DNA of 64,000 bases from Vicinamibacteria bacterium. Its GTDB lineage: Bacteria; Acidobacteriota; Vicinamibacteria; Marinacidobacterales; Marinacidobacteraceae. How positions within the stretch are numbered: position 1 is the first letter of the stretch; each line of letters opens with the position of its first letter. The notes under the pieces are model-generated. The model was not told the DNA's origin. It saw only the letters and a list, made by a program, of their open reading frames with translations, and ran no database searches. Where the stretch lies: the NCBI GenBank assembly GCA_963668695.2, contig CAXXLQ010000004.1, positions 2,048,001 through 2,112,000 on the forward strand. The letters are read 5' to 3'. The position numbers and the translations under genes are program-made. Below, one piece after another: positions 1 to 64,000 of this stretch.

Positions 1-113
1 CGCGCTCGGCCGCGAAGTCTTCTTGAAGACATAGGAGCGCCGGTGTTCACACCGGCATCGCGGCCGCAGGCCGCGAAACTCCCACCGCCAATCTCACCGA
101 TTGACCAGACCTA

Positions 114-336
114 GCAGCCTGTGGTGAAACCCGGAAGGCATCCATTCGCGGCGCGCAGCGCCGCGGGGGTGGGGTGTGGGGAGGGGTTTCCCCTCCCCAC
201 GAAAGACGGTGGTGCGAATCGCGCAGCGATTCGCACCACCAACCCGTGGGGAAAGCGCCCCGCACGCACACAAACCGACGGATTCGCCGCGCGCGACCTC
301 CTCGGGCTCGTGCGGGGTGCTTTCACCACGGGCTGC
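114..336. mobile_element. MITE-like element: family A termini with family D interior
   Basis: TA-gcagcctgtggtgaaa...tttcaccacgggctgc-TA, i.e. inverted termini with flanking TA; interior resembles 14520-14950. Confidence 0.65.
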
Positions 337-393
337 TAACCGGGGACGGCGAAACGCCGTGGGGACGCGTGGGTGGCGTTGCGCCACCCTTCC

Positions 394-1713
394 CTACCCC
401 CGATCCACCGCCAATACCGCCCGTCGCAGCAGATCCACCCCCCGGGCGCAGTCTTCCCAGGACGTCCACTCGTCGGGGGCGTGGCTGATCCCGCTCCGGC
501 TGGGGACGAAGATCATCCCCGTGGGGATGCCGTGCCGGGCGGTGTTCTGGGCGTCGTGGCCGGCGCGGCTCGGGAGCGAGAGCGGCTCGTGACCCGCCTC
601 CCGGGCGACTCGGTAGAGCAGCGCCCGGAGCCCGGGATCCATGTCGGCGGGAGGCTCGCGGAGCGTCCGGTGGATCGCGACCGCGCAGTCCGTGGCTTCG
701 GCCAACCGGGTTCCCCGCGCCCCGATCCGCTCGATGATGTCGTCCACCACCTCGTCCTTCAGGTCGCGCAGTTCGATCGGGAACCGCACGGCGCCCGGCA
801 CCACGTTGGCCGCATCGGGCGAGACGGCGAGCTGGCCCACGTTGCCGACCTGTTCCCCCGGGAGGGCCCGGATCTCTTCGTGGACCGCGACGATCAGGTG
901 CGCGGCGGTGAGCATGGCGTCCTTCCGTTCGGCCATCGGGGTGGTGCCGGCGTGGTTCTGGAACCCGCCGACGTTCACCTCGAACCGGTGGATTCCCACG
1001 ATGCCCTCCACGACCGCGACCCGGCAGCCCTCCCGTTCCAGGTTCCCGCCCTGCTCGATGTGGAGTTCGAAGACCGCCCGCACCCGGCGCGGGTCCAGGA
1101 CGGCGCGCTCCAGCGCCCGGGGATCGAGCCCGTAGCGCTCGATCCATTCGTGGAGGCTGAGCCCGTCCTCTCCGACCCGGTCGAGTTCGCCGGCGTGGAT
1201 GCCTCCGGTCGCGGCGCGGCTGCCGAAGAGTCCGTTCCCGAAGTGGGCGCCCTCCTCGTCGCACCAGACGACCATCTCCAGCGGGTGGCGCGTTTCCACG
1301 CGCTGCTCCGCGAGGGCGCGCAGCACTTCGAGCGCTCCCAGCACGCCGAGCGTACCGTCGTAGTGGCCGCCCCGCGGCACCGTATCGAGGTGGGACCCGA
1401 AGAGGATGGCCGGGAGGGGCTCCTTTCCCTCGCGCCGGCCGAAGAGGTTGCCGGCCGGATCGGTGCGCACGAGAAGTCCGGCGCTTTCCATCTCGCCGGT
1501 AATCCAGGCGCGCGCCGCGAGCTCGTCTTTCGAAAAGGCCAGTCGCTGGGCGCCTCCATCGGGATGGGGGCCGAAGCGGGAGAGCCGGATCAGCGAGTCC
1601 TTGAGGCGTCCCGCGTTGATTCCCAGGGTCTCCTCGCCGGGCAGATCGTGTTGGAGTTCGGATTCGGTCCGTCGTCTGGGAAACTTTTGTCGTCCGTTGG
1701 ATGTTTTATCCAT
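394..1713 (-). CDS. Zn-dependent amidohydrolase, M20 family (allantoate amidohydrolase / N-carbamoyl-L-amino acid hydrolase type)
   Basis: GSHLDTVPRGGHYDG, DEEG, ELHIEQG, NHAGTTPM, AGHDA and GISH motifs; start codon uncertain. Confidence 0.9.
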   Translation of the reverse strand: MDKTSNGRQKFPRRRTESELQHDLPGEETLGINAGRLKDSLIRLSRFGPHPDGGAQRLAFSKDELAARAWITGEMESAGLLVRTDPAGNLFGRREGKEPLPAILFGSHLDTVPRGGHYDGTLGVLGALEVLRALAEQRVETRHPLEMVVWCDEEGAHFGNGLFGSRAATGGIHAGELDRVGEDGLSLHEWIERYGLDPRALERAVLDPRRVRAVFELHIEQGGNLEREGCRVAVVEGIVGIHRFEVNVGGFQNHAGTTPMAERKDAMLTAAHLIVAVHEEIRALPGEQVGNVGQLAVSPDAANVVPGAVRFPIELRDLKDEVVDDIIERIGARGTRLAEATDCAVAIHRTLREPPADMDPGLRALLYRVAREAGHEPLSLPSRAGHDAQNTARHGIPTGMIFVPSRSGISHAPDEWTSWEDCARGVDLLRRAVLAVDRG

Positions 1714-1750
1714 ACGGCACTGATTCTCTCTCCGTCCCGGACTTTCCTCC

Positions 1751-2440
1751 ATGTTCTTCTTTGATCCTCTCTATTTCCTGATGCTGGCGCCCGCCATCGC
1801 GCTCACCCTGTGGGCGACGTTCAAGGTGAAGCGCACCTTCGCCCGCTACAACCGGGTCCCGGTCTCGAGCGGACGCAGCGGCCGCGAGACCGCCGAGATG
1901 CTGCTCCGCCGCCAGGGCATCCATATCCCCGTGGAGCAGCACCCGGGAGCGCTTTCCGACCACTACGACCCCCGTGTCCGGGTGCTCCGGCTCTCGCCCG
2001 AGGTGTACGGCGGACGGACGGTGGGAGCGGTGGCGGTGGCCGCCCACGAGGTCGGGCACGCCATGCAGCACCACGCCGGCTATCAGCCGCTGATGTTCCG
2101 TCAGGTTCTCGCGCGGCCGGCGAGTTTCGCTTCGAACATCTCCATTTTCCTGCTGATCGGCGGCTTCCTGTTCGGAGCTCTCGGGTTGGTTCAGCTCGGA
2201 ATCGCGCTCTTCTCGCTCGTCGTGCTGTTCCAGGTGGTGACACTGCCGGTGGAACTGAACGCTTCCCGGCGCGCCAAGGCGCTCGTCTGGGAAACCGGGA
2301 TCATCACCCCCGAAGAACGGCATGGCGTGTCCAAAGTACTGAGCGCCGCCGCGATGACCTACGTCGCCGCCGCTCTCACGGGCATCCTGACCCTGCTCTA
2401 CTACCTGCTCCGCTCCGGCTTTCTCGGCGGCGACGAATAA
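1751..2440 (+). CDS. YugP-like membrane zinc metallopeptidase
   Basis: LSDHYDP, AAHEVGHAMQH (HExxH), TLPVELNAS, AAAMTYVAAA; hydrophobic helices. Confidence 0.9.
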   Translation: MFFFDPLYFLMLAPAIALTLWATFKVKRTFARYNRVPVSSGRSGRETAEMLLRRQGIHIPVEQHPGALSDHYDPRVRVLRLSPEVYGGRTVGAVAVAAHEVGHAMQHHAGYQPLMFRQVLARPASFASNISIFLLIGGFLFGALGLVQLGIALFSLVVLFQVVTLPVELNASRRAKALVWETGIITPEERHGVSKVLSAAAMTYVAAALTGILTLLYYLLRSGFLGGDE

Positions 2441-2445
2441 ACGTC

Positions 2446-2606
2446 GCAGCGAACTCCGTTCGCTGCCCGCGTTTTCGGGGGAAAGTGTGAAAGGGGGGAT
2501 TCTCCCCTTTCACAAAACGGTAACGACGAATCGGAACTCGCCGCCGCCCGCCGCAGGCGGGCAAGGGAGTTTCGGTTCGCGGCGCGAAGCGCCGGGCGGT
2601 CCGGAA
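2446..2606 (+). repeat. Family C multi-hairpin repeat
   Basis: Hairpins gcagcgaac/gttcgctgc, gtgaaagggg/cccctttcac, cggcgc-gaa-gcgccg; about 8 copies in the window. Confidence 0.8.
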
Positions 2607-2685
2607 CCGGGGTTCACCCCCAGTCCGTTCTACTTCCCGGACTCATTCGCGAACATGCCCCGGTTCCGGAGCGCTCGACGTGTCG

Positions 2686-2787
2686 CTGAGCGCCGCGGCG
2701 ATGACCTACGTTGCCGCGGCGCTCACCGGCGTCGTGACCCTGCTCTACTACCTGCTCCGCTCCGGCCTGCTCGGCGGCGACGACTAG
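2686..2787 (+). pseudogene. Diverged duplicate of the last 34 codons of the YugP-like gene
   Basis: Ungapped match to 2339-2440 with 11 of 102 nt different; reads LSAAAMTYVAAALTGVVTLLYYLLRSGLLGGDD*. Confidence 0.85.
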
Positions 2788-3157
2788 ACAGCGGCGGGTT
2801 CGTTCCTGGACAACCCAGACGCCTCCTCCCCTCTCAAACCCCTCCCATCCCGGGATGGATCGCCAGCCGAACGCCGCGTGGGTTTCATCACCGGTTGTTC
2901 AGCCGGGATGGATCGCCGGCCGAACGCCGTGTGGGTTGTGCCACAGGCTGTTATGGCACCGACCTGGCCGGGGACGGCGAGACGCTCTGCTGGCCAGCGC
3001 CCCAGGGCAGTGACGCTCCGCCCCCCGCCCTCATGGCCAGCGACAGCGGAAGCGCGTACTCCCAACCACACTTACGTGACTGGGAAGGCCACCCCCAACC
3101 CCCCGCTCCCGGACCGCAATCCCGGATGACGAACTGCCGAACGCGCAAGAAACTCAT

Positions 3158-3318
3158 GGCAGCGAACTTTGTTTGCTGCCTGCGATTTCGGGGGAAAGTG
3201 TGAAAGGGGGGATTCTCCCCTTTCACAAGAAGGTAACGACCAATCGGAACTCGCCGCCGCGCGCCTTGGCGCGCAAGGGAGTTTCGATTGCCGGCGCGGA
3301 GCGCCGGGCGGTTCGGGA
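3158..3318 (+). repeat. Family C multi-hairpin repeat
   Basis: Direct similarity to 2446-2606. Confidence 0.8.
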
Positions 3319-3395
3319 GCGGGGCGCTTGGATCAGGCGGCTCTGATGTTTCCGCTGCTGATTTCTTGGTGCGCCCCGCCCCCGGACCGCTCGAC

Positions 3396-5054
3396 CTACT
3401 GTTGCATCGTGGTTTCGCCGACCATGGCTTCCGCGTCCGCCAGCCCCGGGAGATCCGGACCGCGCTCCGGAGTGCTGAGGAGCTGTTCGAAGTAGCGGCG
3501 GGCCGCTTCCTCGTCGCCGATAGCGGCCGCGGCGCGCGCGGCGCCGTAGAGCGAATGGGGCCGCTTCGCGGTCCGCTGGAGCGAGGTCTCGAAGACTTGA
3601 AGAGCCGTTTCGGCGTCGCCGGTATCGAGCAGCATGTCGCCTAGCAGCTCGTGGGCGGGCTGGATCGGCGAATCGATGGGGGACTCGCCCGGAGGCCCGG
3701 AGGGAGGCTCCATGCCTTCCGCCACCTCCACCGCCATGCGGAAGGCCTTGAGGGCGCCGTCGCGGTCGCCCTCGGCCTTGGCGAGCACGCCCGCCATCTC
3801 GTGGGCCATCACCGCCGCCTGCTCGGCGCCGCGCGGGTTCTCGTCATTCTCGAGCATCGCTTGGATCTTCTGCAGTCCTTCGAGCGCTTTCTTCGCGGTT
3901 TCGATGTCCCCGGTCTCGGCGGCGCTAACCCCGCGGGCATAGATCATCGCGCCGGCGGTGCGGTGGCCGACCTCGGGTTCGTCGCCGTCAATTTGCGCCA
4001 CCAGATCGTCCACCGGCTCGGGCTTCCAGCGCCGCGTCTCCACCGTGTGCAGGGCATCCATGCGGAGCCAGGTCTCTTTCATCCCGCCCGTCATTTCGTC
4101 GCGCTTGGTGAGTTCCCCGAACTCGTCGAGCAACGCCTGGGAGTCGTCGTAGCGGCCCTCCTCAAGGTAGGCGTAGAGGAGCCAATAGAGCGCGTGGTAG
4201 GAGTAGCGCGCCGGTGAGAGACCCTTCTTCTCCGCGCGGTCGATCGAGGCCTGGTAGGAACGGGTGTTGAGGCCCCGAACCTGGTCCCACATCCCGTGCT
4301 GAACGAAGATGTGCGAGGGCATGTGGAGCGCGTGCACCGCCGCCGGGGCGATGTCCGAGTACTTCTCGGCCGCGTAGAGCGCCACCGGGGCGTGCACCGG
4401 GTCGTCGTAGGCGTGGATCACGTAGTGGGCCGCGCCGGGATGGTCAGGGTTCTCCCGGAACACCCGCTGGGCGATGGCGCCGGCGCGCATGTCAACCCGC
4501 TGGCTGGCTCCGCCCCGGACCCGGGTGCGCATGAGGGCGAGCGCATGGAACGCCGCCGCTTCGAGATCGTCGGGATAGGCGGCCGTCAACTCCGCCAGCG
4601 CCGCCTCGTAATCGTCACTCCGTTCCTGAAGGTCGCCGGGTCCGTAGAGGATGTGGGTCGACTCGAGATAGCGCTTCTCGCGGTCGGTCTTCGCCTTCGC
4701 GACCCGCTCGGCGCGGGTCTTCCCGAGCTTCAGCAGCGCGGCCCGCGCTTTCGACATGTCCTGTCCCGCCGGGGCGTGGTGGCCGCCGGTATGGCTCAGG
4801 GCCTCTCCCCAGTAGGCGAGCGCGAAGTCGGGGTCGGCTGCCTGGGCGCGCTGGAACGCCTCGGCGGCGTCCTCCCACTCGAAGCTGTGGAGCAGGCCGA
4901 CGCCGTCGATGAAGTCCTTTTGGGCCGCCTCGTTACCGGAGTTCGGGAACGAGATGGTGCCGAGACCGCTCGACTGGGCGAGGACGGGGGAGGCTGCGAG
5001 GGCGAGGAGGGCCGCGCCCAGCGCAGCCCGCATACAGAGTGTCCGGAAAGTCAT
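3396..5054 (-). CDS. Secreted TPR-like helical-repeat protein
   Basis: Signal peptide ending VLA-Q; DPDFALAYWGEAL, HPGAAHYVIHAYD, HALHMPSHIF; AAGGAG ribosome-binding site upstream. Confidence 0.8.
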   Translation of the reverse strand: MTFRTLCMRAALGAALLALAASPVLAQSSGLGTISFPNSGNEAAQKDFIDGVGLLHSFEWEDAAEAFQRAQAADPDFALAYWGEALSHTGGHHAPAGQDMSKARAALLKLGKTRAERVAKAKTDREKRYLESTHILYGPGDLQERSDDYEAALAELTAAYPDDLEAAAFHALALMRTRVRGGASQRVDMRAGAIAQRVFRENPDHPGAAHYVIHAYDDPVHAPVALYAAEKYSDIAPAAVHALHMPSHIFVQHGMWDQVRGLNTRSYQASIDRAEKKGLSPARYSYHALYWLLYAYLEEGRYDDSQALLDEFGELTKRDEMTGGMKETWLRMDALHTVETRRWKPEPVDDLVAQIDGDEPEVGHRTAGAMIYARGVSAAETGDIETAKKALEGLQKIQAMLENDENPRGAEQAAVMAHEMAGVLAKAEGDRDGALKAFRMAVEVAEGMEPPSGPPGESPIDSPIQPAHELLGDMLLDTGDAETALQVFETSLQRTAKRPHSLYGAARAAAAIGDEEAARRYFEQLLSTPERGPDLPGLADAEAMVGETTMQQ

Positions 5055-5171
5055 GTGTGGTTCTCCTTGAGGAAATGAGCGGAACGCACCCTTGTACCAG
5101 ACAGCCGGGCCGTCGGCAAGCGTCCCACCGCGCGGCGGAACCGCGGTCCGGGTCGCCCCGGTGTTGCGGGG

Positions 5172-6131
5172 TCAGCCCGAGGGGATGGGCAGCACGCTCC
5201 GGATCGGGAAGAACAGACGTCCCTCGCGTCCCGCGGCCTGCGGGAACTCCCATCCGGACACGATGCCGAGCACCCGGGGAGTGACCTCGGGCAGGGTGAT
5301 TTCGAGGATCTCGGTGTGATTCACGGCGCCTTCTTCGTCCAGGTGGACGCGGAGGCGCAGGATGCCTTCCGCGTTCCCGACCAGCGGCGACCGGAGCTCC
5401 CGCAGCCGAGGATCGTCCGGCGGCCGTAGCCGGACGGCCGGCGGCGAAGCCGGACCTTCGAGGCGCCGGAAAGTGATCCCGAACGCCAGGTAGATGTTCT
5501 GATTCCGGATACCCTCGTAAAGCTTCTCCCGGGCCGCGAGGTCGCCGGGCTCCCGGAACCACGACAGGTAGCGGCTGAGCGGTATCTCGAAGTTGAGGCC
5601 GCTGACGATCCGGGTCATTCCCGGCTCGATCGGCCCCTGCAGCTTGATTTCCTGGGCCGCGGTTCCGGTGCGGAGGAGATCGAAGTCCAGCCGGAAGCGC
5701 CCGGGCGGTCCGTTCGCCTCCGGTGTGTCCCTCCCGGAGACGGGTCCGCTTGCCCGAGCGTCTGCGGCGGCGGGCCGCACGCGCATCCGGATGGCCCGCC
5801 TGCCGTCCTGCCGTCTGATTTCCCATTTGGCCTCGGCCGCAGCCGGCGCGGGCCCGAACGTCAGGAGCTGGGCGAAGTAGGCGTCCGGGATCCGGCGGGC
5901 AAGCGTCGCGAGCCATTCGGAGACCTGGACCGAGGTTCCGTCGCTGTCCACCCCGAACGAGAGGTCTTCGATCGGGGAAAAGTCCGAGTTCAAGCGCCGG
6001 ATCTCGAAGACCCGCACCTCGACCACCAGCGGTCCGGCATCCTCTCGGCCGTCCGGGGCAGCGGCGGCCGTCCCGGCCGCGGCGGCGAACGCCAGTGCGG
6101 CGAAAACGAGGCCGCGCGCGCGCCTTTGCAT
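5172..6131 (-). CDS. Secreted hypothetical protein with possible TonB-C-like C-terminal domain
   Basis: Signal peptide; C-terminal EGILRLRVHLDEEGAV...WEF pattern; TACACT box 7 nt before ATG. Confidence 0.55.
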   Translation of the reverse strand: MQRRARGLVFAALAFAAAAGTAAAAPDGREDAGPLVVEVRVFEIRRLNSDFSPIEDLSFGVDSDGTSVQVSEWLATLARRIPDAYFAQLLTFGPAPAAAEAKWEIRRQDGRRAIRMRVRPAAADARASGPVSGRDTPEANGPPGRFRLDFDLLRTGTAAQEIKLQGPIEPGMTRIVSGLNFEIPLSRYLSWFREPGDLAAREKLYEGIRNQNIYLAFGITFRRLEGPASPPAVRLRPPDDPRLRELRSPLVGNAEGILRLRVHLDEEGAVNHTEILEITLPEVTPRVLGIVSGWEFPQAAGREGRLFFPIRSVLPIPSG

Positions 6132-6192
6132 CCGCCGGAGTGTATGGGTTCTCCACCGCTCGGATCCCGTTCCCGCTTGCTACGCTTGCGGC

Positions 6193-7527
6193 ATGACCGT
6201 GAGTACGATTTCCGCTGCTGTTTCGCGGGGGCCGAGCCCCGCCGAAGTCCACGACATCCTTCGCCGGCATCTCATCACGGACGGGCTGGACCTCGTCCTC
6301 GATCTCGACGAAAGCCACGGGGCGTGGATGCGCTGCGCCCGCACCGGCCGGGATTTTCTCGACTGTTTTTCCTATTTCGCGACGAACCCCATCGGCCACA
6401 ACCATCCGGGGGTCACCAATCCCGCGTTCCTGGAGCGTCTGGGTCGGGTCGCGGTCCACAAACCGTCGAACTCGGACTTCTACACCGTCGAGATGGCCCG
6501 TTTTCTCGAGACCTTCTCCCGCCTCGCCGTCCCGGAAGGGATGCCGCACGCCTTCTTCGTCGCTGGCGGCAGCGTGGCGGTGGAGAACGCGCTCAAGACC
6601 GCCTTCGACTGGAAGGTGCGGAAGAACCTCGCCGCCGGGAAGGGCGAGCGGGGCAGCAAGATCATCCACTTCCGGCAGGCCTTCCACGGGCGGACCGGCT
6701 ACGCCCTCTCGATCACGAACACCGAGCCGATGAAGGTGGCCTATTTCCCCAAGTTCGACTGGCCGCGCATCGAGAATCCCTACATCCGCTTCCCGGAAGC
6801 CGAGCGTCTCGCTGAGACGGAAGCCGCCGAGGCGCGGGCGCTCGCCGCGATCGAGGCCGCGGTGGCCGAAGATCCCGACGACATCGCCGGCCTCATCATC
6901 GAACCGATCCAGGGGGAGGGCGGCGACCTCCACTTCCGGCGCGAGTTTTTCGAGGCGCTGCGGCGGCTGGCCGACGAGCACGAGTTCCTGCTCATCTTCG
7001 ACGAGGTGCAGACCGGGGTGGGGATGACCGGCCGGATGTGGTGTTTCGAGCACTTCGGGGTCCAGCCGGACATCCTCGCCTTCGGCAAGAAAACGCAGGT
7101 CTGCGGCATCCTCGCGAGCCGCCGGGTGGACGAGGTGGAGGACAACGTCTTCCGGCTGCCCTCGCGGATCAACTCGACCTGGGGCGGCAACCTGGTGGAC
7201 ATGGTCCGGTTCGGCCGCTATCTCGAGATCATCCAGGAAGAGAAGCTGATCGACAACGCCACCCGGGTCGGCCGGGTGATTCTGGACGGCTTCCACGATC
7301 TGGCCCGGGAGGCCGGCGGCCGGATGACCGCCGTCCGCGGCCGGGGCCTCATGTGCGCCTTCGACCTCCCGGATAGGGAGGAGCGCGACCGCTTCCTGGC
7401 CCGGGCCTACGAGAACCGGCTCCTCATCCTCGGCTGCGGTGCGCGCTCGGTGCGCGTCCGCCCGAACCTCTCGCTGACCGAGGACGAGGCGGGAACGGTC
7501 CTCTCGCTGATCGCCCGCTCGCTCTAG
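6193..7527 (+). CDS. lat: L-lysine 6-transaminase
   Basis: KPSNSDFYT, AVENALKTAFDWK, FDEVQTG, FGKKTQVCG, RINSTWGGNLVDM. Confidence 0.92.
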   Translation: MTVSTISAAVSRGPSPAEVHDILRRHLITDGLDLVLDLDESHGAWMRCARTGRDFLDCFSYFATNPIGHNHPGVTNPAFLERLGRVAVHKPSNSDFYTVEMARFLETFSRLAVPEGMPHAFFVAGGSVAVENALKTAFDWKVRKNLAAGKGERGSKIIHFRQAFHGRTGYALSITNTEPMKVAYFPKFDWPRIENPYIRFPEAERLAETEAAEARALAAIEAAVAEDPDDIAGLIIEPIQGEGGDLHFRREFFEALRRLADEHEFLLIFDEVQTGVGMTGRMWCFEHFGVQPDILAFGKKTQVCGILASRRVDEVEDNVFRLPSRINSTWGGNLVDMVRFGRYLEIIQEEKLIDNATRVGRVILDGFHDLAREAGGRMTAVRGRGLMCAFDLPDREERDRFLARAYENRLLILGCGARSVRVRPNLSLTEDEAGTVLSLIARSL

Positions 7528-7800
7528 GAGCGCCGGCCAGTCCTCCCGGTGGGGGCCTTCAGACCGGCATCGCTGGCCGCAGGCCAGCGAAACTCCCGCT
7601 TCCCGACTCCCTCAAGTCGCGTCCAACCCGGGGGATGGTTCCGCGCTGAAACTCCCATCGTCCGTCCCCGCATGGCACCGCGGTGAATAGGAGCGCCGGG
7701 CAGTTCTCCCGGTGGGGCCCTTCAGACTAGGAGCGCCGGTGTTCACACCGGCATCGCCCCGCGTAGCGCGCTGAAACTCCCCTCGCTATTCCCCGCATAG
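7527..7800 (+). repeat. Family B REP-like hairpin repeat cluster
   Basis: ggagcgccgg-tgttcaca-ccggcatcgc hairpin and variants carrying the 18-bp insert; begins at the lat stop codon. Confidence 0.7.
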
Positions 7801-7943
7801 CGCTGCGCGCAACAGGGATGGCGCGATGGAAACCCAAGGGGCGCTTCGCCGTCCTCGCGGTGGGTCCGGGCAATGGGCGAGGGCAGCGAGACTCACACCG
7901 TTACTCCCTGGTTGGCCTGCCGTCACCCGGGCCAGGCGGCCCG

Positions 7944-8654
7944 TCAGAAGACCCCGAGCGCGGCTTCGCTCACCCGCACCAGCGCCCAGAGCACCGCCGC
8001 GGTCCCGAGCGGCACGAACAGGTTGTCGCTTCCGAAGGGGCAGACCGCTTCGATCCCGGCCGCCGCGGTCCCCGTCACCAGCCCGAAAGCGACCGCGGGG
8101 TGCCAGGAGAAGCCCGCCATCGTGTTGAGCACCAAGGCGACGACCACCCCCGTGACCAGGAACATCGCCATGCTCCCTTCCATCGTTCGCGAGTGGCCGA
8201 GGATCGTGTAGCGCCGGGTTCCGTAGCGCTTCCCGAAAACGGCGGCCGCAGCGTCGCCCAGCGCCATGGTGAGAAGGCCCGCCACCGCCACGAAGGCCTC
8301 GTCATTCGGGGCTCCGGGCCGGAAGAAGACGGCGAGCAGCGTAGCGAAGGAGATGGGGAAGAACACCGTGCCCAGGTTCGCCGGGTCGTCGTCGAGTGCG
8401 GGCAGCAGCCGGAAGCGGTGGATGACGTAGTTGGAGACCACGAAGGTCACGGGCGGGATGATTGCCACCCGCCAGTCGGAGAAGACGAAGACCGTCGGCA
8501 CCACCCAGAGCCCGACGCCGGCGTGGACGATCTTGCGCGCGGTGTCCGGCGAGGTTTTGCCGCCCCGGCGCAGCAGTTCGGTGCCGAGCAGCAGCGCGCC
8601 GACATAGCCGTAGCTGAGGAGGAGGGCGGTGGGGTGGGGCAGCGGAAGGGTCAT
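7944..8654 (-). CDS. Phytol/dolichol kinase family membrane protein (CTP-dependent)
   Basis: RKIVH, GDAAAAVFG, RTMEGS, SDNLFVP; multiple transmembrane helices. Confidence 0.85.
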   Translation of the reverse strand: MTLPLPHPTALLLSYGYVGALLLGTELLRRGGKTSPDTARKIVHAGVGLWVVPTVFVFSDWRVAIIPPVTFVVSNYVIHRFRLLPALDDDPANLGTVFFPISFATLLAVFFRPGAPNDEAFVAVAGLLTMALGDAAAAVFGKRYGTRRYTILGHSRTMEGSMAMFLVTGVVVALVLNTMAGFSWHPAVAFGLVTGTAAAGIEAVCPFGSDNLFVPLGTAAVLWALVRVSEAALGVF

Positions 8655-8697
8655 GCGCGCTCTGCGAGCCCGGTGCGCTTCCGCGTCTGTGCCGGCA

Positions 8698-9571
8698 TCA
8701 GGTGGGCCCTGGAGTTCGGAGTTTTTCCAGCCGTTCGATCAACTTCCATACATCCGTAAAAGAGGACGCGCCCGAGTCGGAGACGCGCTTTGCATTTGAG
8801 ACCGCTGTCGGGATCCGATCGGCGATGCGTTCGAAGACTCCGGCGTCGTTCTTCTGGTAGTCCGGTAGATGGCGCCTTAACAGCCGGTGGTGAAACCCAC
8901 GTGAGCGCCGAGGCCGGCCAGTTCTCCCGGTGGGGGCGAGGCCCAGTTCTCCCGGTGGGGCCAGTTCTCCCGGTGGGGGCCCGGCTGACAAGGCGCGTGA
9001 GGGAGGAATACCGGGTGTATTTCGACCGAAACGCAACGCAGAACGCAGCGAAGCGGGGTGGTTCAGCCGGGATGGATCGCCGGTCGAACGCCGCGTGGGT
9101 TTTGCCACAGGCTGTTAGTTCCCGGGTAACTTGAGCGCACGCTGACTGGCCGGGAACCCCGGCAAAAGGCTTGGTCGTGAACTCGAAATGCAGGAGGAGC
9201 CAGAATTCGAAACAGGGCCTCGAGACGGCGACGTGAAATGCCGGCGCTGCGGTCTGCACGCCGGCGCGTATTGCTTTGGATCGAAAATCGGCTACAGCCA
9301 ACTCCCGGCCGTCGTGATCCAGGACGCACCAGATTTCGTCCCCCGGAGACATGCTGCGCGCTTCGCGGCGAACTCGTTCTTGTAGTCGCGCCAACCCAGT
9401 ACCCGGCTCACTTCCCAGCACCCGAACGCTAGGCAATCGGTACCACTGCTTGAGGGCCGAGAAATAGTGGGGCTCGGTCCGTGTACCTTCGCAGAGAATC
9501 AGAATCGAGGAACGGCCCTTGCGCCTCGCTCGCGTACGTTTCCCGAACGGGCGCTGTTTCGCCGAAGCCAC
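8698..9571 (-). pseudogene. RloB-like protein interrupted by a MITE
   Basis: ILCEGTRTEPHYF, WCVLDHD, SRPCFEFWLLLHF; removing 8880-9117 restores ...VTRELRRHLPDYQK...FTDVWKLIERL. Confidence 0.85.
8880..9115. mobile_element. Family A MITE, 236 bp, TA target duplication
   Basis: TA-acagccggtgg...ccacaggctgt-TA; the empty site can be rebuilt from the interrupted reading frame. Confidence 0.9.
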
Positions 9572-10855
9572 TCAGTCGGTAGGAACGAACTGCGGCGTCG
9601 AGGTCACCGGAATCCCTCCGTAGCGTCCAGTCAGATAGCCGCGCTCCAAGGCTTCCCGCCTCCGAGGGTGGAAGTGGGAGAGCGGAGTGAGGTTTGCGGC
9701 CTCACTTGGTCGTTCCTTGTCGGTCAGCCAGATCTGGCCGCGGTCCAGCGCTCCGCCAAGGAGAGTAGTGTCGTGCAGAGTGGCAATCAGCTGACCCCGC
9801 CTGCTGCTGTCGCTTCCACTGTTGAGACGTCGCAGGAGCGCTTCCACGAGCAGCGGATGGAGGCTGTGGTCAAGCTCGTCTACTACTAGAACCCGATCGT
9901 TATCGAGGATGTCGAGAAGCGGCCATGCCAACGCAAAGAGTCGTTGGGTGCCGTCCGATTCTTGTTCCAGATCCAGGAACTGAAGATCGCTACTTCCGTC
10001 GACTGCGTGGCCGAGTTGCGTCTGGAAAGACTCCACAGAATCCGCACCTGTCTTTGACAACTCCTTGAGGATGCTGGGCGGCACACTTTCCCTCATTGAT
10101 TCGAGGCTTGTCTTCTCTCTCCTGACTGACACATCGGCCGCCGTGATGTCGGCGGCCCGCAACAGCTCCAGTACACGCCGCTTTTTCGTTTCGTCGGCGA
10201 GGACTGCCTCGGGCGTGTAGGTGTCCGACAAATAGTCGGGTCCGATACCCGCCAACCGCTTCCGAAACCACTCGACTACCGGAGTGAAGATGTCGCTGTT
10301 GAGTTGGGCAGCAACGGACACAAGCAGGGCGTTCTGGCGGGTGCTGCGCCGCCAGACTTCCTTGGGACCCGACACCGAGTGGCCGAAGGTCCACTCGTAG
10401 CTCTGGTTCCCCACATCCCAGCGCCGCTCCAACAGCAAGCGCTTCCGGCCATCCGGGGGCCAGACCAGGAGAGACTCGGAGCGAACCCGCTCCCGGTCGA
10501 GGGAGAACGTGTACTCGTAGCAAGAGCCGTCCTCAATGAAGCTGACTTCGAAGATCGTTGGGCGTGTCCGGGTCTCGGTGTCGAAGAGGAACGGCGTATA
10601 CGGAATTTCCTCGCCGGCTTGGGTGCTGGTTGCCGATTTGACCACGAAGCTCTTGGCAAACATCAGCCCCAGGAGCAAGCGAGACTTGCCACTGCCGTTG
10701 GGGCCGTAGATCGCCGTCACCCGGTTCAGCCGGGGTGCCCTCCGGGAGCCGCTGTCGAATGCGTGTAGATCACTTGCCCGCGTTACGGCTTGGACACTCA
10801 GCTCGTGCCGTTCCCGAAAGCATGCATAGTTCGTCAATGCGAAGGCGACTAACAT
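9572..10855 (-). CDS. ABC-type ATPase, AAA_21 / RloA-like
   Basis: Walker A GPNGSGKS, ESDGT signature, Walker B VVDELDHSLHP, ATLH, YLTGRYGGIP; AGGAGG before ATG 10855; lower GC than flanks. Confidence 0.88.
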   Translation of the reverse strand: MLVAFALTNYACFRERHELSVQAVTRASDLHAFDSGSRRAPRLNRVTAIYGPNGSGKSRLLLGLMFAKSFVVKSATSTQAGEEIPYTPFLFDTETRTRPTIFEVSFIEDGSCYEYTFSLDRERVRSESLLVWPPDGRKRLLLERRWDVGNQSYEWTFGHSVSGPKEVWRRSTRQNALLVSVAAQLNSDIFTPVVEWFRKRLAGIGPDYLSDTYTPEAVLADETKKRRVLELLRAADITAADVSVRREKTSLESMRESVPPSILKELSKTGADSVESFQTQLGHAVDGSSDLQFLDLEQESDGTQRLFALAWPLLDILDNDRVLVVDELDHSLHPLLVEALLRRLNSGSDSSRRGQLIATLHDTTLLGGALDRGQIWLTDKERPSEAANLTPLSHFHPRRREALERGYLTGRYGGIPVTSTPQFVPTD

Positions 10856-11086
10856 GGCTTGCCTCCTGGGATAACGGCCATATTTTACTGATTGTTGACG
10901 ATTTCTACAAGAAAATCTATCTTGTTTCGGCAGATCACGCGTTTGGCGTTCGATTGGGGGTCGCGGCCGCAACCCTCATCCGTCCGTCGTCGCCGGGTAT
11001 CGCTGTGGTGGTCCGCGCCGGCGCATTGGCGCGAACCATCGCGACTTGTCCCAGTGCCGCCAGTGGATATTCGGCGCGCGTCCCGC

Positions 11087-11763
11087 TCAGGCTGTGGCTC
11101 CCGCCCGCGCCCGCAGGAAACTGTCCCAGTCATCCACGTCCAGGAGTTCCTGCTTCGTTGCCGGGACGACCACGAGATCCTGTCGGTGTCTTGAGAGGAC
11201 GCGCCCGGCGCCCCGGTCCCGGCCTCCGTCTTCGATCGCGCGGGTCCCCGAAAGTTCGAGCACCTCGGGAAAAAGGCGCCTTCGGAGCACCACCGGCAGG
11301 CCCCAGGTTCCCGTCCGCTGCATAGCCGAAGTGGCCGGTACGGCCGCGGCGGGGGGGTGCCGGGGCTCGGCCGCGGCGGCGACCAGCCTGCGAATGAGGG
11401 TGGCGGAAAGGAAGGGTTGGTCCAGCGGGGCAACCACCGCCCAGAAGACGTGCCGCTCGGCGGCCAGCGCCCGGATTCCGACCTGGAGCGACGAGAGCAT
11501 GCCCCGCTGGTAGGCAGGGTTTGGGACGGCGCGCACCGCGAGTCCCCGGAGCTCAGGGGCGATCTCCCGATGGGCGTGGCCGAGCACGGCGATCACCGGG
11601 TCGAGACCGGCGGCGATGAGCGTCTCCGCGGCGGCGCGGATCAGGGTCCGGCCGGAGCCGTCCGGGTGGGGGAGGAGGGCCTTGGTGCGGCGCATCCGCT
11701 TCGACTCGCCGGCGGCGAGGAGGATCCCGGCGGCTGCCGCGGGACGTTCCGCGGTCGTCGCCA
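11087..11763 (-). CDS. mocA: Molybdenum cofactor cytidylyltransferase (MocA-like nucleotidyltransferase)
   Basis: GILLAAGESKRM (upstream of the listed ATG 11695), NPAYQRGMLSSL, DQP, DVDD; start uncertain, in-frame CTG used. Confidence 0.7.
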
Positions 11764-12019
11764 GCGGGTCGGTCGGGGGAATGGCGGAGGGTCCTGAGAG
11801 GTAGGGGAGGGGAGCAGCGAGTGTATTGCGGTCCTCACGAGAATCGGAGGAGCTTCGCGGTAGGCTGGAAACCCGTGAGACATCAGTTTCTTCTCCTTCC
11901 TCGTCTCCTGCGGAGAAGAGGGCGTCTCAGGCACGCCTACCGTCCCGCTGGCGCCGCCGCGGTTTCGCCCGCGTTCCGCGGGCGGTGCCAGTCTGAAGAC
12001 TGGCGTTCCCGGGCGTGCC

Positions 12020-12434
12020 GTCTTTCGGTGGGTTGGCGTATCGCTCAACGCGAAAAAAACTGATGGCAGCGAACTTGTTCGCTGCCCGCCTGACCGGGGG
12101 GAAAGTGTGAAAGGGGGGTACCCCCCCCTTTTCACAAAAAGGTAACGACCAATCGGAACTCGCCGCCGCGCGCCTTCGGCGCGCAAGGGAGTTTCGATTG
12201 CCGGCGCGAAGCGCCGGGCGGTTCGGAAGGGGGGCCACCTTTGATCAGGCTAGGCGACCAGCCATCAAACCGACCAAGCGCCCCCCTTCCGGAACGCTCG
12301 ACGACGGGGAAAGCGTGAAAGGGGGAACTCCCCCTTTCGCAAAAAAGGCAACTACGAATCGGAACTCGCCGCAGTGCGCCTACGGCGCACAAGGGAGTTT
12401 CGATTCCGGCGCGAAGCGCCGGGCGGTTCGGGAA
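12020..12434 (+). repeat. Family C repeats: one full and one 5'-truncated copy
   Basis: Similarity to 2446-2606 at about 12064-12228 and 12307-12434. Confidence 0.8.
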
Positions 12435-12521
12435 CGGGGCGTTCACCCCACACCGAGCAGACGGTGCAAGACCAAAGGTCCGATTGGGGAGTGAACGCCC
12501 CGTTCCCGGACCGCTCCGGAC

Positions 12522-13169
12522 TTAGTGTTCGCCTTCGCCGTCGACGACGAACCCGAGGGTGAGGCCGCCCTCCCAGGGGTAGCCGAGCGCCCAGGCGCCG
12601 GCGTCGTCCTGAAAGACGGTCGGCTCGCTGATGCCGTCCCAGTTCGGGGCGAGGCTCATCACCGCCGGGTGGCCGATGCCGGTGGCGGCGAAGCTCATGA
12701 TGTTCAGGTCGTCCTGTCCCCACTCGACGTCAACGGTCATGTCCTCGACCACCGGAACGAGCAGCACGTAGTCGAGGTGGACGGAAACGCCCATGTGGTT
12801 CCCGTCCTCCGGGCGATTCCCGTAGCGCATGGTGAAGACGCCGGGCTCGATCGGATTCCCCTTGTAGTCGGACCAGGGGCCGTCGATCCGGACCACCCCG
12901 ACCAGGGTCCCCACCTTCAGGTCGGGGAAGGTGGCTCCCGGATTCGTCCCGCCCCCACCGGGGGCCTCGGTCCGTAGCCAGAAGTCGAGGTTCACTCCCG
13001 AGCCGAGCGTCGTCCGGACGCCTTCGGCTCCTACCACCGCCCGGATCTCGTCGGAGACGCCCTCCGGAGGGGCGCCGTCGGCCGCCGCCAGGGTCGGCTG
13101 ATCGCTTGCGAGTGCGAGGCCGGCAGCGAGTACCCCCGCGGGCAGCAGATAGGCGAAACGCAAAGGCAC
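12522..13169 (-). CDS. Secreted hypothetical protein
   Basis: Signal peptide from GTG 13169; globular region GVFTMRYGNRPEDGNHMGV, GHPAVMSL; the upstream extension of the listed ORF is MITE sequence. Confidence 0.7.
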   Translation of the reverse strand: MPLRFAYLLPAGVLAAGLALASDQPTLAAADGAPPEGVSDEIRAVVGAEGVRTTLGSGVNLDFWLRTEAPGGGGTNPGATFPDLKVGTLVGVVRIDGPWSDYKGNPIEPGVFTMRYGNRPEDGNHMGVSVHLDYVLLVPVVEDMTVDVEWGQDDLNIMSFAATGIGHPAVMSLAPNWDGISEPTVFQDDAGAWALGYPWEGGLTLGFVVDGEGEH

Positions 13170-13189
13170 GTACACCGGGCGACGCGCTA

Positions 13190-13606
13190 GCAGTCGGTGG
13201 GCGAAGTCGCGTGAGCGCCGAGAGCGGCGAGGCGTCCGGCTGACAAGGCGCGCGAGGGAGGAGCCCCCACCGGGAGAACTGGCCCGCGTGTATTGCGACC
13301 GAAGCGCAACGATGAGCGACGCGAAGCAGAGCGGTGAACAGTCAGTGGTGGAACCCGCGTGAGCGCCGAGGCTGGCGAGGCCCAGTTCTCCCGGTGGGGC
13401 CAGTTCTCCCGGTGGGGGCCCGGCTGACAAGGCGCGTGAGGGAGGAATACCTGGTGTCTTTCGACCGAAACGCAACGATGAGCGGCGCGCAGCGACGCGG
13501 TCAGCCGGGATGGATCGCCAGCCGAACGCCGCGCGGGTTTCATTACTGGCTGTTTGGCCGGAATGAATCGCCGCTCGAACGCCGCGTGAGTTGGTTCACC
13601 GGCTGC
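13190..13606. mobile_element. Family A MITE, compound copy
   Basis: TA-gcagtcggtgg...caccggctgc-TA; the empty target would be the palindrome gacgcgcTAgcgcgtc. Confidence 0.8.
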
Positions 13607-13614
13607 TAGCGCGT

Positions 13615-14304
13615 CTAGCGAACGAAGGTGCCGAGGAAGGCGCTCCGCTTGAGCGGGCAACTCCACGTGGTGTTGAAGTCGTCGCCCCGGAACGAGTGGG
13701 CCTCGGTGTAGGCCGGCATCGCGTCCGCGATCTCGGTCAGCGGCGGGTAGTACACGAACTCGCTGCCGCAGAGGTGATCCTTGTGGGTGAGCGCCCGGGT
13801 GCGGAGCTCCACCAACTCGCCGGCCGTCAGCGAGGCGTGCCCCGGCCGGCTGTCGAAGTCCGCGGCCACCGGAGCGTCGTGAATGTTCAGGACGTTCTCG
13901 AGCAGTTCGCCGCCCATGTCGTGGGCAAGCTGGATGAGCGCGGCTCGCTGGTCGGCGTTCGCGTTCTCGTCCACGATCAGCACCGACTTGGCCGGATAGG
14001 GGTTGGCATGCGGATCGCCCAGCGTGGCCTGCGCCTTCACCACCGCGACTACCGAGAGCCCGGACAGATCGACGCCCTCGTACGTCCCGTCGGAGACGTT
14101 CCAGGCCAGCACGGCTTCCTGTCCGTCCAGCCCGACTTCGCTGTTCGCGAAGCAGTGACCGGCGTACACGTCTGCGGTGCGGGCCTCGAGGTAGAGCCCC
14201 TCAAGTGTGGCGTCCGACTCGCCGGGACCACCAGGTCCACCGGCGAAAGCCGTCGCGCCCATCGCGAGGAGGGCGGCTGCCAGCAGGAAACGCGAAATCT
14301 TCAT
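13615..14304 (-). CDS. Secreted DUF1326-like protein
   Basis: Signal peptide; YLEARTADVYAGHCFANSE, HLCGSEFVYYPPL; GGAGG ribosome-binding site. Confidence 0.7.
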   Translation of the reverse strand: MKISRFLLAAALLAMGATAFAGGPGGPGESDATLEGLYLEARTADVYAGHCFANSEVGLDGQEAVLAWNVSDGTYEGVDLSGLSVVAVVKAQATLGDPHANPYPAKSVLIVDENANADQRAALIQLAHDMGGELLENVLNIHDAPVAADFDSRPGHASLTAGELVELRTRALTHKDHLCGSEFVYYPPLTEIADAMPAYTEAHSFRGDDFNTTWSCPLKRSAFLGTFVR

Positions 14305-14499
14305 GACACTTCCTCCATCGGGAAACCGCCGCTCGGGGCGGTCAGCCGAATGTCGCAGTTTAACAGCCGCAGGTTGCCCACCGTACGCGGCTGGCCCAGG
14401 CTCAGCAGGCTGTGCTGAAACCCAGGCGGCGTCCGTCCGCGACGCGGCAGGTTGCCCACCGCACGCGCGTGCCGCGGGCTTAACAGGCTGTGCTGAAAC

Positions 14500-14950
14500 G
14501 TCAGGCGGCGTCCGTCCGCGGCGCGGCGCGGCGCGCCGCGGGGGAGGGGTGTGGGGAGGGGTTTCCCCTCTCCACGAAAAAGGATGGCGCGGATCGCGAA
14601 GCGATCCGCGCCATCACCCCGTGGGGGAAGCGCCTGGAGGACGCACGCGGAAGCGCCTTCGGCGCGATTCTCGCCGGGGAAATAGTGCGGGGTCCTTTCC
14701 CAAGGGCTGGCGGGGTGCTTTCCCCACGGGCTGTCCGCGGCGCGGAGCGCCGCGGGGGAGGGGTGTGGGGAGGGGTTTCCCCTCCCCGCGAAAGAAGGAT
14801 GGCGCGGATCGCGAAGCGATCCGCGCCATCACCCCGTGGGGGAAGCGCCCCGCACGCGGAACAACTGGCGCCTTCGGCGCGATTCGTCAGGGAAATAGTG
14901 CGGGGTGTTTTCCCCACGGGGTGATGGCGGGGTGCTTTCCCCACGGGCGG
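14500..14950 (+). repeat. Family D repeat, two tandem copies
   Basis: ggggtgtggggaggggtttcccctc and the gatggcgcggatcgc-gaa-gcgatccgcgccatc hairpin each occur twice. Confidence 0.75.
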
Positions 14951-15211
14951 TCAGTACGCTGATTCGAAGCAGCTCCGTCCGGACCCCGCCGTGCATTGGT
15001 CGCGGTCGGCCACCCGGCCGTCGGGGCCAAGGCAGTTCTGGGTGTGGGTGCACCAGAAATAGCCGTCGCCGGGTATGCCGCCCGGGACGCTCGGGTCGTA
15101 CTCCACGTCCATGTACATCGCCTTGGAGCGAAGACGGTGGCAGAGCGAGAAGGCGGCGCGTCCGGAGGCTCCCGGAATGGCGCTTTTCGGAACGGTTGTT
15201 TTGGTGGCCAT
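14951..15211 (-). CDS. Small cysteine-rich protein in the molybdoenzyme operon
   Basis: 86 aa with 5 Cys (LCHRLRSK, YFWCTHTQNCLGPD, C..C); starts 11 nt after the FAD subunit stop. Confidence 0.7.
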   Translation of the reverse strand: MATKTTVPKSAIPGASGRAAFSLCHRLRSKAMYMDVEYDPSVPGGIPGDGYFWCTHTQNCLGPDGRVADRDQCTAGSGRSCFESAY

Positions 15212-15222
15212 CGTCTATCCCC

Positions 15223-16167
15223 TCACATGGCGGCGAGCGCGGCGCGCTTCACCGCGACCCGCGCGAGCTGGATCTTGTAGGCGTTTCCGGAGAGCGCGGC
15301 GGCGTCCGCCACTGCGGCGTCACCCGCCGCCTGGGCGCTGGCCTCGCTGATGCCGCCGGCGAGCGCGCCGGCGGCGGCGACGCTCATCCACGGGGTCGGG
15401 GCGACGTGTCCGAGCACCACCCGGGTGCCCCCGTCGCCCATCGCTACCGAGGCGGTGGCGAGCGGCCAATCGAAGCCCTTCCGGTTTCGCACATCGTAGG
15501 TGGCGTTCTTGCTCGCCCGCATCGGGATGGTGACCCCGGTGACGATCTCGGCGGCGCCCAGCGTGAACTCGCTCTCGTCGCTCGACATCGGCGTGCGATA
15601 GAGATCCTCCAGCGCGATGGTGCGCTCGCCGTCCGGACCCAGGATGGTCGCCGACGCGCCGAGCGCGATCAGCGGCGGCGCGAGGCTCGACGGGTTCACG
15701 AAGACCGCCGCCCCCGAGTTCCCGAAGATCGCGTGGTAGCGGTTGTCGCCCGTCTTCGCCATGGACTCGCCGTCGTGCATCGGGACGAGCCCGAAACCGG
15801 CCCGGAAGTACCAGCAGCGGGGCCGCTGGCAGAGGTCGCCGCCGACCGTCCGCATCGACAGGACCTGCCGGCTGCGGACCCCGGCGATCGCCTGGGCGAG
15901 CGCGGGAAACGACTCGCGGATCGCGCGGTGCTCGCCCAGCGGCCCGAGGCGGGTCGTGGCGCCGATGTGGAGCCCGTCGCCGGTCTCGTGAGCCCCGGTG
16001 AGATCCTGGATCGCCTTCAGGTTGACGAGGCGCGACGGCGCCGCCGCCCCGTCCTTCATCAGGCTCAGCAGGTCGGTGCCGCCGGCGAGCGCCACGGCGC
16101 CCTCGGCGGACAGCATCCGGATCGCGTCTTCGGCGGTCCGGGGACTCGTGTATTCGAAGGCGCGCAT
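15223..16167 (-). CDS. Xanthine dehydrogenase family FAD-binding subunit (PaoB/CoxM-like)
   Basis: AGGTDL, TVGGDLCQRPRCWYFR, GHVAPTPW, NAYKI. Confidence 0.9.
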   Translation of the reverse strand: MRAFEYTSPRTAEDAIRMLSAEGAVALAGGTDLLSLMKDGAAAPSRLVNLKAIQDLTGAHETGDGLHIGATTRLGPLGEHRAIRESFPALAQAIAGVRSRQVLSMRTVGGDLCQRPRCWYFRAGFGLVPMHDGESMAKTGDNRYHAIFGNSGAAVFVNPSSLAPPLIALGASATILGPDGERTIALEDLYRTPMSSDESEFTLGAAEIVTGVTIPMRASKNATYDVRNRKGFDWPLATASVAMGDGGTRVVLGHVAPTPWMSVAAAGALAGGISEASAQAAGDAAVADAAALSGNAYKIQLARVAVKRAALAAM

Positions 16168-18293
16168 CAGGCCATTCCTCCACCGTTGATTGCGGCGAGC
16201 ACCCGGTCGGGGGTCATCGGCAGCTCGTTGATCGGGACTCCGGCAGCGTTGCTCGCCGCGTTGGCGATCGCCGCTCCCGGCGCGATGACCGGCGGCTCAC
16301 CGAGGCCGATCACGCCCCGTTCGTCGTAGCCGGGTCCGGTCATCATGTGGACGATCATCTCGCCCACGTCCTCGATTCCGGCGAGCTTGTAGAACTCCAT
16401 GTCGGCATTCAGCATCAGGCCGGTGTGCGGATCGAAGATCCGTTCTTCGGTGAGCGCGTAGGTGACGCCCATGATGAGCGCTCCGTACACCTGGCTCTCC
16501 GCGGTCTTCAGGTCGAGGACCAGCCCGCAGTCCTGGACCGCCACCAGCCGGTTGATGGAGACCACGCCGGTCTCCATGTCCACGCTGACGTCGGCCATCT
16601 GGACGCCGCACACCCCGCTGTCGTTCAGTTGACCCGGGCCGGGGTTGGCGCCGGCGGCGGACACCGGGTTCACCCCGATGAGGGTCGCGGCCTGCCGCCA
16701 GGGCATCGCTGCCATGGAGCCGTCCTGGAAGTGGAGCTGGCCCTCCTTGAGTTGAAGGTTCGCGGCCTCGGTCCCGAGCCGGGGTGCGATCCGCTCGAAC
16801 ACCGCATCCACGGCGTTGAGCGCCGCCCGGCGGGTGGAGCCGCTGACCCCTCCCACCGTGGTGCTGCCTCCCGAGGCGCCGGAGGCCGGGAGCACGCTCC
16901 GCCCCATGGTCACCTTGACCTGGTCGATCCCGACGCCGAAGGTCTCGGCGAGCACCAGGGCGATCACCGTGCGGGTTCCGGTGCCGAGGTCCTGACTCCC
17001 GATGCGGGCTTCGACCAGCCCGTCGCGGTAGGCGAGCACCTCGCAGTTGCTCCGGTGGCCGCGTCCGCCCCAGGTGTGGAGCGCGAGGCCGAGTCCGGAA
17101 CGCACCGTCCCGGTGGCCGAACCACGCGGGCGCCAGCGATCGCGCCAGCCCATCAGTTCGGCGGCTTTTTCGAGCTCCTCGGAGTAGACGCCGGACCGCT
17201 CGCCGGTCTTGTCGATGTTCTTCAGGAACATCGCGAGCGGGTCCATTCCCGCCGCGTGGGCGAGGTCCTCGAGCGCCCGCATCGTGACGAAGCACGCCTG
17301 CGGGTGGTTCGGCGCGCGCCAGGCCCGCGCCGGCCCGGTGTTGGTGGGCACCGAGGTGTGGGCGTGGGTCTGGTCGGCGAAGCCGAATACGTAGGGAATC
17401 GGCGGCGAGCCGGCGCCCGACGGACCCCCGGACCCCCAACTCTTCGAATCCCAGGCGACCACGTTGCCGTCGGCGTCGGCGGCTGCCGAAATCTCCGCGT
17501 GGGTGGAGGGGCGCGCACCGGCGACGCTGACTTCCTGGTCGCGGTCGAGCATCAGCTTTACCGGACGCCCGGTCATGCGCGCGAGTTCCGCGCAGACCAC
17601 GCCCCAGCGGTCGACGCTGAACTTGCTGCCGAAGCCGCCGCCCATGTACTGGGTCTCGACGTGGACGTTCGAGGCCGGGATGCCGATCGCTTCGCCGAGC
17701 TGCGAAGCCACGCCGGAAATGGCCTGCGTGGAGGCCCAGACCGTCACCGTCTCCTCGTCCTCCCATTCGGCGACCTGGCCGTGGGGTTCGAGGGAGCAGT
17801 GGGCGATCTGGGCCACGTGGTAGGTGCCGTTCGAGCGGGTCGCCGCCGAGGCCATGGCGGCCGCCGGGTCGCCGGTGGTCTCCGCCTGGGCGGGCTGGGC
17901 GTCGGGCGCCTCGTCCACGGCGCGCTCGTTCACGAAGTGCGGCAGCACCTCGTAGTCGACCTTCACCGCGGCCGCGGCGTCGCGCGCCACCTCTTCGGAG
18001 GTGGCCGCCACCGCCACGATCTCGTCGTGGGCCCACTGGATCTCGGTCCCCACGTCCTGAATGACGTGGACCTTGACCACCCCGTCCATCGCCTCGGCGG
18101 CCGACGTGTCGATGCCGGTGATGCGGGCGTGGGCGTGCGGACTCTGGACCATGACCGCCCAGACCATGCCGAGCCGGTTCATGTCGTAGGCGTATTTCGC
18201 CCGTCCGGTCACCTTGACCGGGCCGTCGAGCCGGCTGATGCGTTTGCCGATGTGCAGGCGGTCGCCTGCTGCGGGCCAGGTGTACTCAGCCAT
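16167..18293 (-). CDS. Xanthine dehydrogenase family molybdopterin-binding subunit (PaoC/CoxL-like)
   Basis: KVTGRAKY, MGGGFGSK, AWRAP, QDLGTG, SGGSTT, GLGEPP. Confidence 0.93.
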   Translation of the reverse strand: MAEYTWPAAGDRLHIGKRISRLDGPVKVTGRAKYAYDMNRLGMVWAVMVQSPHAHARITGIDTSAAEAMDGVVKVHVIQDVGTEIQWAHDEIVAVAATSEEVARDAAAAVKVDYEVLPHFVNERAVDEAPDAQPAQAETTGDPAAAMASAATRSNGTYHVAQIAHCSLEPHGQVAEWEDEETVTVWASTQAISGVASQLGEAIGIPASNVHVETQYMGGGFGSKFSVDRWGVVCAELARMTGRPVKLMLDRDQEVSVAGARPSTHAEISAAADADGNVVAWDSKSWGSGGPSGAGSPPIPYVFGFADQTHAHTSVPTNTGPARAWRAPNHPQACFVTMRALEDLAHAAGMDPLAMFLKNIDKTGERSGVYSEELEKAAELMGWRDRWRPRGSATGTVRSGLGLALHTWGGRGHRSNCEVLAYRDGLVEARIGSQDLGTGTRTVIALVLAETFGVGIDQVKVTMGRSVLPASGASGGSTTVGGVSGSTRRAALNAVDAVFERIAPRLGTEAANLQLKEGQLHFQDGSMAAMPWRQAATLIGVNPVSAAGANPGPGQLNDSGVCGVQMADVSVDMETGVVSINRLVAVQDCGLVLDLKTAESQVYGALIMGVTYALTEERIFDPHTGLMLNADMEFYKLAGIEDVGEMIVHMMTGPGYDERGVIGLGEPPVIAPGAAIANAASNAAGVPINELPMTPDRVLAAINGGGMA

Positions 18294-18966
18294 TGGTGGT
18301 TCCTCCTGCGGAGGCCTGGGCCACGGCGGCCCGGATGCCGGCGTAGGTGCCGCAGCGACACAGGTTGCCGCCGAGTTCCCGGTGGATGGTGTCCCGGTCG
18401 GGGTTCGGATGACGGTTCAGAAGCGCCGTGCTGGCGACGATGAAGCCGGGAGTGCAGAAGCCGCACTGCTGCGCGTCGTTGTCCACGAACGCCTGCTGGA
18501 TCGGTTGCATGTTTTCCGGCGATCCGATGCCCTCGATGGTGGTGATGTCCACGCCCTGCGCTTCGATCGCGAGCACCGAGCAGGAATAGACCGGATCCCC
18601 GTTCATGAGCACCGTGCAGGCGCCGCAGGTTCCGCGGTCGCAGACCTTCTTGGCGCCGGTCAGGTCGAGGTGGTTTCGGAGCGCATCGAGCAGCGTGACC
18701 CTGGGTTCCAGGGTGGCTACGCGCGCCTTGCCGTTGATCTTGAAGGCCATGTCCACCGCGCCCGGCCCGGCGATTCCCGGCTCTCCCTGAGCCGCGGCTT
18801 CATCCAGCATGCCGGACAGCAACCCCGCGGAGGCGGCGCCGGCGGCGGCGCTTCCCCGCAGGAACTGGCGGCGGGAGAATCCTCCCGGCGGCGGCGTTCC
18901 GGCCTGCTCGCTGCTCTCTTCGGGGAGCTCCCGGCGAGGCGTTTTCGGGTACCTGGTCTGGGCCAT
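18286..18966 (-). CDS. 2x[2Fe-2S] subunit with Tat signal (PaoA-like)
   Basis: SRRQFL twin-arginine motif; CDRGTCGACTV, QCGFCTPG, NLCRCG. Confidence 0.93.
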   Translation of the reverse strand: MAQTRYPKTPRRELPEESSEQAGTPPPGGFSRRQFLRGSAAAGAASAGLLSGMLDEAAAQGEPGIAGPGAVDMAFKINGKARVATLEPRVTLLDALRNHLDLTGAKKVCDRGTCGACTVLMNGDPVYSCSVLAIEAQGVDITTIEGIGSPENMQPIQQAFVDNDAQQCGFCTPGFIVASTALLNRHPNPDRDTIHRELGGNLCRCGTYAGIRAAVAQASAGGTTNG

Positions 18967-19006
18967 CGAAGTCCCTCCGGATCGAGTTTTCAAGAGGGCG
19001 ACTATA

Positions 19007-19788
19007 ACAGTCGGTGGTGGAACCCACGTGAGCGCCGAGGCCGGTGAGGCGCCCGGCTGACAAGGCGCGTGAGGGAGGAATACCGGGTGTATTCCGACCG
19101 AAACGCAACGATGAGCGGCGCGCAGCAGAGCGGTGAACAGCCGGTGGTGGAACCCGGGTGAGCGCCGAGGCCGAGGCCCAGTGGTGGAACCCCGTGAGCG
19201 CCGAGGCGCAGCGACGCGGGCCAGTTCTCCCGGAGGGGGCGAGGCCCAGTTCTCCCGGTGGGGCCAGGGGCCCGGCTGACAAGGCGCGTGAGGGAGGAAT
19301 ACCGGGTGTCTTTCGACCGAAACGCAACGATGAGCGGCGCGCAGCGACGCGGTGAACAGCCGGGGTGGATCGCCGGGGCCGAGCGCCGATGAGCCGGCGA
19401 GAACTGGGCCGCGTGGGTTTCACTACCGGGCGGTTCAGCCGGGATGGATCGCCGGCCGAGCCCCCACCGGGAGAACTGGGCCGCGTGGGTTTCACTACCG
19501 GCTGTTTGGCCGGGATGGATCGCCGGCCGAGCCCCCACCGGGAGAACTGGGCCGCCGGGTTTCACTACCGGCTGTTTGGCCGGGATGGATCGCCGGCCGA
19601 GCCCCCACCGGGAGAACTGGGCCGCGCGGGTTTCATCACAGGCTGTTTGGCCGGGATGGATCGCCGGCCGAGCCCCCACCGGGAGAACTGGGCCGCGCGG
19701 GTTTCATCACAGGCTGTTTGGCCGGGATGGATCGCCGGCCGAGCCCCCACCGGGAGAACTGGGCCGCGTGGGTTTCACCACCGGCTGT
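19007..19788. mobile_element. Family A MITE compound array with about 5 tandem 71-bp internal units
   Basis: TA-acagtcggtgg...ccaccggctgt-TA; tandem units at about 19435-19788. Confidence 0.85.
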
Positions 19789-19852
19789 TAGCAGTCGAAA
19801 GGCCCCCGCCGGGAGGGGCCAACCGCCGCTCCCGCCGGTTACGATCCCGGAT

Positions 19853-20245
19853 ATGCGGCGCGTTTCCCCGTCATTCCCGGATCCGTCCTTCACGGACCGG
19901 CGCCGGCGTGATCCGGTCCCGATCGGGGAACTCGTCGGCCTGACCCTGCCGCGCCGTGTGCGGGGGGGCATCCTCGACCTCGGTTTCCTGAAGACGCTCT
20001 GGGAGCAGGCGGCGCCCGACGGGATCGCTGGCAAGGCCGTTCCGGTGCGCTTCGAGAACGGGGTCCTGACGATCCTCGCCTCCGACCCGGGGACCCGCGC
20101 CGCGGCGCACCGCCGGCGGCTGGAAATCGCGCGCCGGCTGGTGAGCGCCGCCGGCCTTCCGGACGCCCGGCTGCGGGTGCGCGTCGAGCTCGGCGATCCG
20201 GCGGCGTCGCGGCCCGGAGGAGCGGAGTCAGGAGCGGAGTCATGA
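19853..20245 (+). CDS. DUF721 / DciA family protein
   Basis: PIGELV..., [26 protein letters not shown]; TACGAT 7 nt before ATG; overlaps the thiolase start (ATGA). Confidence 0.7.
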
Positions 20246-21444
20246 CCGGGGCGGCGCCGGACGGCGGCCCACCGGTCTGGATCTCCTCCGCGGTCCGCAC
20301 TCCGATCGGGAAGCTGCTCGGCGGGCTATCTCCGCTGCCCGCCCCGAAACTCGGCGCGCTGGTGGTCCGGGAAGCGGTGGAACGGGCCGCGGTGCCGGCG
20401 GACGCCGTGGACGAGGTCATCCTCGGGAACGTGCTCACCGCCGGACTCGGCCAAAACCCCGCCCGCCAGGCGGCGCTCGGCGCGGGACTGCCCGCCGGGA
20501 CCGGCGCGCTCACCATCAACAAGGTGTGCGGGTCGGGGCTGAAGGCGGTGATGCTCGCCCGCCAGGCGATCCTCGCCGGGGATGCGGACGTGGTGGTCGC
20601 GGGCGGGATGGAGTCCATGTCGAACGCCCCGCACCTCGTTTCCGGGATGCGGGCCGGATCGAAGATGGGGGACGGCACCCTCGTGGATTCGATGGTGCAC
20701 GATGGGCTCACGGACGCCTTCGAGGACATCCATATGGGCGAGACCGCGGAGCGGGTCGCGGACCGCTACGGCGTGACCCGCGAGGCGATGGACGCTTGCG
20801 CCGCCGAGAGTCAGCGCCGCGCCCACGCCGCCACCGAGGCCGGCCGCTTCGCCGCCGAGATCCTTCCGGTGGAGGTTCCGGGGCGCAAGGGCCCGGTGGT
20901 GGTCGAGCGGGACGAGGGCATCCGCCCGGACGCCACCGAGGCGTCGCTCGCGCTGCTCCGTCCGGTCTTCCGGAAGGACGGCCGGGTGACCGCGGGGAAC
21001 GCTCCCGGGGTGAACGACGGCGCCGCTGCGCTGGTGATCGCCTCGGACGCGGCGGTCCGGCGCCACGGCCTGCCGCGCCTCGCGCGGATCGTCGGGCAGG
21101 CGGTCTCGGGACTCGAGCCCCAGTGGGTGATGATGACCCCGGTGCCGGCCGTCCGGAGGCTTCTCGAGCGGCTCGACTGGACGGTGGACGGGGTGGACTG
21201 CTTCGAGATCAACGAGGCCTTCGCCGCCCAGGCGGTGGCGGTGCGCGGAGAACTCGGGCTCCCGGCGGACCGGACGAACATGAACGGGGGCGCGGTCGCG
21301 CTCGGCCACCCCATCGGGGCGAGCGGGGCCCGCATCCTCACCACGCTGCTGTATCTGCTCCGGGAGCACCAGCTGGACCGGGGCGTTGCGAGCCTTTGTC
21401 TCGGCGGCGGCAACGGGGTCGCTCTGGGAGTGGAACGTGCCTGA
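20242..21444 (+). CDS. Acetyl-CoA C-acetyltransferase (thiolase)
   Basis: [25 protein letters not shown]. Confidence 0.95.
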
Positions 21445-22324
21445 TCCGGCCGCGCTGCGGCGCGCCCTGGTCGTGGGCGCCGGGACCATGGGGAACGGCA
21501 TCGCCCAGGTCTTTGCGCTTGCCGGGATCGAGGTCGATCTCGTGGACATCCGGGAAGAGTTCACGGCGCGGGGGATGGCGACCATCGAGAAGAACCTGGG
21601 ACGCCAGGTGAAGCGGGGAACGGTGTCCGAGCCGGAAGCGGCCGCCGCGCTTTCCCGCATCCGGCCGGGAACGGAGATGGCGCCCGCCGCCGACGCGGAG
21701 TTCGTGATCGAGGCCATCGTCGAAGACGAAGCCAAGAAACTCTCGCTCCACGCCGCGCTCGAGCCGCGGCTGCCGCCGGAGACGATCCTCGCGACGAACA
21801 CCTCGTCGATCTCCATCACCCGGCTCGGCGCTCGGTCGGGCCGTGCCGACCGGTTCATCGGCATGCACTTCATGAACCCGGTTCCGGTCATGGAACTGGT
21901 GGAGGTCATCCGGGGGCTCGAGACCTCGGACCCGGTGTTCGAAACCACCATGGGCCTCGCGCGCCGCCTCGGGAAGACGCCCTGCGCGGTCAACGACGCT
22001 CCCGGGTTCGTCTCCAACCGGGTCCTCATGCCCATGATCAACGAGGCCGCCTTCGCGCTCATGGAAGGCGTCGCCGCCGCCCGGGACATTGACCGGATCA
22101 TGACGCTCGGGATGCGGCACCCGATGGGGCCGCTCGCCCTCGCCGATCTCATCGGCCTCGACGTGGTGCTCGACATCCTCCGGGTCCTCCAGGAGGGGTT
22201 CGGGGACCCGCGCTACCGCCCGTGTCCGCTCCTCGTGAAGCTGGTGGACGCCGGCCGGCTCGGCAAGAAGACCGGCCGCGGCTTTTACGACTACCCGGGT
22301 CCGGGCGCCGGAACGGGCGGGTAA
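21437..22324 (+). CDS. hbd: 3-hydroxybutyryl-CoA dehydrogenase
   Basis: [43 protein letters not shown]. Confidence 0.93.
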
Positions 22325-22441
22325 CAGCCTGTGGACGGAGTGGTGTGAGCGCCGAGGTCGGCGTTCTCTCGGCGGACGAGGCGCGCGCCGGCCGAGCCCC
22401 CACCGGGAGAACTGGGCCGCGCCACTCCGTTTACAGGCTGT
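22324..22441. mobile_element. Short family A MITE variant
   Basis: acagcctgtggacggagtgg...ccactccgtttacaggctgt inverted ends; the hbd stop TAA is the flanking TA plus the first base of the element. Confidence 0.7.
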
Positions 22442-22580
22442 TCGCACCTTCCCGCGGGCTTTTTGCGCCGGGGTGGGACAAAATTTGGCTCAATTCCGTC
22501 TTAGCCTTTAGAGACCTGAAGCGGCGCCGCCGGCCCTGGGGCTGGGGCGCCCAATTCCGACGAGGAGACTCCCGCCAGCC

Positions 22581-23663
22581 ATGAAGCCAGCCATGAAGCC
22601 AGACGTCAAGAAAGCGCAGAGCGCCGAGCAGCGTTCCCGCGCCCTCGACATCGCCCTCGAGCAAATCCAGAAACAGTTCGGCCGGGGGGCCATCATGCGC
22701 CTCGGCCAGTCCGCCCTGGACGTGTTGTCCATCCCGACCGGCGTGATTTCGCTGGACGCCGCCCTCGGGGTGGGCGGCTTTCCCCGCGGCCGGGTGATCG
22801 AGGTGTTCGGGCCGGAGTCTTCCGGAAAGACCACCCTGGCGCTCACGGTGGTCGCCTCCGCCCAGGCGCTCGGCGGCGTCGCGGCCTTCGTGGACGCCGA
22901 GCACGCCCTGGATCCGGTCTACTGCCGGGCGCTCGGGGTGAATACGGACGAGCTGCTCGTGTCCCAGCCCGACGACGGCGAGCAGGCGCTCGAGATCACC
23001 GAGACGCTGGTGCGCAGCGGCTCGGTGGATGTCATAGTGGTGGACTCGGTCGCCGCCCTCGTACCCCGCGCCGAGCTCGACGGGGAGATGGGGGACTCCC
23101 AGGTGGGCCTCCAGGCGCGTCTCATGTCGAAGGCGCTCCGCAAGCTCACCGGGATCGTCTCGAAGTCGGCGACCTGTCTGGTCTTCATCAACCAGCTCCG
23201 CGAGAAGATCGGGGTCATGTTCGGCAACCCGGAGACCACCAGCGGCGGACGCGCGCTCAAGTTCTATTCCTCGGTGCGCGTGGACATCCGGCGGATCGGC
23301 GCCCTCAAGGAAGGGGACGCCGTGATCGGGAACCGGACGCGGGTCAAGATCGTGAAGAACAAGGTGGCGCCTCCCTTCCGGCAGGCGGAGTTCGATATGC
23401 GCTACGGCGAGGGGATTTCCCGGACCGGCGACTTGATCGATCTGGCGGTGAAGGAGCGGATCATCGAAAAGAGCGGCGCCTGGTATTCGTACCAGGGCGA
23501 ACAGATCGGCCAGGGACGGGAGCGGGTCCGCCGCGCCCTTCTGGAAGATGAGCCGCTGGCGGCGGAGATCGAATCCCGGGTGCGGAAGGCGCTCGGCCTT
23601 TCAGGGGGGGATGATGCGGATGACGGGGTTGGCGGGGACACTGCGACCGGCGCGAAGGGCTGA
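22581..23663 (+). CDS. recA: Recombinase RecA
   Basis: [43 protein letters not shown]. Confidence 0.99.
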
Positions 23664-23709
23664 TCGCTGTGCCAAACTACCGCGCCCGCGCGACCTGCGG
23701 GGGCCCGTA

Positions 23710-23782
<73 letters not shown>

Positions 23783-24118
23783 CCCAGGCCGGAGCGGACC
23801 CGAAGGGGCCGCCCGGCGCTGTGTGCCGGTCTCCGCCCGGCGTCGTCCGCGGAATGCGGGCGAGACCGCGAATCGCCGACTGAGAGGAAGCGCGGGGACG
23901 GCTTGGAACGCCGACCTCCGGTCGGCACAGCGGCGCGCAGCGCCGCGGGCGGTTCACCGCTGATCGTGGGAGAGGGCACGCAGGCCCGGGAACGCCGACC
24001 TCCGGCCAGTCCTCCCGGTGGTCGGCACAGCTGCGCGTCAGCGCAGCGAACGGCGCACCGCCGATCCACTTCAAGCGCGGCCGGTATAGGGAACGCCGCC
24101 TCCAACTGACCTGCGTTA

Positions 24119-24354
24119 ACAGCCTGTGGTGAAACCCGGGTGAGCGCCGAGGTTGGCCAGTTCTCCCGGTGGGGGCGAGGCCCAGTTCTCCCGGTGGGGC
24201 CAGTTCTCCCGGTGGGGGCCCGGCTGACAAGGCGCGTGAGGGAGGAATACCTGGTGTATTTCGACCGAAACGCAACGCAGAACGGAGCGAAGCGGAGTGG
24301 TTCAGCCGGGATGGATCGCCAGCCGAACGCCGCTTGGCTTTTACCACAGGCTGT
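24119..24354. mobile_element. Family A MITE, 236 bp (partial copy follows to about 24444)
   Basis: TA-acagcctgtgg...ccacaggctgt-TA. Confidence 0.85.
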
Positions 24355-24539
24355 TAGGCGCGTGAGGGAGGTGCGACGCCAGCGCCGCAAAGCGGCGCGG
24401 TTCAGGCGGGATGCATCGCCGCTCGAACGCCGCCTGGAGGCTGTTAAGCGCGTGCGACAGCCAGCCTGCCCCGGGGACGTGAAGGCGGAATACAAGGAAT
24501 CCGGGTATCCTTACTTTCTCCCGTCACAGGAGACACCCC

Positions 24540-24767
24540 TTGCTCGCCAAATTGACATCCAAGAATCAAATCACCCTGCCCAAGGCGGTGATCGCGGATT
24601 TCCCCGACTCCCGGTACTTCGACGTGACCAAAGAGAACGGAAAGATCGTCTTGACGCCGGTGCGCCTCACGCGGGCTGATTCGGTACGCGCCAAGCTCTC
24701 CGAACTCGGCATTACCGAGGCCGACGTGGCGGGAGCCGTCGCTTGGGCCCGTCGGCCCTCCGAATAG
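24540..24767 (+). CDS. AbrB/MazE-family antitoxin
   Basis: AKLTSKNQITLPK...GKIVLTP; AGGAG ribosome-binding site; precedes a PIN gene. Confidence 0.88.
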   Translation: MLAKLTSKNQITLPKAVIADFPDSRYFDVTKENGKIVLTPVRLTRADSVRAKLSELGITEADVAGAVAWARRPSE

Positions 24768-24773
24768 GCCTGC

Positions 24774-25202
24774 GTGGCTGCGCCGCACCTCGTTCTGGAC
24801 ACGAACGTGGTGCTCTCGGCCCTTGTCTTCCCTGCGGGGGTGCTGTCGTGGCTGCGCGGGGCGTGGCAAGCGGGCCAGGTCGTTCCGTTAGTTGGCCGTG
24901 CGACCGCCGAGGAACTGATTCGGACTCTCGCCTATCCGAAGTTTCGGTTGACCGACGAGGAGCAGGAGGAGTTGCTGGCCGACTATCTGCCGTGGTGCGA
25001 GACGGTTCGGGTGCTTCGACCGCCCGCCGTACCCGAATGCCGGGATCCGTCAGATCGCTCTTTCCTCGAACTGGCGCTCGTGGGTGGGGCCGGTGCCCTC
25101 GTTACCGGAGACAACGATTTGCTCGCTCTTGCGCCGCAGTTTTCTGTTCCCATTCTCGATCCCGCGGCATTGCGGGCGCGCCTTCAGATCGGGCGGCTCT
25201 GA
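24774..25202 (+). CDS. PIN-domain toxin
   Basis: VLDTNVVLSAL, CRDPSD..FLELA, LVTGDNDLL. Confidence 0.9.
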   Translation: MAAPHLVLDTNVVLSALVFPAGVLSWLRGAWQAGQVVPLVGRATAEELIRTLAYPKFRLTDEEQEELLADYLPWCETVRVLRPPAVPECRDPSDRSFLELALVGGAGALVTGDNDLLALAPQFSVPILDPAALRARLQIGRL

Positions 25203-25454
25203 GGCTCACCCGGCTGGCTCCGGCGGACAAGGCGCCGGCGTTCCCGCCCCTACTGGCTGTTCTTCGCGGCCGTGGTTTCCACCACCTGAGCGAGCATTTC
25301 CGCGGTGCGGGTGCAGAATTTCCAGGAAGTTTTCCTCCCAGGAGTCAGTTTCTGGCGGCGAATTGAGCTGGATTAGGCGCAAATCGAGAAACCCACTGTA
25401 TTTTCCTTGAAAAACTGTTGGTAGTCATCTGATTTTCAAGTATTTTCGCGTGCC

Positions 25455-26696
25455 ATGATCCTCGCACGCCCCGGTGCGATTCGGCGTATTGCCCAGTCGT
25501 TCCGGGTCCATCCCGCGGTGGCGTTGCTCGGGCCCCGCCAGTGCGGCAAGACAACCCTGGCCCGCCTCTTGGCCGCTGGCGAGCCGGTATCCACGTTCTT
25601 CGACCTGGAGCGGGATGCCGACTTCCGGCGTCTCCAGAACCCGGAGGCGACCCTCTCGCCCCTCGGCGGACTCGTCGTGGTGGACGAGATCCAACTTCTC
25701 CCGCAGTTGTTCCGGGCGCTGCGGCCCATCATCGACCATCCGGCCGCCGCGGCCCGGTTTCTGTTACTCGGGAGCGTGTCGCCGACGGTCGTCAAGGGAG
25801 CGTCGGAATCGCTTGCCGGCCGGGTGGGGCTGGTGGACCTCGCCGGGTTCGATCTCGGCGAGGTTGGGTCGGGCCCGGACTGGCGGATCCTCTGGGAGCG
25901 TGGAGGCTTCCCCCGCAGCTATCTCCAACCGGACACGAGTGCGTCCCCGGACACGAGTGCGTCCCCGGACACGAGTGCGTCCCCGGACACGAGTGCGTCC
26001 CCGGACACGAGTGCGTCCTACGAATGGCGCGAGAACTTCATCCAGACTTTTCTGCAGCGCGACATTCCCGCGCTCGGGGGAAACGTCCCGGCCGCGGCGC
26101 TCCGTCGCTTCTGGTCCATGACGGCGCATTTTCACGGGCAGGTCTGGAACGCCGCCGAGTTCGCCCGCGCCCTCGGGCAGGGGGAGGCGGCGGCGCGCCG
26201 CTACCTCGACTTGCTCGCCGGCGCGTTCGTGGTCAGGGCGCTTCCCCCGTGGTTCGAAAACCTCAAGAAACGCCAGGTCCGTTCCCCCAAGGTGTACGTG
26301 CGCGACACCGGCATGCTCCACGCTCTGCTCGGCGTGCCGTCCCTCGCCGTGCTCACCGGCCACCCGAAGGTCGGAGCCTCGTTCGAGGGTTTTGCCGTCG
26401 AACAGATCTGCGCCGCCCTGTCTCCCCGCGATCCCTTCTTCTGGGCCACCCACGCCGGCGCGGAACTCGATCTCCTGCTGACCTCGAACGGCAAGCGCTA
26501 CGGCTTCGAGGTCAAGTTCACCGAGGCGCCCCGCACCACCCGCTCGATGCGGGTCGCGCTCTCCGACCTCGGTCTCGAACGCCTTTTCGTGGTCTATCCG
26601 GGGGATGAGGGCTATCCCCTCGATTCCCGGATCGAGGCTCTTCCCGTGCGTGAAATCCCGCGGCTACCCGCGCGTCCGGAGTTTGCCGCGGGGTGA
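25455..26696 (+). CDS. ATP-binding protein (AAA_14 + DUF4143 type)
   Basis: GPRQCGKTT, VDEIQ, ESLAGR, GGFP, PKVYVRDTG, C-terminal ELDLL...FEVK nuclease-like motif. Confidence 0.88.
   Translation: MILARPGAIRRIAQSFRVHPAVALLGPRQCGKTTLARLLAAGEPVSTFFDLERDADFRRLQNPEATLSPLGGLVVVDEIQLLPQLFRALRPIIDHPAAAARFLLLGSVSPTVVKGASESLAGRVGLVDLAGFDLGEVGSGPDWRILWERGGFPRSYLQPDTSASPDTSASPDTSASPDTSASPDTSASYEWRENFIQTFLQRDIPALGGNVPAAALRRFWSMTAHFHGQVWNAAEFARALGQGEAAARRYLDLLAGAFVVRALPPWFENLKKRQVRSPKVYVRDTGMLHALLGVPSLAVLTGHPKVGASFEGFAVEQICAALSPRDPFFWATHAGAELDLLLTSNGKRYGFEVKFTEAPRTTRSMRVALSDLGLERLFVVYPGDEGYPLDSRIEALPVREIPRLPARPEFAAG
25929..26018 (+). repeat. In-frame 18-bp tandem repeat x5 (PDTSAS)
   Basis: Five perfect copies of ccggacacgagtgcgtcc. 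Confidence 0.95.
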
Positions 26697-26769
26697 GGAG
26701 GGAGCGTAGGCGTCCTTCACGGGGGTCAGCGCCATGCGGGTGGAGAGCGGTACGCGGTTTCGCGGCCCT

Positions 26770-27141
26770 GGCGGGCTGCGGTGCCGGCCGGAAGCCGGCG
26801 TTCCTGACGTGTGTGCCGTGCGGGTGAGTGGCGGAGGGAGTTTCGCCCGCTGTGCGGCCGCGATGCCGGTCTGAAGACCGGCGTTCCCAGCCCTCCGGGC
26901 CGCGGTGCCGACCGGAAGCCGGCGTTCCTGTGCCGTGCGGGTGAGTGGCGGAGGGAGTTTCGCCCGCTGCGCGGGCGATGGCGGTCTGAAGGGCCCCACC
27001 GGGAGAACTGCCCGGCGCTCCTGCGGTCGCGGGCCATTCCTCCCGCGGGGGTACGTGCCGAGACGGGAGCCATCCCGGAAACGGGCTGATACGCCGTCCG
27101 CCCCGCTGCGCGGGCGATGCCGGTGTGAACACCGGCGCTCC
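26770..27141 (-). repeat. Family B hairpin repeat cluster
   Basis: gccggtctgaagaccggc and gccggtgtgaacaccggc palindromes; tgtgccgtgcgggtgagtggcggagggagtttcgcc twice, also near 52780. Confidence 0.65.
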
Positions 27142-27143
27142 CT

Positions 27144-29093
27144 TCACTGGCCGTTCTTCGCGGCGGTGGTGTCGACTACCCGACCCAGCATTTCCGCATA
27201 GCGGGTGATGCCGTCGGAGACGGCCGACGCCAGCTTCGTCCGGTGGGATGAACTGCGGAGCTGCCTCGCCTCCTCGCGGTTGCTCACGAACCCCACCTCG
27301 ACCAGCACCGCGGGCATCTGGGCGCCCAGCAGCACGTGGAACCCGGCGGTCTTGACGCCGCGGTTCAGCGGGTGTTTCTCCCGGCCCAGGATGCTTTCGG
27401 CGATCTCGGCCTGCATCACCGTCGCGAGCTCCCGGGATTCTTCTTTCCGGGCGTGGTTCCAGATCTGGTCCATCAGCTTGCGGACATCGGCGATCCGGAC
27501 CTTTCCGGTGGAGGCGTTCTCCCGGGCCGCGACCTCCGCCGCGTCCGCCGAGGTGGCCAGGTTCAGGTAGAAGGTCTCGAGGCCCCGCGCGTTGCGGTTC
27601 CGCGCGGCGTTGACGTGGATCGAAACGAAGATGTCCGCTTCGCGGCTGTTGGCGATGAAGGCGCGTTGCTCAAGGGGAATGAAGACGTCCTTGTCCCGGG
27701 TCATGATCACTTCGAAGCCGCGCTGCTCGAGGTCGTCGCGGACCCGCTTCGCGACATCCAGCGCGATGTCCTTCTCGTGCAGGCTCCCGGCCCGGGTGCC
27801 CGGGTCCTTCCCGCCGTGCCCGGCGTCGATCACGATGCGGCTCACCCTGGCGCCGAGCTGGCGCGCCACCGAGTAGCCGCCCTGCGTCGGGAGGGGTACC
27901 GAGGGTGAGCCCTCGTTCTCGCTATCCGGCGTTTCGGCGGCGGCCGTCCGGGGAGCCTCGCCGGCCTTCCGCGCCCCCGCCGGGGAATCGGTCGTCTTGC
28001 CGCCGCCGGCGTCCGCCACCTGCACCGGAGGCGCCCCGTGGATGTCCACCACGAGCCGGTAGGGATCGGGGAGGGCGAACACGCTGACTTCCCGGACGCT
28101 CGAGAAATCGAGCACCACGCGGGTGGTCTTGGGTTCGGGAACGCCGAGCCGGATCTGCTGGAGGTGCGAGCCTTCGATCGGGAACGCCCGGCCCTCGAGC
28201 TCCTCGTCCGGCGTCGAGCCGTGGAGGTCGAAGAACACCCGGTCGGGATTCGTGAGCCGGCCTTCGGTGTGCGGCGTCGGCCCGCTCAGGTCGATCACCA
28301 CCCGGGTGTGCGAATCCCCGACCCAGTGGCGGATGTTCCGCACGGTGGTCGGCGGGTCGGCGGGCTTCACCTCCTGCTTCACCGGAACCGGACGGCTCGC
28401 CTCGGCCTTCGCCGGCGCCGCGGCTTGGGGGGTGCGTTCCGCCTCCGCCTTCGGAGCGGGAGCTGCCGCCCGGGGCCGCGCTGCGGGCTTCTGAAGGACG
28501 GCGGCGGCCAGCCGGGTCTCGGCGCTCTCCGGCGCGCGCTTCCGGAGCCGCTCGAGCGCGCGCCGCGCTTCGGCCTCGTCGCCGAGTCGGCCGGCGTAGA
28601 GACGCACCTGCGCGTAGAGCGCCTTCGGCACCCACTTGCTCGCCGGGTAGCCGCGGATCAGGAGGGCCCAGGCATCGGCGGCGCGCACCGCGAACCGGCG
28701 GTCGTCGAAGCGTTCGGCGGCGTCGCGATAGACGCCCCCCTCGTAGTGGAGCGCGTCGTCGCAATAGCCGCTTCGCGGGAAGGAGATGACCACCGACCGG
28801 TACTTCCGCCCGACGTTCTCCCATCGTCCCCGGTTGCGCATCGCGGTCTTCGAGCCGCGGAGCGACTCCTCCGCGCGCCGCGCCGCTTCGTAGAGCTGTT
28901 TCGCGGTGGCCGCCCCGGCGCCGGCCTCGCGGGAGGCGGCGGCCGGGGCCGCCAGCGCCATCCCGGCGCTCATGAGCACGGCGACCCCAACCGCGGAGAG
29001 CCGGGCGGCTGCGAGCCCAACCGCGGAGAGCCCAACCACGGGGAACCGCGCCGCGGCGAGCCGGACGGAACCGAACGTCGGGATCACGAGCAA
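27144..29093 (-). CDS. N-acetylmuramoyl-L-alanine amidase (TPR-like + AMIN + Amidase_3)
   Basis: IDAGHGGKDPG, FVSIHVNA, PAVLVEVGFVSN; AMIN-like PDRVFFDL and PYRLVVDI; start uncertain. Confidence 0.9.
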   Translation of the reverse strand: MLVIPTFGSVRLAAARFPVVGLSAVGLAAARLSAVGVAVLMSAGMALAAPAAASREAGAGAATAKQLYEAARRAEESLRGSKTAMRNRGRWENVGRKYRSVVISFPRSGYCDDALHYEGGVYRDAAERFDDRRFAVRAADAWALLIRGYPASKWVPKALYAQVRLYAGRLGDEAEARRALERLRKRAPESAETRLAAAVLQKPAARPRAAAPAPKAEAERTPQAAAPAKAEASRPVPVKQEVKPADPPTTVRNIRHWVGDSHTRVVIDLSGPTPHTEGRLTNPDRVFFDLHGSTPDEELEGRAFPIEGSHLQQIRLGVPEPKTTRVVLDFSSVREVSVFALPDPYRLVVDIHGAPPVQVADAGGGKTTDSPAGARKAGEAPRTAAAETPDSENEGSPSVPLPTQGGYSVARQLGARVSRIVIDAGHGGKDPGTRAGSLHEKDIALDVAKRVRDDLEQRGFEVIMTRDKDVFIPLEQRAFIANSREADIFVSIHVNAARNRNARGLETFYLNLATSADAAEVAARENASTGKVRIADVRKLMDQIWNHARKEESRELATVMQAEIAESILGREKHPLNRGVKTAGFHVLLGAQMPAVLVEVGFVSNREEARQLRSSSHRTKLASAVSDGITRYAEMLGRVVDTTAAKNGQ

Positions 29094-29094
29094 C

Positions 29095-31407
29095 TCACGA
29101 GGGGGGCGTCACCAGGACGTCGCGCGGCTGGGCGCCGCGGGCCGGGCCGACCACGCCTTGGCGTTCGAGTTCCGCGACGATGCGCCGCGCCCGCTGGTAG
29201 CCGAGGCCCATTTCGGTCTGGAGCATCGAAGTGGACGCCTTCTGCTCGCGGATGATGAGGTCGCGGGCCCGAGGCAGCATCGAGTCCTCCCTGGATACCG
29301 CAGCGCCGTTTGCCGCCGGAATCGCTCCGTTACCCGAGCGCACGAAGGGAAGCGGCTGCTCCTCCTCCAGCATCCCCGTGTCGAAGACCGGTTTGGCGGC
29401 GCTCTCCCAGAACTTGACGAACCTTCCGACCTCTTTTTCGTCCACGTACCCGCCCTGCGCCCGGGGCAGGTCGGCGCCCGGCCGCATCATCAGCATGTCG
29501 CCCTTGCCGAGCAGCATTTCGGCGCCCACCCGGTCCAGGATGGTCCGCGAGTCCACGTAGCTGGCCACCCGGAAGGCGATGCGGGTAGGCAGGTTCGCCT
29601 TCAGCGTGCCGCTCACGATGTCGATCGAGGGGCGCTGGGTCGCCAGCACGAGGTGGATCCCCTCGGCGCGGCCCAGGCTGAGCAGCCGCTGGATCGCCGG
29701 CGTCACTTCCGCCTTGGCGTGGATGAAGAGGTCGGCGAGCTCGTCCACCACGATCACCAGCCGGGGCAGGGGCGCCGGGATCTCGGACTCTTCTTCGTTC
29801 TTCTTCCGGCGCTTCCGCGACTTGTCCGCGGCCATCTTCTCCACCAGCCGGTTGAAGCCGTCGATGTTCCGAACCCCGTGCTCTTCCAGGATCCGGGTGC
29901 GGCGGTCCAACTCGCGGCAGGCGTGCTGCAGCACCGTCTTCGCCTTGTCCGGTTCGAGGATGAGCGGGGTCAGCAGGTGCGGGATGTTCCGGTAGGGCCG
30001 GAGTTCCACCCGCTTCGGATCGATCAGGATCAGGCGCAGTTCGTCGGGGGTGCGCCGCGCGAGCAGCGAGCAGAGCAGGGTGTTGATCTGCACCGACTTG
30101 CCCGCGCCGGTAGCGCCGGCGATCAGCAGATGGGGCATCTCGGCCAGGTCCTTGACCAGCGGCCGTCCGTCCACCAGCCGTCCGATCGCGACCGGCAGCG
30201 CCCCGCTCTCGTCCTGGAACTCGGGCGCCTCGAGGATTTCCCGCAGGCCGACCACCGAGGGTGACTCGTTCGGCACTTCGATCCCCACCACCCCCTTGCC
30301 CTTCACCCGCTCCACCCGGATGGCGGGGGCGCGGAGCGCCATGCAGATCTCTTCGTGGCGGTTGCGGAGCTTCTTGAGCGTTTCGCCTTCGCCCAGCCGG
30401 AACTCGAAGGTCGTGACCACCGGCCCCGGCTGGATGCGGTCCACCTGGCCGCGTACCCCGTATTCGAGACACGCGGCTTCGAGGGCCTTCCGCCGCTCTT
30501 CGAGCGCCCGCTTCGCGGGAGCCGGCTGGTGCGCCCGCCGGGTGAGGAGCTGGAGCGAGGGCAGTTTCCAGGCGCCGGGAGCCGGCGGCGCGCCGGGTTT
30601 TTGAGGTTTCGACAGCAGGTCGGGCCGGGAGCGCGGCCGGGCCACCGGGACGCGTTCGGTGGCGGGGTCCGTTTCCGGGTCGGGCCTCTTGCGCTTGCGC
30701 CGGATGCGCGCCACGAAGGGCCGCTCGAAGCCTTCCCCGATCTCCGGCTCCTCAGCGACGAGCTCTTCCGGCGGGCGCTCCGCCGGGCGGAACCGGCGAA
30801 GGAGCCGCGAGATCCAGCGCCTGCCCTGACTGCTGTCGTGTTCCTTGAGCGCGGGGCCGCCGAAGCCCCATTCCCGGAGCGCGGCGTAGCCCATCAGCCC
30901 CACCGTCCCCAGCACCAGCCCCGCTCCGAGCGGGTTCATGGCGCCCGAGAGTGCGGTCGCCAGCAGGGAGCCGCCGATTCCGCCCCAGGCGAAGCTCCCG
31001 CTCCAGGCAGGACCTCCGGCCGCTCCGTCGCCGAAGACCTGCTGGGCGAGGGAGGCGAGACCGGTCGCGCTGACCGCGAGGCTCGCAAGAATGAGGATCC
31101 GCACCGCGGTCGAGTCGTCCCCCTCGGGGGGAGCGGGGCGGAGACGCCGCCGGCCTGCCTGGATGAGCACCAGCGGCAGCGCGAAGCCGATCACGCCGAG
31201 GAGTTGCAGGATTACTTCGGCGAGGAGCGCCCCGGTCGGCCCGAGCCAGTTCGTCACCGTTTCGTGGGTGCCCGTCTTGAGCAGCAGCACGGGATCCCCC
31301 GACGCATAGGAGACGAGCGAGAGGAGGAGGAGCGCGGCGACCGCGAGCATGGCTATGGCGGTGACGCCCCGGCGGCCGAATACCGCCCTAAGCGCTTGAG
31401 AGGCCAA
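29095..31407 (-). CDS. ftsK: DNA translocase FtsK
   Basis: N-terminal TM helices; MPHLLIAGATGAGKS, IDPKRVEL, LATQRPS, GAEMLLGKGDML, gamma domain GYQRARRI. Confidence 0.95.
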   Translation of the reverse strand: MASQALRAVFGRRGVTAIAMLAVAALLLLSLVSYASGDPVLLLKTGTHETVTNWLGPTGALLAEVILQLLGVIGFALPLVLIQAGRRRLRPAPPEGDDSTAVRILILASLAVSATGLASLAQQVFGDGAAGGPAWSGSFAWGGIGGSLLATALSGAMNPLGAGLVLGTVGLMGYAALREWGFGGPALKEHDSSQGRRWISRLLRRFRPAERPPEELVAEEPEIGEGFERPFVARIRRKRKRPDPETDPATERVPVARPRSRPDLLSKPQKPGAPPAPGAWKLPSLQLLTRRAHQPAPAKRALEERRKALEAACLEYGVRGQVDRIQPGPVVTTFEFRLGEGETLKKLRNRHEEICMALRAPAIRVERVKGKGVVGIEVPNESPSVVGLREILEAPEFQDESGALPVAIGRLVDGRPLVKDLAEMPHLLIAGATGAGKSVQINTLLCSLLARRTPDELRLILIDPKRVELRPYRNIPHLLTPLILEPDKAKTVLQHACRELDRRTRILEEHGVRNIDGFNRLVEKMAADKSRKRRKKNEEESEIPAPLPRLVIVVDELADLFIHAKAEVTPAIQRLLSLGRAEGIHLVLATQRPSIDIVSGTLKANLPTRIAFRVASYVDSRTILDRVGAEMLLGKGDMLMMRPGADLPRAQGGYVDEKEVGRFVKFWESAAKPVFDTGMLEEEQPLPFVRSGNGAIPAANGAAVSREDSMLPRARDLIIREQKASTSMLQTEMGLGYQRARRIVAELERQGVVGPARGAQPRDVLVTPPS

Positions 31408-32257
31408 TGCCGATCCCTCCGACCGCGAGGCAGTACCAGCCGAACTGGTGGAACCGCTCCCGGGAAAGCCAGTCGAATACCCAGCGCAGCGCGAACGTCC
31501 CGGCCACGAATGCGGTGAGGAACCCGACCGTCAGTTCCAGCGCGACGACGCCTCCTGCCTCCGCGAGCGCGCCGCTGCCGAGGGCGGAGGCGCCTTCGAG
31601 CAGCGTCGCTCCGGCGATCACCGGGGCGGACAGCAGGAAGCTGAAACGGGCGGCGTCCGCGGGTGAGACGCCGCGTTCGCGGCCGGCGACGATGGTGAGC
31701 CCCGACCGGGAGATTCCGGGAAGGATGGCCGCCGCCTGGGCGACTCCGATCCAGAGCGCATCGGCGAGGCCGCGCGGGAGGCGCGGGATGGCCGGGGCGG
31801 GTTTCGCCGACAGGTTTGCGGCGTCTTTCGCCGGCCGCCGGAAGGCGAGCAGCACCGCCCCGGTCAGCACCAGGCCGCCGCCGGCGACGGCCATCCCGCT
31901 GAACGCGTGGTGGATCTGGTCCCGGAATGCGACCCCGACGATGGCCGCCGGTACCGACGCGACGAGCAGCAGCCCGATGAGCCGTCGCCCGCGCTGGACG
32001 GCGCCCTGGCCTTCGGGAGTGCTCCCGCCCGCTCCCACGAGCGAGCGGAGCAGCCCGAACACCTCGCGGCGGAGGTAGATCAGGGCGGCGGCAAGCGTTC
32101 CCAGGTGGACCACGATCTCGAAGAGCACCCCCGGACTGCGGAGCGCTTCATCCGGTAGCAGCGCCCGGCCGAGAACCAGGTGTCCCGAACTGGACACTGG
32201 CAGGAACTCAGTGAAGCCCTGCACGATTCCAAGAAGCAGCGAAGCGCCGATATTCAT
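31388..32257 (-). CDS. uppP: Undecaprenyl-diphosphate phosphatase
   Basis: QGFTEFLPVSSSGHL, PGISRSGLT, AARFSFLLS. Confidence 0.95.
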   Translation of the reverse strand: MNIGASLLLGIVQGFTEFLPVSSSGHLVLGRALLPDEALRSPGVLFEIVVHLGTLAAALIYLRREVFGLLRSLVGAGGSTPEGQGAVQRGRRLIGLLLVASVPAAIVGVAFRDQIHHAFSGMAVAGGGLVLTGAVLLAFRRPAKDAANLSAKPAPAIPRLPRGLADALWIGVAQAAAILPGISRSGLTIVAGRERGVSPADAARFSFLLSAPVIAGATLLEGASALGSGALAEAGGVVALELTVGFLTAFVAGTFALRWVFDWLSRERFHQFGWYCLAVGGIGIGLSSA

Positions 32258-32420
32258 CGAATATACCCAAGTACAAGGGTAGGTTACGGTACCAAACCTA
32301 AAGCACCGCCGCAAGCCGTCCGGAGGTCCGGAAGGGGCGCGCCTGGTTTGGGAGGGCGCCGTGCGGTTGGTGTGGGGGCTCGCGCCCCCCTTCCGGACCG
32401 CCCGGCGCTTCGCGCCGGAT

Positions 32421-32687
32421 TCGAAGTGCGGCGAGAGCCGCCCGGAGACCCCGGAGCGGGAGGGGCAGGGGTCGGGGGACCCGACTCCCAGCCGGTTCTG
32501 GCTCGGGCTTCCGAAGTGCGGCGAGAGGCGGACGGAGCCCCCGGAGCGGGAGGGGCAGGGGTCGGGGGACCCGACTCCCAGCCGGTCCTGGCTCGGGTTT
32601 CCGAAGTGCGGCGAGAGGCGGACGGAGCCCCCGGAGCGGGAGGGGTAGGGGTCGGGGGACCCGACTCCTACCCCTCCTGGCTCGGGA
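32421..32687 (+). repeat. 90-bp tandem repeat x3 containing a hairpin
   Basis: Units start at 32421, 32511 and 32601; ggggtcggg-gga-cccgactcc stem. Confidence 0.85.
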
Positions 32688-32689
32688 GT

Positions 32690-33116
32690 CGAAACTTCCT
32701 TGCGAGCCTAGGGCCCGCGGCGGCAAGTTCCGTTTCGGCTTCGTTGTCGTGTGAAAGGGGGAGGGCCCCCTTTCACACGTTCCCCCCGGAATCGATCGGC
32801 AGCGAACGGAGTTCGCTGCCCGAAGCATTCTCCTGCTGAGACCTGGGGCTCATCGCCTTGGCGGAGGGTTGTACCGGCTGGAGGTCGGCGCTCCTGTGCC
32901 TGCTGTCCTTCCGGTGGGTCGGCGTATCGCCGAACGCCAATGACGAAACTAATGGGGGCCGGCGAACCCCTTCGCTGCCCGCCTGACCGGGGGGAAAGTG
33001 TGAAAGGGGGGATCCCCCTTTCACAAAACGGCTACTCCCAATCGGAACTCGCCGCAGTGCGCCTACAGCGCACAAGGGAGTTGGGATTGCCGGCGCGAAG
33101 CGCCGGGCGGTTCGGA
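32690..33116. repeat. Two family C copies in opposite orientation
   Basis: Reverse copy about 32690-32821; forward copy about 32912-33116. Confidence 0.7.
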
Positions 33117-33242
33117 CGGGGGCTCACTCTTGAACAAGCGAATGACGAACCACTAATGGGGGCCGGCGCCCCCCTTCCGGACCGCGCGACCTTCAGCCCC
33201 CCTGCCGGACCGCTCCGACGTCGACGCGGCGACAATGACCCC

Positions 33243-34076
33243 GTGACGTTTTTTCCGACCCGGGCGCGCGGGCAGAACTTCCTCCACGACCGGTCGGTCG
33301 CGGAGCGCTTCGTGGCCGCGGCGCTCGGCCCCGGAGAACCGGGGGACATCGTCGAAATCGGGCCCGGGAAGGGGGCGCTCACCTTCCCGCTGCTCGCGGC
33401 CGGCGCCCGGGTGCTGGCCATCGAGGTGGACCCGTGGCTGGCCGGGCGGGTCGAGGAATACGCGAAGGAGCGGGGCGTCGACGAAAACCTGCGCGTGGTG
33501 ACCGGAGACGCGCTCCATTTGGACCTCGGCGCCGCCATCGGCGATTTCGGAGCCGCGCCGCCGCTCCCGATCTGCGGAAACCTCCCGTTTTCGGTGGCGT
33601 CGCCCCTCCTCCTGCGTCTTATCGAGGGACACGCGACCCCTGGCGATCCACCTCTCTTCGATGTTCTGACCCTGACGCTCCAGAAAGAGGTCGCGGACCG
33701 CGTCGTCGCCCGTCGCGGGGAACGCGACTACAGCGCGCTCAGCGTCGTCGTCCAGCAGGCGCTCCGCGCCGAGGTCTGCTTCCGGATCCATCCGGGCGCC
33801 TTCCGGCCGCGGCCGCGGGTCGTGTCCTCGGTGGTCCGCCTCGTCCCCCGCCCGGACCCGCCTCCCATCGGCGGGGAAACCCACTTTCGCTCGCTGGTGC
33901 GCGGCCTCTTCACGCACCGCCGGAAGACCCTCAGGAACTGCGTTGCCCTGCTCCGGGACCAGGAGCTGGCCGGCCGCGTTCGGGGCGCGCTCGAAACGCT
34001 GGGAATCGACCCCGGGCTCCGCCCGGAGCAGCTTGAGGTCTCCGATTTCGCGGAGCTTTCGCGGCTCACCTGCTGA
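33243..34076 (+). CDS. rsmA: 16S rRNA (adenine-N6,N6)-dimethyltransferase
   Basis: GQNFL, VEIGPGKGALT, GNLPF, QKEVADR, RRKTLRN. Confidence 0.93.
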   Translation: MTFFPTRARGQNFLHDRSVAERFVAAALGPGEPGDIVEIGPGKGALTFPLLAAGARVLAIEVDPWLAGRVEEYAKERGVDENLRVVTGDALHLDLGAAIGDFGAAPPLPICGNLPFSVASPLLLRLIEGHATPGDPPLFDVLTLTLQKEVADRVVARRGERDYSALSVVVQQALRAEVCFRIHPGAFRPRPRVVSSVVRLVPRPDPPPIGGETHFRSLVRGLFTHRRKTLRNCVALLRDQELAGRVRGALETLGIDPGLRPEQLEVSDFAELSRLTC

Positions 34077-34275
34077 CGGCTGGACGTCCCCGCCGCCTCG
34101 CGTGGCGACGCCTATTTCGCCGCCTTCCGGGCAGCGCTGCCGGTCTGAAGCCCGGCGCTCCCCGTGTTAGGCTCGCGGCGTAACCGACCGACCTGACCAG
34201 ACCGACCTGCACCGCCAGCGAGACCTCCGTCGCCAGCCCGATCCGTAGCCAGCCCGACCCGTAGCGAACCCGATC

Positions 34276-35294
34276 ATGAACGCTGAACCCCGCCGACTTG
34301 TCATCATCGGCAGCGGCCCCGCCGGCTACACCGCGGCGCTGTATGCCGCTCGCGCCGAACTCCAGCCCCTGTTGCTGGCCGGCTCGGGGATGGATCCTGA
34401 CATCGGCCTCCCCGGCGGCCAGCTCATGCTCACCACCGACGTGGAGAACTACCCGGGCTTTCCCGACGGGGTCACCGGCTACGAAATGATGGACCTCTTC
34501 CGGCGTCAGGCCGAGCGCTTCGGCACCGAGATCCACCAGCTCGACGCCACCGCGGTGGACCTCTCCGCGCGCCCCTTCTCGGTCACCGTCGGGGGGAAGA
34601 CCTTCACCGCCGACTCGGTGATCGTCGCCACCGGGGCCCGGGCGCGCTGGCTCGGCCTTCCCTCGGAGAAGGAGTTCATGAACCGCGGGGTGTCGGCCTG
34701 CGCGACCTGCGACGGCGCGCTCTACCGGGGCAAGGAGATGGCCGTGGTCGGAGGGGGTGACACCGCGATGGAAGAAGCCCTCTTCCTCACCCGCTTCGCG
34801 ACCACCGTCCACGTAATCCACCGCCGGGACGCCCTCCGCGCTTCGAAGATCATGGCCAAGCGGGCGCTGGACAACCCGAAGATCCGTTTCGTCTGGGACT
34901 CCGCCGTCGAAGAGGTGCTCGGGGATCAGTACGGGGTCACCGAGCTCCTTTTGTCAAACCTGAAGACCGGCGCGGAGTCCCGGCTCCCGGTGGGAGCCCT
35001 GTTCATCGCCATCGGCCACGTCCCCAACACCGAGATCTTCACCGGGGCCCTCGAACTCGACGAGCGCGGCTACGTGATCGTCACTCCGGGCGCCACCACC
35101 ACCTCGGTGGAAGGGGTCTTCGCCTGCGGAGACGTCATGGATCCCACCTACCGGCAGGCGGTGACCGCCGCCGGGACCGGCTGCATGGCGGCCATCGCCT
35201 CCGAGCGCTGGCTCGCCGAGCAGGAATCCGCCTCCCCCGCCGAAACCGCGCAGCAGGTCTCCGCGCAGCAGGTCTCCGCGCAGGAGGTTTCCGC

Positions 35295-35298
<4 letters not shown>
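34276..35298 (+). CDS. trxB: Thioredoxin-disulfide reductase
   Basis: GSGPAGYTAA, CATCDG, GGGDTAMEEA, YRQAVTAAGTGC. Confidence 0.97.
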
Positions 35299-35849
<551 letters not shown>

Positions 35850-35897
35850 CAGCCAAGCCCTGCCAAGGCTTCACGCCATCATCGGAGAGTCCGAACC

Positions 35898-37196
35898 TTG
35901 CCCGGACTTGCGGTCGTCGGCACCCAGTGGGGTGACGAGGGAAAGGGGAAGTTCGTCGACATCCTCGCTCCCCGTTTCCACACCGTGGTGCGCTTCGGGG
36001 GCGGCCACAACGCCGGACACACGGTGGTGGTCGGAGACGAGCAGTTCATCCTCCATCTTCTTCCTTCGGCGGTGCTCCATCCGGGGGTGCGCTCGATCGT
36101 CGGAAACGGCTGCGTCGTGGACCCGCTCGCCTTCTTCGAGGAAGTCGAGATGCTCGAGCGGGCGGGGCGGGACCCCTCCCCGGACCTGCTGCTCTCCGAC
36201 CGGGCGCAGATCATCCTCCCGGTGCACCGGGCGATCGAGGCGCGGGAAGAGACCCGGCTCGGGAAGCACCGGATCGGCACCACCCGCCGGGGCATCGGTC
36301 CGGCGTACGCGGACAAGGCGGCCCGCCGGGGCGTCCGTCTCGGCGACCTGCGCCATCCGCGCTATCGCGACGAGCGGTTGGCCCACCTGATCGCCGGGCA
36401 CGGCGAGCTGCTCGGCTGGACCGCCGAGCGGATCGAAGAAGAGGTCGCCGGCACGCGCGAACTGCTCGACCGCTTCGCGGACCGGGTGCTGCCGCTGATC
36501 GCCGACACCTCGCTCGTGATCCACCAGACCCTGGAGGCGGGGCACGGCGTCCTGTTCGAGGGGGCGCAGGCCACCCTGCTCGACCTGGATCACGGGACCT
36601 ACCCCTTCGTCACCTCTTCGACCGCGGTGGCGGCGGGGGCCGCGGTGGGGGCCGGGGTCGGCCCGCAGGCCGTCGGCCGGGTGCTCGGGGTGTCGAAGGC
36701 GTACATGACCCGGGTGGGAGAGGGGCCGTTCCCGACCGAGATGGATCCGGAGCAGAACCGGACGATCCGGGAGAAGGGCAAGGAGTTCGGCGCCACCACC
36801 CGGCGGCCGCGCCGCTGCGGCTGGTTCGACAGCGTGGTGCTCCGCTACGCGCGGCGGGTGAACGGCCTCGACGAACTCGCGATCACCAAGCTGGATGTCC
36901 TGGACGGGTTGGCCGAGGTGCGGATCGCGGTCCGCTACCGGCTGGACGGCGACCCCGTCGAGGAATTCCCGGGCGAGTTCGGGGCGCTGGCGCGCTGCGA
37001 GCCCGAGTACCGGACCCTTCCGGGCTGGAACCGGCCCACCGCGGGCGCGACCCGGCTCGAGGACCTCCCGCGGGAGGCCCGGCACTACCTCGACACGCTG
37101 GAGGAGCTTTCCGGCGTTCCGGTCACGCTGGTTTCGACCGGGCCCGATCGGGAGGCGTACCTCAGGCGCCGGGAGACAGAGGTCCTGGGGGACTGA
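35898..37196 (+). CDS. purA: Adenylosuccinate synthase
   Basis: QWGDEGKGK, GGHNAGHT, FEGAQ, GTYPFVTSS, RRCGWFD. Confidence 0.98.
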   Translation: MPGLAVVGTQWGDEGKGKFVDILAPRFHTVVRFGGGHNAGHTVVVGDEQFILHLLPSAVLHPGVRSIVGNGCVVDPLAFFEEVEMLERAGRDPSPDLLLSDRAQIILPVHRAIEAREETRLGKHRIGTTRRGIGPAYADKAARRGVRLGDLRHPRYRDERLAHLIAGHGELLGWTAERIEEEVAGTRELLDRFADRVLPLIADTSLVIHQTLEAGHGVLFEGAQATLLDLDHGTYPFVTSSTAVAAGAAVGAGVGPQAVGRVLGVSKAYMTRVGEGPFPTEMDPEQNRTIREKGKEFGATTRRPRRCGWFDSVVLRYARRVNGLDELAITKLDVLDGLAEVRIAVRYRLDGDPVEEFPGEFGALARCEPEYRTLPGWNRPTAGATRLEDLPREARHYLDTLEELSGVPVTLVSTGPDREAYLRRRETEVLGD

Positions 37197-37280
37197 GAGG
37201 CCGGCACTCCCGACCCGGCGTGCGGGGGGACCCTCAACCGGGCGGTGCGCGTTCGCCCGCGGTCGAAGGCGTGCTGCTTC

Positions 37281-37339
37281 GCGGCGACTTTTCCACCGCG
37301 AGGGCCCGACGCGGGAAGAAACGGAGCCGATTTCCGTCT
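37281..37339 (+). promoter_or_regulatory. 59-bp conserved non-coding motif, copy 1 (copy 2 at 60466-60524)
   Basis: gcggcgacttttccac-N11-gacgcgggaagaaacgga-...tttccgtct; function is inferred only from position. Confidence 0.45.
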
Positions 37340-37509
37340 ATGAAAATGAGAGGGGCTGCCTGGTACCGCGGCCTTTCTGCAACGAACGACGGAAAGGAGT
37401 CCCCAAGGAGTCCCCAAGGAGTCCCCAAGGAGTCAGATGCCCTCAGCGACCAAGAATCCTCCGCCCGGAGCGGTTGCCGCGCCGTCGGCCGCACCCCTAC
37501 ACTGGCTCG

Positions 37510-37845
37510 GTGAGCGCTGAGAGAACGGCGGCTTCGGCCCCCCGGTGGAAAGACGCCGTGCGGTCCTGGGCGCCGGTGCTGGGCTTCGCGGTGCTGTTGG
37601 TCTTTCAGATGGTGAGCCTGCAGCAGCAGATCGGCGAGCTGCGCACCGACCTCCACCGGGAAATCGGCGATCTCCGGACCGACGTCCAGAAGGAGATCGG
37701 CGATCTCCGGACCGACGTCCAGAAGGGGATAGGCGATCTGAAGGACGACCTTCGCACGGACATCGGCGCGCTGGGAGAACGGATCGCCCGTCTGGAAGCG
37801 TTGATAGAGCGCGCCGAAGGCGCCGCCCCCCGTCCCGGCGGATAG
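37510..37845 (+). CDS. Small TM-anchored coiled-coil protein with 11-residue repeats
   Basis: TM segment WAPVLGFAVLLVFQMV, then IGDLRTDVQKE repeats and ERIARLE; TACACT 6 nt before GTG. Confidence 0.75.
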   Translation: MSAERTAASAPRWKDAVRSWAPVLGFAVLLVFQMVSLQQQIGELRTDLHREIGDLRTDVQKEIGDLRTDVQKGIGDLKDDLRTDIGALGERIARLEALIERAEGAAPRPGG

Positions 37846-37906
37846 CGGCGGCGGGACCCGCCACGCGATTGCGGCCGGTGTTTGTTCGTGGTATTTGTTC
37901 CGCGTT

Positions 37907-38266
37907 GTGGAGTCCAGCGTCTTCAGGGACTTGGTGCGGTCCAGGCTCCGGGAAACCGGACTGAGCGCCTCTCGGGCAGCCACTCGCGCCGGGCTACCCC
38001 GGGATGCGATTCGGTCAGTTCTCAGAGGTCACCCGCCGGGTGTCACCCGGGCGGCCGAAATCTGTGCCGCGCTGGGCATCGAGTTACGGCTCGGTGCCAA
38101 CAGCGCGCCGCTGCCGGGATCACCGGACACTCGGCTGGCCGCCATCGAGGCTCGGGTGCGGGAGCTCAATCAGGCGATCCTCGACGCCGGAGGGAACCCT
38201 TTCCCCCCGACGTCGCATGCCCCTGCTCTGAAACCAGAAAGCTCCACCACCTCCACTGACGACTGA
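37907..38266 (+). CDS. XRE/Cro-like helix-turn-helix protein
   Basis: GLSASRAATRAGLPRDAIRSVLRGHPPGVTRAAEICAALG pattern. Confidence 0.6.
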   Translation: MESSVFRDLVRSRLRETGLSASRAATRAGLPRDAIRSVLRGHPPGVTRAAEICAALGIELRLGANSAPLPGSPDTRLAAIEARVRELNQAILDAGGNPFPPTSHAPALKPESSTTSTDD

Positions 38267-38568
38267 TTCGGTTCGACCCTCAGCGTCCCCGTCGGAGCGC
38301 CGTCGAAGCTTCCGGCCCATCGCCGCCTTGGTCATCCCCGCTTCAGCAAAGAGCGGACCGGCACCCGCCGATACCTCGAGCATCGCTTCTCTCCTCTCTG
38401 GGGAGCAGCGCCTTGCTGTCGCGCGGCATCTGCGCGCGGAACAGGACGTGGTCTCGCGGGCCTGCGGGGCGGTGCCGGTCTGAAGGGCCCCACCGGGAGA
38501 ACTGCCCGGGGTTCCCTGCTTGCGCGCCGTGAGGGTGGGTGGCGCGTCCCTGAACGAGTGAAGGTGAT

Positions 38569-38728
38569 GGCAGCGAACTCTGTTCGCTGCCCGCGAGATC
38601 GGGGGGAAAGTGTGAAAGTGGGATCCCCCCTTTCACAAGATGACAACGACCAATCGGAACTCGCCGCGGCGCGCGTTAGCGCACAAGGGAGTTTCGATTC
38701 GCGGCGCGGAGCGCCGGGCGGTTCGGAA
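38569..38728 (+). repeat. Family C multi-hairpin repeat
   Basis: Similarity to 2446-2606. Confidence 0.8.
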
Positions 38729-38833
38729 CCGGAGCCCCACCCGACACAAGCCCATGGCGGCACCCGCCAACGCCCATGCGACGGCCCCGATTCCGAACCG
38801 CTCGATGCTAATATTCGCGCCCTTCTCGCCGCC

Positions 38834-38906
38834 GGGCCGTTAGCTCAGTTGGCAGAGCGCTCGCCTTTTAAGCGAGATGTCGCAGGTTCGAACCCTGCAC
38901 GGCCTA
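38834..38906 (+). tRNA. tRNA-Lys(TTT)
   Basis: Cloverleaf; ctcgc-CTTTTAA-gcgag anticodon arm; GGTTCGAACCC. Confidence 0.93.
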
Positions 38907-38915
38907 CCCTGTCGG

Positions 38916-38988
38916 GTCCCCATCGTCTAGTGGCCCAGGACGTCGCCCTTTCACGGCGAAAACACGGGTTCGACTCCCGTTGGGGATA
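38916..38988 (+). tRNA. tRNA-Glu(TTC)
   Basis: Cloverleaf; tcgcc-CTTTCAC-ggcga anticodon arm; GGTTCGACTCC. Confidence 0.93.
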
Positions 38989-39190
38989 CGGCCTTTCCGG
39001 CCTTGAAACCGGCCTTGAATCCGGCCTTGAAAACCCCGGCCTTGAAACCCCCGGAAAGTCACGCACCGGAGACCGGCCCCCGGACCGGACTTGCGGACCG
39101 GACTTCCGGACCCGCGCTCCGGGCGGGAATCCCGGGCCACTCGAAAGCGCGGCGTTCCGTCATCACGGCCGCCGCCCTATCGTTCCCCTA

Positions 39191-39426
39191 GCAGCCTGTG
39201 GATAAAGTGACGTATGCGCCGAGACCGGCCAGTTCTCCCGGTGGGGGCGAGGCCCAGTTCTCCCGGTGGGGGTCCGGCTGACAAGGCGCGTGAGGGAGGA
39301 ATACCGGGTGTATTTCGACCGAAACGCAACGCAGAGCGACGCGAAGCGCCAGTTCTCCCGGTGGGGGGGCGGTTCAGCCGGGATGCATCGCCGGTCGAAC
39401 GCCGCGTGACTTTGTCCACAGGCTGC
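39191..39426. mobile_element. Family A MITE, 236 bp
   Basis: TA-gcagcctgtggataaagt...actttgtccacaggctgc-TA. Confidence 0.85.
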
Positions 39427-39443
39427 TAACCCCGACCCGCCAA

Positions 39444-42400
39444 GTGACGATTTTCCGGCCCGCCCGCACCGTCGGCGAGATCTCCGCCGTCGAGGCGGAG
39501 ATCCGCCGCTTCTGGGAAGAGCAGGGGATCTTCGAAAAGAGCGTCGCGCAGCGCGCCGGCGCCAAGCCCTGGGTCTGGCACGACGGCCCCCCGACCGCCA
39601 ACGGGCGTCCCCACAACGGCCACGTCCTCACCCGCGTCTTCAAGGACGTCTTCCCCCGCTTCCACACCATGCGGGGCCGCTACGCCGAGCGGATCGCCGG
39701 CTGGGACACCCACGGCCTGCCCGTGGAGGTCGAGGTGGAGAAGGAACTCGGCATCCGCGGCCACGCCGGGATCGAGGAATACGGGGTGGGCCCGTTCGTC
39801 GAGCGGTGCATGGCGAGCGTCTTCCGCTACATCCGCGACTGGGAGGAGATGACCTCCCGCATCGGTCACTGGGTGGATCTCGACCACGCCTACGTCACCT
39901 ACCGGCGCTCGTACGTCGAAAGCGTCTGGTGGGCGCTCGCCGAGCTCCAGCGCAAGGGGCTGCTCTACCGGGGCGAGAAGGTGGTCTGGTGGTGGGCCCA
40001 GGGCGGCACCGCCCTCTCTTCCGCCGAGGTCGGCCTCGGCTACCGCGAAGTGGATGACCCGGCGGTGTACGTGGCCCTTCCCCTGGTGGACGATCCGGGC
40101 CTCTCGCTCGTCGTCTGGACCACCACCCCCTGGACGCTCCCCTCGAACCTCTACTCCGCGGTCCGCCCCGGCACCGACTACGTGGAGGTCGAGGACACGC
40201 CCCCAGGCGGCGAACCGCGCCGGCTGGTGCTCGCGGCGGCCCTCCGCGAGGACCTCGCCGGGCGCCTCCGCCGCCCCCTCCGGGTGCTCCGCACCTTCTC
40301 CGGCGAGGACCTCGTCGGCCGCCGCTACCGCCCGCCCTTCGACGACTTCTGGAACCGGCACCACGCTCTCGAAGGCCGCCTTCCGGGCGGCGGGTCGGTC
40401 CCCGCCTTCTGGCGGGTGCTCGCCGCCGACTTCGTGGAACTCGACCAGGGCACCGGCCTCGTGCACGAGGCCCCCGCCTTCGGCGAGGTGGACCACGACC
40501 TCCACAAGAAGACCGTCGCCGCCTACGAGAACGCGGACGAGATCCCGCTCCCCTGCGCGGTCGGCGCGGACGGCTGCTTCACCGCCGAAGTCCCCTGGCT
40601 CGAAGGCCAGTGGGTCAAGCGCGCCGACAAGGAAATCGTCCGCCGGCTCCGCGAGACCGGCCGCCTCATCCACGCCGAGACGATCCGTCACGAGTACCCG
40701 TTCTGCTGGCGCTCCGACCAGGACCCCCTCATCCAGTACGCCCGCCCGGCCTGGTTCATCCGCACCACCGCCCGGAAGGACGCCGCCCTCGCCAACAGCG
40801 GGGCGGTGCACTGGCTCCCCGAGCACATCAAGGAGGGCCGCTTCGGCGACTTCCTCCGGAACAACGTGGACTGGGCGCTCTCCCGCGAGCGGTTCTGGGG
40901 CACCCCGCTCAACATCTGGATCAACGACGAGACCGGCCGGATGGAAGCCCCCGCCTCGGTGGCCGAGATCGAGGCGAAGAACCCGGACGCCTTCGCCCCC
41001 TTCCACCAGGCGCGAAAACAAAGACCCGAGCTCGACCCGGACCTCATGGTCCACAAACCCTGGGTGGACGAGGTCACCTGGACCCGCCCGGGCGAGCCCG
41101 GCGTCTACCGCCGGGTCCCCGAGGTCATCGACTGCTGGTTCGACTCCGGGGCCATGCCCTTCGCACAGTGGGGCTTCCCCCACCAAAACCGCGACCGGTT
41201 CCTCAAGTCCTTCCCTGCCGACTACATCACCGAAGCGGTGGACCAGACCCGGGGCTGGTTCTACTCGCTGCTGATGATCTCGACCCTGCTCTTCGACGAG
41301 GACACCTGCGGCCGGCTCGGGATCCCGGTGCCGGAGGGGCCCCACCCCTACCGCTCCTGCCTGGTGCTCGGCCACGTCACCGACCCCGAGGGCCGGAAGG
41401 AGTCGAAGTCGCGCGGCAACTACACCCCGCCGGAAGAGACGCTCTCCGAGGCCGGGGCCGACGCCTTCCGCTGGTTCTTCCTCGCCGGCGCGGCGCCCTC
41501 GGCCAACAAGCGGCACTCGCTCGCGAACGTGCGCGCCGCCGCCCGCGAGTTCCCGCTGAAGCTCCGAAACGTCTATTCCTTCTTCACCATCTACGCGGAG
41601 ATCGACGGATTCGACCCGCGCACCGACCGCGGGCGCCCGGTCGCCGAGCGCCCCGCGCTCGACCGCTGGATCCTCTCCCACCTCGAGGAGACGACTGCCG
41701 AGGTCACCGCGGGCCTCGAAGAGATCCGGGCCTACGACGCGGCGCGGGCGCTCGCCGCCTTCGCCGAGTCGCTCTCCAACTGGTGGCTCCGCCGCAGCCG
41801 CCGGCGCTTTTGGGAAGCGGGGCGGGACGCCGGCAAGATCGACGCCTACCGGACGCTCTACGACGCCCTGGTCCGCCTCTCGCAGCTCGCGGCCCCCTTC
41901 GTGCCGTTCCTGGCCGAGGAGATCTACCGGAACCTGGCGGCCGGCCCCTACGCCGACACCGCCCCGGACAGCGTCCATCTCACCGATTGGCCCGAACAGC
42001 AGTTCCCCCTCGATTCCGGACTCAACGAGGAGATGGCCGCGGTGCGCGAGATCGCCTCGCTCGGCCTCCGGGTGCGGAAGGAACACGAGATCCGGGTGCG
42101 GCAGCCGCTCGCCGGGGCCAGCGTCGCGGTGGCCGACGAGGGGCTCCGGGCGCGGCTCGACCGCCACCGCGAGCTGCTCGCCGACGAGCTGAACGTCCGG
42201 GAGGTCCGCTTCCGCGAGGACCCCGAGGCCGATCTGGAGTTCGTGGTGAAGCCCAACTTCCGCCGGCTGGGTCCCCGCCTCGGCCGCCGGATGCAGGCGG
42301 CCCGGAAGGCGATCTTCGCGCTCGACGGACGCGAGGTCCGGGACGCGCTCGCCGCCGGCCCGCTCGCGCTCGATCTCTCCGCCGGCGGCTCGCAGCAAGA

Positions 42401-42791
42401 AACCGTGACAATCGACGCGGAAGACGTCGCGATCGAGTCGCGCCCCCGCGAGGGACGCGCCATCGCCGGAAGCTCACGCGCCACCGTGGCCCTCGACACC
42501 GTGCTGACCCCCGAACTCCTCGCCGAAGGCCGCTACCGGGAACTGCTGAACCGCGTGCAGAGCTTCCGGAAGGACCTCGATCTGCCCTACGTGGCGCGTA
42601 TCCGGGTCGCGCTCGACGGCCGCAACGATGAAGACGGCTCCCTGCTCGCGGTGGCCCGCGAGCGCGAGGCCCACTTCCTGAACGAGACCCTCGCGGTGGC
42701 GCTGCTCGACGGGGAGTTGCCCGGAGCCGAACGCCGCGAGATCGAAGTCGAGGGCGAAACCGCCACTCTGTCCCTGGAGGTCGTCGCCTGA
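39444..42791 (+). CDS. ileS: Isoleucine--tRNA ligase (IleRS2 type)
   Basis: DGPPTANG.PHNGH, GWDTHGLPVE, WTTTPWTLPSN, DWALSRERFWGTP, DQTRGWFY, KESKS; long C-terminal domain. Confidence 0.96.
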   Translation: MTIFRPARTVGEISAVEAEIRRFWEEQGIFEKSVAQRAGAKPWVWHDGPPTANGRPHNGHVLTRVFKDVFPRFHTMRGRYAERIAGWDTHGLPVEVEVEKELGIRGHAGIEEYGVGPFVERCMASVFRYIRDWEEMTSRIGHWVDLDHAYVTYRRSYVESVWWALAELQRKGLLYRGEKVVWWWAQGGTALSSAEVGLGYREVDDPAVYVALPLVDDPGLSLVVWTTTPWTLPSNLYSAVRPGTDYVEVEDTPPGGEPRRLVLAAALREDLAGRLRRPLRVLRTFSGEDLVGRRYRPPFDDFWNRHHALEGRLPGGGSVPAFWRVLAADFVELDQGTGLVHEAPAFGEVDHDLHKKTVAAYENADEIPLPCAVGADGCFTAEVPWLEGQWVKRADKEIVRRLRETGRLIHAETIRHEYPFCWRSDQDPLIQYARPAWFIRTTARKDAALANSGAVHWLPEHIKEGRFGDFLRNNVDWALSRERFWGTPLNIWINDETGRMEAPASVAEIEAKNPDAFAPFHQARKQRPELDPDLMVHKPWVDEVTWTRPGEPGVYRRVPEVIDCWFDSGAMPFAQWGFPHQNRDRFLKSFPADYITEAVDQTRGWFYSLLMISTLLFDEDTCGRLGIPVPEGPHPYRSCLVLGHVTDPEGRKESKSRGNYTPPEETLSEAGADAFRWFFLAGAAPSANKRHSLANVRAAAREFPLKLRNVYSFFTIYAEIDGFDPRTDRGRPVAERPALDRWILSHLEETTAEVTAGLEEIRAYDAARALAAFAESLSNWWLRRSRRRFWEAGRDAGKIDAYRTLYDALVRLSQLAAPFVPFLAEEIYRNLAAGPYADTAPDSVHLTDWPEQQFPLDSGLNEEMAAVREIASLGLRVRKEHEIRVRQPLAGASVAVADEGLRARLDRHRELLADELNVREVRFREDPEADLEFVVKPNFRRLGPRLGRRMQAARKAIFALDGREVRDALAAGPLALDLSAGGSQQETVTIDAEDVAIESRPREGRAIAGSSRATVALDTVLTPELLAEGRYRELLNRVQSFRKDLDLPYVARIRVALDGRNDEDGSLLAVAREREAHFLNETLAVALLDGELPGAERREIEVEGETATLSLEVVA

Positions 42792-43999
42792 TGAACTGGA
42801 ACACCCGCTTTTCCGACGCCGCCACCCGGGTGGCCGGCGCCGACACCGTCGTCGGGATCCTGAAGCTCGCCGAACAGCCGGGGATCATCTCGCTCGCCGG
42901 CGGCATGCCCGACCGCGGGGTCTTCCAGCTCGAGGAGACCCGGGAGGCGATGGCGCGGGTCCTCAGGGATCACGCGCCGGAAGCGCTGAACTATTCACCG
43001 AACCCGGGGATCACCCCGCTCCGCGAGTTTCTCGCCGAGCGGATGGCCCGCATCGAGGACATCGTCTGCAGCCCGGAGGAGGTTCTCGTTTGCAGTGGTG
43101 GCCAGGAGGGGATCCGCCACTCCTTCAACGCGCTCGCGAATCCCGGTGACCCGGTGCTGGTCGAAGAGCCGACCTACATGGTCGCGCTGCAGGCCTGCCG
43201 CGAGCTCGGTGGGATTCCGACCGGAATCCCGAGCGACGCCGATGGAATCATTCCGGAGGCGCTCGACGAGACCGCGGTCCGCCTCGAGCGCGAGGGCCGT
43301 CCCGCCCGGATCCTCTACGTGGTCCCCACCTTCCAGAACCCGACGGGCCGCACCTGGAGCCTCGCGCGCCGTCGCGCGGTGCTGGCGGTCGCCGAGCGGC
43401 GGGACCTGGTGGTCGTCGAGGACCACGCCTACGGCGAGCTCCGCTACGACGGCGAGTGGCTGCCTTCGCTGAAGTCGCTCGCCCCCGAGCGGGTCATCTT
43501 CATCCACACCTTCTCGAAGATCTTCGGCCCCGGGCTCCGGCTCGGTTGGGTGGTGGCGGACCGAGGTCTCATCCAGCGCCTCGGCCTGCTGAAGCTCGGG
43601 ACCGACCAGTGTTCGGGCGCGCTGGTCCAGCGGCTCGCGCTCGCCTACGGCGAGGCCGGCGCGCTGGACACCCAGGTGGAACGGGCGCGCGGCCTCTACC
43701 GGAGGAAGCGCGACGCCATGCTCGCGGCGCTCGAGGATTTCCCGACGCGGGTCCCCTGGAGCCGTCCCGACGGGGGTTTTTTCCTCTGGGCGGAGATGGA
43801 CTGCGACACCGAGGCGCTGTTGCTGCGCGCCATCGAGCGCCACGGGGTGGCCTTCGTCGCCGGGAGCTGCTTCTTCGCCGACCCGGGCTCGGCGGCGGCC
43901 CGCGCTTCGCTCCGGCTCTCCTTCAGCTACGCCCCGGAGGACCGCATCCCCGAAGCCATCCGCCGCCTCGGCGACGCCGTCCGGGAGAGCGCCGCCTGA
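42791..43999 (+). CDS. PLP-dependent aminotransferase class I (LysN/MocR-like)
   Basis: ISLAGGMP, FQNPTG, EDHAY, TFSKIFGPGLRLGW. Confidence 0.9.
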   Translation: MNWNTRFSDAATRVAGADTVVGILKLAEQPGIISLAGGMPDRGVFQLEETREAMARVLRDHAPEALNYSPNPGITPLREFLAERMARIEDIVCSPEEVLVCSGGQEGIRHSFNALANPGDPVLVEEPTYMVALQACRELGGIPTGIPSDADGIIPEALDETAVRLEREGRPARILYVVPTFQNPTGRTWSLARRRAVLAVAERRDLVVVEDHAYGELRYDGEWLPSLKSLAPERVIFIHTFSKIFGPGLRLGWVVADRGLIQRLGLLKLGTDQCSGALVQRLALAYGEAGALDTQVERARGLYRRKRDAMLAALEDFPTRVPWSRPDGGFFLWAEMDCDTEALLLRAIERHGVAFVAGSCFFADPGSAAARASLRLSFSYAPEDRIPEAIRRLGDAVRESAA

Positions 44000-44062
44000 A
44001 TCGCCGCTCGAGCCCCCACCGGGAGAACTGGGCCGCGTGACTTTGTCCACCGGCTGCTGACC

Positions 44063-44614
44063 GTGCGCCGCCTCTTTGTCGTCTCCGGCCCCTCGGGAGT
44101 CGGCAAGTCCACGATCCTCCGCAAGCTCGTGGCCCGGGTTCCGGGGCTTTCCTTCGCGATCTCGCACACCACCCGCCCGCAGCGGGCGGGCGAGGTGGAC
44201 GGCCGGGACTACCACTTCGTCACCGCCGAGGAGTTCCAGCGTCTCGTGGACGAAGACGCCTTCGTGGAGTGGGCGTGGGTGCACCTCCACCGCTACGGCA
44301 CGAGCCGGAAGGCGCTCGAAGCGGGCGGGGAGGACGATCTCCTTATAGAAGTAGATGTGCAGGGCGCCGATGCGCTGCGGGTGCAGGTTCCCGACGCCGT
44401 CACCATCTTCATCCAGCCGCCCGTCTTCGAGGATCTCGAAACGCGCCTCACCGGACGGGGCCGCGAATCCGGCCCGGAGGTGGAAAAGCGCCTCCAGACC
44501 GCCACGGCGGAGATGCAGCGCGCGGCGTCTTACGACCACCGGGTCACGAACGACCGCGTGGACGACACCGTCGAGGAGCTGGCCGACCTCGTCCGGAGGG
44601 AACGCCGGCCCTGA
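44063..44614 (+). CDS. gmk: Guanylate kinase
   Basis: SGPSGVGKST, SHTTRPQRAGEVDGRDYHFV, YGTS, DVQGA. Confidence 0.96.
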   Translation: MRRLFVVSGPSGVGKSTILRKLVARVPGLSFAISHTTRPQRAGEVDGRDYHFVTAEEFQRLVDEDAFVEWAWVHLHRYGTSRKALEAGGEDDLLIEVDVQGADALRVQVPDAVTIFIQPPVFEDLETRLTGRGRESGPEVEKRLQTATAEMQRAASYDHRVTNDRVDDTVEELADLVRRERRP

Positions 44615-44757
44615 AACGGGCAGGGTGGCTCGCCGGTCAGGGAACGCCGTCCTCCGGCCGGCGCCGACCGCCGGGAGGCGGTCGAAACCGCGTACCGCTG
44701 TCTCGCGCAGTGGCCCACCGGGAAGGCGCCCGCGCAGCCCCGCCCGGCGGGCGGCGC

Positions 44758-45111
44758 TCAAACCCGCGGACGCGCCAGCCTCAGCAGTGCTCTCCGCTGG
44801 TGTTCCTGCCCGGCTAGGAACACCGCGAGAACGCGGACCAACCGCTCGTCTTCCCGGATCTCGTAGTAGAGGATCGAGCCGTCCCTCGTCAGGTTCCGGA
44901 CTCCAGCAAGCACATCGGCGCACGAGACACCCCGGTAAGGGAAGTCCCCGAGGGACTCCATCGTGTCCTCGATGCCGTGAATCCGATCGGCGGCCCGGTC
45001 CAGCGCTTCCCCCGCACTGTCCCCGAGCGAGCGATAGCTCTTGACCAGAAAGTCGAAGATCGCCTCGAGATCGCGGCCCGCATCCTCGGAGCGCTCAATC
45101 CGGTACGCCAA
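44758..45111 (-). CDS. ParE/RelE-family toxin
   Basis: AGRDLEAIFDF...FPYRG...ILYY...VRVLAVF; overlaps the upstream antitoxin. Confidence 0.85.
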   Translation of the reverse strand: MAYRIERSEDAGRDLEAIFDFLVKSYRSLGDSAGEALDRAADRIHGIEDTMESLGDFPYRGVSCADVLAGVRNLTRDGSILYYEIREDERLVRVLAVFLAGQEHQRRALLRLARPRV

Positions 45112-45370
45112 CGGCGGCCTTCTTCGCGGCGATCATGCGGGCGGTCCGTTCCCGTCCTTCGGCGAGTCCGATGAAGCGGCCGTGTCGGCGCTCCTCCAGA
45201 AGCGCTCGCAGCGCGGCCAATTCGGCTTCGCGCGCCTCGGTGCCTTCCCGCAGCAGGTCCAGGCCGCGCTGCAGCACCGCGCTGAGGCTCGGATAGCTGC
45301 CCTTGGCTACCAGCGAGCGGGCGTAGGAATCCTGAGTGTCAGTCAAGGAAATCGATGTCTTGACGGTCAT
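45095..45370 (-). CDS. ParD-like ribbon-helix-helix antitoxin
   Basis: MTVKTSISLT...GSYPSLSAVLQRGLDLL; GGAGG ribosome-binding site before ATG 45370. Confidence 0.85.
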   Translation of the reverse strand: MTVKTSISLTDTQDSYARSLVAKGSYPSLSAVLQRGLDLLREGTEAREAELAALRALLEERRHGRFIGLAEGRERTARMIAAKKAAVGVPD

Positions 45371-45439
45371 GGATGGCGCCTCCGCAAAAATCATACTACT
45401 CAGTAGCACCCTCGCCCCCGAGCGCGTCATCTTCATCCA

Positions 45440-46889
45440 CTCCACGCTGAAGCCGCCCAGCTCCACGCTGTAGCGGGATCTGCCGGGGCCAGCTCCACGC
45501 TGGAGCCGCCCAGCTCCACGCTGTAGCGGGATCTGCCGGGGCCAGCTCCACGCTGTAGCCGCGGAACTCCACGCTGTAGGGGGATCTGTTGGCCTGAACT
45601 CCACGCTGTAGCCGCGGAACTCCACGCTGGAGGGGGATCTGTTGGCGTGAACTCCACGCTGTAGCCGCGGAACTCCACGCTGGAGGGGGATCTGTTGGCG
45701 TGAACTCCACGCTGTAGCCGCGGAACTCCACGCTGGAGGGGGGTCTGCCGGCGTGAACTCCACGCTGGTAGCCGCGGAACTCCACGCTGTAGCGGGGTCT
45801 GCTGGCGGAACTCCACGCTGGTGCCGCGGAACTCCACGCTGTGGCGGGGTCTGCGCGCTGTAGCCGCTGTAGCGGCGGAACTCCACGCTGTAGCGGGGTC
45901 TGCTGGCGTGAACTCCACGCTGTAGCCGCGGAACTCCACGCTGTAGCGGGATCTGTCGGCGTGAACTCCACGCTGTAGCCGCGGAACTCCACGCTGGAGG
46001 GGGGTCTGCCGGCGTGAACTCCACGCTGTAGCCGCGGAACTCCACGCTGTAGCGGGGTCTGCTGGCGTGAACTCCACGCTGTAGCCGCGGAACTCCACGC
46101 TGTGGCGGGGTCTGCTGCTGGCGGGAACTCCACGCTGAACTCCACGCTGTACTCCACGCTGTGGCGGGGTCTGCGGCGTGAACTCCACGCTGTAGCCGCG
46201 GAACTCCACGCTGTAGGCGGGAACTCTGTAGGCGGGCGGGGCTGCTGGCGGGAACTCCACGCTGTAGGCGCGGAACTCCACGCTGTGGCGGGGTCTGCTG
46301 GCGGGAACTCCACGCTGTAGGCGCGGAACTCCACGCTGGAGCCGCGGTACTCCACGCTCTGGCGGGGCTGGTCTGGCGTGAACTCCACGCTGTAGCCGCG
46401 GAACTCCACGCTGTGGCGGGGTCTGCTGGCGGGAACTCCACGCTGTAGGCGCGGAACTCCACGCTGTGGCGGGATCTGTTGGCGTGAACTCCACGCTGTA
46501 GGCGCGGAACTCCACGCTGTGGCGGGGTCTGCTGGTGGGAACTCCACGCTGGAGGGGGTGGAACTCCACGCTGTGACTCCACGCTGTGGCGGGATCTGCT
46601 GGCGTGAACTCCACGCTCCACGCGCGGAACTCCACGCTGGAGGGGTTCGGCGGATGGGAACTCCACGCTGTAGCCGCGGGACTCCACGGGCGGGGTCTGC
46701 TGGTGGGAACTCCACGCTGGGAGCCGCGAAGCTCCACGCTGGAGGGGTTCGGCGGATGGGAACTCCACGCTGTGGCGGGATCTGTTGGGTGGAACTCCAC
46801 GCTGGGGCCGCGAAGCTCCACGCTGTAGCGGGGTGCGCTGGTGGGGACTCCACGCTGGAGCTCCGCCGGCGGCCGGGAACTCCACGCTG
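45440..46889 (+). repeat. Helically phased direct-repeat array: about 55 x CTCCACGCTG, 21/32-bp spacing, 53-bp higher-order unit
   Basis: Core starts at 45440, 45461, 45493, 45514, 45546, 45567, 45599, 45620, 45652, 45673 ... 46880. Confidence 0.95.
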
Positions 46890-46980
46890 GAGCGCGTTGC
46901 GCTGTCCCTACGCGCGCTTCACGCACGGCAGCCGTACGCGGTCAGCGGTTCTACCGATGTACTCCATTTATACTCACCCC

Positions 46981-47238
46981 ATGAGTACTCGCCTCCAGGT
47001 CCTCATGGACCCCGTGGAACTGGAGAGCTACCGCAAGACCGCCCGGCGCGAAGGCCTCCGGCTCTCGGAGTGGGTGCGGCTGCGCCTGCGCCAGGCGCAG
47101 CGGGACGCGCCGGTACGGAAGGCGGAGAAAAAGCTCCGCGCCATCGCGGTCGCTACTTCCTACTCCTTCCCGACCGCCGACATTGACCGGATGCTCGACG
47201 AGATCGACGCGGGGCGGAATGCGGGGAATGCGGAATGA
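46981..47238 (+). CDS. VapB-type antitoxin (ribbon-helix-helix-like)
   Basis: MSTRLQVLM...ARREGLRLSEWVR...FPTADIDRML; TATACT 6 nt before ATG; ATGA overlap with the PIN gene. Confidence 0.8.
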   Translation: MSTRLQVLMDPVELESYRKTARREGLRLSEWVRLRLRQAQRDAPVRKAEKKLRAIAVATSYSFPTADIDRMLDEIDAGRNAGNAE

Positions 47239-47633
47239 CGTTCGTGGACTCCACTGTCCCGATGTACCTGGTCGGGAGTCCTCATCCGCTGCGGGACGAA
47301 GCGCGCCGGGCCCTGGAGGCCCTCGTGATCGCCGGGGAGAAGCTGGTGACGAGCGCCGAAGTGCTGCAGGAGATCCTCCACCGCTACACGGCCATCCGCC
47401 GCCTGGACGCAATCCACCCCGCTTTCTCCGTCCTGCTGGACCTGGTGGACGAGGTGTTCCCCGTCACCGTGGAGGACGCCCTCCGGGCTCGTGAAGTCCT
47501 GTTCTCGATCCCCTCGGTCTCTTCCCGTCACGCCTTGCACATCGCCGTGATGGACCGGCGCAAGGTGTCCCGCATCCTGTCATTCGATCGCGGTTTCGAC
47601 CGCGCCCCGGGGTTCCGCCGCCTCCCGGCGTAG
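47235..47633 (+). CDS. vapC: VapC PIN-domain toxin
   Basis: FVDSTVPMYLVG, TSAEVLQEILHRY, ILSFDRGFD. Confidence 0.88.
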   Translation: MTFVDSTVPMYLVGSPHPLRDEARRALEALVIAGEKLVTSAEVLQEILHRYTAIRRLDAIHPAFSVLLDLVDEVFPVTVEDALRAREVLFSIPSVSSRHALHIAVMDRRKVSRILSFDRGFDRAPGFRRLPA

Positions 47634-47888
47634 GCACCGCACCGAGGTCCACGAACACCGACCTCCCACCCACTCCGGCAGGGGTAGCGCCGAAGGGCCG
47701 CGACCTTCAGCCCGACTTGTCCACAAGCCGGCTACCGGGTGAGAAGGATTTGCCTGGATCTTCGTCTGTACGCGGTGGAGGACTTCGCCGTGAACGAGAC
47801 GACCGAGCACCCACCGACTCCGGCCTCTTCGCCGCCGGGACGAACGGACCGCTCCTATACTCCATCACGTGCTGAGCAGGGGGGAGCG

Positions 47889-48209
47889 ATGACGAGCCGC
47901 GGAGCGGGACATTTGGCTGGTCGTCCCGAGCGTTCCCGCGAACCGCTGACCCGGGCGGAGCGAATTCTCATCGGCATGTTCGCTGCGCTCCTTGGGAGCG
48001 GCGTGGTCGGGTTCACGGCGATCAACGGGCAGCTCGTCGGCATACAGAGACAGATCGGTGACCTCCGCGCCGAAATGCACCAGGAGATCGGGGGCCTCCG
48101 TGCGGAAATGCACCGCGAGATCCGCGGACTGAGCGTGGAGATCGGCAAGCTGTCGGACCGGGTCGCCCGGGTCGAAACACGGCTCCCGAGCGGCCCGTCC
48201 GGTTCGTAG
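47889..48209 (+). CDS. Small TM-anchored coiled-coil protein with 11-residue repeats
   Basis: TM segment ILIGMFAALLGSGVVGF, then IGDLRAEMHQE repeats and DRVARVE; same architecture as 37510-37845. Confidence 0.75.
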   Translation: MTSRGAGHLAGRPERSREPLTRAERILIGMFAALLGSGVVGFTAINGQLVGIQRQIGDLRAEMHQEIGGLRAEMHREIRGLSVEIGKLSDRVARVETRLPSGPSGS

Positions 48210-48438
48210 TCCGGACCGCGCTGCGCGCTCACGCACGGCGCGCTCACGCGGGTCGGCGCTCACACGGCCCTCCGGAGGACGACGCCGATCCAAACCGGCG
48301 CTCCAACGCCACCGTTTCCTGAAGCGATGGATCACAGAGTGCCAGGCTGAATCGGCGAAGCCACTGGCACTACCACCGGCGAAGCCACCGGCACTACCAC
48401 CGGCAGTATTCGGTCCCGCTCCGTTCCGCGTACACCCC

Positions 48439-49590
48439 ATGAACCCAGACGTGCAGCGTCCCTCAACGCGCATATCGCGAGTCGCGATCCAGGGGTTCCG
48501 TTCGCTTCAGGATGTGTGCATCGAAGACCTCCCGGGGGTGACGGTCTTGATCGGCGCGAACGGCTCCGGGAAGTCGAACCTGATCCGCTTCTTCGAGATG
48601 TTGAGCTGGATGTTGAAATCACGGCGACTCGCCGGGTTCGTCGGCATGCATGGCGGAGGCAGCGACCAACTCTTCGGGGGTAGCGAAACCACCCCCGGAA
48701 TGCGGGCCGATCTGCGGATCGAGACGGACCAAGGGTCCAACGACTACCGGTTCGTTCTCGAGTATGCCCAGCCGGACCGTCTCATCTTTACGGAGGAGGC
48801 GTTCCGCTTCAGCCGGCGCGGCGGGCCGACCGAGGCCCCTTGGCAGTTCCTTCCCGTCGGAGACCCCGAGTCCGGAATCGTCGAAGTCGCGAATTCCGCC
48901 AGAGCGGCCAGCGTCAACGTGACGACGGCGCGGACCATCGTCCATCTTCTTCGCGACTGTGCGCCTTACCAGTTCCACAACACTTCGGCCACCTCCTCGC
49001 TCAGAAAGAAGTGGGATGTCCACGACAACGCGTACCTCCGCAGCGACGGGGGGAACCTGGCCGCCGTCCTCCATCGCCTGCGGGACGAGGATCTGCGGCG
49101 GTATGAGTACATCTGCCGCCAGATTGCCCGCGTTCTGCCCGTCTTCGAGGCATTCGACATCGAGGAGGACTACGGGAGGGTCCTTCTTCGCTGGCGCGCC
49201 AGCGACACCGGCCAGACGATTGGCGCCCATCTGACCTCGGACGGCGCCCTCCGCTTCTTTGCGCTGGCGACTCTTCTGAATCTCCCGCCGGAGGCGCTGC
49301 CGGCCGTGATGCTGTTGGACGAACCGGAACTCGGGCTGCATCCGTCGGCGGTGGACCTGGTGGCGCGGATGATTCGAGCGCTGGGCGCGGATCGACAGGT
49401 GATCGTGGCGACGCAGTCACCCCTCCTGGTGGACGCTTTTGAGCTCGATAGCGTGGTTGTCGTCGAGACGGACGGCTCCCGGAGCCTCCTGAAGACTCTG
49501 CCTACCGGGGACCCGGTTTGGCAGGAATGGCTGGAGGAGTACAGCGTCGGACAACTCTGGGAAAAGAACCTGCTCGGCGGACGCCCGTGA
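48439..49590 (+). CDS. ABC-type ATPase (AAA_21-like)
   Basis: IGANGSGKSN, TSDGALRF signature, LLDEPELGLHP, VATQSP, LWEKNLLGGRP. Confidence 0.9.
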   Translation: MNPDVQRPSTRISRVAIQGFRSLQDVCIEDLPGVTVLIGANGSGKSNLIRFFEMLSWMLKSRRLAGFVGMHGGGSDQLFGGSETTPGMRADLRIETDQGSNDYRFVLEYAQPDRLIFTEEAFRFSRRGGPTEAPWQFLPVGDPESGIVEVANSARAASVNVTTARTIVHLLRDCAPYQFHNTSATSSLRKKWDVHDNAYLRSDGGNLAAVLHRLRDEDLRRYEYICRQIARVLPVFEAFDIEEDYGRVLLRWRASDTGQTIGAHLTSDGALRFFALATLLNLPPEALPAVMLLDEPELGLHPSAVDLVARMIRALGADRQVIVATQSPLLVDAFELDSVVVVETDGSRSLLKTLPTGDPVWQEWLEEYSVGQLWEKNLLGGRP

Positions 49591-50244
49591 TTCGCGTGGG
49601 CATCGCCGTCGAGGGCCCTACGGAAGAAGATTTCGTCAAGAAGGTTCTTGCGAACCATCTCGCATCCTTTGGTGTGTGGCCGCATCCGACTCTTCCCGGC
49701 CGCCGCGGCGGGAACATTTCCGTCCAGCGCCTTGCATCCGGCATGCGTGAACTCCTGCGCGGCTTCGACGCCGTGACTTCGCTGGTTGACTACTACGGCT
49801 TCAAGAAAAAGGAGAACAAGACGCCGGACGAGCTGCAATCCATGATCCTTTGCCAGTTGAATTGACCAGTTGAACCGGACGGTCACCCGGCCGGTATCAA
49901 CGGGCCGTGTCTTCCCCTATGTGCAGCGCCACGAGTTCGAGGCGCTGCTCTTTTCCGACGTGGAGCGTTTCCGTTGCATACCGCGCGTTTCCGAGACATG
50001 TCTGGAGGGGCTCGTCGAAGTGCGCGGACAGTTTGCTACCCCCGAGGATATTGACGACGGGTCCGAGACAGCCCCGAGCAAGCGGCTCTTTCAGTGGATC
50101 CCCGGCTACGACAAGCGGGTCCACGGGCCTTTGGTGGCGGAGGAGATCGGCATGGGCCGCATCCGCTCCGAGTGCCCTCGATTTGGGGCCTGGCTGAAGA
50201 GACTCGAATCCTTGCCCGCCGTGCTGCGCCCCGAGACTTCCTGA
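49587..50244 (+). pseudogene. DUF4276-family (TOPRIM-like) protein frameshifted by a 13-bp insertion
   Basis: VEGPTEEDFV, VDYYG, HEFEALLFSD, TAPSKRL, CPRFGAWL split over two frames at ccagttgaa-ttga-ccagttgaa (49853-49874). Confidence 0.85.
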
Positions 50245-50454
50245 AACGCGGACGCCGGGGGACCGACAAACCCGGGGGTGCCAGTCTGAAGACTGGCGTT
50301 CCCGGGCTGCGCGTCCTCCGCACGGATTATCTGTACGCGGTTTCGCGGCCCTCTCGGGCTGTGCCGGTCGGAGACTGGCGCTCCGCTGTCGCGCGGCATC
50401 GCGTTGGTTGGGGGTACGGGCGCGCTTCTTCCGGGTTCCACCTAAGATGAGGGG

Positions 50455-51942
50455 GTGGAGAAGAAGGTCGTTCTCGGGGTTACCGGGTGCATCGGGGCCT
50501 ACAAGGCTCCGGACCTGGTGCGCGCCCTCAAAAAGCGCGGGCTCCGGGTTCAGGTCATCCTGACCCGCGCCGCCCGCGAGTTCGTCTCCCCGCTCGCGCT
50601 CGCCACCGTCTCCGGCGAACCCGTCCTCGAACACCTCTTTGCCGACCCGGGCCCCGGCACGGGCCCCGACTCCCCCCCCGACTCCCCCCCCGGACAAACC
50701 CAAGGAGCCGGACCCGACCCCACCGGCGGCATCCGCCACATCTCGCTCACCGAGGAGACCGACGTCTTCGTGGTGGCCCCCGCCACCGCCCACGTCATCG
50801 CCCGGATGGCGCTCGGCCTCGCCGACGACTTCCTCACCACCTTCCACCTCGCGGTCCGGGCCCCGACCCTCATCGCGCCCGCGATGAACACCAACATGCT
50901 GGACCACCCGGCGACCCAGGGCCACCTCAATACCCTCCGCGAACGGGGTGCGACCATCATCGCGCCCGGGGAAGGGGAGCTGGCCTGCGGCTGGCTCGGC
51001 CCCGGACGGCTCGCCGAGATCCCCGACATCGTCGCGGCGGTCGAGCGCGCCCTCGGCGCCCCCGACACCGCCACACCACCCCCGACCCCGCCCCCGACAC
51101 CGCCAACACCGCCCCCGACACCGCCAACACCACCCCGGACACCCCCCCCGACGGCACCGCCAACACCACCCCCCCCGCCGACCCCCGCCAACACCGCCCC
51201 CGCCAACACCGCCCCCCCGGCCACCGCCCACAAAAACCTGACCGCCAGAAACATCGTGATCGCCGCCGGCCCCACCCGCGAGCCGCTCGACCCGGTGCGC
51301 TACCTGACGAACCGCTCCTCCGGCCGGATGGGCGCGGAGCTCGCGGCGGCCGCCGCGGCCCGGGGCGCCAAAGTCACCCTCATCCTCGGCCCCACGGATC
51401 TCGAGCCCAGAAACGGTGCCCACATCGTCCGGGTCGAAACCGCCGTCGAGATGCGGGATGCCGCTTTCGCCGCCGCCGCCACCGCCGACGCGGTGATCAT
51501 GGCGGCCGCCGTCGCCGACTTCCGCCCCGCATTCCACTCGGACACCAAGATCAAGTCCGCCGGCCTCCGCAACCGCGCTGCCGCCGGCTCCATCCCCCTC
51601 GTCCGGAACCCCGACATCCTCGCCGAGCTCGGCGCGGCCCGCGCCGATAACCCCGCCGCCGGCCCCGCGGTGCTCGTCGGGTTCGCCGCCGAGACCGGCG
51701 ACCCCGTAGCCGAGGCGCGAAGAAAACTGCGCACCAAGCAGTGCGATCTGGTCGTCGGAAACCAGGTGGGGCGGGGCCGGGTCTTCGGCCTCGACCAAAC
51801 CCAGGCGGTGCTCGTCGAGCGCCCGGTTGGCGCTTCTGCCGGAGACTCTCCGCGGGTCAGCCGCCGGAAACCCGAATCGAAGCGCTCGCTCGCGGAGGCC
51901 GTCTGCGACGTTGTCGCCCGCCGCCTCGCATCCGGCGCGTGA
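50455..51942 (+). CDS. coaBC: Bifunctional phosphopantothenoylcysteine decarboxylase/ligase with Pro/Thr-rich inserts
   Basis: GVTGCIGAYK, APAMNTNM, LACGWLGPGR, DPVRYLTNRSSGRMG, VGFAAET. Confidence 0.95.
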   Translation: MEKKVVLGVTGCIGAYKAPDLVRALKKRGLRVQVILTRAAREFVSPLALATVSGEPVLEHLFADPGPGTGPDSPPDSPPGQTQGAGPDPTGGIRHISLTEETDVFVVAPATAHVIARMALGLADDFLTTFHLAVRAPTLIAPAMNTNMLDHPATQGHLNTLRERGATIIAPGEGELACGWLGPGRLAEIPDIVAAVERALGAPDTATPPPTPPPTPPTPPPTPPTPPRTPPPTAPPTPPPPPTPANTAPANTAPPATAHKNLTARNIVIAAGPTREPLDPVRYLTNRSSGRMGAELAAAAAARGAKVTLILGPTDLEPRNGAHIVRVETAVEMRDAAFAAAATADAVIMAAAVADFRPAFHSDTKIKSAGLRNRAAAGSIPLVRNPDILAELGAARADNPAAGPAVLVGFAAETGDPVAEARRKLRTKQCDLVVGNQVGRGRVFGLDQTQAVLVERPVGASAGDSPRVSRRKPESKRSLAEAVCDVVARRLASGA

Positions 51943-52020
51943 CAGCCGCGGGGAACGGAACCTGCGCCCCAACTGAACCCCCAACTGAACCCCCCCCCTC
52001 CTGAACCCTCCTGAACGCTC

Positions 52021-52743
52021 ATGCCGGGACCAGACAGAACCGCACCAGCAGGCGACCTCCGCGCCCAGCTCGCCGCCCGCCTGCGCCTGCTCCGGAGCTT
52101 CACCGACTTCCTTCCCACCGATTCGGGGTCGAAGCCGCAAGCCGCCGCGCCCCGCCCGCCCCCCGCCGAAACGCTCGACGCGATCTGGGCGGACCTCGAC
52201 GGCTGCACCCGCTGCCGCCTCTCGGAAAAGCGGCAGAGCATCGTGTTCGGCGTCGGCCGGCCGGACGCCGAGATCATGTTCATCGGCGAAGGCCCCGGCG
52301 GTGAAGAGGACCGCCAGGGCGAACCCTTCGTGGGCCCCGCCGGCGAGCAGCTCAACGAGATGATCGAGAAGTGCTTCCGCCGCCGCCGGTCCGACGTCTA
52401 CATCGCGAACATCGTGAAGTGCCGCCCCCCCGACAACCGGAACCCGTACGCCGACGAGGTCGCGACCTGCCTCCCGTTCCTGGAGCGGCAGATCGCCTCG
52501 ATCCGCCCCCGCGTCATCTGCCTGCTCGGGAGCGTCGCGGTGAAGGCGCTCTTCCCCGGTGTCAAGGGCATCACGGCGGCCCGCGGCACGGTGTACGAGT
52601 TCGCCGGGATCCCGGTGGTGCCGACCTTCCACCCCGCCTACCTGCTCCGCGCCGAGGGGGAGCGGCTTCAGGAACTGAAGCGCCAGGTCCTCGACGACTC
52701 CCGCATCGCCCTTGAGATCCTGGAGCGGTCGGCGGGGACCTAG
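52021..52743 (+). CDS. Uracil-DNA glycosylase family 4
   Basis: CTRCRL, IGEGPG, PFVGPAG, KCRPP, TFHPAYLL. Confidence 0.93.
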   Translation: MPGPDRTAPAGDLRAQLAARLRLLRSFTDFLPTDSGSKPQAAAPRPPPAETLDAIWADLDGCTRCRLSEKRQSIVFGVGRPDAEIMFIGEGPGGEEDRQGEPFVGPAGEQLNEMIEKCFRRRRSDVYIANIVKCRPPDNRNPYADEVATCLPFLERQIASIRPRVICLLGSVAVKALFPGVKGITAARGTVYEFAGIPVVPTFHPAYLLRAEGERLQELKRQVLDDSRIALEILERSAGT

Positions 52744-52877
52744 CGGCGCGTGGAGCGGACGTTGGTGTTTTTGTATCTGTGTGCCGTGAGGGTGAGTGGC
52801 GGAGGGAGTTTCGCCTGCTGCGCGGGCAGGCGATGCCGGTCTGAAGACCGGTGCTCCTACCGGCACTGCCATCTGAA

Positions 52878-55306
52878 TTGATCGGCGTCGAGGTCGCGGT
52901 TCCGCGCCCGCTGCCGGCCACCTTCACCTACGAGGCGCCGCCCTCCCTGCTGCGCCCCGGCGAGACCACGCTGCCTCCCGGCACCCGGGTGCGGGTCCCC
53001 TTCGGGCCCGGCGAGCTGACCGGCGTGGTGCTCGGCCCCGCCGACCCCCCCCAACCCAAACCCGGAAAAACAACGAAACCCGGAACAACAAACAAAACCA
53101 TAACCCTCAAACCCATCCGCTCGCGCTTCGACGACCCGCTCCCGCCCCTCCCCGAAGATCTCCTCGCGCTCGCCCGCCGCCTCGCCGACGCGACCGTCTG
53201 CCCGCTCGGCCTCGTCCTCCGGGCCATGCTCCCGGCGTCCCAGCCTCCCGGCAGAACCCTCCAGACGGCCCGGATCACCGGGGAGGGCTCCGCGCGCCTC
53301 GGCGAACCCGACGACCAACCCACCAGACATCTCCCCCGCCTGAGCCAGGACGACCGGCGCATCCTCACCCTGCTCGCCGTCTCCGCCGGCTCCGCCGTCT
53401 CCGCCCGCCCGGTGCCGCTGGTCCGGATCCGCCGCGAACTCGACCTCTCGCCCCGCCGGAGCTTCGTCCGCCTCGAGCGCGAAGGTTTCCTCGTCATCGC
53501 CGCCGAGCGCCTCCCCCCGGAGGTAGCAGATCCCGCCCCCCCCACCACCGACCCGACCATCCCCCCGCGGCTCACTGGCCCCCAGCGAGAAGCGGCCGAC
53601 GCCCTCCGAAAGGCCCTCGCCGCCCGCACCTTCGCCGCCTTCCTGCTCGACGGGGTCACCGGCAGCGGCAAGACCGAGGTCTATTTCCAGGCGATCGCCG
53701 CCTGCCTCGAGACCGGCCGGAGCGCCCTCCTGCTCGTCCCCGAGATCGCGCTCGCCTCCCAGCACGAAGCGCTCCTCCGCGCCCGCTTCGGCCCCCAAAC
53801 CCGCGAAGCCCCCAATCCGACCCCCAACCCGACCACCCCCAGCCCCGACCGCACCACTGCCCCGACCCCGCCAGCCCCGACCAAACCGCCCCCGCCTCCC
53901 CCACCGCCCCCGCCATCGCCGTCTTCCACAGCGGACTCGGCGCCGCCGAGCGCCGCGCCGCCTTCTGGCGGATCCGCCGGGGCGAGGCGCGGATCGTGCT
54001 CGGGGCGCGCTCCGCCGTCCTCGCCCCCATCGACAACCTCGGGCTCGTGATCCTCGACGAGGAACACGACGCCGCCTATAAACAGGATGAGGCGCCGCGC
54101 TACCACGCCCGCCAGGCCGCCTGGCTCCGGGCCTCGGCCGCCGGCGCGACCATGATCCTCGGCTCGGCCACCCCCTCGCTCGAAGTGGCCCACGCGGCGG
54201 ACAACGGAAGCCTCACCCGGCTCCGGCTCCCCGCCCGCATCGCCGGCCGGGAGCTCCCCGAAGTCCAAATCGTGGACATGCGCCCCCTCCTCCGCGAGCA
54301 CTACCAAGACCCCGCCCGCCGCGGGCCGCTGATCCTCTCCCCCGACCTCGAAGCCGCGCTCAAGCAAACCGTCGCCGCCGGCCGGCAGGCGCTCGTCCTC
54401 CTGAACCGGCGCGGCTACGGAGGGCGGCTGGCATGCCTGCGCTGCGGCGAGATCGTCGAATGCCGCCGCTGCGGCGTCGCGTTCACCCTCCACCGCCGCG
54501 GGAGCCTCGCCGTCTGCCACGCCTGCGGGGTGGGGATGGCGCCTCCCGAGGACTGCCCGGGATGCGGCGGCAACCTCCTCCGCTCCGAGGGCTTCGGCAC
54601 CGAGCGGGTCGAAGAGGAAGTCGTCCGCCTCCTCCCCGAGACCCGGATCGAGCGCTTCGACCGGGACACCACCCGCGCCCGCGGCAGCCACGCCCGGACG
54701 CTCGACGCCTTCCGCCGGGGCGAGATCCGGGTGCTGGTGGGGACCCAGATGATCGCCAAGGGCCACGACTTTCCCGCTGTCACGCTGGTCGGGGTGGTGG
54801 CCGCCGACGGAGGGCTCGGCGTGCCCGATTTCCGCGCCGCCGAGCGCACCTTCCAGCTCCTCACCCAGGTGGCGGGGCGCGCGGGCCGCGGGGAGAGCCC
54901 CGGCCGCGTCCTGATCCAGACGATGAAGCCCGACCACTACGCGGTCGCCGCCGCCGCCCGCCAGGACTACCCGGCGTTTTTCGCCGTCGAGCTGGAGATG
55001 CGGCGCCGCTTCCGCTACCCCCCGTTCGTGCGCCTCACGAGCCTCACGGTGACCGCGCGCACCTCCCGCGGCGCCGAGGCCGCGGCCACCGAAATCGCCG
55101 AAAACATCGCCACTTCGGACGCTCCTGCGTCGATCGAAATCGTCGGTCCGGCGCCCGCTCCGGGGCCCCGTCCGGAGAAATTTTCCCGCTGGCAGCTACT
55201 CGTCAAGGCGTCCCCCGCGGAACACCCCGCGCTTCGCCGGCGTCTTCGCCGCCTTTTGGAGGCACCGGCGCTCGCCCGCGGACTTACCGTCACCGACTAC
55301 CCCTAG
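52878..55306 (+). CDS. priA: Primosomal protein N' (frame change within about 53790-53915)
   Basis: Frame 1: GVTGSGKTEVY, LVPEIAL. Frame 2: FHSGL, GARSA, DEEHD, SATPS, four CxxC pairs, GTQMIAKGHDFP, QVAGRAGR. Confidence 0.9.
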
Positions 55307-55512
55307 GAAATGCGGCCCTACCCCCTACCCTGGCGGTAAGAAACCACGAACCCTCCCGATAGTCACACCCTTGGAAATGGCGTTGCGCGCTGGCCGTACC
55401 GGCGAGATTACAAATGTAATTTACAGCGCGCATCCGTTGCCCTGCCGACACCCTTTCGTGCCCGGGATCGCATGCGACAGCCATGCTGCGTTTCGCATAC
55501 CATGCCGCCGCC

Positions 55513-55782
55513 ATGGTGAAGGCAGATCTCATCAACCGGGTGATGGCGGCTACGGACTTGTCCGCGCAGGACGCCCGCGACGCCGTAGAGGCGCTTTTCG
55601 AGGAACTCCGGGTGGGTCTCGAACGCGGTCATCGGGTAGTGCTGCGGAGGTTCGGCGTGTTCCACGCCGCTCCGCGCAAGACGGGGGTGGCGCGCAATCC
55701 GCGCACTGGGGAACCGGTAGGGATCCCACGGGGGCGGGTGGTGCGCTTCCGTCCCGGCCAGAACCTCCGCGGCATCAAGTAG
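55513..55782 (+). CDS. HU/IHF-family DNA-binding protein
   Basis: MVKADLI...FGVF...RNPRTGE...VRFRPG. Confidence 0.92.
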   Translation: MVKADLINRVMAATDLSAQDARDAVEALFEELRVGLERGHRVVLRRFGVFHAAPRKTGVARNPRTGEPVGIPRGRVVRFRPGQNLRGIK

Positions 55783-55812
55783 GCCCCTTCCGGGCTAGGC
55801 GCACGAGCGCTA

Positions 55813-56048
55813 GCAGCCTGTGGTGGAACCCGGGTGAGCGCCGAGAGCGGCGAGTCCTCCCGGTGGGGGCGAGGCGCCCGGCTGACAAGGCGCGTGAGGG
55901 AGGAGCCCCCACCGGGAGAACTGGCCCGAGTGTATTTCGACCGAAACGCAACGCCGAGCGCCGCAAAGCGCCAGTTCTCCCGGTGGGGGGGCGGTTCAGG
56001 CGGGATGGATCGCCGCTCGAACGCCGCCTGGGTTTCGCCACCGGCTGC
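55813..56048. mobile_element. Family A MITE, 236 bp
   Basis: TA-gcagcctgtgg...ccaccggctgc; right flank is TG. Confidence 0.8.
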
Positions 56049-56050
56049 TG

Positions 56051-56490
56051 GGAGCGCCGGCCAGTTCTCCCGGTGGGGCCCTTCAGACCGGCATCGCTCC
56101 TCGCAGGGGAGCGAAACTCCCCTTGCCCGACTCCCTCAAGTCGCGTCCAACTCCGGGGATGGTTCCGCGCCGAAACTCCCGTCGCCACTCCCCGCATGGC
56201 GCCGCACAAAATAAACTCCCATCGCCACTCCCCGCATCGCGCCGCAGGACCAGGAGCGCCGCCAGTCCTCCCGGTGGGGGCCTTCAGACCGGCACCGCTC
56301 CCCGCAGGCTGGGAGCGCTGGGCAGTTCTCCCGGTGGGGCCCTTCAGACCGGCATCGCTCCTCGCAGGGGAGCGAAACTCCCGTTGCCCGACTCCCTCAA
56401 GTCGCGTCCAACTCCGGGGATGGTTCCGCGCCGAAACTCCCGTCGCCACTCCCCGCATGGCGCCGCACAAAATGAATTTCCGTCGCCCCT
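56051..56490 (+). repeat. Family B repeat cluster with a local duplication
   Basis: About 56051-56225 is repeated at about 56312-56486; also similar to 7527-7690. Confidence 0.75.
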
Positions 56491-56500
56491 CGCGTTGCCC

Positions 56501-57877
56501 ATGAAGACAGTCGCACTCTTCGGGCGGCCGAACGTCGGGAAGTCCACCCTCTTCAACCGCATCGTCGGCGGCCGCCCCGCCATCGTCCACGCCCGGCCCG
56601 GTTCCACCCGCGACGGCCGGCTGGAGCCGTTCGAATGGCGCGGCGTCACCTTCCGCCTCCACGACACCGGCGGGGCGGGGGCGCCGGACGCCTCGCCCTT
56701 TGCCCGCGAGATCCGGGCCCTCGCCGAGAGCACGGCGGCCCGGAGCGACGTCGTCGTCTTTCTGGTGGACGCCCGCGCCGGGATGACTGCCGCGGACGAG
56801 GAACTCGCCGGCGAGCTCCGCCGGCAACCGGGCGGCGCCCCGGTGGTGCTCGTCGCGAACAAGGCCGAGGGGGTCCACGAGGCGTCCGCGGTCGAGTTCC
56901 ACGCGCTCGGGCTCGGGGACCCGTTCCCGATTTCCGCCGAGCACGGGCTCGGGATCGCCGAGGTGCTCGATCGCTTGGTCGAGATCCTCGCCCCAACCTC
57001 CGAAGAATCCCGGGCGCCCGGGGACTCCCCTGCCGAGGACGCTGCCGAGGACGGTGAAGCCCTCCGGGTCGCGATCGTCGGCCGCGCGAACGTCGGCAAG
57101 TCCACCCTGCTGAACCGCTTCGCCGGCTACGAGCGCGCCCTGGTCTCCGCCATCGCCGGCACCACCCGCGATCCGGTGGACGAGCGGCTCGAGGTCGGCG
57201 GCCGCGACGTCGTGCTGGTGGACACCGCCGGCATCCGCCGGATCGCCCGGCGCCGGCCCGTGGTGGGATTCGAGGAAGCCGACGCCCTCGCCGTCGTGAT
57301 GTCGGAGAAGGCGATCCGCCGCGCCGACGTATCTCTATTAATTACTGATGCGGTGAATGGTCCCACCTCGCGGGACGCCCAGATCGCCCGCCTGATCGAG
57401 GACGCGGGCTGCGCGGTCGTGGTTCTCCTGAACCGGTGGGACCTCGTGACCTCGCGTGCGGCGCGCTGGGCGGAACTCCGTCTCGACGTGGGGGAGCGTG
57501 TCCGGCACATCGGCCACGCGCCGCTCCTCCGCATGTCGGCGATGACCGGGCAGGGGGTGGAGGCGATCTGGAAGCAGGTCTTCCGGGTCAGAGCCGAGGG
57601 AACGAAGCGCATTTCCACCCCGGAGGTGAACCGGTTCATGGCCCGCGCCTCGCAGCGCTTCGCCCCCCGCTCGCGCCGGGGCAAGGAGGTGAATCTGCTC
57701 TACGGGTTCCAGTCCGGCGTGGCGCCGCCCCGGTTCCGGATTTTCACGAACTGCCGCCGCGCGGACATCCTGCCCTCCTACCCGCGCTTCCTCATCGGCG
57801 AACTCCGCCGCCGCTACGGCTTCGCCGGCACCCCCGTCCGCCTCACCCTCGAGTACAAGAAAAACCTCTCCCGCTAG
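56501..57877 (+). CDS. der: Ribosome biogenesis GTPase Der (EngA)
   Basis: Two G domains (GRPNVGKS/DTGG and GRANVGKS/GTTRD/DTAG); C-terminal YGFAGTPV. Confidence 0.95.
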   Translation: MKTVALFGRPNVGKSTLFNRIVGGRPAIVHARPGSTRDGRLEPFEWRGVTFRLHDTGGAGAPDASPFAREIRALAESTAARSDVVVFLVDARAGMTAADEELAGELRRQPGGAPVVLVANKAEGVHEASAVEFHALGLGDPFPISAEHGLGIAEVLDRLVEILAPTSEESRAPGDSPAEDAAEDGEALRVAIVGRANVGKSTLLNRFAGYERALVSAIAGTTRDPVDERLEVGGRDVVLVDTAGIRRIARRRPVVGFEEADALAVVMSEKAIRRADVSLLITDAVNGPTSRDAQIARLIEDAGCAVVVLLNRWDLVTSRAARWAELRLDVGERVRHIGHAPLLRMSAMTGQGVEAIWKQVFRVRAEGTKRISTPEVNRFMARASQRFAPRSRRGKEVNLLYGFQSGVAPPRFRIFTNCRRADILPSYPRFLIGELRRRYGFAGTPVRLTLEYKKNLSR

Positions 57878-58223
57878 GCGCAGGAAACACCGCAGGGAAT
57901 AGGAGCGCCGGCCAGTTTTCCCGGTGGGGGCCTTCAGACCGGCATCGCGGTCCGCAGGCCGCGAAACTCCCATCGCCAGTCCCCGCATGGCGCAGCAGGC
58001 AACGGGAATGGCGCAACGTCACCCACGCTTGGAACGCCGACCTCTAGTCGGTTCCGCGGCCCGGAGCCCAGCGGAACCGACTACCGCCCTCTCGTGCAGT
58101 GTCCCACCGGCAAGGGGCTGTCGCGGGCCATCCGGGCTGTCACCGCCACCCCTACCTCCCACTGCCGTACAATTCCCCACGTCCTCCCCCCCTGTAATAA
58201 AAAGGAAGGAACGGGTTTCAACA

Positions 58224-58502
58224 TTGAACAAGGCGGATCTCGCGGCGGCCGTCCGAAGCTTCCACGGCGGCGTTACCGGCGCCGAAGCCCTGCGGATCGT
58301 GGACACCATCTTCCAACGCGCGGCGGACGGTCTGGCTGCCGGCAGAACCCTGAAGATCCGGCGGTTCGGATCGCTCGAGGTCCGCTCGCGCGGTCCCCGG
58401 CGGGGTCGTGATCTCCGCACCGGGCGCATCTTCTTCTCGTCGGCCCTCCGGAAGCCGTTCTTCCGCCCCTCCATCCACCTGCTCAGGAGTCTTCAGTCGT
58501 GA
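58224..58502 (+). CDS. IHF-alpha-like DNA-binding protein (divergent)
   Basis: LNKADL...LKIRRFGSL...GRDLRTG...FRPS; lies just before merR and tRNA-Pro. Confidence 0.75.
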   Translation: MNKADLAAAVRSFHGGVTGAEALRIVDTIFQRAADGLAAGRTLKIRRFGSLEVRSRGPRRGRDLRTGRIFFSSALRKPFFRPSIHLLRSLQS

Positions 58503-58918
58503 CGCCGGCCAGCGACGGCGGGCTCCAGATCCCGAACAAGCTCTATTTCCGGATCGGCGAGGTCAGCGAGATCACCGGGGTCCAGCCGTACACCCTCCGT
58601 CACTGGGAGATGGAGTTCCCGACGCTGAGCCCCAAGAAGAACGATTCCGGCCAGCGCCTCTACCGCAAGGAAGACATCGAGATGGTGCACACCATCCAGC
58701 GTCTCCTGCACAGCGAGGGGTACACCACCGCGGGCGCCCGCCGCCTGTTGAGCGCGAAGCGCGGACCGCGTCCGGTGGTCCCGCAGCCTCCCCCTCCGCC
58801 CCCGAAACCCGACCCGCCGCGGCTCTCGCCGTCCGCGCTCGGAGCGGTGACCGCGGCCCTCGGGTTGATGGACCGCAACGACGAGCGGCTCGCCCGTCTG
58901 GAGGCTCCGGAGGACTAG
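58499..58918 (+). CDS. MerR-family transcriptional regulator
   Basis: IPNKLYFRIGEVS, LRHWEMEFP, GQRLY, EGYTTAGA. Confidence 0.9.
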   Translation: MTPASDGGLQIPNKLYFRIGEVSEITGVQPYTLRHWEMEFPTLSPKKNDSGQRLYRKEDIEMVHTIQRLLHSEGYTTAGARRLLSAKRGPRPVVPQPPPPPPKPDPPRLSPSALGAVTAALGLMDRNDERLARLEAPED

Positions 58919-58934
58919 AATCCGAACGATCCGT

Positions 58935-59011
58935 CGGGACGTGGCGCAGTCTGGTAGCGCACTTGCTTGGGGTGCAAGTGGTCGTCGGTTCAAATCCGGC
59001 CGTCCCGACCA
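58935..59011 (+). tRNA. tRNA-Pro(GGG)
   Basis: cttgc-TTGGGGT-gcaag anticodon arm; GGTTCAAATCC; CCA encoded. Confidence 0.95.
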
Positions 59012-59085
59012 GAGCGATTCCCAGAAGGGGCCCCCACCCGGACTGGATTCGGCCCGTACCGGATTTGGATCGTTTGGTTCGGTGA

Positions 59086-59713
59086 ACAGCCGGTGGTGGA
59101 ACCCGGGTGAGCGCCGAGGTTGGCCAGTTCTCCCGGTGGGGGCGAGGCCCAGTTCTCCCGGTGGGGCCAGTCCTCCCGGTGGGGGCCCGGCTGACAAGGC
59201 GCGTGAGGGAGGAGCCCCCACCGGGAGAACTGGCCCGGGTGTATTCCGACCGAAGCGCAACGATGAGCGGCGCGAAGCGACGCGGTGAACAGCCGGTGGT
59301 GGAACCCACGTGAGCGCCGAGGCCGGCGAGGCGCCCGGCTGACAAGGCGCGTGAGGGAGGAGCCCCCACCGGGAGAACTGGCCCGGGTGTATTTCGACAG
59401 AAACGCAACGATGAGCGGCGCGAAGCGACGCGGTTCAGCCGGGATGGATCGCCGGCCGAGCCCCCACCGAACTGGGCCGCGTGGGTTTCATCACCGGTTG
59501 TTTGGCCGGGATGGATCGCCGGCCGAGCCCCCACCGGGAGAACTGGGCCGCGTGGGTTTCATCACCGGTTGTTTGGCCGGGATGGATCGCCGGCCGAGCC
59601 CCCACCGGGAGAACTGGGCCGCGTGGGTTTCATCACCGGTTGTTTGGCGGGATGGATCGCCGCTCGAGCCCCCACCGGGAGAACTGGGCCGCGTGGGTTT
59701 CACCACAGGCTGT
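59086..59713. mobile_element. Family A MITE compound array with tandem 71-bp units
   Basis: acagccggtgg...ccacaggctgt-TA. Confidence 0.8.
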
Positions 59714-59729
59714 TAAGTCGAGGCCCCTT

Positions 59730-59860
59730 TCGGGAATCGCCCCGGCGCTGCGCGCCGGGCATCGAAACTCCGACGCGCGCCAGAGGCGCACGTCGGCGAG
59801 TTCCGATTGGTTGTTGTCGATTTGTGAAAGAGGGAAATCCCCTCCTTTCACATTTCCCCC
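59730..59860 (-). repeat. Family C repeat, reverse orientation
   Basis: ggcgagttccgatt and tgtgaaag...ctttcaca hairpin. Confidence 0.7.
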
Positions 59861-60194
59861 GATCACGCCGGCGGCGCGCTCGGCCAGGCGCCGCCTGAAC
59901 GCCGATCTCTGGAAAGCTCTATGGGGGTGGATGGCTGCCCGCGGCCGCGGACAAGCACACAACCTCGGACTGACGGGGGCCGCCGGGCAGGGGGACGCCG
60001 GGCAGGGGGACGCCGGGCAGGGGGACGCCGGTATTCACGCCCCCACCGGGAGAGCTGGCCGACCCCGCGGCCCGCAGGGCCCCGAAACCCCCACCGATGC
60101 CGCCAGTCCGACCAGACAACCCGGATTCCCGCCCCGCCGGCGCTCCCGGTGGTGATGCCCGACAGCGCTCAGGACCGAATTGAAAGTCGGCTGT

Positions 60195-60337
60195 CCGGGA
60201 GGTCAGGACCGACCTGAAGGCGGAGATCGCCGTCCGGGCGGACTCTCTTGAGAAGCAGATCCGCCTGACCTGGGTCTTCCTGACGCTGCAAGGCGGTGAC
60301 GCTCACCGCCGTCCTCGTCCGACTCTTTGCCGGCTGA
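60195..60337 (+). pseudogene. Frameshifted remnant paralog of the 60571-61062 gene
   Basis: VRTDLKAEIAV...KQIRLTWVFL / TLTAVLVRLFAG* versus KEVRLIWGAL...TLTAVLVRLFGG*. Confidence 0.65.
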
Positions 60338-60465
60338 CCGCGACGGCGCCCGATAGGGACCGCTCGCCCCCGCCCGGCATCGCCCCCGCCCGGCATCGCC
60401 CCCCAAGGGCATCGCTCCCGCCCGGGCCAAAACGCACATGCCGCCCACGCTCACGGCCGGCAACC

Positions 60466-60524
60466 GCGGCGACTTTTCCACATCTACCCCCGGACGCGGG
60501 AAGAAACGGACCCGGTTTCCGTCT
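60466..60524 (+). promoter_or_regulatory. 59-bp conserved non-coding motif, copy 2
   Basis: Colinear match to 37281-37339. Confidence 0.45.
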
Positions 60525-60570
60525 GTATCCGTAAGGACGGCGTTTGCCGTTCGAACGGAGGAAACACGAC

Positions 60571-61062
60571 TTGCCACGAACCCAACCAACCGACCCCGAA
60601 TCCCAGCCCGTCGCGGCATCCGCTGACAATCCCGCGCGCCGTCCCACTCCGGGCACCGCGACCGATACCCCCACGCCTTCCGGGCCCGAACGACCGGACA
60701 GCGCCCTGTTCCGCGTTCTTCTGGCTGCTGGCGGAGACCCGATGACTACCTATACTGCGATGAAGGAAATGGAAGTCATGGTCGGCCACGGTGTCGTCGC
60801 CCAGCTTGGCGACCAGATCCAGGTGCTTGCCGCGACACTCGACAGGGTGGAGAACAACCTCGCGACGGTCAAGACGGATCTCGCGACGGTCAAGACGGAT
60901 CTCGCGACGGTCAAGACGGATCTCGGGACGGTCAAGACGGATCTCGGGACAGTCAAGACGGATGTGGCGGTGCTCAAGAAAGAGGTCCGCCTGATCTGGG
61001 GCGCCCTCGTCCTGGCGGTTCCGACGCTCACCGCGGTCCTGGTCCGGCTCTTCGGCGGCTGA
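60571..61062 (+). CDS. Heptad-repeat coiled-coil protein with C-terminal TM anchor
   Basis: GGAGG before TTG; L(A/G)TVKTD x5 (21-bp repeats); C-terminal hydrophobic helix. Confidence 0.75.
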   Translation: MPRTQPTDPESQPVAASADNPARRPTPGTATDTPTPSGPERPDSALFRVLLAAGGDPMTTYTAMKEMEVMVGHGVVAQLGDQIQVLAATLDRVENNLATVKTDLATVKTDLATVKTDLGTVKTDLGTVKTDVAVLKKEVRLIWGALVLAVPTLTAVLVRLFGG

Positions 61063-61119
61063 ACGCCCCGGTCGGGCAGGGACCCCCGACCTCCGGCGGC
61101 CATCGCGATCCGCACGCTA

Positions 61120-61420
61120 GGAACGCTGGGCAGTTCTCCCGGTGGGGCCCTTCAGACCGGCATCGCGGCCGAAGGCCGCGAAACTCCCATCGTTATTCCC
61201 CGCATGGCACTACTGGGACTAGGAACTCCCGTCGCCAATCCCCGTATGGCGCCGCCAGGGAAAAGGAGCGCCGGCCCCCCGGCCGTCACCGCGGCCCGCA
61301 GGCCCGGGAACGCTGGGCAGTTCTCCCGGTGGGGCCCTTCAGACCGGCATCGCGCGGGAGCGCGAAACCAGCGCTGATGACGCGCTGCCAGGGAACGCCG
61401 GTGTTCACACCGGCACCGCC
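61120..61420 (+). repeat. Family B repeat cluster
   Basis: cttcagaccggcatcgc copies carrying the 18-bp insert; empty gccggtgttcacaccggc at about 61397. Confidence 0.7.
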
Positions 61421-61451
61421 CGCCGCAGGCGGGCGGACGACGTAACCCCTA

Positions 61452-62025
61452 ACAGCCGGTGGTGGAACCCGGGTGAGCGCCGAGGCCGGGGAGGCCCAGT
61501 TCTCCCGGTGGGGCCAGTTCTCCCGGTGGGGGCCCGGCTGACAAGGCGCGTGAGGGAGGAGCCCCCACCGGGAGAACTGGCCCGGGTGTATTCCGACCGA
61601 GACGCAACGATGAGCGGCGCGCAGCGATGCGGTTCAGCCGGGATGGATCGCCGGCCGAGCCCCCACCGGGAGAACTGGGCCGCGTGGGTTTCACTGCCGG
61701 CTGTCTGGCCGGGATGGATCGCCGGCCGAACTGGGCCGCGTGGGTTTCACTACCGGCTGTTTGGCCGGGATGGATCGCCGGCCGAGCCCCCACCGGGAGA
61801 ACTGGGCCGCGTGGGTTTCACTGCCGGCTGTTTGGCCGGGATGGATCGCCGGCCGAGCCCCCACCGGGAGAACTGGGCCGCGTGGGTTTCACTACCGGCT
61901 GTTTGGCCGGGATGGATCGCCGGCCGAGCCCCCACCGGGAGAACTGGGCCGCGTGGGTTTCACTACCGGTTGTTTGGCGGGATGGATCGCCGCTCGAACG
62001 CCGCGTGGGTTTCGCCACAGGCTGT
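61452..62025. mobile_element. Family A MITE compound array
   Basis: TA-acagccggtgg...ccacaggctgt-TA; about 5 tandem 71-bp units. Confidence 0.85.
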
Positions 62026-62027
62026 TA

Positions 62028-62210
62028 ACAGCCGGTGGTGGAACCCGGGTGAGCGCCGAGAGAGCGGCGAGGCGCCCGGCTGGCAAGGCGCGTGAGGGAG
62101 GAATACCGGGTGTATTTCGACCGAAACGCAACCCAGAACGGAGCGAAGCGGAGTGGTTCAGCCGGGATGGATCGCTGCTCGAACGCCGCCTGGGTTTCAC
62201 CACCGGCTGT
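62028..62210. mobile_element. Family A MITE, minimal 183-bp form without 18-bp inserts
   Basis: acagccggtggtggaacc...ggtttcaccaccggctgt; shares the TA at 62026-62027 with the previous copy. Confidence 0.85.
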
Positions 62211-62562
62211 TCACACCCTTACAGCCCGCGACAGCGGGAACGCCCGCCTCCGACCGGCGCCGCTGCCCGAAGCGCCGCGAAACCGCGTATCGCCGTTCTC
62301 CGGCGGAGGCCGCACGTCGCCAATCCCCGGAAGAGTCCGGCGAAAACCCTCCCCAGCAGAACCGCCCGCCGCCCACCTTCGTTCCCATCCGTGGAGTTCC
62401 TCCCCGTGAAAACCGAACCTTCGAAGGGCTCCGCCGCCCGCCCGCGCGCCGCGCAGAACCGGGGACCCGGCGCACCGCGGCGCGGCTTTCTCCCACCCCC
62501 GAACGGTGCCGCCGACCCGAGGTCCGGCGCCTCTTTTCCCCGCTACAATCCCACCCGGCCGC

Positions 62563-62636
62563 CGGGGCGTGGCTCAGTCTGGCAGAGCACCTGGTTCGGG
62601 ATCAGGGGGTCGCAGGTTCAAATCCTGCCGCCCCGA
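62563..62636 (+). tRNA. tRNA-Pro(CGG)
   Basis: cctgg-TTCGGGA-tcagg anticodon arm; GGTTCAAATCC; TACAAT -10-like box upstream. Confidence 0.95.
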
Positions 62637-62647
62637 CGCGGCCCGTC

Positions 62648-62732
62648 CCCCAGACGGTTCCGGCAGACGGGTTCCCCCAGACGGGTTCCCCCAGACGGGT
62701 TCGGCAGACGGGTTCCGGCAGACGGGTTTCGG
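62648..62732 (+). repeat. Short tandem repeat, cagacgggttcc-type, about 6 copies
   Basis: Directly visible 13-14-bp units. Confidence 0.8.
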
Positions 62733-63178
62733 CCCCGAGGCGGCCACGGCATCCGGCCGTTTCGGACGCATTTTTCCCCGCCCCTTCCCACCCAGGAAAG
62801 GGGTGGTCATTTCGGCACTCACCCATGGTTCAAAACGTGTATATTCCGGCGCTCTTGCCGGAGACAGTTCGTCCCGGCGGGTGCCCTTTTTCTTGCTCTT
62901 GCTTCTTGACATTCCCAAATCGGGTGTGATGGAGTTAGCTCGCATGTTCGCCCTGAGCGCCCCTGCCCATTCATTGGTCAGTGTGCGTTCGGAGCCTTAC
63001 TTCGCTGGGTTCTTGCCCCTTGATCCGGTCGCGCATATACTTGCCGCGCGGTTGGCTGGTGCGGGAACGCGGCGGTTTGCCTTGTCCTACCGAAGGTGGG
63101 AATGAATACACGAGACGGTACTTGGCCCCTCCGGGCTTTGAACTTGTCCCCAACGACCTACTACAGGAGGTAGGCGAA

Positions 63179-64000
63179 ATGACGCAGATCACAAGGAAGT
63201 CGGTCCCCAAGCGCGGGCTGATTCTCCTTCTTGCCATGTTCCTGGGTGCCGGTCTCGTGCTCTCGGGTTGCGGTGATGACGACACCACCACCACGCCGGC
63301 TCCGGCTCCGCCGCCGCCGCCAGCGCCAACTCCGGAACCCGAGCCCGAACCCGAACCCGAACCCGAGCCCGAGCCCGAGCCCGAGCCGACACCTTTCGAG
63401 GTGATGTTCATGATGCCGGACGGCGAAGTCCCGACTACCCGGATGGCGGAGAGGACGACGAGGCCACCGCCATGGCAAGGTCAACTCCGACATGATGGTT
63501 TCGGTGAACATGCCGGCCATCGTGTCGGCGACCTTCGTGAGGGCGCCAGCCCGATCGGCCTGATCCCGGGCGACAACTCGCCGTTCACCTACGTGAGCTG
63601 GAACGCCATGCAGAGCATGGTGGTCACCACCGGCGTCACCTTCGCGGTCCAGGCGGTGGAGATCGGGGCGAACCAGGTTGCGATCCCGATCGGCGACGCC
63701 ACCTTCGTGACCTGCGGTCCTTTCGAGTGCGCCATGGGCATGGACGCGCCGGAGATCTCGATCGCCAACTCGGCGGTCTGCAGCGGCTGGGATCCGACGG
63801 TGGACGCTCCATGTCGGCAAGGTCGACAACGACGTCTTTGACGACAAGCAACGGCGGACAACCGTGACGGACACCGCGGACGACGGGCATTGACCTCGGC
63901 TGGGTGACCAGTTCCACGGCCGCCATGACCGTGAGCACACTTCTCCGGTGTCGCGAAGGGCAGCAACTACAGCGTCCGGCCCGGACGCGTCCGAAGAAGG
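63179..64000 (+). CDS. Lipoprotein with Pro/Glu linker; apparent frameshifts; probably runs past the window end
   Basis: AGGAGG ribosome-binding site; lipobox LSGC; (PE)n tract; protein-like sequence alternates between frames. Confidence 0.65.

Follow-up and report, generated by a model that had tools for sequence, protein, structure and literature searches.

Enterobacterial BIME mosaics and pneumococcal BOX elements are assembled from short modules, each of which may be present or missing, and the many resulting combinations include tandem repetition of one module. To our knowledge, these modules are not described as entering unrelated sequence or coding genes. Uptake sequences, such as DUS in Neisseria and USS in Pasteurellaceae, have cores of 9-12 bases, arise by point mutation and are located largely in ordinary genes and terminators. 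Small dispersed repeat (SDR) elements have a length of 21-27 nt, and several of them have a common hairpin that is backed by compensatory changes. SDR elements, reportedly described by Elhai and colleagues in 2008 (Genome Res 18:1484), are cited for Nostocaceae cyanobacteria (PMC5861425, PMC4390886, PMC3116915), and one of these sources presents them as known solely from this family (PMC5861425). Another places the insertion point of SDR5 exactly between the third and fourth base of the HIP1 octamer (PMC4390886).

Here, we analyzed a stretch of 64,000 nucleotides from an uncultured marine member of the Vicinamibacteria, referred to as the window, together with its genome (G000) and related genomes. 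The window contains many copies of the 18-mer CCAGTTCTCCCGGTGGGG, hereafter called U. We see an even chance that a discrete, non-coding micro-insertion module of about 20 bases, most often U+GC, has U at its core and behaves as a very small mobile element. Few mobile-looking DNA units of bacteria are as small.

Results

Abundance and uniformity of U

Counting both strands, the window holds 37 exact matches to U, compared to 0.00 expected from 100 shuffles, and 51 matches with at most three mismatches, compared to 0.14 expected. The latter number agrees with the roughly 50 copies estimated in the initial annotation, which had also proposed a genome-wide count. This count gave 1,288 exact copies in 4.1 Mb, 648 forward and 640 reverse, and no replication-strand (replichore) bias was found in the genome. 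At the base two positions upstream, 92 % of the copies have a G. U is not palindromic, its terminal inverted repeats comprise at most 3 bases, and neither a convincing hairpin nor inverted doublets of U with itself were found.

U is a discrete unit whose halves are scarcely seen on their own. Half-units outside of whole copies amount to 127 of 1,415 for the left and 490 of 1,778 for the right half, and these are mostly point variants. The column identity is 0.992 for U versus 0.907 for the backbone of its main host repeat, and exact U accounts for 89 % of 325 units, where backbone 18-mers would be expected to reach a mean of 20 % and a maximum of 62 %. U is much more uniform than its hosts and is young or constrained relative to them. 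The exact form is the commonest in each inspected genome, and the center of U varies least. Variants breed true, as the T6C variant (156 copies) is found at several sites, namely S2, S1 and family B (see below), and in several genera, being common in G019 too.

MITE-A as the main host

Most copies of U are located in MITE-A, a MITE of about 183 bp that forms a hairpin and is flanked by TA. They occupy five main sites (S1-S5), at which the orientation of U is fixed. Further copies occupy at least three rarer sites, and both orientations occur within the S1 region. BLAST-defined MITE-A loci cover 883 of the 1,288 copies, and inspection by eye places the remaining ones mostly in MITE-A end arrays or diverged copies. 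A single MITE-A copy can hold several U, and the insert-free copy folds into a long hairpin (DNA z -6.06, RNA z -9.45). MITE-A and its derivatives in the window are as follows.

62028..62210, plus strand: insert-free MITE-A of 183 bp, used as reference
8880..9115, plus strand: TA-flanked MITE-A of 236 bp with U at 8918-8935 (S1) and 8943-8978 (S2, two in tandem); S3, S4 and S5 empty
24119..24354, plus strand: MITE-A of 236 bp, arranged as the copy at 8880 (S1 and double S2)
39191..39426, plus strand: MITE-A of 236 bp with U at S1 (39229), a single S2 U+GT allele (39254) and S4 (39349)
55813..56048, plus strand: MITE-A of 236 bp with three U, an S1 variant with 2 mismatches (55851), S3 in reverse (55907) and S4 forward (55971)
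19138..19788 (start approximate), plus strand: composite of a MITE-A left part with U at 19221 and 19246 and 5.6 tandem 71-bp MITE right-end modules, each with a reverse U at S5
59086..59713, plus strand: composite of two MITE-A left parts (U at S1, S2 and S3) and 4 tandem 71-bp right-end modules, one U lacking 4 bp (59460-59473)
61452..62025, plus strand: MITE-A with U at S2 (double) and S3 plus right-end modules of 71 bp (filled) and 56 bp (U partly deleted), the last one empty; adjoins the insert-free copy at 62028..62210 via a common TA
13225..13605 (boundaries unrefined), no strand assigned: MITE-A-derived region with U at 13265 (minus) and at 13382 and 13400 (plus, tandem), followed by 53-bp right-end modules without U
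22398..22415, minus strand: U at an S5-type site in a short diverged MITE-A end
44014..44031, minus strand: U at an S5-type site in a truncated MITE-A right end

These features reproduce what had been read from the window beforehand, including the insert-free MITE of 183 bp, the one or two tandem forward U at 8943-8978 and the four 236-bp copies (8880, 24119, 39191 and 55813), which hold three U each in three arrangements, one of them common to the copies at 8880 and 24119. The described pairs of empty and filled alleles are also seen in the sequence, with the empty gggagga[ata]ccgggtgt near 9001 and its filled form near 59207, and the empty cga[ac]gccgcgtggg near 9086 and its filled form near 19457. 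The net gain of 18 or 19 bp per fill proposed from such pairs applies genome-wide.

The lengths of a total of 228 complete MITE-A copies cluster near 181, 199, 217, 235, 253 bp and onwards in 18-bp steps, although all counts are colored by the selection of these copies by similarity to a single reference and by duplicated haplotype sequence, which makes up about 7 % of the assembly. Among them, 33 occupancy patterns were observed, and all four combinations occur in 10 of 10 site pairs. In the backbones of 213 copies, those filled at S1-S3 are barely closer to other filled copies than to empty ones. The S4-filled copies, however, are clearly closer to each other (0.040 vs 0.081) and constitute a young subfamily. 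The site alleles are bimodal and carry private marks, with essentially two canonical alleles per site; single S2 fills are U+GT in 68 of 74 cases, and TAT is replaced in S3 fills. Since the alleles are canonical and privately marked, most of the 1,288 copies stem from few primary insertions. They arose by multiplication of the host repeats and allele exchange between MITE copies rather than by some 1,300 separate insertions. The suggestion that U is being written in at many sites therefore stands for its entry into non-homologous places, but not for the bulk of the copies. Likewise, the hairpin-rich DNA named as its target correctly describes the hosts, but does not constitute a demonstrated target rule because U has entered internal loops as well as stems.

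In relative G001, the entire MITE-A is absent from the orthologous place of the copy at 8880. Co-assembled haplotypes of the genome, 99.06 % identical over 275,101 columns, agree at 82 of 93 U sites. Another 6 of the 93 differ by a clean canonical switch between filled and empty alleles with mostly identical flanks. The internal deletions of 9-15 bp observed at U sites between strains lack precision, and none of them recreates the empty allele.

U in family B, in coding genes and in other genera

U is also hosted by family B, REP-like hairpin repeats with covarying stems that are unrelated to MITE-A. Here, it occurs as mirror images in both arms of hairpin 1 and also beside another hairpin type. 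The window contains the following copies outside of MITE-A, among them the previously described family-B filled allele, present at 7537.

7526..7605, plus strand: two-hairpin family-B element with a T6C variant U in hairpin 1 (left arm, 7537-7554)
7689..7730, plus strand: family-B element with a C1G variant U at 7700-7717
24006..24023, plus strand: decayed U (3 mismatches) within a variant hairpin of family B (GCCGACCTCCGG...)
26994..27011, minus strand: C1G variant U at the family-B hairpin mirror position (right arm, reverse)
38488..38505, minus strand: C1G variant U at the family-B hairpin mirror position
56262..56339, plus strand: two adjacent family-B elements, 60 bp apart, with T6C and C1G variant U
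57912..57929, plus strand: U with one mismatch in a family-B element
60041..60058, minus strand: U with one mismatch adjoining a 15-bp tandem repeat, at neither a MITE-A nor a standard family-B position
61130..61147, plus strand: C1G variant U in a family-B element
61317..61334, plus strand: C1G variant U in a family-B element

The impression that U is missing from intact genes did not hold. An apparently intact RND transporter (pump) gene of G000 (C4:393184-396339) carries U in frame, as does its co-assembled haplotype copy on C1. The closest relative (97 % amino acid identity) shares the insertion, while 26 of 27 related orthologues (77-94 %) have an empty site. The empty sequence GAGCCCG-CG-CGGGAT contrasts with the filled GAGCCCG-[20-mer]-CGGGAT, in which the 20-mer U+GC replaces 2 bp. 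A second coding insertion of +18 bp was found by comparing relative G012 with G000. In G018, which belongs to another genus, U occupies different positions of the homologous MITE, twice with C-GA-GGCGC converted to U+GC, and metagenome contigs show further dominant U sites (97 units in 80 loci). Comparison with an outgroup, where there is one, shows the empty form to be ancestral. Several MITE positions, an unrelated hairpin family and two coding genes with empty orthologues thus bear out the initial proposal of a micro-element entering non-homologous sites in both orientations.

Distribution across genomes

Within a single Vicinamibacteria family, which consists of uncultured marine Acidobacteria, 22 of 28 genomes contain exact U. 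Public metagenome contigs hold it in 132 stretches or more, but it occurs in 0 of 16 genomes of two sister families and 0 of 400 other Acidobacteriota genomes searched. Five genera of the family keep the same exact consensus despite diverging host repeats. Those members of the family that lack U also lack detectable MITE-A (0 of 5), and phylogeny therefore does not separate the two; U might be retained for a function that it has for the MITE. The hits per genome are listed below as exact copies and copies with at most three mismatches, followed by the reversed control where available.

G000: 1,288 exact; 1,679 with at most three mismatches
G018: 220 exact; 430; control 10
G009: 83 exact; 194; control 15
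G019: 36 exact; 100; control 9
G005: 8 exact; 54; control 14
G010: 6 exact; 63; control 13

In low-copy genomes most copies of U look decayed, in a burst-and-decay pattern.

Discussion

In our reading, primary insertions of U are rare. Occasionally, the module enters a new place without homology, in either of the two orientations, replacing 1-3 target bases without target duplication and with a net gain of 18 or 19 bp. Once located in MITE-A or family B, its increase is mostly passive, as the hosts multiply, tandem end-modules expand and about 650 MITE copies probably swap their canonical alleles, filled or empty, through ectopic gene conversion. Such conversion brings the five MITE-A sites near linkage equilibrium and renders them polymorphic between strains. 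Within MITE-A, re-insertion is indistinguishable from gene conversion, but the private marks of S2 (U+GT) and S3 (TAT replaced) favor conversion. For this reason, there may be few true primary insertions, and we would put their number in this lineage at no more than a few tens.

A primary insertion probably copies an existing U, since variant forms are propagated as such at several sites and across several genera. As the boundaries are discrete and five genera keep the exact consensus despite host-repeat divergence, a sequence-recognizing, family-specific factor would probably be needed. This putative factor would be of a kind other than reverse transcriptase or Y1-HUH. The genome yielded no RVT_1 domain and no Y1-HUH (RAYT/IS200-type, Y1_Tnp) transposase, contrary to the enzymes initially suggested. 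A search for TnpB-type proteins gave no match at the cut-off, and an IS630-like transposase is missing from the U-rich G018. A master locus was not found either, nor was any enzyme, master copy or free intermediate for U identified.

The junctions of U vary (-1, -2 or -3 bases; +20 or +21), and repair-type joining could account for them as well. The same element with the same secondary spread might thus owe its primary insertions to by-products of host repair or replication with no dedicated factor, through microhomology-mediated template switching or the capture of short fragments at a break, with the abundant U as the likeliest donor. The G/C-rich junctions with 1-3 bases of possible microhomology, the error-prone processing evident from the imprecise deletions between strains and the lack of a candidate enzyme all agree with this explanation. 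Template switching, however, should copy variable lengths of the donor flanks, but what is found again in unrelated contexts and several genera is the same 18-20 bases, and the consensus should drift if it were not recognized, whereas exact U prevails everywhere inspected. We therefore regard such an origin as unlikely. It is more doubtful still that U is a functional protein-binding word held by selection or drive, either as an additional site for the MITE transposase that raises mobility or as an uptake or recognition signal of the family, with its abundance due to benefit instead of mobility. Conservation in five genera, equal strand counts, greater uniformity than the host repeats, co-occurrence with MITE-A, several U per MITE and the motif CAG...CCGGTGG, which by direct reading is common to U and the MITE-A terminal repeat, would fit this role. 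General purifying selection is at odds with the low-copy genomes, in which few copies are exact (6 of 63 and 8 of 54). Moreover, new copies are insertions of 18-21 bp and not point mutations, a MITE role is not evident for U in family-B hairpins and two coding genes, and the entry of the word into new sites is left unexplained.

The absence of any independent element, with U as a mere segment of MITE subfamilies and all variety due to recombination, rearrangement or deletion after one ancestral insertion, appears very improbable. The privately marked alleles do look single-origin, strain differences are canonical allele switches, S4-filled copies form one subfamily, and MITE-A loci, end arrays and diverged copies account for most U. 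Yet homologous exchange cannot place U into unrelated family-B hairpins, the RND gene or the G012 gene, and the orthologous empty sites in coding genes already contradict this explanation. The same applies to the other MITE positions in G018, both orientations at S1, the empty forms that are ancestral where an outgroup is available and the observed deletions, which do not restore an empty allele. An adapter, barcode or assembly error has a negligible probability and was refuted. Nothing was found in its favor, although the assembly does hold duplicated haplotype stretches. Exact U recurs in separately assembled genomes of the family and in public metagenome contigs, three DNA runs from two studies yield contigs across the stretch and its repeat-bearing bins, U lies in frame in a conserved gene of two species, and MITE lengths are quantized.

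As a micro-insertion module, U may be compared with several known systems. It shares the high copy number, lineage specificity and non-autonomous nature of MITEs, but at 18-21 bp it is far too short for two transposase-binding ends and shows neither longer terminal inverted repeats nor target duplication. Like DUS and USS, it is one exact word with about a thousand strand-equal copies, family-wide and absent outside the family, but it comprises 18-20 bases, arrives by insertion, lies nearly always inside other repeats and is decayed in low-copy genomes. The U-bearing repeats resemble BIME and BOX in their many presence/absence combinations of short modules and tandem repeats, whereas orthologous empty sites prove insertion outside of a mosaic host. 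REP/REPIN sequences mobilized by RAYT (Y1-HUH) are likewise short, abundant, extragenic and lineage-confined, and the family-B hosts look REP-like, but U is non-palindromic, without inverted doublets or strand bias, in a genome without Y1_Tnp. In our reading, U resembles the cyanobacterial SDR elements. Both are very short, non-coding dispersed words in many copies, nested in other repeats including minitransposons, recognized from filled versus empty sites and described without an assigned mechanism or enzyme. U differs from SDRs in its length of 18-21 bp, its occurrence in Acidobacteriota, its lack of sequence likeness, a convincing hairpin or a strict target word, and the replacement of 1-3 target bases.

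Abundance and composition of the unit

The 18-mer CCAGTTCTCCCGGTGGGG, referred to here as the unit, occurs exactly 37 times in the window, where 0.00 copies are expected, and 51 matches with up to three mismatches were found against 0.14 expected. The pairs of empty and filled sites (without and with the unit) that the initial annotation had quoted could all be located in the window as described. In the source genome (G000; 4.10 Mb, four contigs, 67.5 % G+C, 91.7 % complete by marker genes), where the window occupies C4:2048001-2112000, 1,288 exact copies are present, 648 forward and 640 reverse, together with 278, 65 and 48 matches with one, two and three mismatches, giving 1,679 in total. 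No replichore bias is visible in their orientation, with 325 forward and 344 reverse copies in one replichore and 293 and 270 in the other. Within the reach of the tools used, an adapter or assembly artefact was ruled out.

The unit is 18 bp long, or 20 to 21 bp with its constant flank. GC directly follows its 3' end in 87 % of the copies, and on the left side G is found at -2 in 92 % and G or C at -1. Mismatches cluster at positions 1, 3 and 6 and in the last bases, the central CTCCCGG is the least variable stretch, and T6C is the commonest variant (156 copies in G000). Column identity is 0.992 for the units compared to 0.907 for the backbone of the main host element, MITE-A, and 89 % of 325 units are exact, whereas for backbone 18-mers the expected exact share averages 20 % and peaks at 62 %. 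The sequence has no self-complementarity; by eye, these 18 bases allow at most a weak stem of 4 bp with a single mismatch (CCAG..CCGG), which the A3G variant would complete. Neither a master locus, which the initial annotation had proposed to look for, nor a longer parent emerged: half-units almost never occur apart from whole units, so the unit does not represent the joined ends of a longer element, and there is no long conserved extension past the unit and its GC in G000, in G018 (a relative from another genus) or at the metagenome loci.

Host elements

MITE-A has the features of a MITE, namely a long terminal hairpin and TA on both flanks of its copies. The insert-free form measures 183 bp (window 62028-62210) and folds into a single long hairpin (z of -6.06 as DNA and -9.45 as RNA). 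A BLAST search of G000 yielded 931 pieces, chained into 724 loci, with a depth of up to about 650 pieces over any one part of the reference. The lengths of the 228 complete copies group near 181, 199, 217, 235, 253 bp and so on. In G001, the closest species found, the orthologous place lacks the MITE copy of window 8880-9115, and its length is equal after removal of the MITE and one TA. No full-length autonomous parent was found; pairs of MITE ends lying 450-4000 bp apart hold only unique sequence. BLAST-defined MITE-A loci contain 883 of the 1,288 exact units, at the sites below and at rarer ones, including about 15 copies in reverse orientation within the S1 region.

Sites of the unit in MITE-A, from alignment to the reference
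S1: reference position ~35-38, forward
S2: reference position ~46, forward, one unit or two in tandem
S3: reference position ~75, reverse
S4: reference position ~122, forward
S5: reference position ~157, reverse

The right-end module of MITE-A, consisting of the terminal repeat and a subterminal part, is 53 bp long without a unit, 71 bp with a full one and 56 bp where the unit is partly deleted. It also forms head-to-tail arrays of up to 5.6 copies.

Arrays of the MITE-A right-end module
Window 13504-13605
Window 19394-19789
Window 59438-59714
Window 61637-62026

Family B, a REP-like element with two hairpins, is unrelated to MITE-A. Both of its stems covary between copies, and its tail motif matches 319 places in G000, some of them by chance. 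Hairpin 1 holds the unit or a variant of it, either in its left arm or, mirrored, in its right arm. The layout of the element is GGGAACGCCGG-TCTTCAG-ACCGGCA[T/C]CGC, followed by the second hairpin, whose stem varies and stays paired, and by GCGAAAC(TCCC). Copies of the element are modestly biased in orientation between the replichores (47 vs 26; 27 vs 32).

Family-B elements, also present elsewhere
Window 7526-7605
Window 57900-57990
Window 61119-61190
Window 61306-61375

When the 16+16 flanking bases of 1,287 units were clustered, 70 context groups resulted, 32 of which are singletons; by eye, many of these are diverged members of the same families.

Other tandem repeats were observed as well. 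G000 contains a tandem array of about 23 kb at C4:2803874-2826790, with a period near 351 bp and copies 90-94 % alike, and a second array at C4:3762096-3769064. Within the window, three further repeats were recorded.

Further tandem repeats in the window
25929-26018: perfect 18-bp x 5 repeat, unrelated to the unit
45439-46773: long imperfect array, 53-bp unit x 21.6, with a GAACTCCACGCTGTAGCC motif, overlapping long minus-strand open frames
60859-60963: 21-bp x 5 repeat inside a 172-aa open frame (60544..61062)

Insertion into unrelated sites

A gene for an RND transporter (C4:393184-396339, 1,051 aa) carries the unit in frame, where it encodes PHRENW. Of 27 orthologues from public genomes, only the closest (97 % amino acid identity) shares it, and it is absent in the other 26 (77-94 %). 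The empty site reads GAGCCCG-CG-CGGGAT and the filled site GAGCCCG-GCCCCCACCGGGAGAACTGG-CGGGAT, which means that a 20-mer (the unit and GC) stands in place of 2 bases, a net gain of 18. A second coding gene with the unit was found in the relative G012, 18 bp longer than in G000. Among 24 sites inspected by eye in four low-copy relatives, 18 lie in REP-like hairpin elements, 4 in relatives of MITE-A and 2 in apparent coding sequence.

In G018, the homologous MITE retains the S3-empty form GGAATACC and carries the unit at positions unused in G000, twice at C|GA|GGCGC by the same rule of two bases lost and 20 gained. At 80 metagenome loci, which hold 97 units, still other sites are the dominant ones. 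The contigs of the sequencing runs break off at the edges of the MITEs. G018 also contains a 92-bp repeat (C1:758400-758900) in which a truncated unit (its first 13 bases) directly precedes a full one, and 44-bp arrays of half a hairpin and a unit.

Target bases lost and bases gained at the junctions
RND transporter gene, S2, S4, S5 and both G018 sites: 2 lost, 20 gained
S1 and family B: 1 lost, 20 gained
S3: 3 lost, 21 gained

No target duplication was found at the seven junction types examined, where 1-3 target bases are replaced instead, and no common target word exists across the sites, which share only the G-rich left flank and this replacement. Other rules were weighed and set aside. A 4-bp GGCC target duplication agrees with the strain-polymorphic family-B site and fails for S2, S5 and the RND gene; a rule by which the unit splits a GC dinucleotide between its two bases holds for family B and S1 alone. 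The joint occupancy of S1 and S5, which face each other, is too weak a signal (14 copies vs about 9 expected) to support quasi-palindrome copying between them. These data establish discrete insertion of the unit into unrelated sites in both orientations, with the empty sites being ancestral, and the case for independent insertion is unusually clean.

Spread within hosts and strain differences

Each MITE-A site has essentially two alleles.

Alleles at four MITE-A sites in G000
S1: 208 places matched, 129 empty, 74 filled
S2: 542 places matched, 310 empty, 78 single, 129 double
S3: 406 places matched, 156 empty, 243 filled
S4: 157 places matched, 111 empty, 43 filled

The single fills of S2 are followed by GT in 68 cases vs GC in 6, its double fills are U-U' or U-U (U being the unit), and the fills of S3 always replace TAT. 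Such private marks on the filled alleles indicate that each site was filled on few occasions. Occupancy of one site hardly depends on that of another: 33 occupancy patterns were counted in the 228 complete copies, and all four combinations are present at 10 of 10 site pairs. Occupancy is likewise nearly independent of backbone relatedness, as measured on 213 copies after dropping 15 on duplicated haplotype stretches. Mean backbone distances (filled-filled/filled-empty) are 0.080/0.085 for S1, 0.083/0.087 for S2, 0.078/0.087 for S3, 0.040/0.081 for S4 and 0.068/0.082 for S5.

The duplicated stretches of G000 (C1 and C4:304-421 kb; C3 and C4:3505-3538 kb; C4:3780-3914 kb and C4:11-148 kb) are 97.6-99.9 % identical and look like co-assembled strain haplotypes rather than plasmids. 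The 9.34 % 'contamination' figure of the assembly agrees with this, and compared with C4, C1 has three additional inserts (2.4, 11.7 and 14 kb). The haplotypes were compared in 275,101 aligned columns, at 99.06 % identity, and agree at 82 of 93 unit sites. Of the eleven differing rows, six show the unit cleanly present in one haplotype and absent from the other: S2 accounts for three, adjacent S3 sites for two and family B for one (19 bp). The other five represent four distinct small or partial indels, one of which is a 15-bp loss. The clean differences are canonical allele switches, ATA vs G-U-GC and GC vs U-GT, with flanks that mostly match over about 100 bp. In the haplotype pairs at C1:94439 and C4:3820448, two independent 15-bp losses were observed that remove the last 13 unit bases and GC and leave CCAGT, one in an S3 unit and one in a variant unit at S2. 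They may reflect a deletion hot spot or an aborted event.

Passive amplification and strain-level turnover of the unit are evident from these comparisons. Ectopic gene conversion between MITE copies explains best both the strain differences and the near-independence of the sites; alternatively, the strain differences may stem from deterministic re-insertion.

Range across genomes

Of the 28 genomes of the family, 22 contain the exact unit; the 16 genomes of the genus, G000 among them, all do. No exact copy turned up in two sister families (16 genomes) or in 400 genomes elsewhere in the phylum; in the latter, four single one-mismatch matches contrast with eight for the reversed control. A single exact 18-mer was also observed at 1501-1518 of a 23-kb viral contig, in an unrelated context of lower GC, and is probably due to chance or coding sequence.

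Matches to the unit in family genomes (exact; up to three mismatches; reversed control)
G000: 1,288; 1,679
G018: 220; 430; 10
G009: 83; 194; 15
G019: 36; 100; 9
G005: 8; 54; 14
G010: 6; 63; 13

Among the complete genomes of the family, G000, G001, G004, G008 and G018 are rich in the unit, G009 and G019 intermediate, G010 and G020 near zero, and G017, G022, G024 and G041 at zero. The exact share of the matches drops with falling copy number. Burst and decay of this kind mark a mobile element and not a site kept by general purifying selection. T6C is found at several sites and is common in another genus too, which indicates that new copies inherit the state of old ones. The consensus of the unit is identical in five genera, while that of the MITE visibly differs between genera.

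Mechanism of spread

The data point to rare primary insertions of the unit, after which it hitch-hikes in its hosts and spreads by exchange of alleles. A model in which each of about 50 (or 1,300) copies was inserted separately is thereby superseded. New copies would be templated by existing copies, since variants breed true. A family-specific, sequence-recognising factor may take part in the primary insertion because the ends are constant and the unit consensus has stayed the same while the MITE consensus diverged.

The core idea of the initial annotation, a micro-element written into repeats, stands; the reverse transcriptase and HUH agents that it proposed do not. Profile searches of G000 gave no match for reverse transcriptase (PF00078), an absence that is not absolute at 91.7 % completeness, and none for Y1-HUH/RAYT (PF01797), for which the controls matched in 6 of 14 known genomes. 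The sole match to a TnpB-type transposase was below the cut-off, one IS110-type gene is present, and an Rfam scan of the window returned five tRNAs and nothing else. Strand-biased single-strand transposition of the IS200/IS605 type was rejected, as the units show no replichore orientation bias. An IS630-like element (C4:667064-668191) was rejected too: its ends differ, it occurs in 7 of 28 genomes, it is absent from the unit-rich G018 and its relatives in G008 reach only 32 %, so that it does not track the unit. This element, of the DDE_3 type, lies between MITE-A copies with its own ends (TGTGGTGT...). With its counterparts in G001 (12 copies) and G004, the transposase shares 98-99 % identity, more than ordinary genes of these species do (about 85-88 % at the DNA level), which suggests a recent transfer between species.

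The main rival does without a dedicated factor and attributes the primary step to error-prone repair or template switching. The variable junctions favour this reading; the constant ends and the conserved consensus count against it. Another possibility is that the unit is functional, for instance by giving the MITE a putative additional site for transposase binding. CAG...CCGGTGG is common to the unit and the MITE end, such a role would account for the word being maintained, and five family genomes that are free of the unit also lack detectable MITE-A (no match at E<=1e-5 with the G000 reference as query, a search that diverged relatives could escape). However, a functional role leaves the entry into new sites unexplained. 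Returning to a sequence-recognising factor, we tentatively raise the idea, on balance an improbable one, that this marine Vicinamibacteria family has a sequence-specific DNA-writing activity, neither reverse transcriptase, HUH nor two-ended transposase, that takes an existing copy of a 20-base module as its source, writes it into new sites in either orientation and replaces 1-3 bases. If true, no smaller self-propagating DNA unit than this module would be known from bacteria, and it would be the first system of its kind beyond Nostocaceae.

Comparison with known elements

To our knowledge, no known transposition chemistry can act on units as short as about 20 bases, and the one described precedent that we know of is the SDR elements of cyanobacteria (Elhai et al. 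2008), unexplained since 2008 and thought to be confined to one family. The unit provides a second, unrelated case with clean orthologous empty sites, strain polymorphism and complete genomes with 0 to about 1,300 copies. The movement of micro-elements thereby becomes a comparative question, namely which genes track the bursts. The unit can also remodel other repeats, with hairpin MITEs growing by 18 bp at a time, and it extends proteins by six codons that leave them intact. Together with their hosts, the words amount to several per cent of the genome, and both assembly and binning of these sponge-associated bacteria will be confounded by them.

Several known systems differ from the unit. REP/REPIN-RAYT systems combine an imperfect palindrome forming a hairpin with a cognate RAYT gene, whereas the unit has no palindrome and G000 no Y1-HUH match. 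MITEs have terminal inverted repeats and a target-site duplication, neither of which was found for the unit, with its 1-3 replaced target bases. Templated insertion of the retron, DGR or group II type needs a reverse transcriptase gene, and none was matched in G000; the IS200/IS605 type shows a replication-linked orientation bias that the unit lacks. Like a DNA uptake sequence, the unit is an abundant exact word, equal on both strands (648/640) and family-wide (22/28; 0/400 elsewhere in the phylum). However, uptake sequences are located in ordinary genes and terminators and arise by point mutation, whereas almost all units lie in repeats and arise as insertions. Literature searches for the exact word and its reverse complement and for the genus name 'Marinacidobacterium' gave no match, and broader searches returned nothing relevant.

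Among known kinds, the SDR elements of Nostocaceae come closest. SDRs are reportedly about 20-27 nt long, with a conserved hairpin and compensatory changes in SDR4/5/6. The unit shares with them a dispersed non-coding word in many copies, although at 18 bp, or 20-21 bp with its constant flank, it is slightly shorter than SDRs. It is likewise nested in repeats (five MITE-A sites, family-B hairpins and tandem end-modules) and likewise filled or empty at the same site (RND gene, 26 of 27 empty; strains, 6 of 93). SDR5 has a specific target, HIP1, whereas the targets of the unit differ from site to site. According to one source, SDR5 is a 'repeat module' whose insertion point lies precisely between HIP1 bases 3 and 4 (PMC4390886); two others count SDRs among unexplained short repeats (PMC3116915) and state that they are not found outside Nostocaceae (PMC5861425). 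The unit is SDR-like in its working, yet by taxon and target rule it does not belong to the SDRs. It is a real, strongly non-random feature and is best described as an unrelated 'very small mobile repeat' in a new phylum.

Follow-up and report, generated by a model that had tools for sequence, protein, structure and literature searches.

A tandem array of short direct repeats lies between two divergent toxin-antitoxin gene pairs in the chromosome of a sponge-associated acidobacterium, an uncultured symbiont of the genus Candidatus Marinacidobacterium, and this arrangement raises the question of whether the array and the two operons constitute one system. We addressed this question in a stretch of 64 kb (the window), whose context is that of a housekeeping chromosome (IleRS, gmk, coaBC, RecA, and FtsK) and in which the following features are relevant:

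44758..45111, minus strand, ParE-family toxin gene (ParE match)
45095..45370, minus strand, ParD-family antitoxin gene (ParD_antitoxin match), transcribed away from the array and single-copy in the genome
45411..45440, plus strand, copy of an aminotransferase-gene fragment (~30 nt), separating the first core from the parD upstream region
45440..46889, plus strand, family-1 minisatellite array with 52 exact CTCCACGCTG cores (55 at up to two mismatches)
46890..46950, plus strand, 3' flank of the array, 78% identical over 60 nt to the 3' flank of array A4
46981..47238, plus strand, gene for a putative antitoxin of 85 aa, preceding the PIN gene and overlapping it by 4 nt
47235..47633, plus strand, PIN-domain (VapC-like) toxin gene (PIN-domain match)
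48439..50244, plus strand, AAA_21 ATPase and DUF4276 genes, matching the PADLOC candidate defence pair HEC-01A / HEC-01B

Structure and borders of the array

All 52 exact cores lie on the plus strand, the first starting at 45440 and the last ending at 46889, and no further copy was found elsewhere in the window, where 0.14 copies are expected by chance and none of 100 shuffles reached 52. When up to two mismatches were allowed, 2 cores with one mismatch and 1 core with two were added, and the count of about 55 same-orientation cores, about 52 of them exact, which a previous sequence-only reading of this DNA had given, was thus borne out. TRF described the array by a period of 53, 21.6 copies, and 83% matches, and the 53-bp higher-order unit consists of a 21-bp and a 32-bp sub-unit. 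As that reading had stated, the 21/32 alternation is strict for cores 1–13 and is followed by a 22 and then by a 31; the 28-bp interval that it had also listed was not seen. Among the 54 intervals, 21 bp occurs 20 times and 32 bp 18 times, and the remaining ones measure 12, 12, 13, 19, 22 (three times), 30, 31 (four times), 33, 35, 49, and 51 bp. The array is regular in its 5' two-thirds and degenerate in its 3' third. The junctions with unique DNA on both sides are present in contigs from DNA runs of three studies (X1, X4, and X8); none of these contigs crosses the array, and 1.45 kb is its length as assembled.

The plus strand of the array is closed, and all three minus frames are open merely through the absence of stop codons. 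Since a 53-bp period shifts the reading frame with every unit, successive units carry the core in each of the three frames, and a protein-coding minus strand was rejected for this reason. Head-to-tail non-coding repeats with a 53-bp unit (21 + 32) place the array among minisatellites, whose units measure 10–100 bp.

The fragment at 45411..45440 is a copy of an internal part of the class I/II aminotransferase gene, in which its counterpart lies near 43487. At the orthologous locus of a sister species (G004), the aminotransferase-derived fragment is 58 nt, and the junction between fragment and array is unlike in the two species, with microhomology at each (TCCAC here and GCTG in G004). From our reading of the sequences, the flank at 46890..46950 appears to resemble a genus-wide dispersed REP-like element rather than an IS end. 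Across the seven arrays of this family in the genome (described below), the 5' flanks are mutually unrelated, and the 3' flank is an IS end in four and a REP-like element in two. The edge units of the arrays are degenerate, a pattern that is expected from homogenization alone and in that respect speaks against selection on the core.

Dispersal of the array and its relation to neighboring genes

A genome-wide search for the core, which the sequence-only reading had proposed as a check, returned 251 exact copies, 238 of which fall into seven clusters (52, 25, 52, 2, 14, 50, and 43 cores) with the 21/32 spacing in common. The seven loci, six of them independent, are spread between 0.12 and 3.90 Mb of the 3.9-Mb chromosome (contig C4). 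Arrays A1 and A7 lie within a duplicated segment whose 3-kb flanks are 99.1–99.6% identical; whereas these flanks differ by less than 1%, the two arrays contain 52 and 43 cores, respectively, and differ by 28 mismatches and 18 gap runs (including gaps of 11, 13, 21, 22, and 107 nt).

The same search in congeners revealed family-1 arrays at three syntenic loci in two other species of the genus, with unlike copy numbers: compared with G004, the present genome (G000) has 52 versus 10 cores at the locus analyzed here, 25 versus 11 at A2, and 14 versus 16 at A5. The presence of one unit at several loci and the variation of copy number between close relatives are those of a multi-locus VNTR. The consensus core is identical in G000 and G004, which is weak evidence since their flanks are already ~91–96% identical. 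No array was found at the gmk-coaBC locus of three complete congeners (G008, G010, and G014). Beyond the genus, a double-core 33-mer gave no hit in viral contigs and matched one metagenome contig and one archaeal-labelled genome contig, both of which are unrelated local duplications; a scaffold probe gave no hit in 400 other Acidobacteriota genomes, although it finds only 8 sites in G000 itself and is too strict for this result to mean much. G039, from another family, carries 30 copies of a 12-mer, all single and dispersed and none arrayed. Among the titles listed as matches in literature on prokaryotic minisatellites, IS targeting, satellite-like arrays, and sponge symbionts, there were no such arrays, and the genus name was not found in any paper of the literature searched.

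The arrays have no neighboring gene in common. The flanking ORFs at the other loci (Pfam, n = 22) are unrelated, encoding a sortilin/BNR protein, GT2, S15 peptidase, pyruvate kinase, and RmuC, with a tRNA also present, and an all-against-all BLAST of the ORFs within 4 kb of 20 array loci revealed no family at more than three loci. A DUF4143/AAA_14 ATPase gene was considered as an array-associated gene, since it lies near A1/A7 and A2, but it was rejected because it has ~15 paralogues and the others lie away from arrays. That no gene co-localizes with the arrays by flank Pfam and BLAST also counts against a satellite with a dedicated binder.

The sequence-only reading had regarded the array as a binding platform (a centromere-like site, an anchor, or a titration sink) for an adjacent antitoxin, in one system with the divergent operons. 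The position of the array between both operons, with a ParD-family RHH gene starting 70 bp away, favors this reading, and the region upstream of the vapB-like gene contains TACTCCA and TACTCAC, with ACTCCA in common with the core, which is weak for a 6-mer in 90 nt. RHH proteins (ParR, omega, and ParG) bind tandem direct repeats, a precedent by which an antitoxin of this class might occupy the array. The gene at 45095–45370, which that reading had taken for an RHH antitoxin, matches ParD_antitoxin; for the second antitoxin, at 46981–47238, the RHH fold claimed by that reading was left unconfirmed, as the 85-aa protein has no sequence match in Pfam, NCBIfam, or PDB, and its single-sequence AlphaFold model has a mean pLDDT of 61.

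However, toxin-antitoxin genes are absent from the examined flanks of six of the seven arrays, and since the identical array family occurs at these six other loci without them, a tie to the antitoxins is unsupported. The parDE pair is single-copy, and the only vapBC paralogue in the genome is a degraded copy, 4.7 kb from an array of a different family. Among the congeners, G004 lacks the VapBC-like pair but carries the array at the orthologous locus, whereas the array is missing in G008, where a vapB homologue and the remnant of a parD gene are present, and in G010, where a parD remnant is present. No rep, parA, or cas family was found among the 40 window ORFs scanned, in agreement with the sequence-only reading, nor was a parM family, and the locus is ~1 Mb from dnaA and parB. 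We therefore consider the antitoxin platform highly improbable. The array and the toxin-antitoxin genes are separate tenants of the variable gmk-coaBC islet, not one system, and the candidate defence pair at 48439..50244, whose HEC-01B-like gene was read as two ORFs (49518–49865 and 49870–50244), is part of the same islet. The earlier statement that no described system has this layout holds only because the array and the toxin-antitoxin genes are separate things. The array, situated between gmk and coaBC, gains and loses units rapidly and is not specifically linked to the toxin-antitoxin genes.

Another reading is that the array might encode a processed repeat RNA, either a type III antitoxin like ToxI or another small-RNA array. 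Type III antitoxins are described as tandem 34–36-nt repeats beside a toxin gene (PMC3401426), a likeness to which the minus-strand fold z-scores of about −2 can be added. Against this, the plus-strand folds are unremarkable (z −0.7 and −0.8), promoter-like and terminator-like sites were not found within the array, and no Rfam family gave a meaningful score: at permissive E-values over 44500–48000, the only match was a chance IRES hit of 17 bits versus a gathering score of 40. The arrays exceed known type III antitoxins 5- to 10-fold in length and occupy loci without a toxin gene, and no ToxN-family match was found in the genome, which is weak because the control genomes were silent too. In RNA run X20 (contigs only), a single 219-nt contig covers 45221–45438, corresponding to 5' parD and its upstream region, and ends 2 nt before the first core; there was no depth within the array, and such contig data are unable to show absence. 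An RNA product of the array appears scarcely credible to us.

Two roles in chromosome maintenance were rejected, and a third appears unlikely. With the replication strand set by GC skew (origin at ~1.08 Mb and terminus at ~3.06 Mb), the cores lie on the leading strand at four loci and on the lagging strand at three, contrary to a polar motif of the Chi, KOPS, or Ter type. An origin-proximal centromere does not fit an array at 2.09 Mb when dnaA lies at 1.096 Mb and parB at 1.089 Mb. The DnaA-box consensus is TTATCCACA; the core has only TCCAC in common with it and the other families do not have even TCCAC, which makes a DnaA-box sink appear unlikely.

Core conservation and the nature of the satellite

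A TRF census of the chromosome placed the array in a non-coding superfamily with a 32-bp period, whose 21 loci total 23.9 kb, or 0.61% of the chromosome. Its families have a GC-rich linker scaffold (TAGCGGGRTCKGC..GG..) in common and unlike cores of 9–12 bp; the same-strand scaffold similarity was reached by none of 400 shuffles for six family pairs. Family-1 arrays have up to 26 units of 53 bp, and the longest array of a sister family measures 2.9 kb.

Within family 1, the core is more constant than the linkers, as the sequence-only reading had claimed. Among 70 distinct 32-bp units, positions 3–11 are conserved at 99–100% and the linker at 54–99%, and the array-by-allele states per position number 0.7–0.8 in the core versus 4.1–6.2 elsewhere; because the units were selected by core similarity (up to two or three mismatches), such figures are biased in favor of the core, and ~4 intervals of 46–53 bp conceal degenerate cores. 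When each of 10 arrays from three species was collapsed to its majority unit and counted once, the advantage shrank to one extra state in 20 core positions versus 15 in 33 positions elsewhere (Poisson p ~0.02), which suggests a modest signal of core conservation at the array-majority level.

These data bear on two explanations, and we propose with moderate confidence, from sequence comparisons, that the array belongs to a genus-restricted, non-coding, multi-locus minisatellite ("satellite DNA") whose core is kept by a putative trans-acting factor. The other explanation, a neutral or selfish satellite without sequence-specific function that accumulates as junk in tolerant intergenic hotspots, seems to us possible but rather doubtful. 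It would attribute the uniform core to a young family from one founder, and the variable linker to a few old polymorphisms or to variants exchanged between families through recombination at the common scaffold. In its favor, singleton variants, which represent the most recent mutations, number 8 in 20 core positions versus 21 in 33 elsewhere, and are not significantly rarer in the core. At the array-consensus level, 15 of the 22 positions that lie outside the core in the 32-bp unit equal it in constancy, and the core advantage is carried by a few hot linker positions (13, 14, 20, 25, and 31). Hybrid junctions were also observed, with a fam1 core leading directly into a fam2 linker at A2 and a fam4 core found with three linker types. 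The location of the arrays in variable islets beside IS, REP-like, and defence genes, their fast-changing copy number and degenerate edges, and the lack of replication-orientation bias are likewise as a neutral satellite would have them.

A neutral satellite nevertheless accounts poorly for nine consecutive invariant positions in both sub-units of all 10 arrays in three species. Linker variants have become fixed separately in each array, whereas G12C in A5 is the only core variant fixed in any of the 10. The combination of constant core and variable linker recurs in fam3 arrays of G000, G001, and G004. Moreover, alignments between families show the reverse of the within-family pattern, with the core diverging more than the linker, which is not predicted by uniform neutral drift; divergence between families together with constancy within them is what would be expected of a specificity determinant.

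The spacing is compatible with sites on one face of the helix. In five of six arrays, the phase resultant is highest at a pitch of 10.6 bp per turn, and on such a helix 21, 32, and 53 bp correspond to 2, 3, and 5 turns; on a 10.5-bp helix, the phase drifts (R 0.17–0.53). The helical phasing recognized by the sequence-only reading therefore holds for the basic periods, but coherence in the array analyzed here is only R = 0.56 because many odd spacings are uncompensated. In addition, the 21/32 split has a single origin and spread by copying, and thus represents one observation and not 50.

Taken together, the array is probably a fast-changing satellite that evolves in concert, with the core as a putative site for a trans-acting factor. 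Arrays of this kind would be resized by replication slippage or unequal recombination, their borders may shift at microhomologies, and new loci could be seeded through illegitimate recombination. The near-invariant core (ACTCCACGCT) would be retained through recognition by a sequence-specific DNA-binding factor encoded elsewhere in the genome, which might either drive amplification or use the arrays as a multi-site platform. A unit of 32 bp (three turns) and a 21-bp derivative (32 minus one 11-bp turn) would keep neighboring sites on approximately the same face of the helix. A role as a protein-binding platform, which the sequence-only reading had put forward, is plausible as a candidate role.

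An IS256-family element has inserted repeatedly at the 3' edge of superfamily arrays. IS terminal repeats abutting arrays numbered 7 of 11 in G000, 3–4 of 18 in G004, 2 of 3 in G001, 1–2 of 5 in G014, and 0 of 2 in G008, a high frequency in view of the small part of the chromosome that arrays occupy (only 0.61%). By inspection, the IS is at the 3' edge in 9–10 of 11 orientable cases, and intact 8-bp target duplications indicate simple insertion into the last unit. The arrays might accordingly be landing pads for this element or be derived from it, for instance as tandem transposase-binding sites, and targeting of REPs by IS elements is on record, including the IS256-family ISRm5 (5/7) (PMC1525189). 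Yet the IS terminal repeat has no significant similarity to array units (shuffle p 0.15 for fam1 and 0.044 at best, for one fam2 variant in 12 tests), on which ground an IS-derived origin was rejected; the majority of the G004 copies lie away from arrays, and no IS accompanies A2, A3, or A4. Since an IS within an array would be flanked by direct repeats, it would be lost by recombination, and survival at edges only could therefore mimic targeting. We regard an IS platform as very unlikely.

A broader scheme may also be considered, although we hold it to be unlikely: an undescribed satellite system in which family cores co-evolve with their own DNA-binding proteins, the arrays bear polar nucleoprotein filaments and act as mobile-DNA traps, and the 3' ends of these filaments are targets of the IS256-family transposase. 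If true, co-evolution of core and protein would account for cores that diverge between families yet are frozen within them, and the arrays, phased at 32 bp (three turns), would serve as platforms or "safe-haven" traps in variable islets.

Short-read assemblies of bacterial genomes usually fail to retain long non-coding tandem arrays, and the biology of such arrays has consequently hardly been described. In the long-read genome analyzed here, ~0.6% of the chromosome consists of related satellite families with a frozen core, a common scaffold, a three-turn period, and recurrent IS at 3' edges. If the cores are protein sites, the arrays would be a bacterial counterpart of satellite DNA with a binding box, and would offer a handle on how repeats, IS, and defence and toxin-antitoxin islets organize variable regions. 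If the arrays are neutral, they still illustrate cleanly how repeats evolve in concert and drive the turnover of islets in an uncultured symbiont, and they caution against inferring function from adjacency.

Comparison with known repeat systems

Several described repeat systems resemble the arrays in part. Plasmid iterons and partition centromeres (parC of R1, sopC of F, and the omega sites) likewise consist of direct repeats at whole helical turns, with a short specific motif in a partly conserved unit, and the 21/32-bp spacing with its phase peak at 10.6 bp fits the 17–22-bp repeats at whole turns of iterons. They are, however, single loci with 3–12 repeats beside rep or par genes on the replicon that they serve, whereas the arrays occupy 7 loci with up to 55 sites each, have no rep or par neighbors, and are not near dnaA or parB. 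An iteron origin has its cognate rep gene, and none was present among the 40 window ORFs. An RHH-bound centromere (parC/ParR, parH/ParG, or the omega sites) has an adjacent parA or parM operon and one site or cluster per replicon; here the window has no such operon, the chromosomal ParB is 1 Mb away, and the loci range from 0.12 to 3.90 Mb. CRISPR arrays also consist of short identical repeats at regular distances, the terminal one being degenerate, but the 9- and 20-nt "spacers" of the arrays are variants of one consensus (54–99% per-position identity) and not unique, cas is absent from the window, and the repeat of the genome's real CRISPR array is unlike that of the CTCCACGCTG array. A type III toxin-antitoxin locus is not indicated either, as ParD/ParE and a PIN pair flank the array, which has no terminator-like site at its end.

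Minisatellites of the MIRU-VNTR type are closer, being intergenic and non-coding, with units of ~50 bp at several loci and copy numbers that vary between relatives. The present arrays are far longer, have two invariant cores per unit, and form a superfamily with a common scaffold and exchangeable cores; unlike MIRUs, they do not lie at junctions within operons where stop and start codons overlap. BrickBuilt, a 23-nt minisatellite in a MITE of Porphyromonas gingivalis, is described at 19 intergenic loci in ATCC 33277 and is, like the arrays here, a species-restricted minisatellite at many intergenic loci (PMC4596501). The same source gives it conserved leader and tail sub-units, inverted-repeat ends, and promoter elements (PMC4596501), in contrast to the arrays, whose 5' flanks are unrelated, whose 3' flanks are an IS end or REP-like, and in which no promoter-like site was found; a conserved leader and tail with terminal inverted repeats was not seen around the seven arrays. 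REP/BIME elements, as described, are dispersed extragenic repeats preferred by particular IS, including an IS256-family member (PMC1525189), and in this they resemble the arrays. A REP is a palindrome that stands alone or in a small mosaic cluster, whereas the arrays are direct, non-palindromic, and long head-to-tail, and two-unit folds on both strands (z −0.7 to −2.1) gave no palindromic stem-loop unit.

The remaining parallel is the alpha-satellite with its CENP-B box. The arrays lie on a bacterial chromosome, and the resemblance is one of working only and implies no homology; both consist of variable monomers that evolve in concert around an invariant motif, fall into related families, and receive insertions of transposable elements.

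The array in the window and its neighbours

The core motif CTCCACGCTG was observed in 52 exact copies in the window, all on the plus strand and all inside 45440-46889, compared with a chance expectation of 0.14 (reached in 0 of 100 shuffles), and 55 copies were found when up to two mismatches were allowed. These counts agreed with those of a sequence-only reading of the same DNA, and the array is both real and striking. According to Tandem Repeats Finder the unit is 53 bp (21.6 copies, 83% matches), and it carries two cores 21 and 32 bp apart. Both the uninterrupted 21/32 alternation of cores 1-13 and the 22-bp interval followed by one of 31 bp, as reported in that reading, were recovered. The 54 intervals comprised 20 of 21 bp and 18 of 32 bp, together with 12, 12, 13, 19, 22 (three times), 30, 31 (four times), 33, 35, 49 and 51 bp, and degeneracy was visibly greater in the 3' third. 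On the plus strand, TAG and TGA close every unit; on the minus strand all three frames are open, the complement of the unit being free of stop codons. Because a 53-bp period would bring each core into every frame in succession, we concluded that the array is non-coding. Both unique flanks were joined to the array by contigs of DNA runs from three studies (X1, X4 and X8), which indicated that the junctions are real; none of these contigs crossed the whole array. The sole RNA contig, from one run (X20, depth 3.7) and too thin to support an interpretation, spanned 45221-45438; it took in the 5' part of parD plus the 68 nt preceding its start codon and ended 2 nt before the first core, while DNA contigs continued to 45469.

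Array and adjacent genes, in window coordinates
44758-45111, left of the array and transcribed away from it: ParE toxin gene
45095-45370, left of the array and transcribed away from it: ParD-family antitoxin gene
45440-46889, plus strand: the array (A3)
46981-47238, right of the array: 85-aa gene overlapping the PIN-domain gene, in an antitoxin-like placement
47235-47633, right of the array: PIN-domain gene
47739-48209: small coiled-coil ORF, 156 aa, no family match
48439-50244: AAA_21 ATPase and DUF4276 pair, matching the PADLOC candidate defence pair HEC-01A/B

The flanking genes had been read as two ribbon-helix-helix antitoxins. The ParD-family match was borne out, but the 85-aa protein matched nothing in Pfam, NCBIfam or PDB sequences, its single-sequence structure model was of low confidence, and a ribbon-helix-helix fold for it is a guess. 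The 156-aa ORF has four paralogues (C4:2129591-2130001 and three more), one of them 1.8 kb from the small array A4. The HEC-01 B gene reads as two separate ORFs (49518-49865 and 49870-50244) and may thus be broken; the layout of the pair is intact in the congener G010. The remaining window is ordinary chromosome (IleRS, gmk, CoaBC, RecA, FtsK, PurA, Der and HU), and no rep, parA or cas family was detected among the 40 window ORFs scanned, as first noted from sequence. Copies of REP-like elements and of 71-bp and 90-bp tandem families, which are dispersed at dozens of loci genome- and genus-wide, were present at 44617-44702, 19394-19789, 32422-32686, 59438-59714 and 61637-62026.

Dispersal of the family and of its superfamily

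The array represents one site of a satellite family that is dispersed and changes size fast, and that forms part of a larger superfamily confined to a subclade of the genus. The source genome (G000; 4.1 Mb, 4 contigs, completeness 91.7%, contamination 9.3%) contains 251 exact cores, and the search for core clusters proposed in the sequence-only reading placed 238 of them in seven clusters with 21/32 spacing on C4, the contig carrying the window.

Family-1 arrays on C4 (position; strand; cores; flanking genes)
A1: 122071-123458; plus; 52; sortilin/BNR protein, GT2 glycosyltransferase, DUF4143 ATPase
A2: 424035-424711; minus; 25; S15 peptidase, DUF4143 ATPase, HNH protein
A3 (window array): 2093440-2094889; plus; 52; parDE, vapBC-like pair
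A4: 2131801-2131863; plus; 2 exact, 6 with mismatches; integrase, subtilase
A5: 2741077-2741576; minus; 14; tRNA gene, pyruvate kinase
A6: 3276755-3278097; minus; 50; RmuC, IS256-family transposase
A7: 3896066-3897220; plus; 43; as A1

Since A1 and A7 lie within a duplicated segment (flank identity 99.1-99.6%), the loci number six independent ones. This segment of about 75 kb occurs twice in C4 (about 50-127 kb and about 3824-3901 kb), and contigs C1 and C3 in part duplicate C4 (identical 588-bp arrays); either real duplication or co-assembled strain variants could account for both. RmuC separates A6 from a CRISPR array 3.3 kb away (C4:3281361-3283455; repeat GGTCCATCCCCGCGCGTGCGGGGGAAGC; period about 61).

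The flanking genes had nothing in common between loci, parDE is single-copy in the genome, and the sole vapBC paralogue is degraded and lies 4.7 kb from an array of another family. When all ORFs lying up to 4 kb from 20 array loci were compared with one another, no gene family recurred at more than three of the loci. With vapBC also decoupled from the array in relatives, the proposed tie to the flanking antitoxins did not survive; the sequence-only reading had read the regularity correctly but had taken adjacency for association.

Among 60 relatives searched, clusters of the 12-mer AACTCCACGCTG were found only in the congeners G004 (32 copies) and G001 (a cluster of three and one further copy); the tally includes one single match in the unpublished genome G036, on which no conclusion depends. 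G001 also carries a further family-1-like array, in which GACTCCACGCTG replaces the 12-mer. In G039, of the same order but another family, the 12-mer occurs at 30 sites, all dispersed singles, presumably inside some other dispersed repeat or insertion sequence. The three arrays of G004 are syntenic with A2, A3 and A5, with 11, 10 and 16 cores compared with 25, 52 and 14 in the source genome.

Content of the gmk-coaBC islet
G000: parDE, array, vapBC-like pair, ORF, HEC-01 pair
G004: parDE, array (10 cores), IS256-family element
G008: parD remnant, vapB homologue, other repeats; without array
G010: parD remnant, HEC-01 pair; without array
G014: 82-bp repeats only

Thus, the array was found with and without the vapBC pair, and a vapB homologue was also found without the array. 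As the differing content of these five genomes shows, the interval is a variable islet, a hotspot that the array has only recently come to occupy. At 45411-45440, separating the parD upstream region from the first core, is a copy of an internal fragment of the aminotransferase gene 2 kb upstream (source near 43487); the copy is 30 nt in G000 compared with 58 nt in G004, and the fragment-array junction differs between the two, with microhomology at each (TCCAC or GCTG). These differing junctions point to a border that shifts via illegitimate events. The exact double-core 33-mer was absent from viral contigs, and its sole occurrences elsewhere were two local duplications, both unrelated.

Long non-coding arrays whose period is 30-33 bp or 2x32 bp proved numerous in a Tandem Repeats Finder census of the source genome, and the superfamily totals 21 loci and 23.9 kb, or 0.61% of C4. 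At least five further families and a 12-mer array of 33 copies were observed in this genome, the longest array being 2.9 kb; examples on C4 lie at 975840-979026, 2553692-2555870, 574310-576045, 3551688-3552683, 1173358-1174469, 2329596-2330693 and 711375-711775, and several of these families have the linker scaffold of A3 in common.

Family consensus units, all read in one orientation, core then linker
fam1: core AACTCCACGCTG; linker TAGCGGGATCTGCTGGCGGG
fam2: core GCATGCGTC; linker TATTTCGGGGTCGGTTGACCCGG
fam3: core AACATGTCGCAC; linker TAGCGGGATCTGCCGGGGGG
fam4: core AACTGGGTGCGA; linker TATCCGGGTCGGCGGGCCGG

Additional families were present in G004 (G004x) and G014 (G014x). For six pairs (fam1-fam3, fam1-G004x, fam3-G004x, fam4-G004x, fam4-G014x and G004x-G014x), none of 400 shuffles equalled the same-strand consensus similarity; fam2-G004x gave p = 0.007, and the remaining pairs were not significant in the same test. 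In the alignments it is the linkers that are alike and the cores that differ. Removing 11 bp from the 32-bp unit of fam1 gives its 21-bp sub-unit. A fam2 linker directly follows a fam1 core at A2, and compound arrays abut at 975840-979026 (fam2 and fam3) and at 1173358-1174469 (fam2 and fam4). Across 16 genus genomes, fam3 arrays were found in G000, G001 and G004, with one further match in G009, and they likewise have constant cores and variable linkers.

Core conservation and helical phase

Units were admitted if their core had no more than 2 or 3 mismatches, and about four long intervals conceal degenerate cores; with this selection, positions 3-11 of the 32-bp units (n = 96, 70 distinct) were 99-100% conserved compared with 54-99% in the linker, and positions 4-10 of the 21-bp units (n = 96, 26 distinct) were 100% conserved. 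Singleton variants showed no significant deficit in the core (8 in 20 positions compared with 21 in 33 elsewhere), but variants that had spread were much rarer there, with 0.7-0.8 array-by-allele states per position compared with 4.1-6.2 elsewhere. When each of 10 arrays was collapsed to its majority unit, one extra state remained in 20 core positions compared with 15 in the 33 others; 15 of the 22 non-core positions of the 32-bp unit were constant too, its variation being confined to positions 13, 14, 20, 25, 31 and 32. Thus, the core was better conserved than the linker even with duplication history corrected for, as the sequence-only reading would have it, by a modest margin (Poisson estimate, p about 0.02). 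Core mutations arise without spreading, arrays fix variants of their own in the linker rather than in the core, and across families divergence is greater in the core than in the linker. A constrained specificity site would be expected to give this three-part pattern, although a recently arisen family that had imported linker variants could produce part of it.

The core-position resultant peaked at 10.6 bp per turn in five of six arrays (R 0.53-0.79; 0.56 in A3) and at 10.5 in A7, consistent with the helical phasing read from the sequence. The 10.6-bp peak reflects the fifth harmonic of 53 bp combined with a 21/53 ratio near 2/5; with a 10.5-bp helix assumed, the phase drifts along the array (R 0.17-0.53), and several odd spacings in A3 are uncompensated. 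The split into 21 and 32 bp had a single origin followed by amplification, and the 32-bp period is common to the families by descent. The phasing is therefore compatible with neighbouring sites lying on one helix face but represents few independent observations.

Insertion elements at array edges and comparison with known repeats

At A1, A7, A5 and A6 the 3' end is followed by (A)GGACTGTCAGAAATTCCGTGTGTAGG. In G004 this sequence is seen to be the terminal repeat of an IS256-family element of 1764 bp, whose 407-aa transposase matches Transposase_mut; the element's ends are GAGC-CTGTCAG and AGGA-CTGTCAG, and its target duplications are 8 bp (G000 C4:3275100-3276744 and 3771862-3773523; G004, e.g., C1:2584734-2586497). 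Ends of this element abutted an array of any family in 7 of 11 cases in G000, 3-4 of 18 in G004, 2 of 3 in G001, 1-2 of 5 in G014 and 0 of 2 in G008, compared with an array share of 0.61% of the chromosome. By our reading, the element was on the 3' (core-to-linker) side in 9-10 of 11 orientable cases, and either of its ends may face the array. Because ends and positions differ, the insertions at A5 and at its G004 orthologue were independent, and intact target duplications at array edges (AGCGACCC and CCTCCCGC) indicated simple insertion into the last, degenerate unit. An origin of the arrays from the element was rejected, since its end has no significant similarity to the units. Elements inserted inside an array, flanked by direct repeats, could be easily lost and thus survive at edges only, but this does not explain the 3' polarity. 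Insertion sequences preferring dispersed repeats, including one IS256-family member, are on record (PMC1525189).

In a replication frame set by GC skew (minimum 1.08 Mb, maximum 3.06 Mb), the cores showed no orientation bias (4 leading and 3 lagging); dnaA and parB lie at 1.09 Mb, about 1 Mb from A3. A second ParB_N-domain gene (C4:3084073-3084339) lies near the GC-skew terminus (~3.06 Mb). The array matched no Rfam family, no promoter-like or terminator-like sites were detected within A3, and fold z-scores were -0.7 to -2.1; no ToxN family member was found, in a search in which the controls were silent as well. As far as they could be checked, the diagnostic traits of iterons, partition centromeres, type III antitoxins, CRISPR and REP elements are lacking in the array.

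Three features make these arrays of interest: the frozen family-specific cores on a common scaffold, the three-helical-turn period and the polar association with an insertion sequence. No description of such arrays was found in the literature searched, mostly at title level. Of the two closest known kinds, one is the multi-locus minisatellite of MIRU type. The other is BrickBuilt, a MITE-borne minisatellite that has a leader and a tail, unlike the present arrays (PMC4596501).
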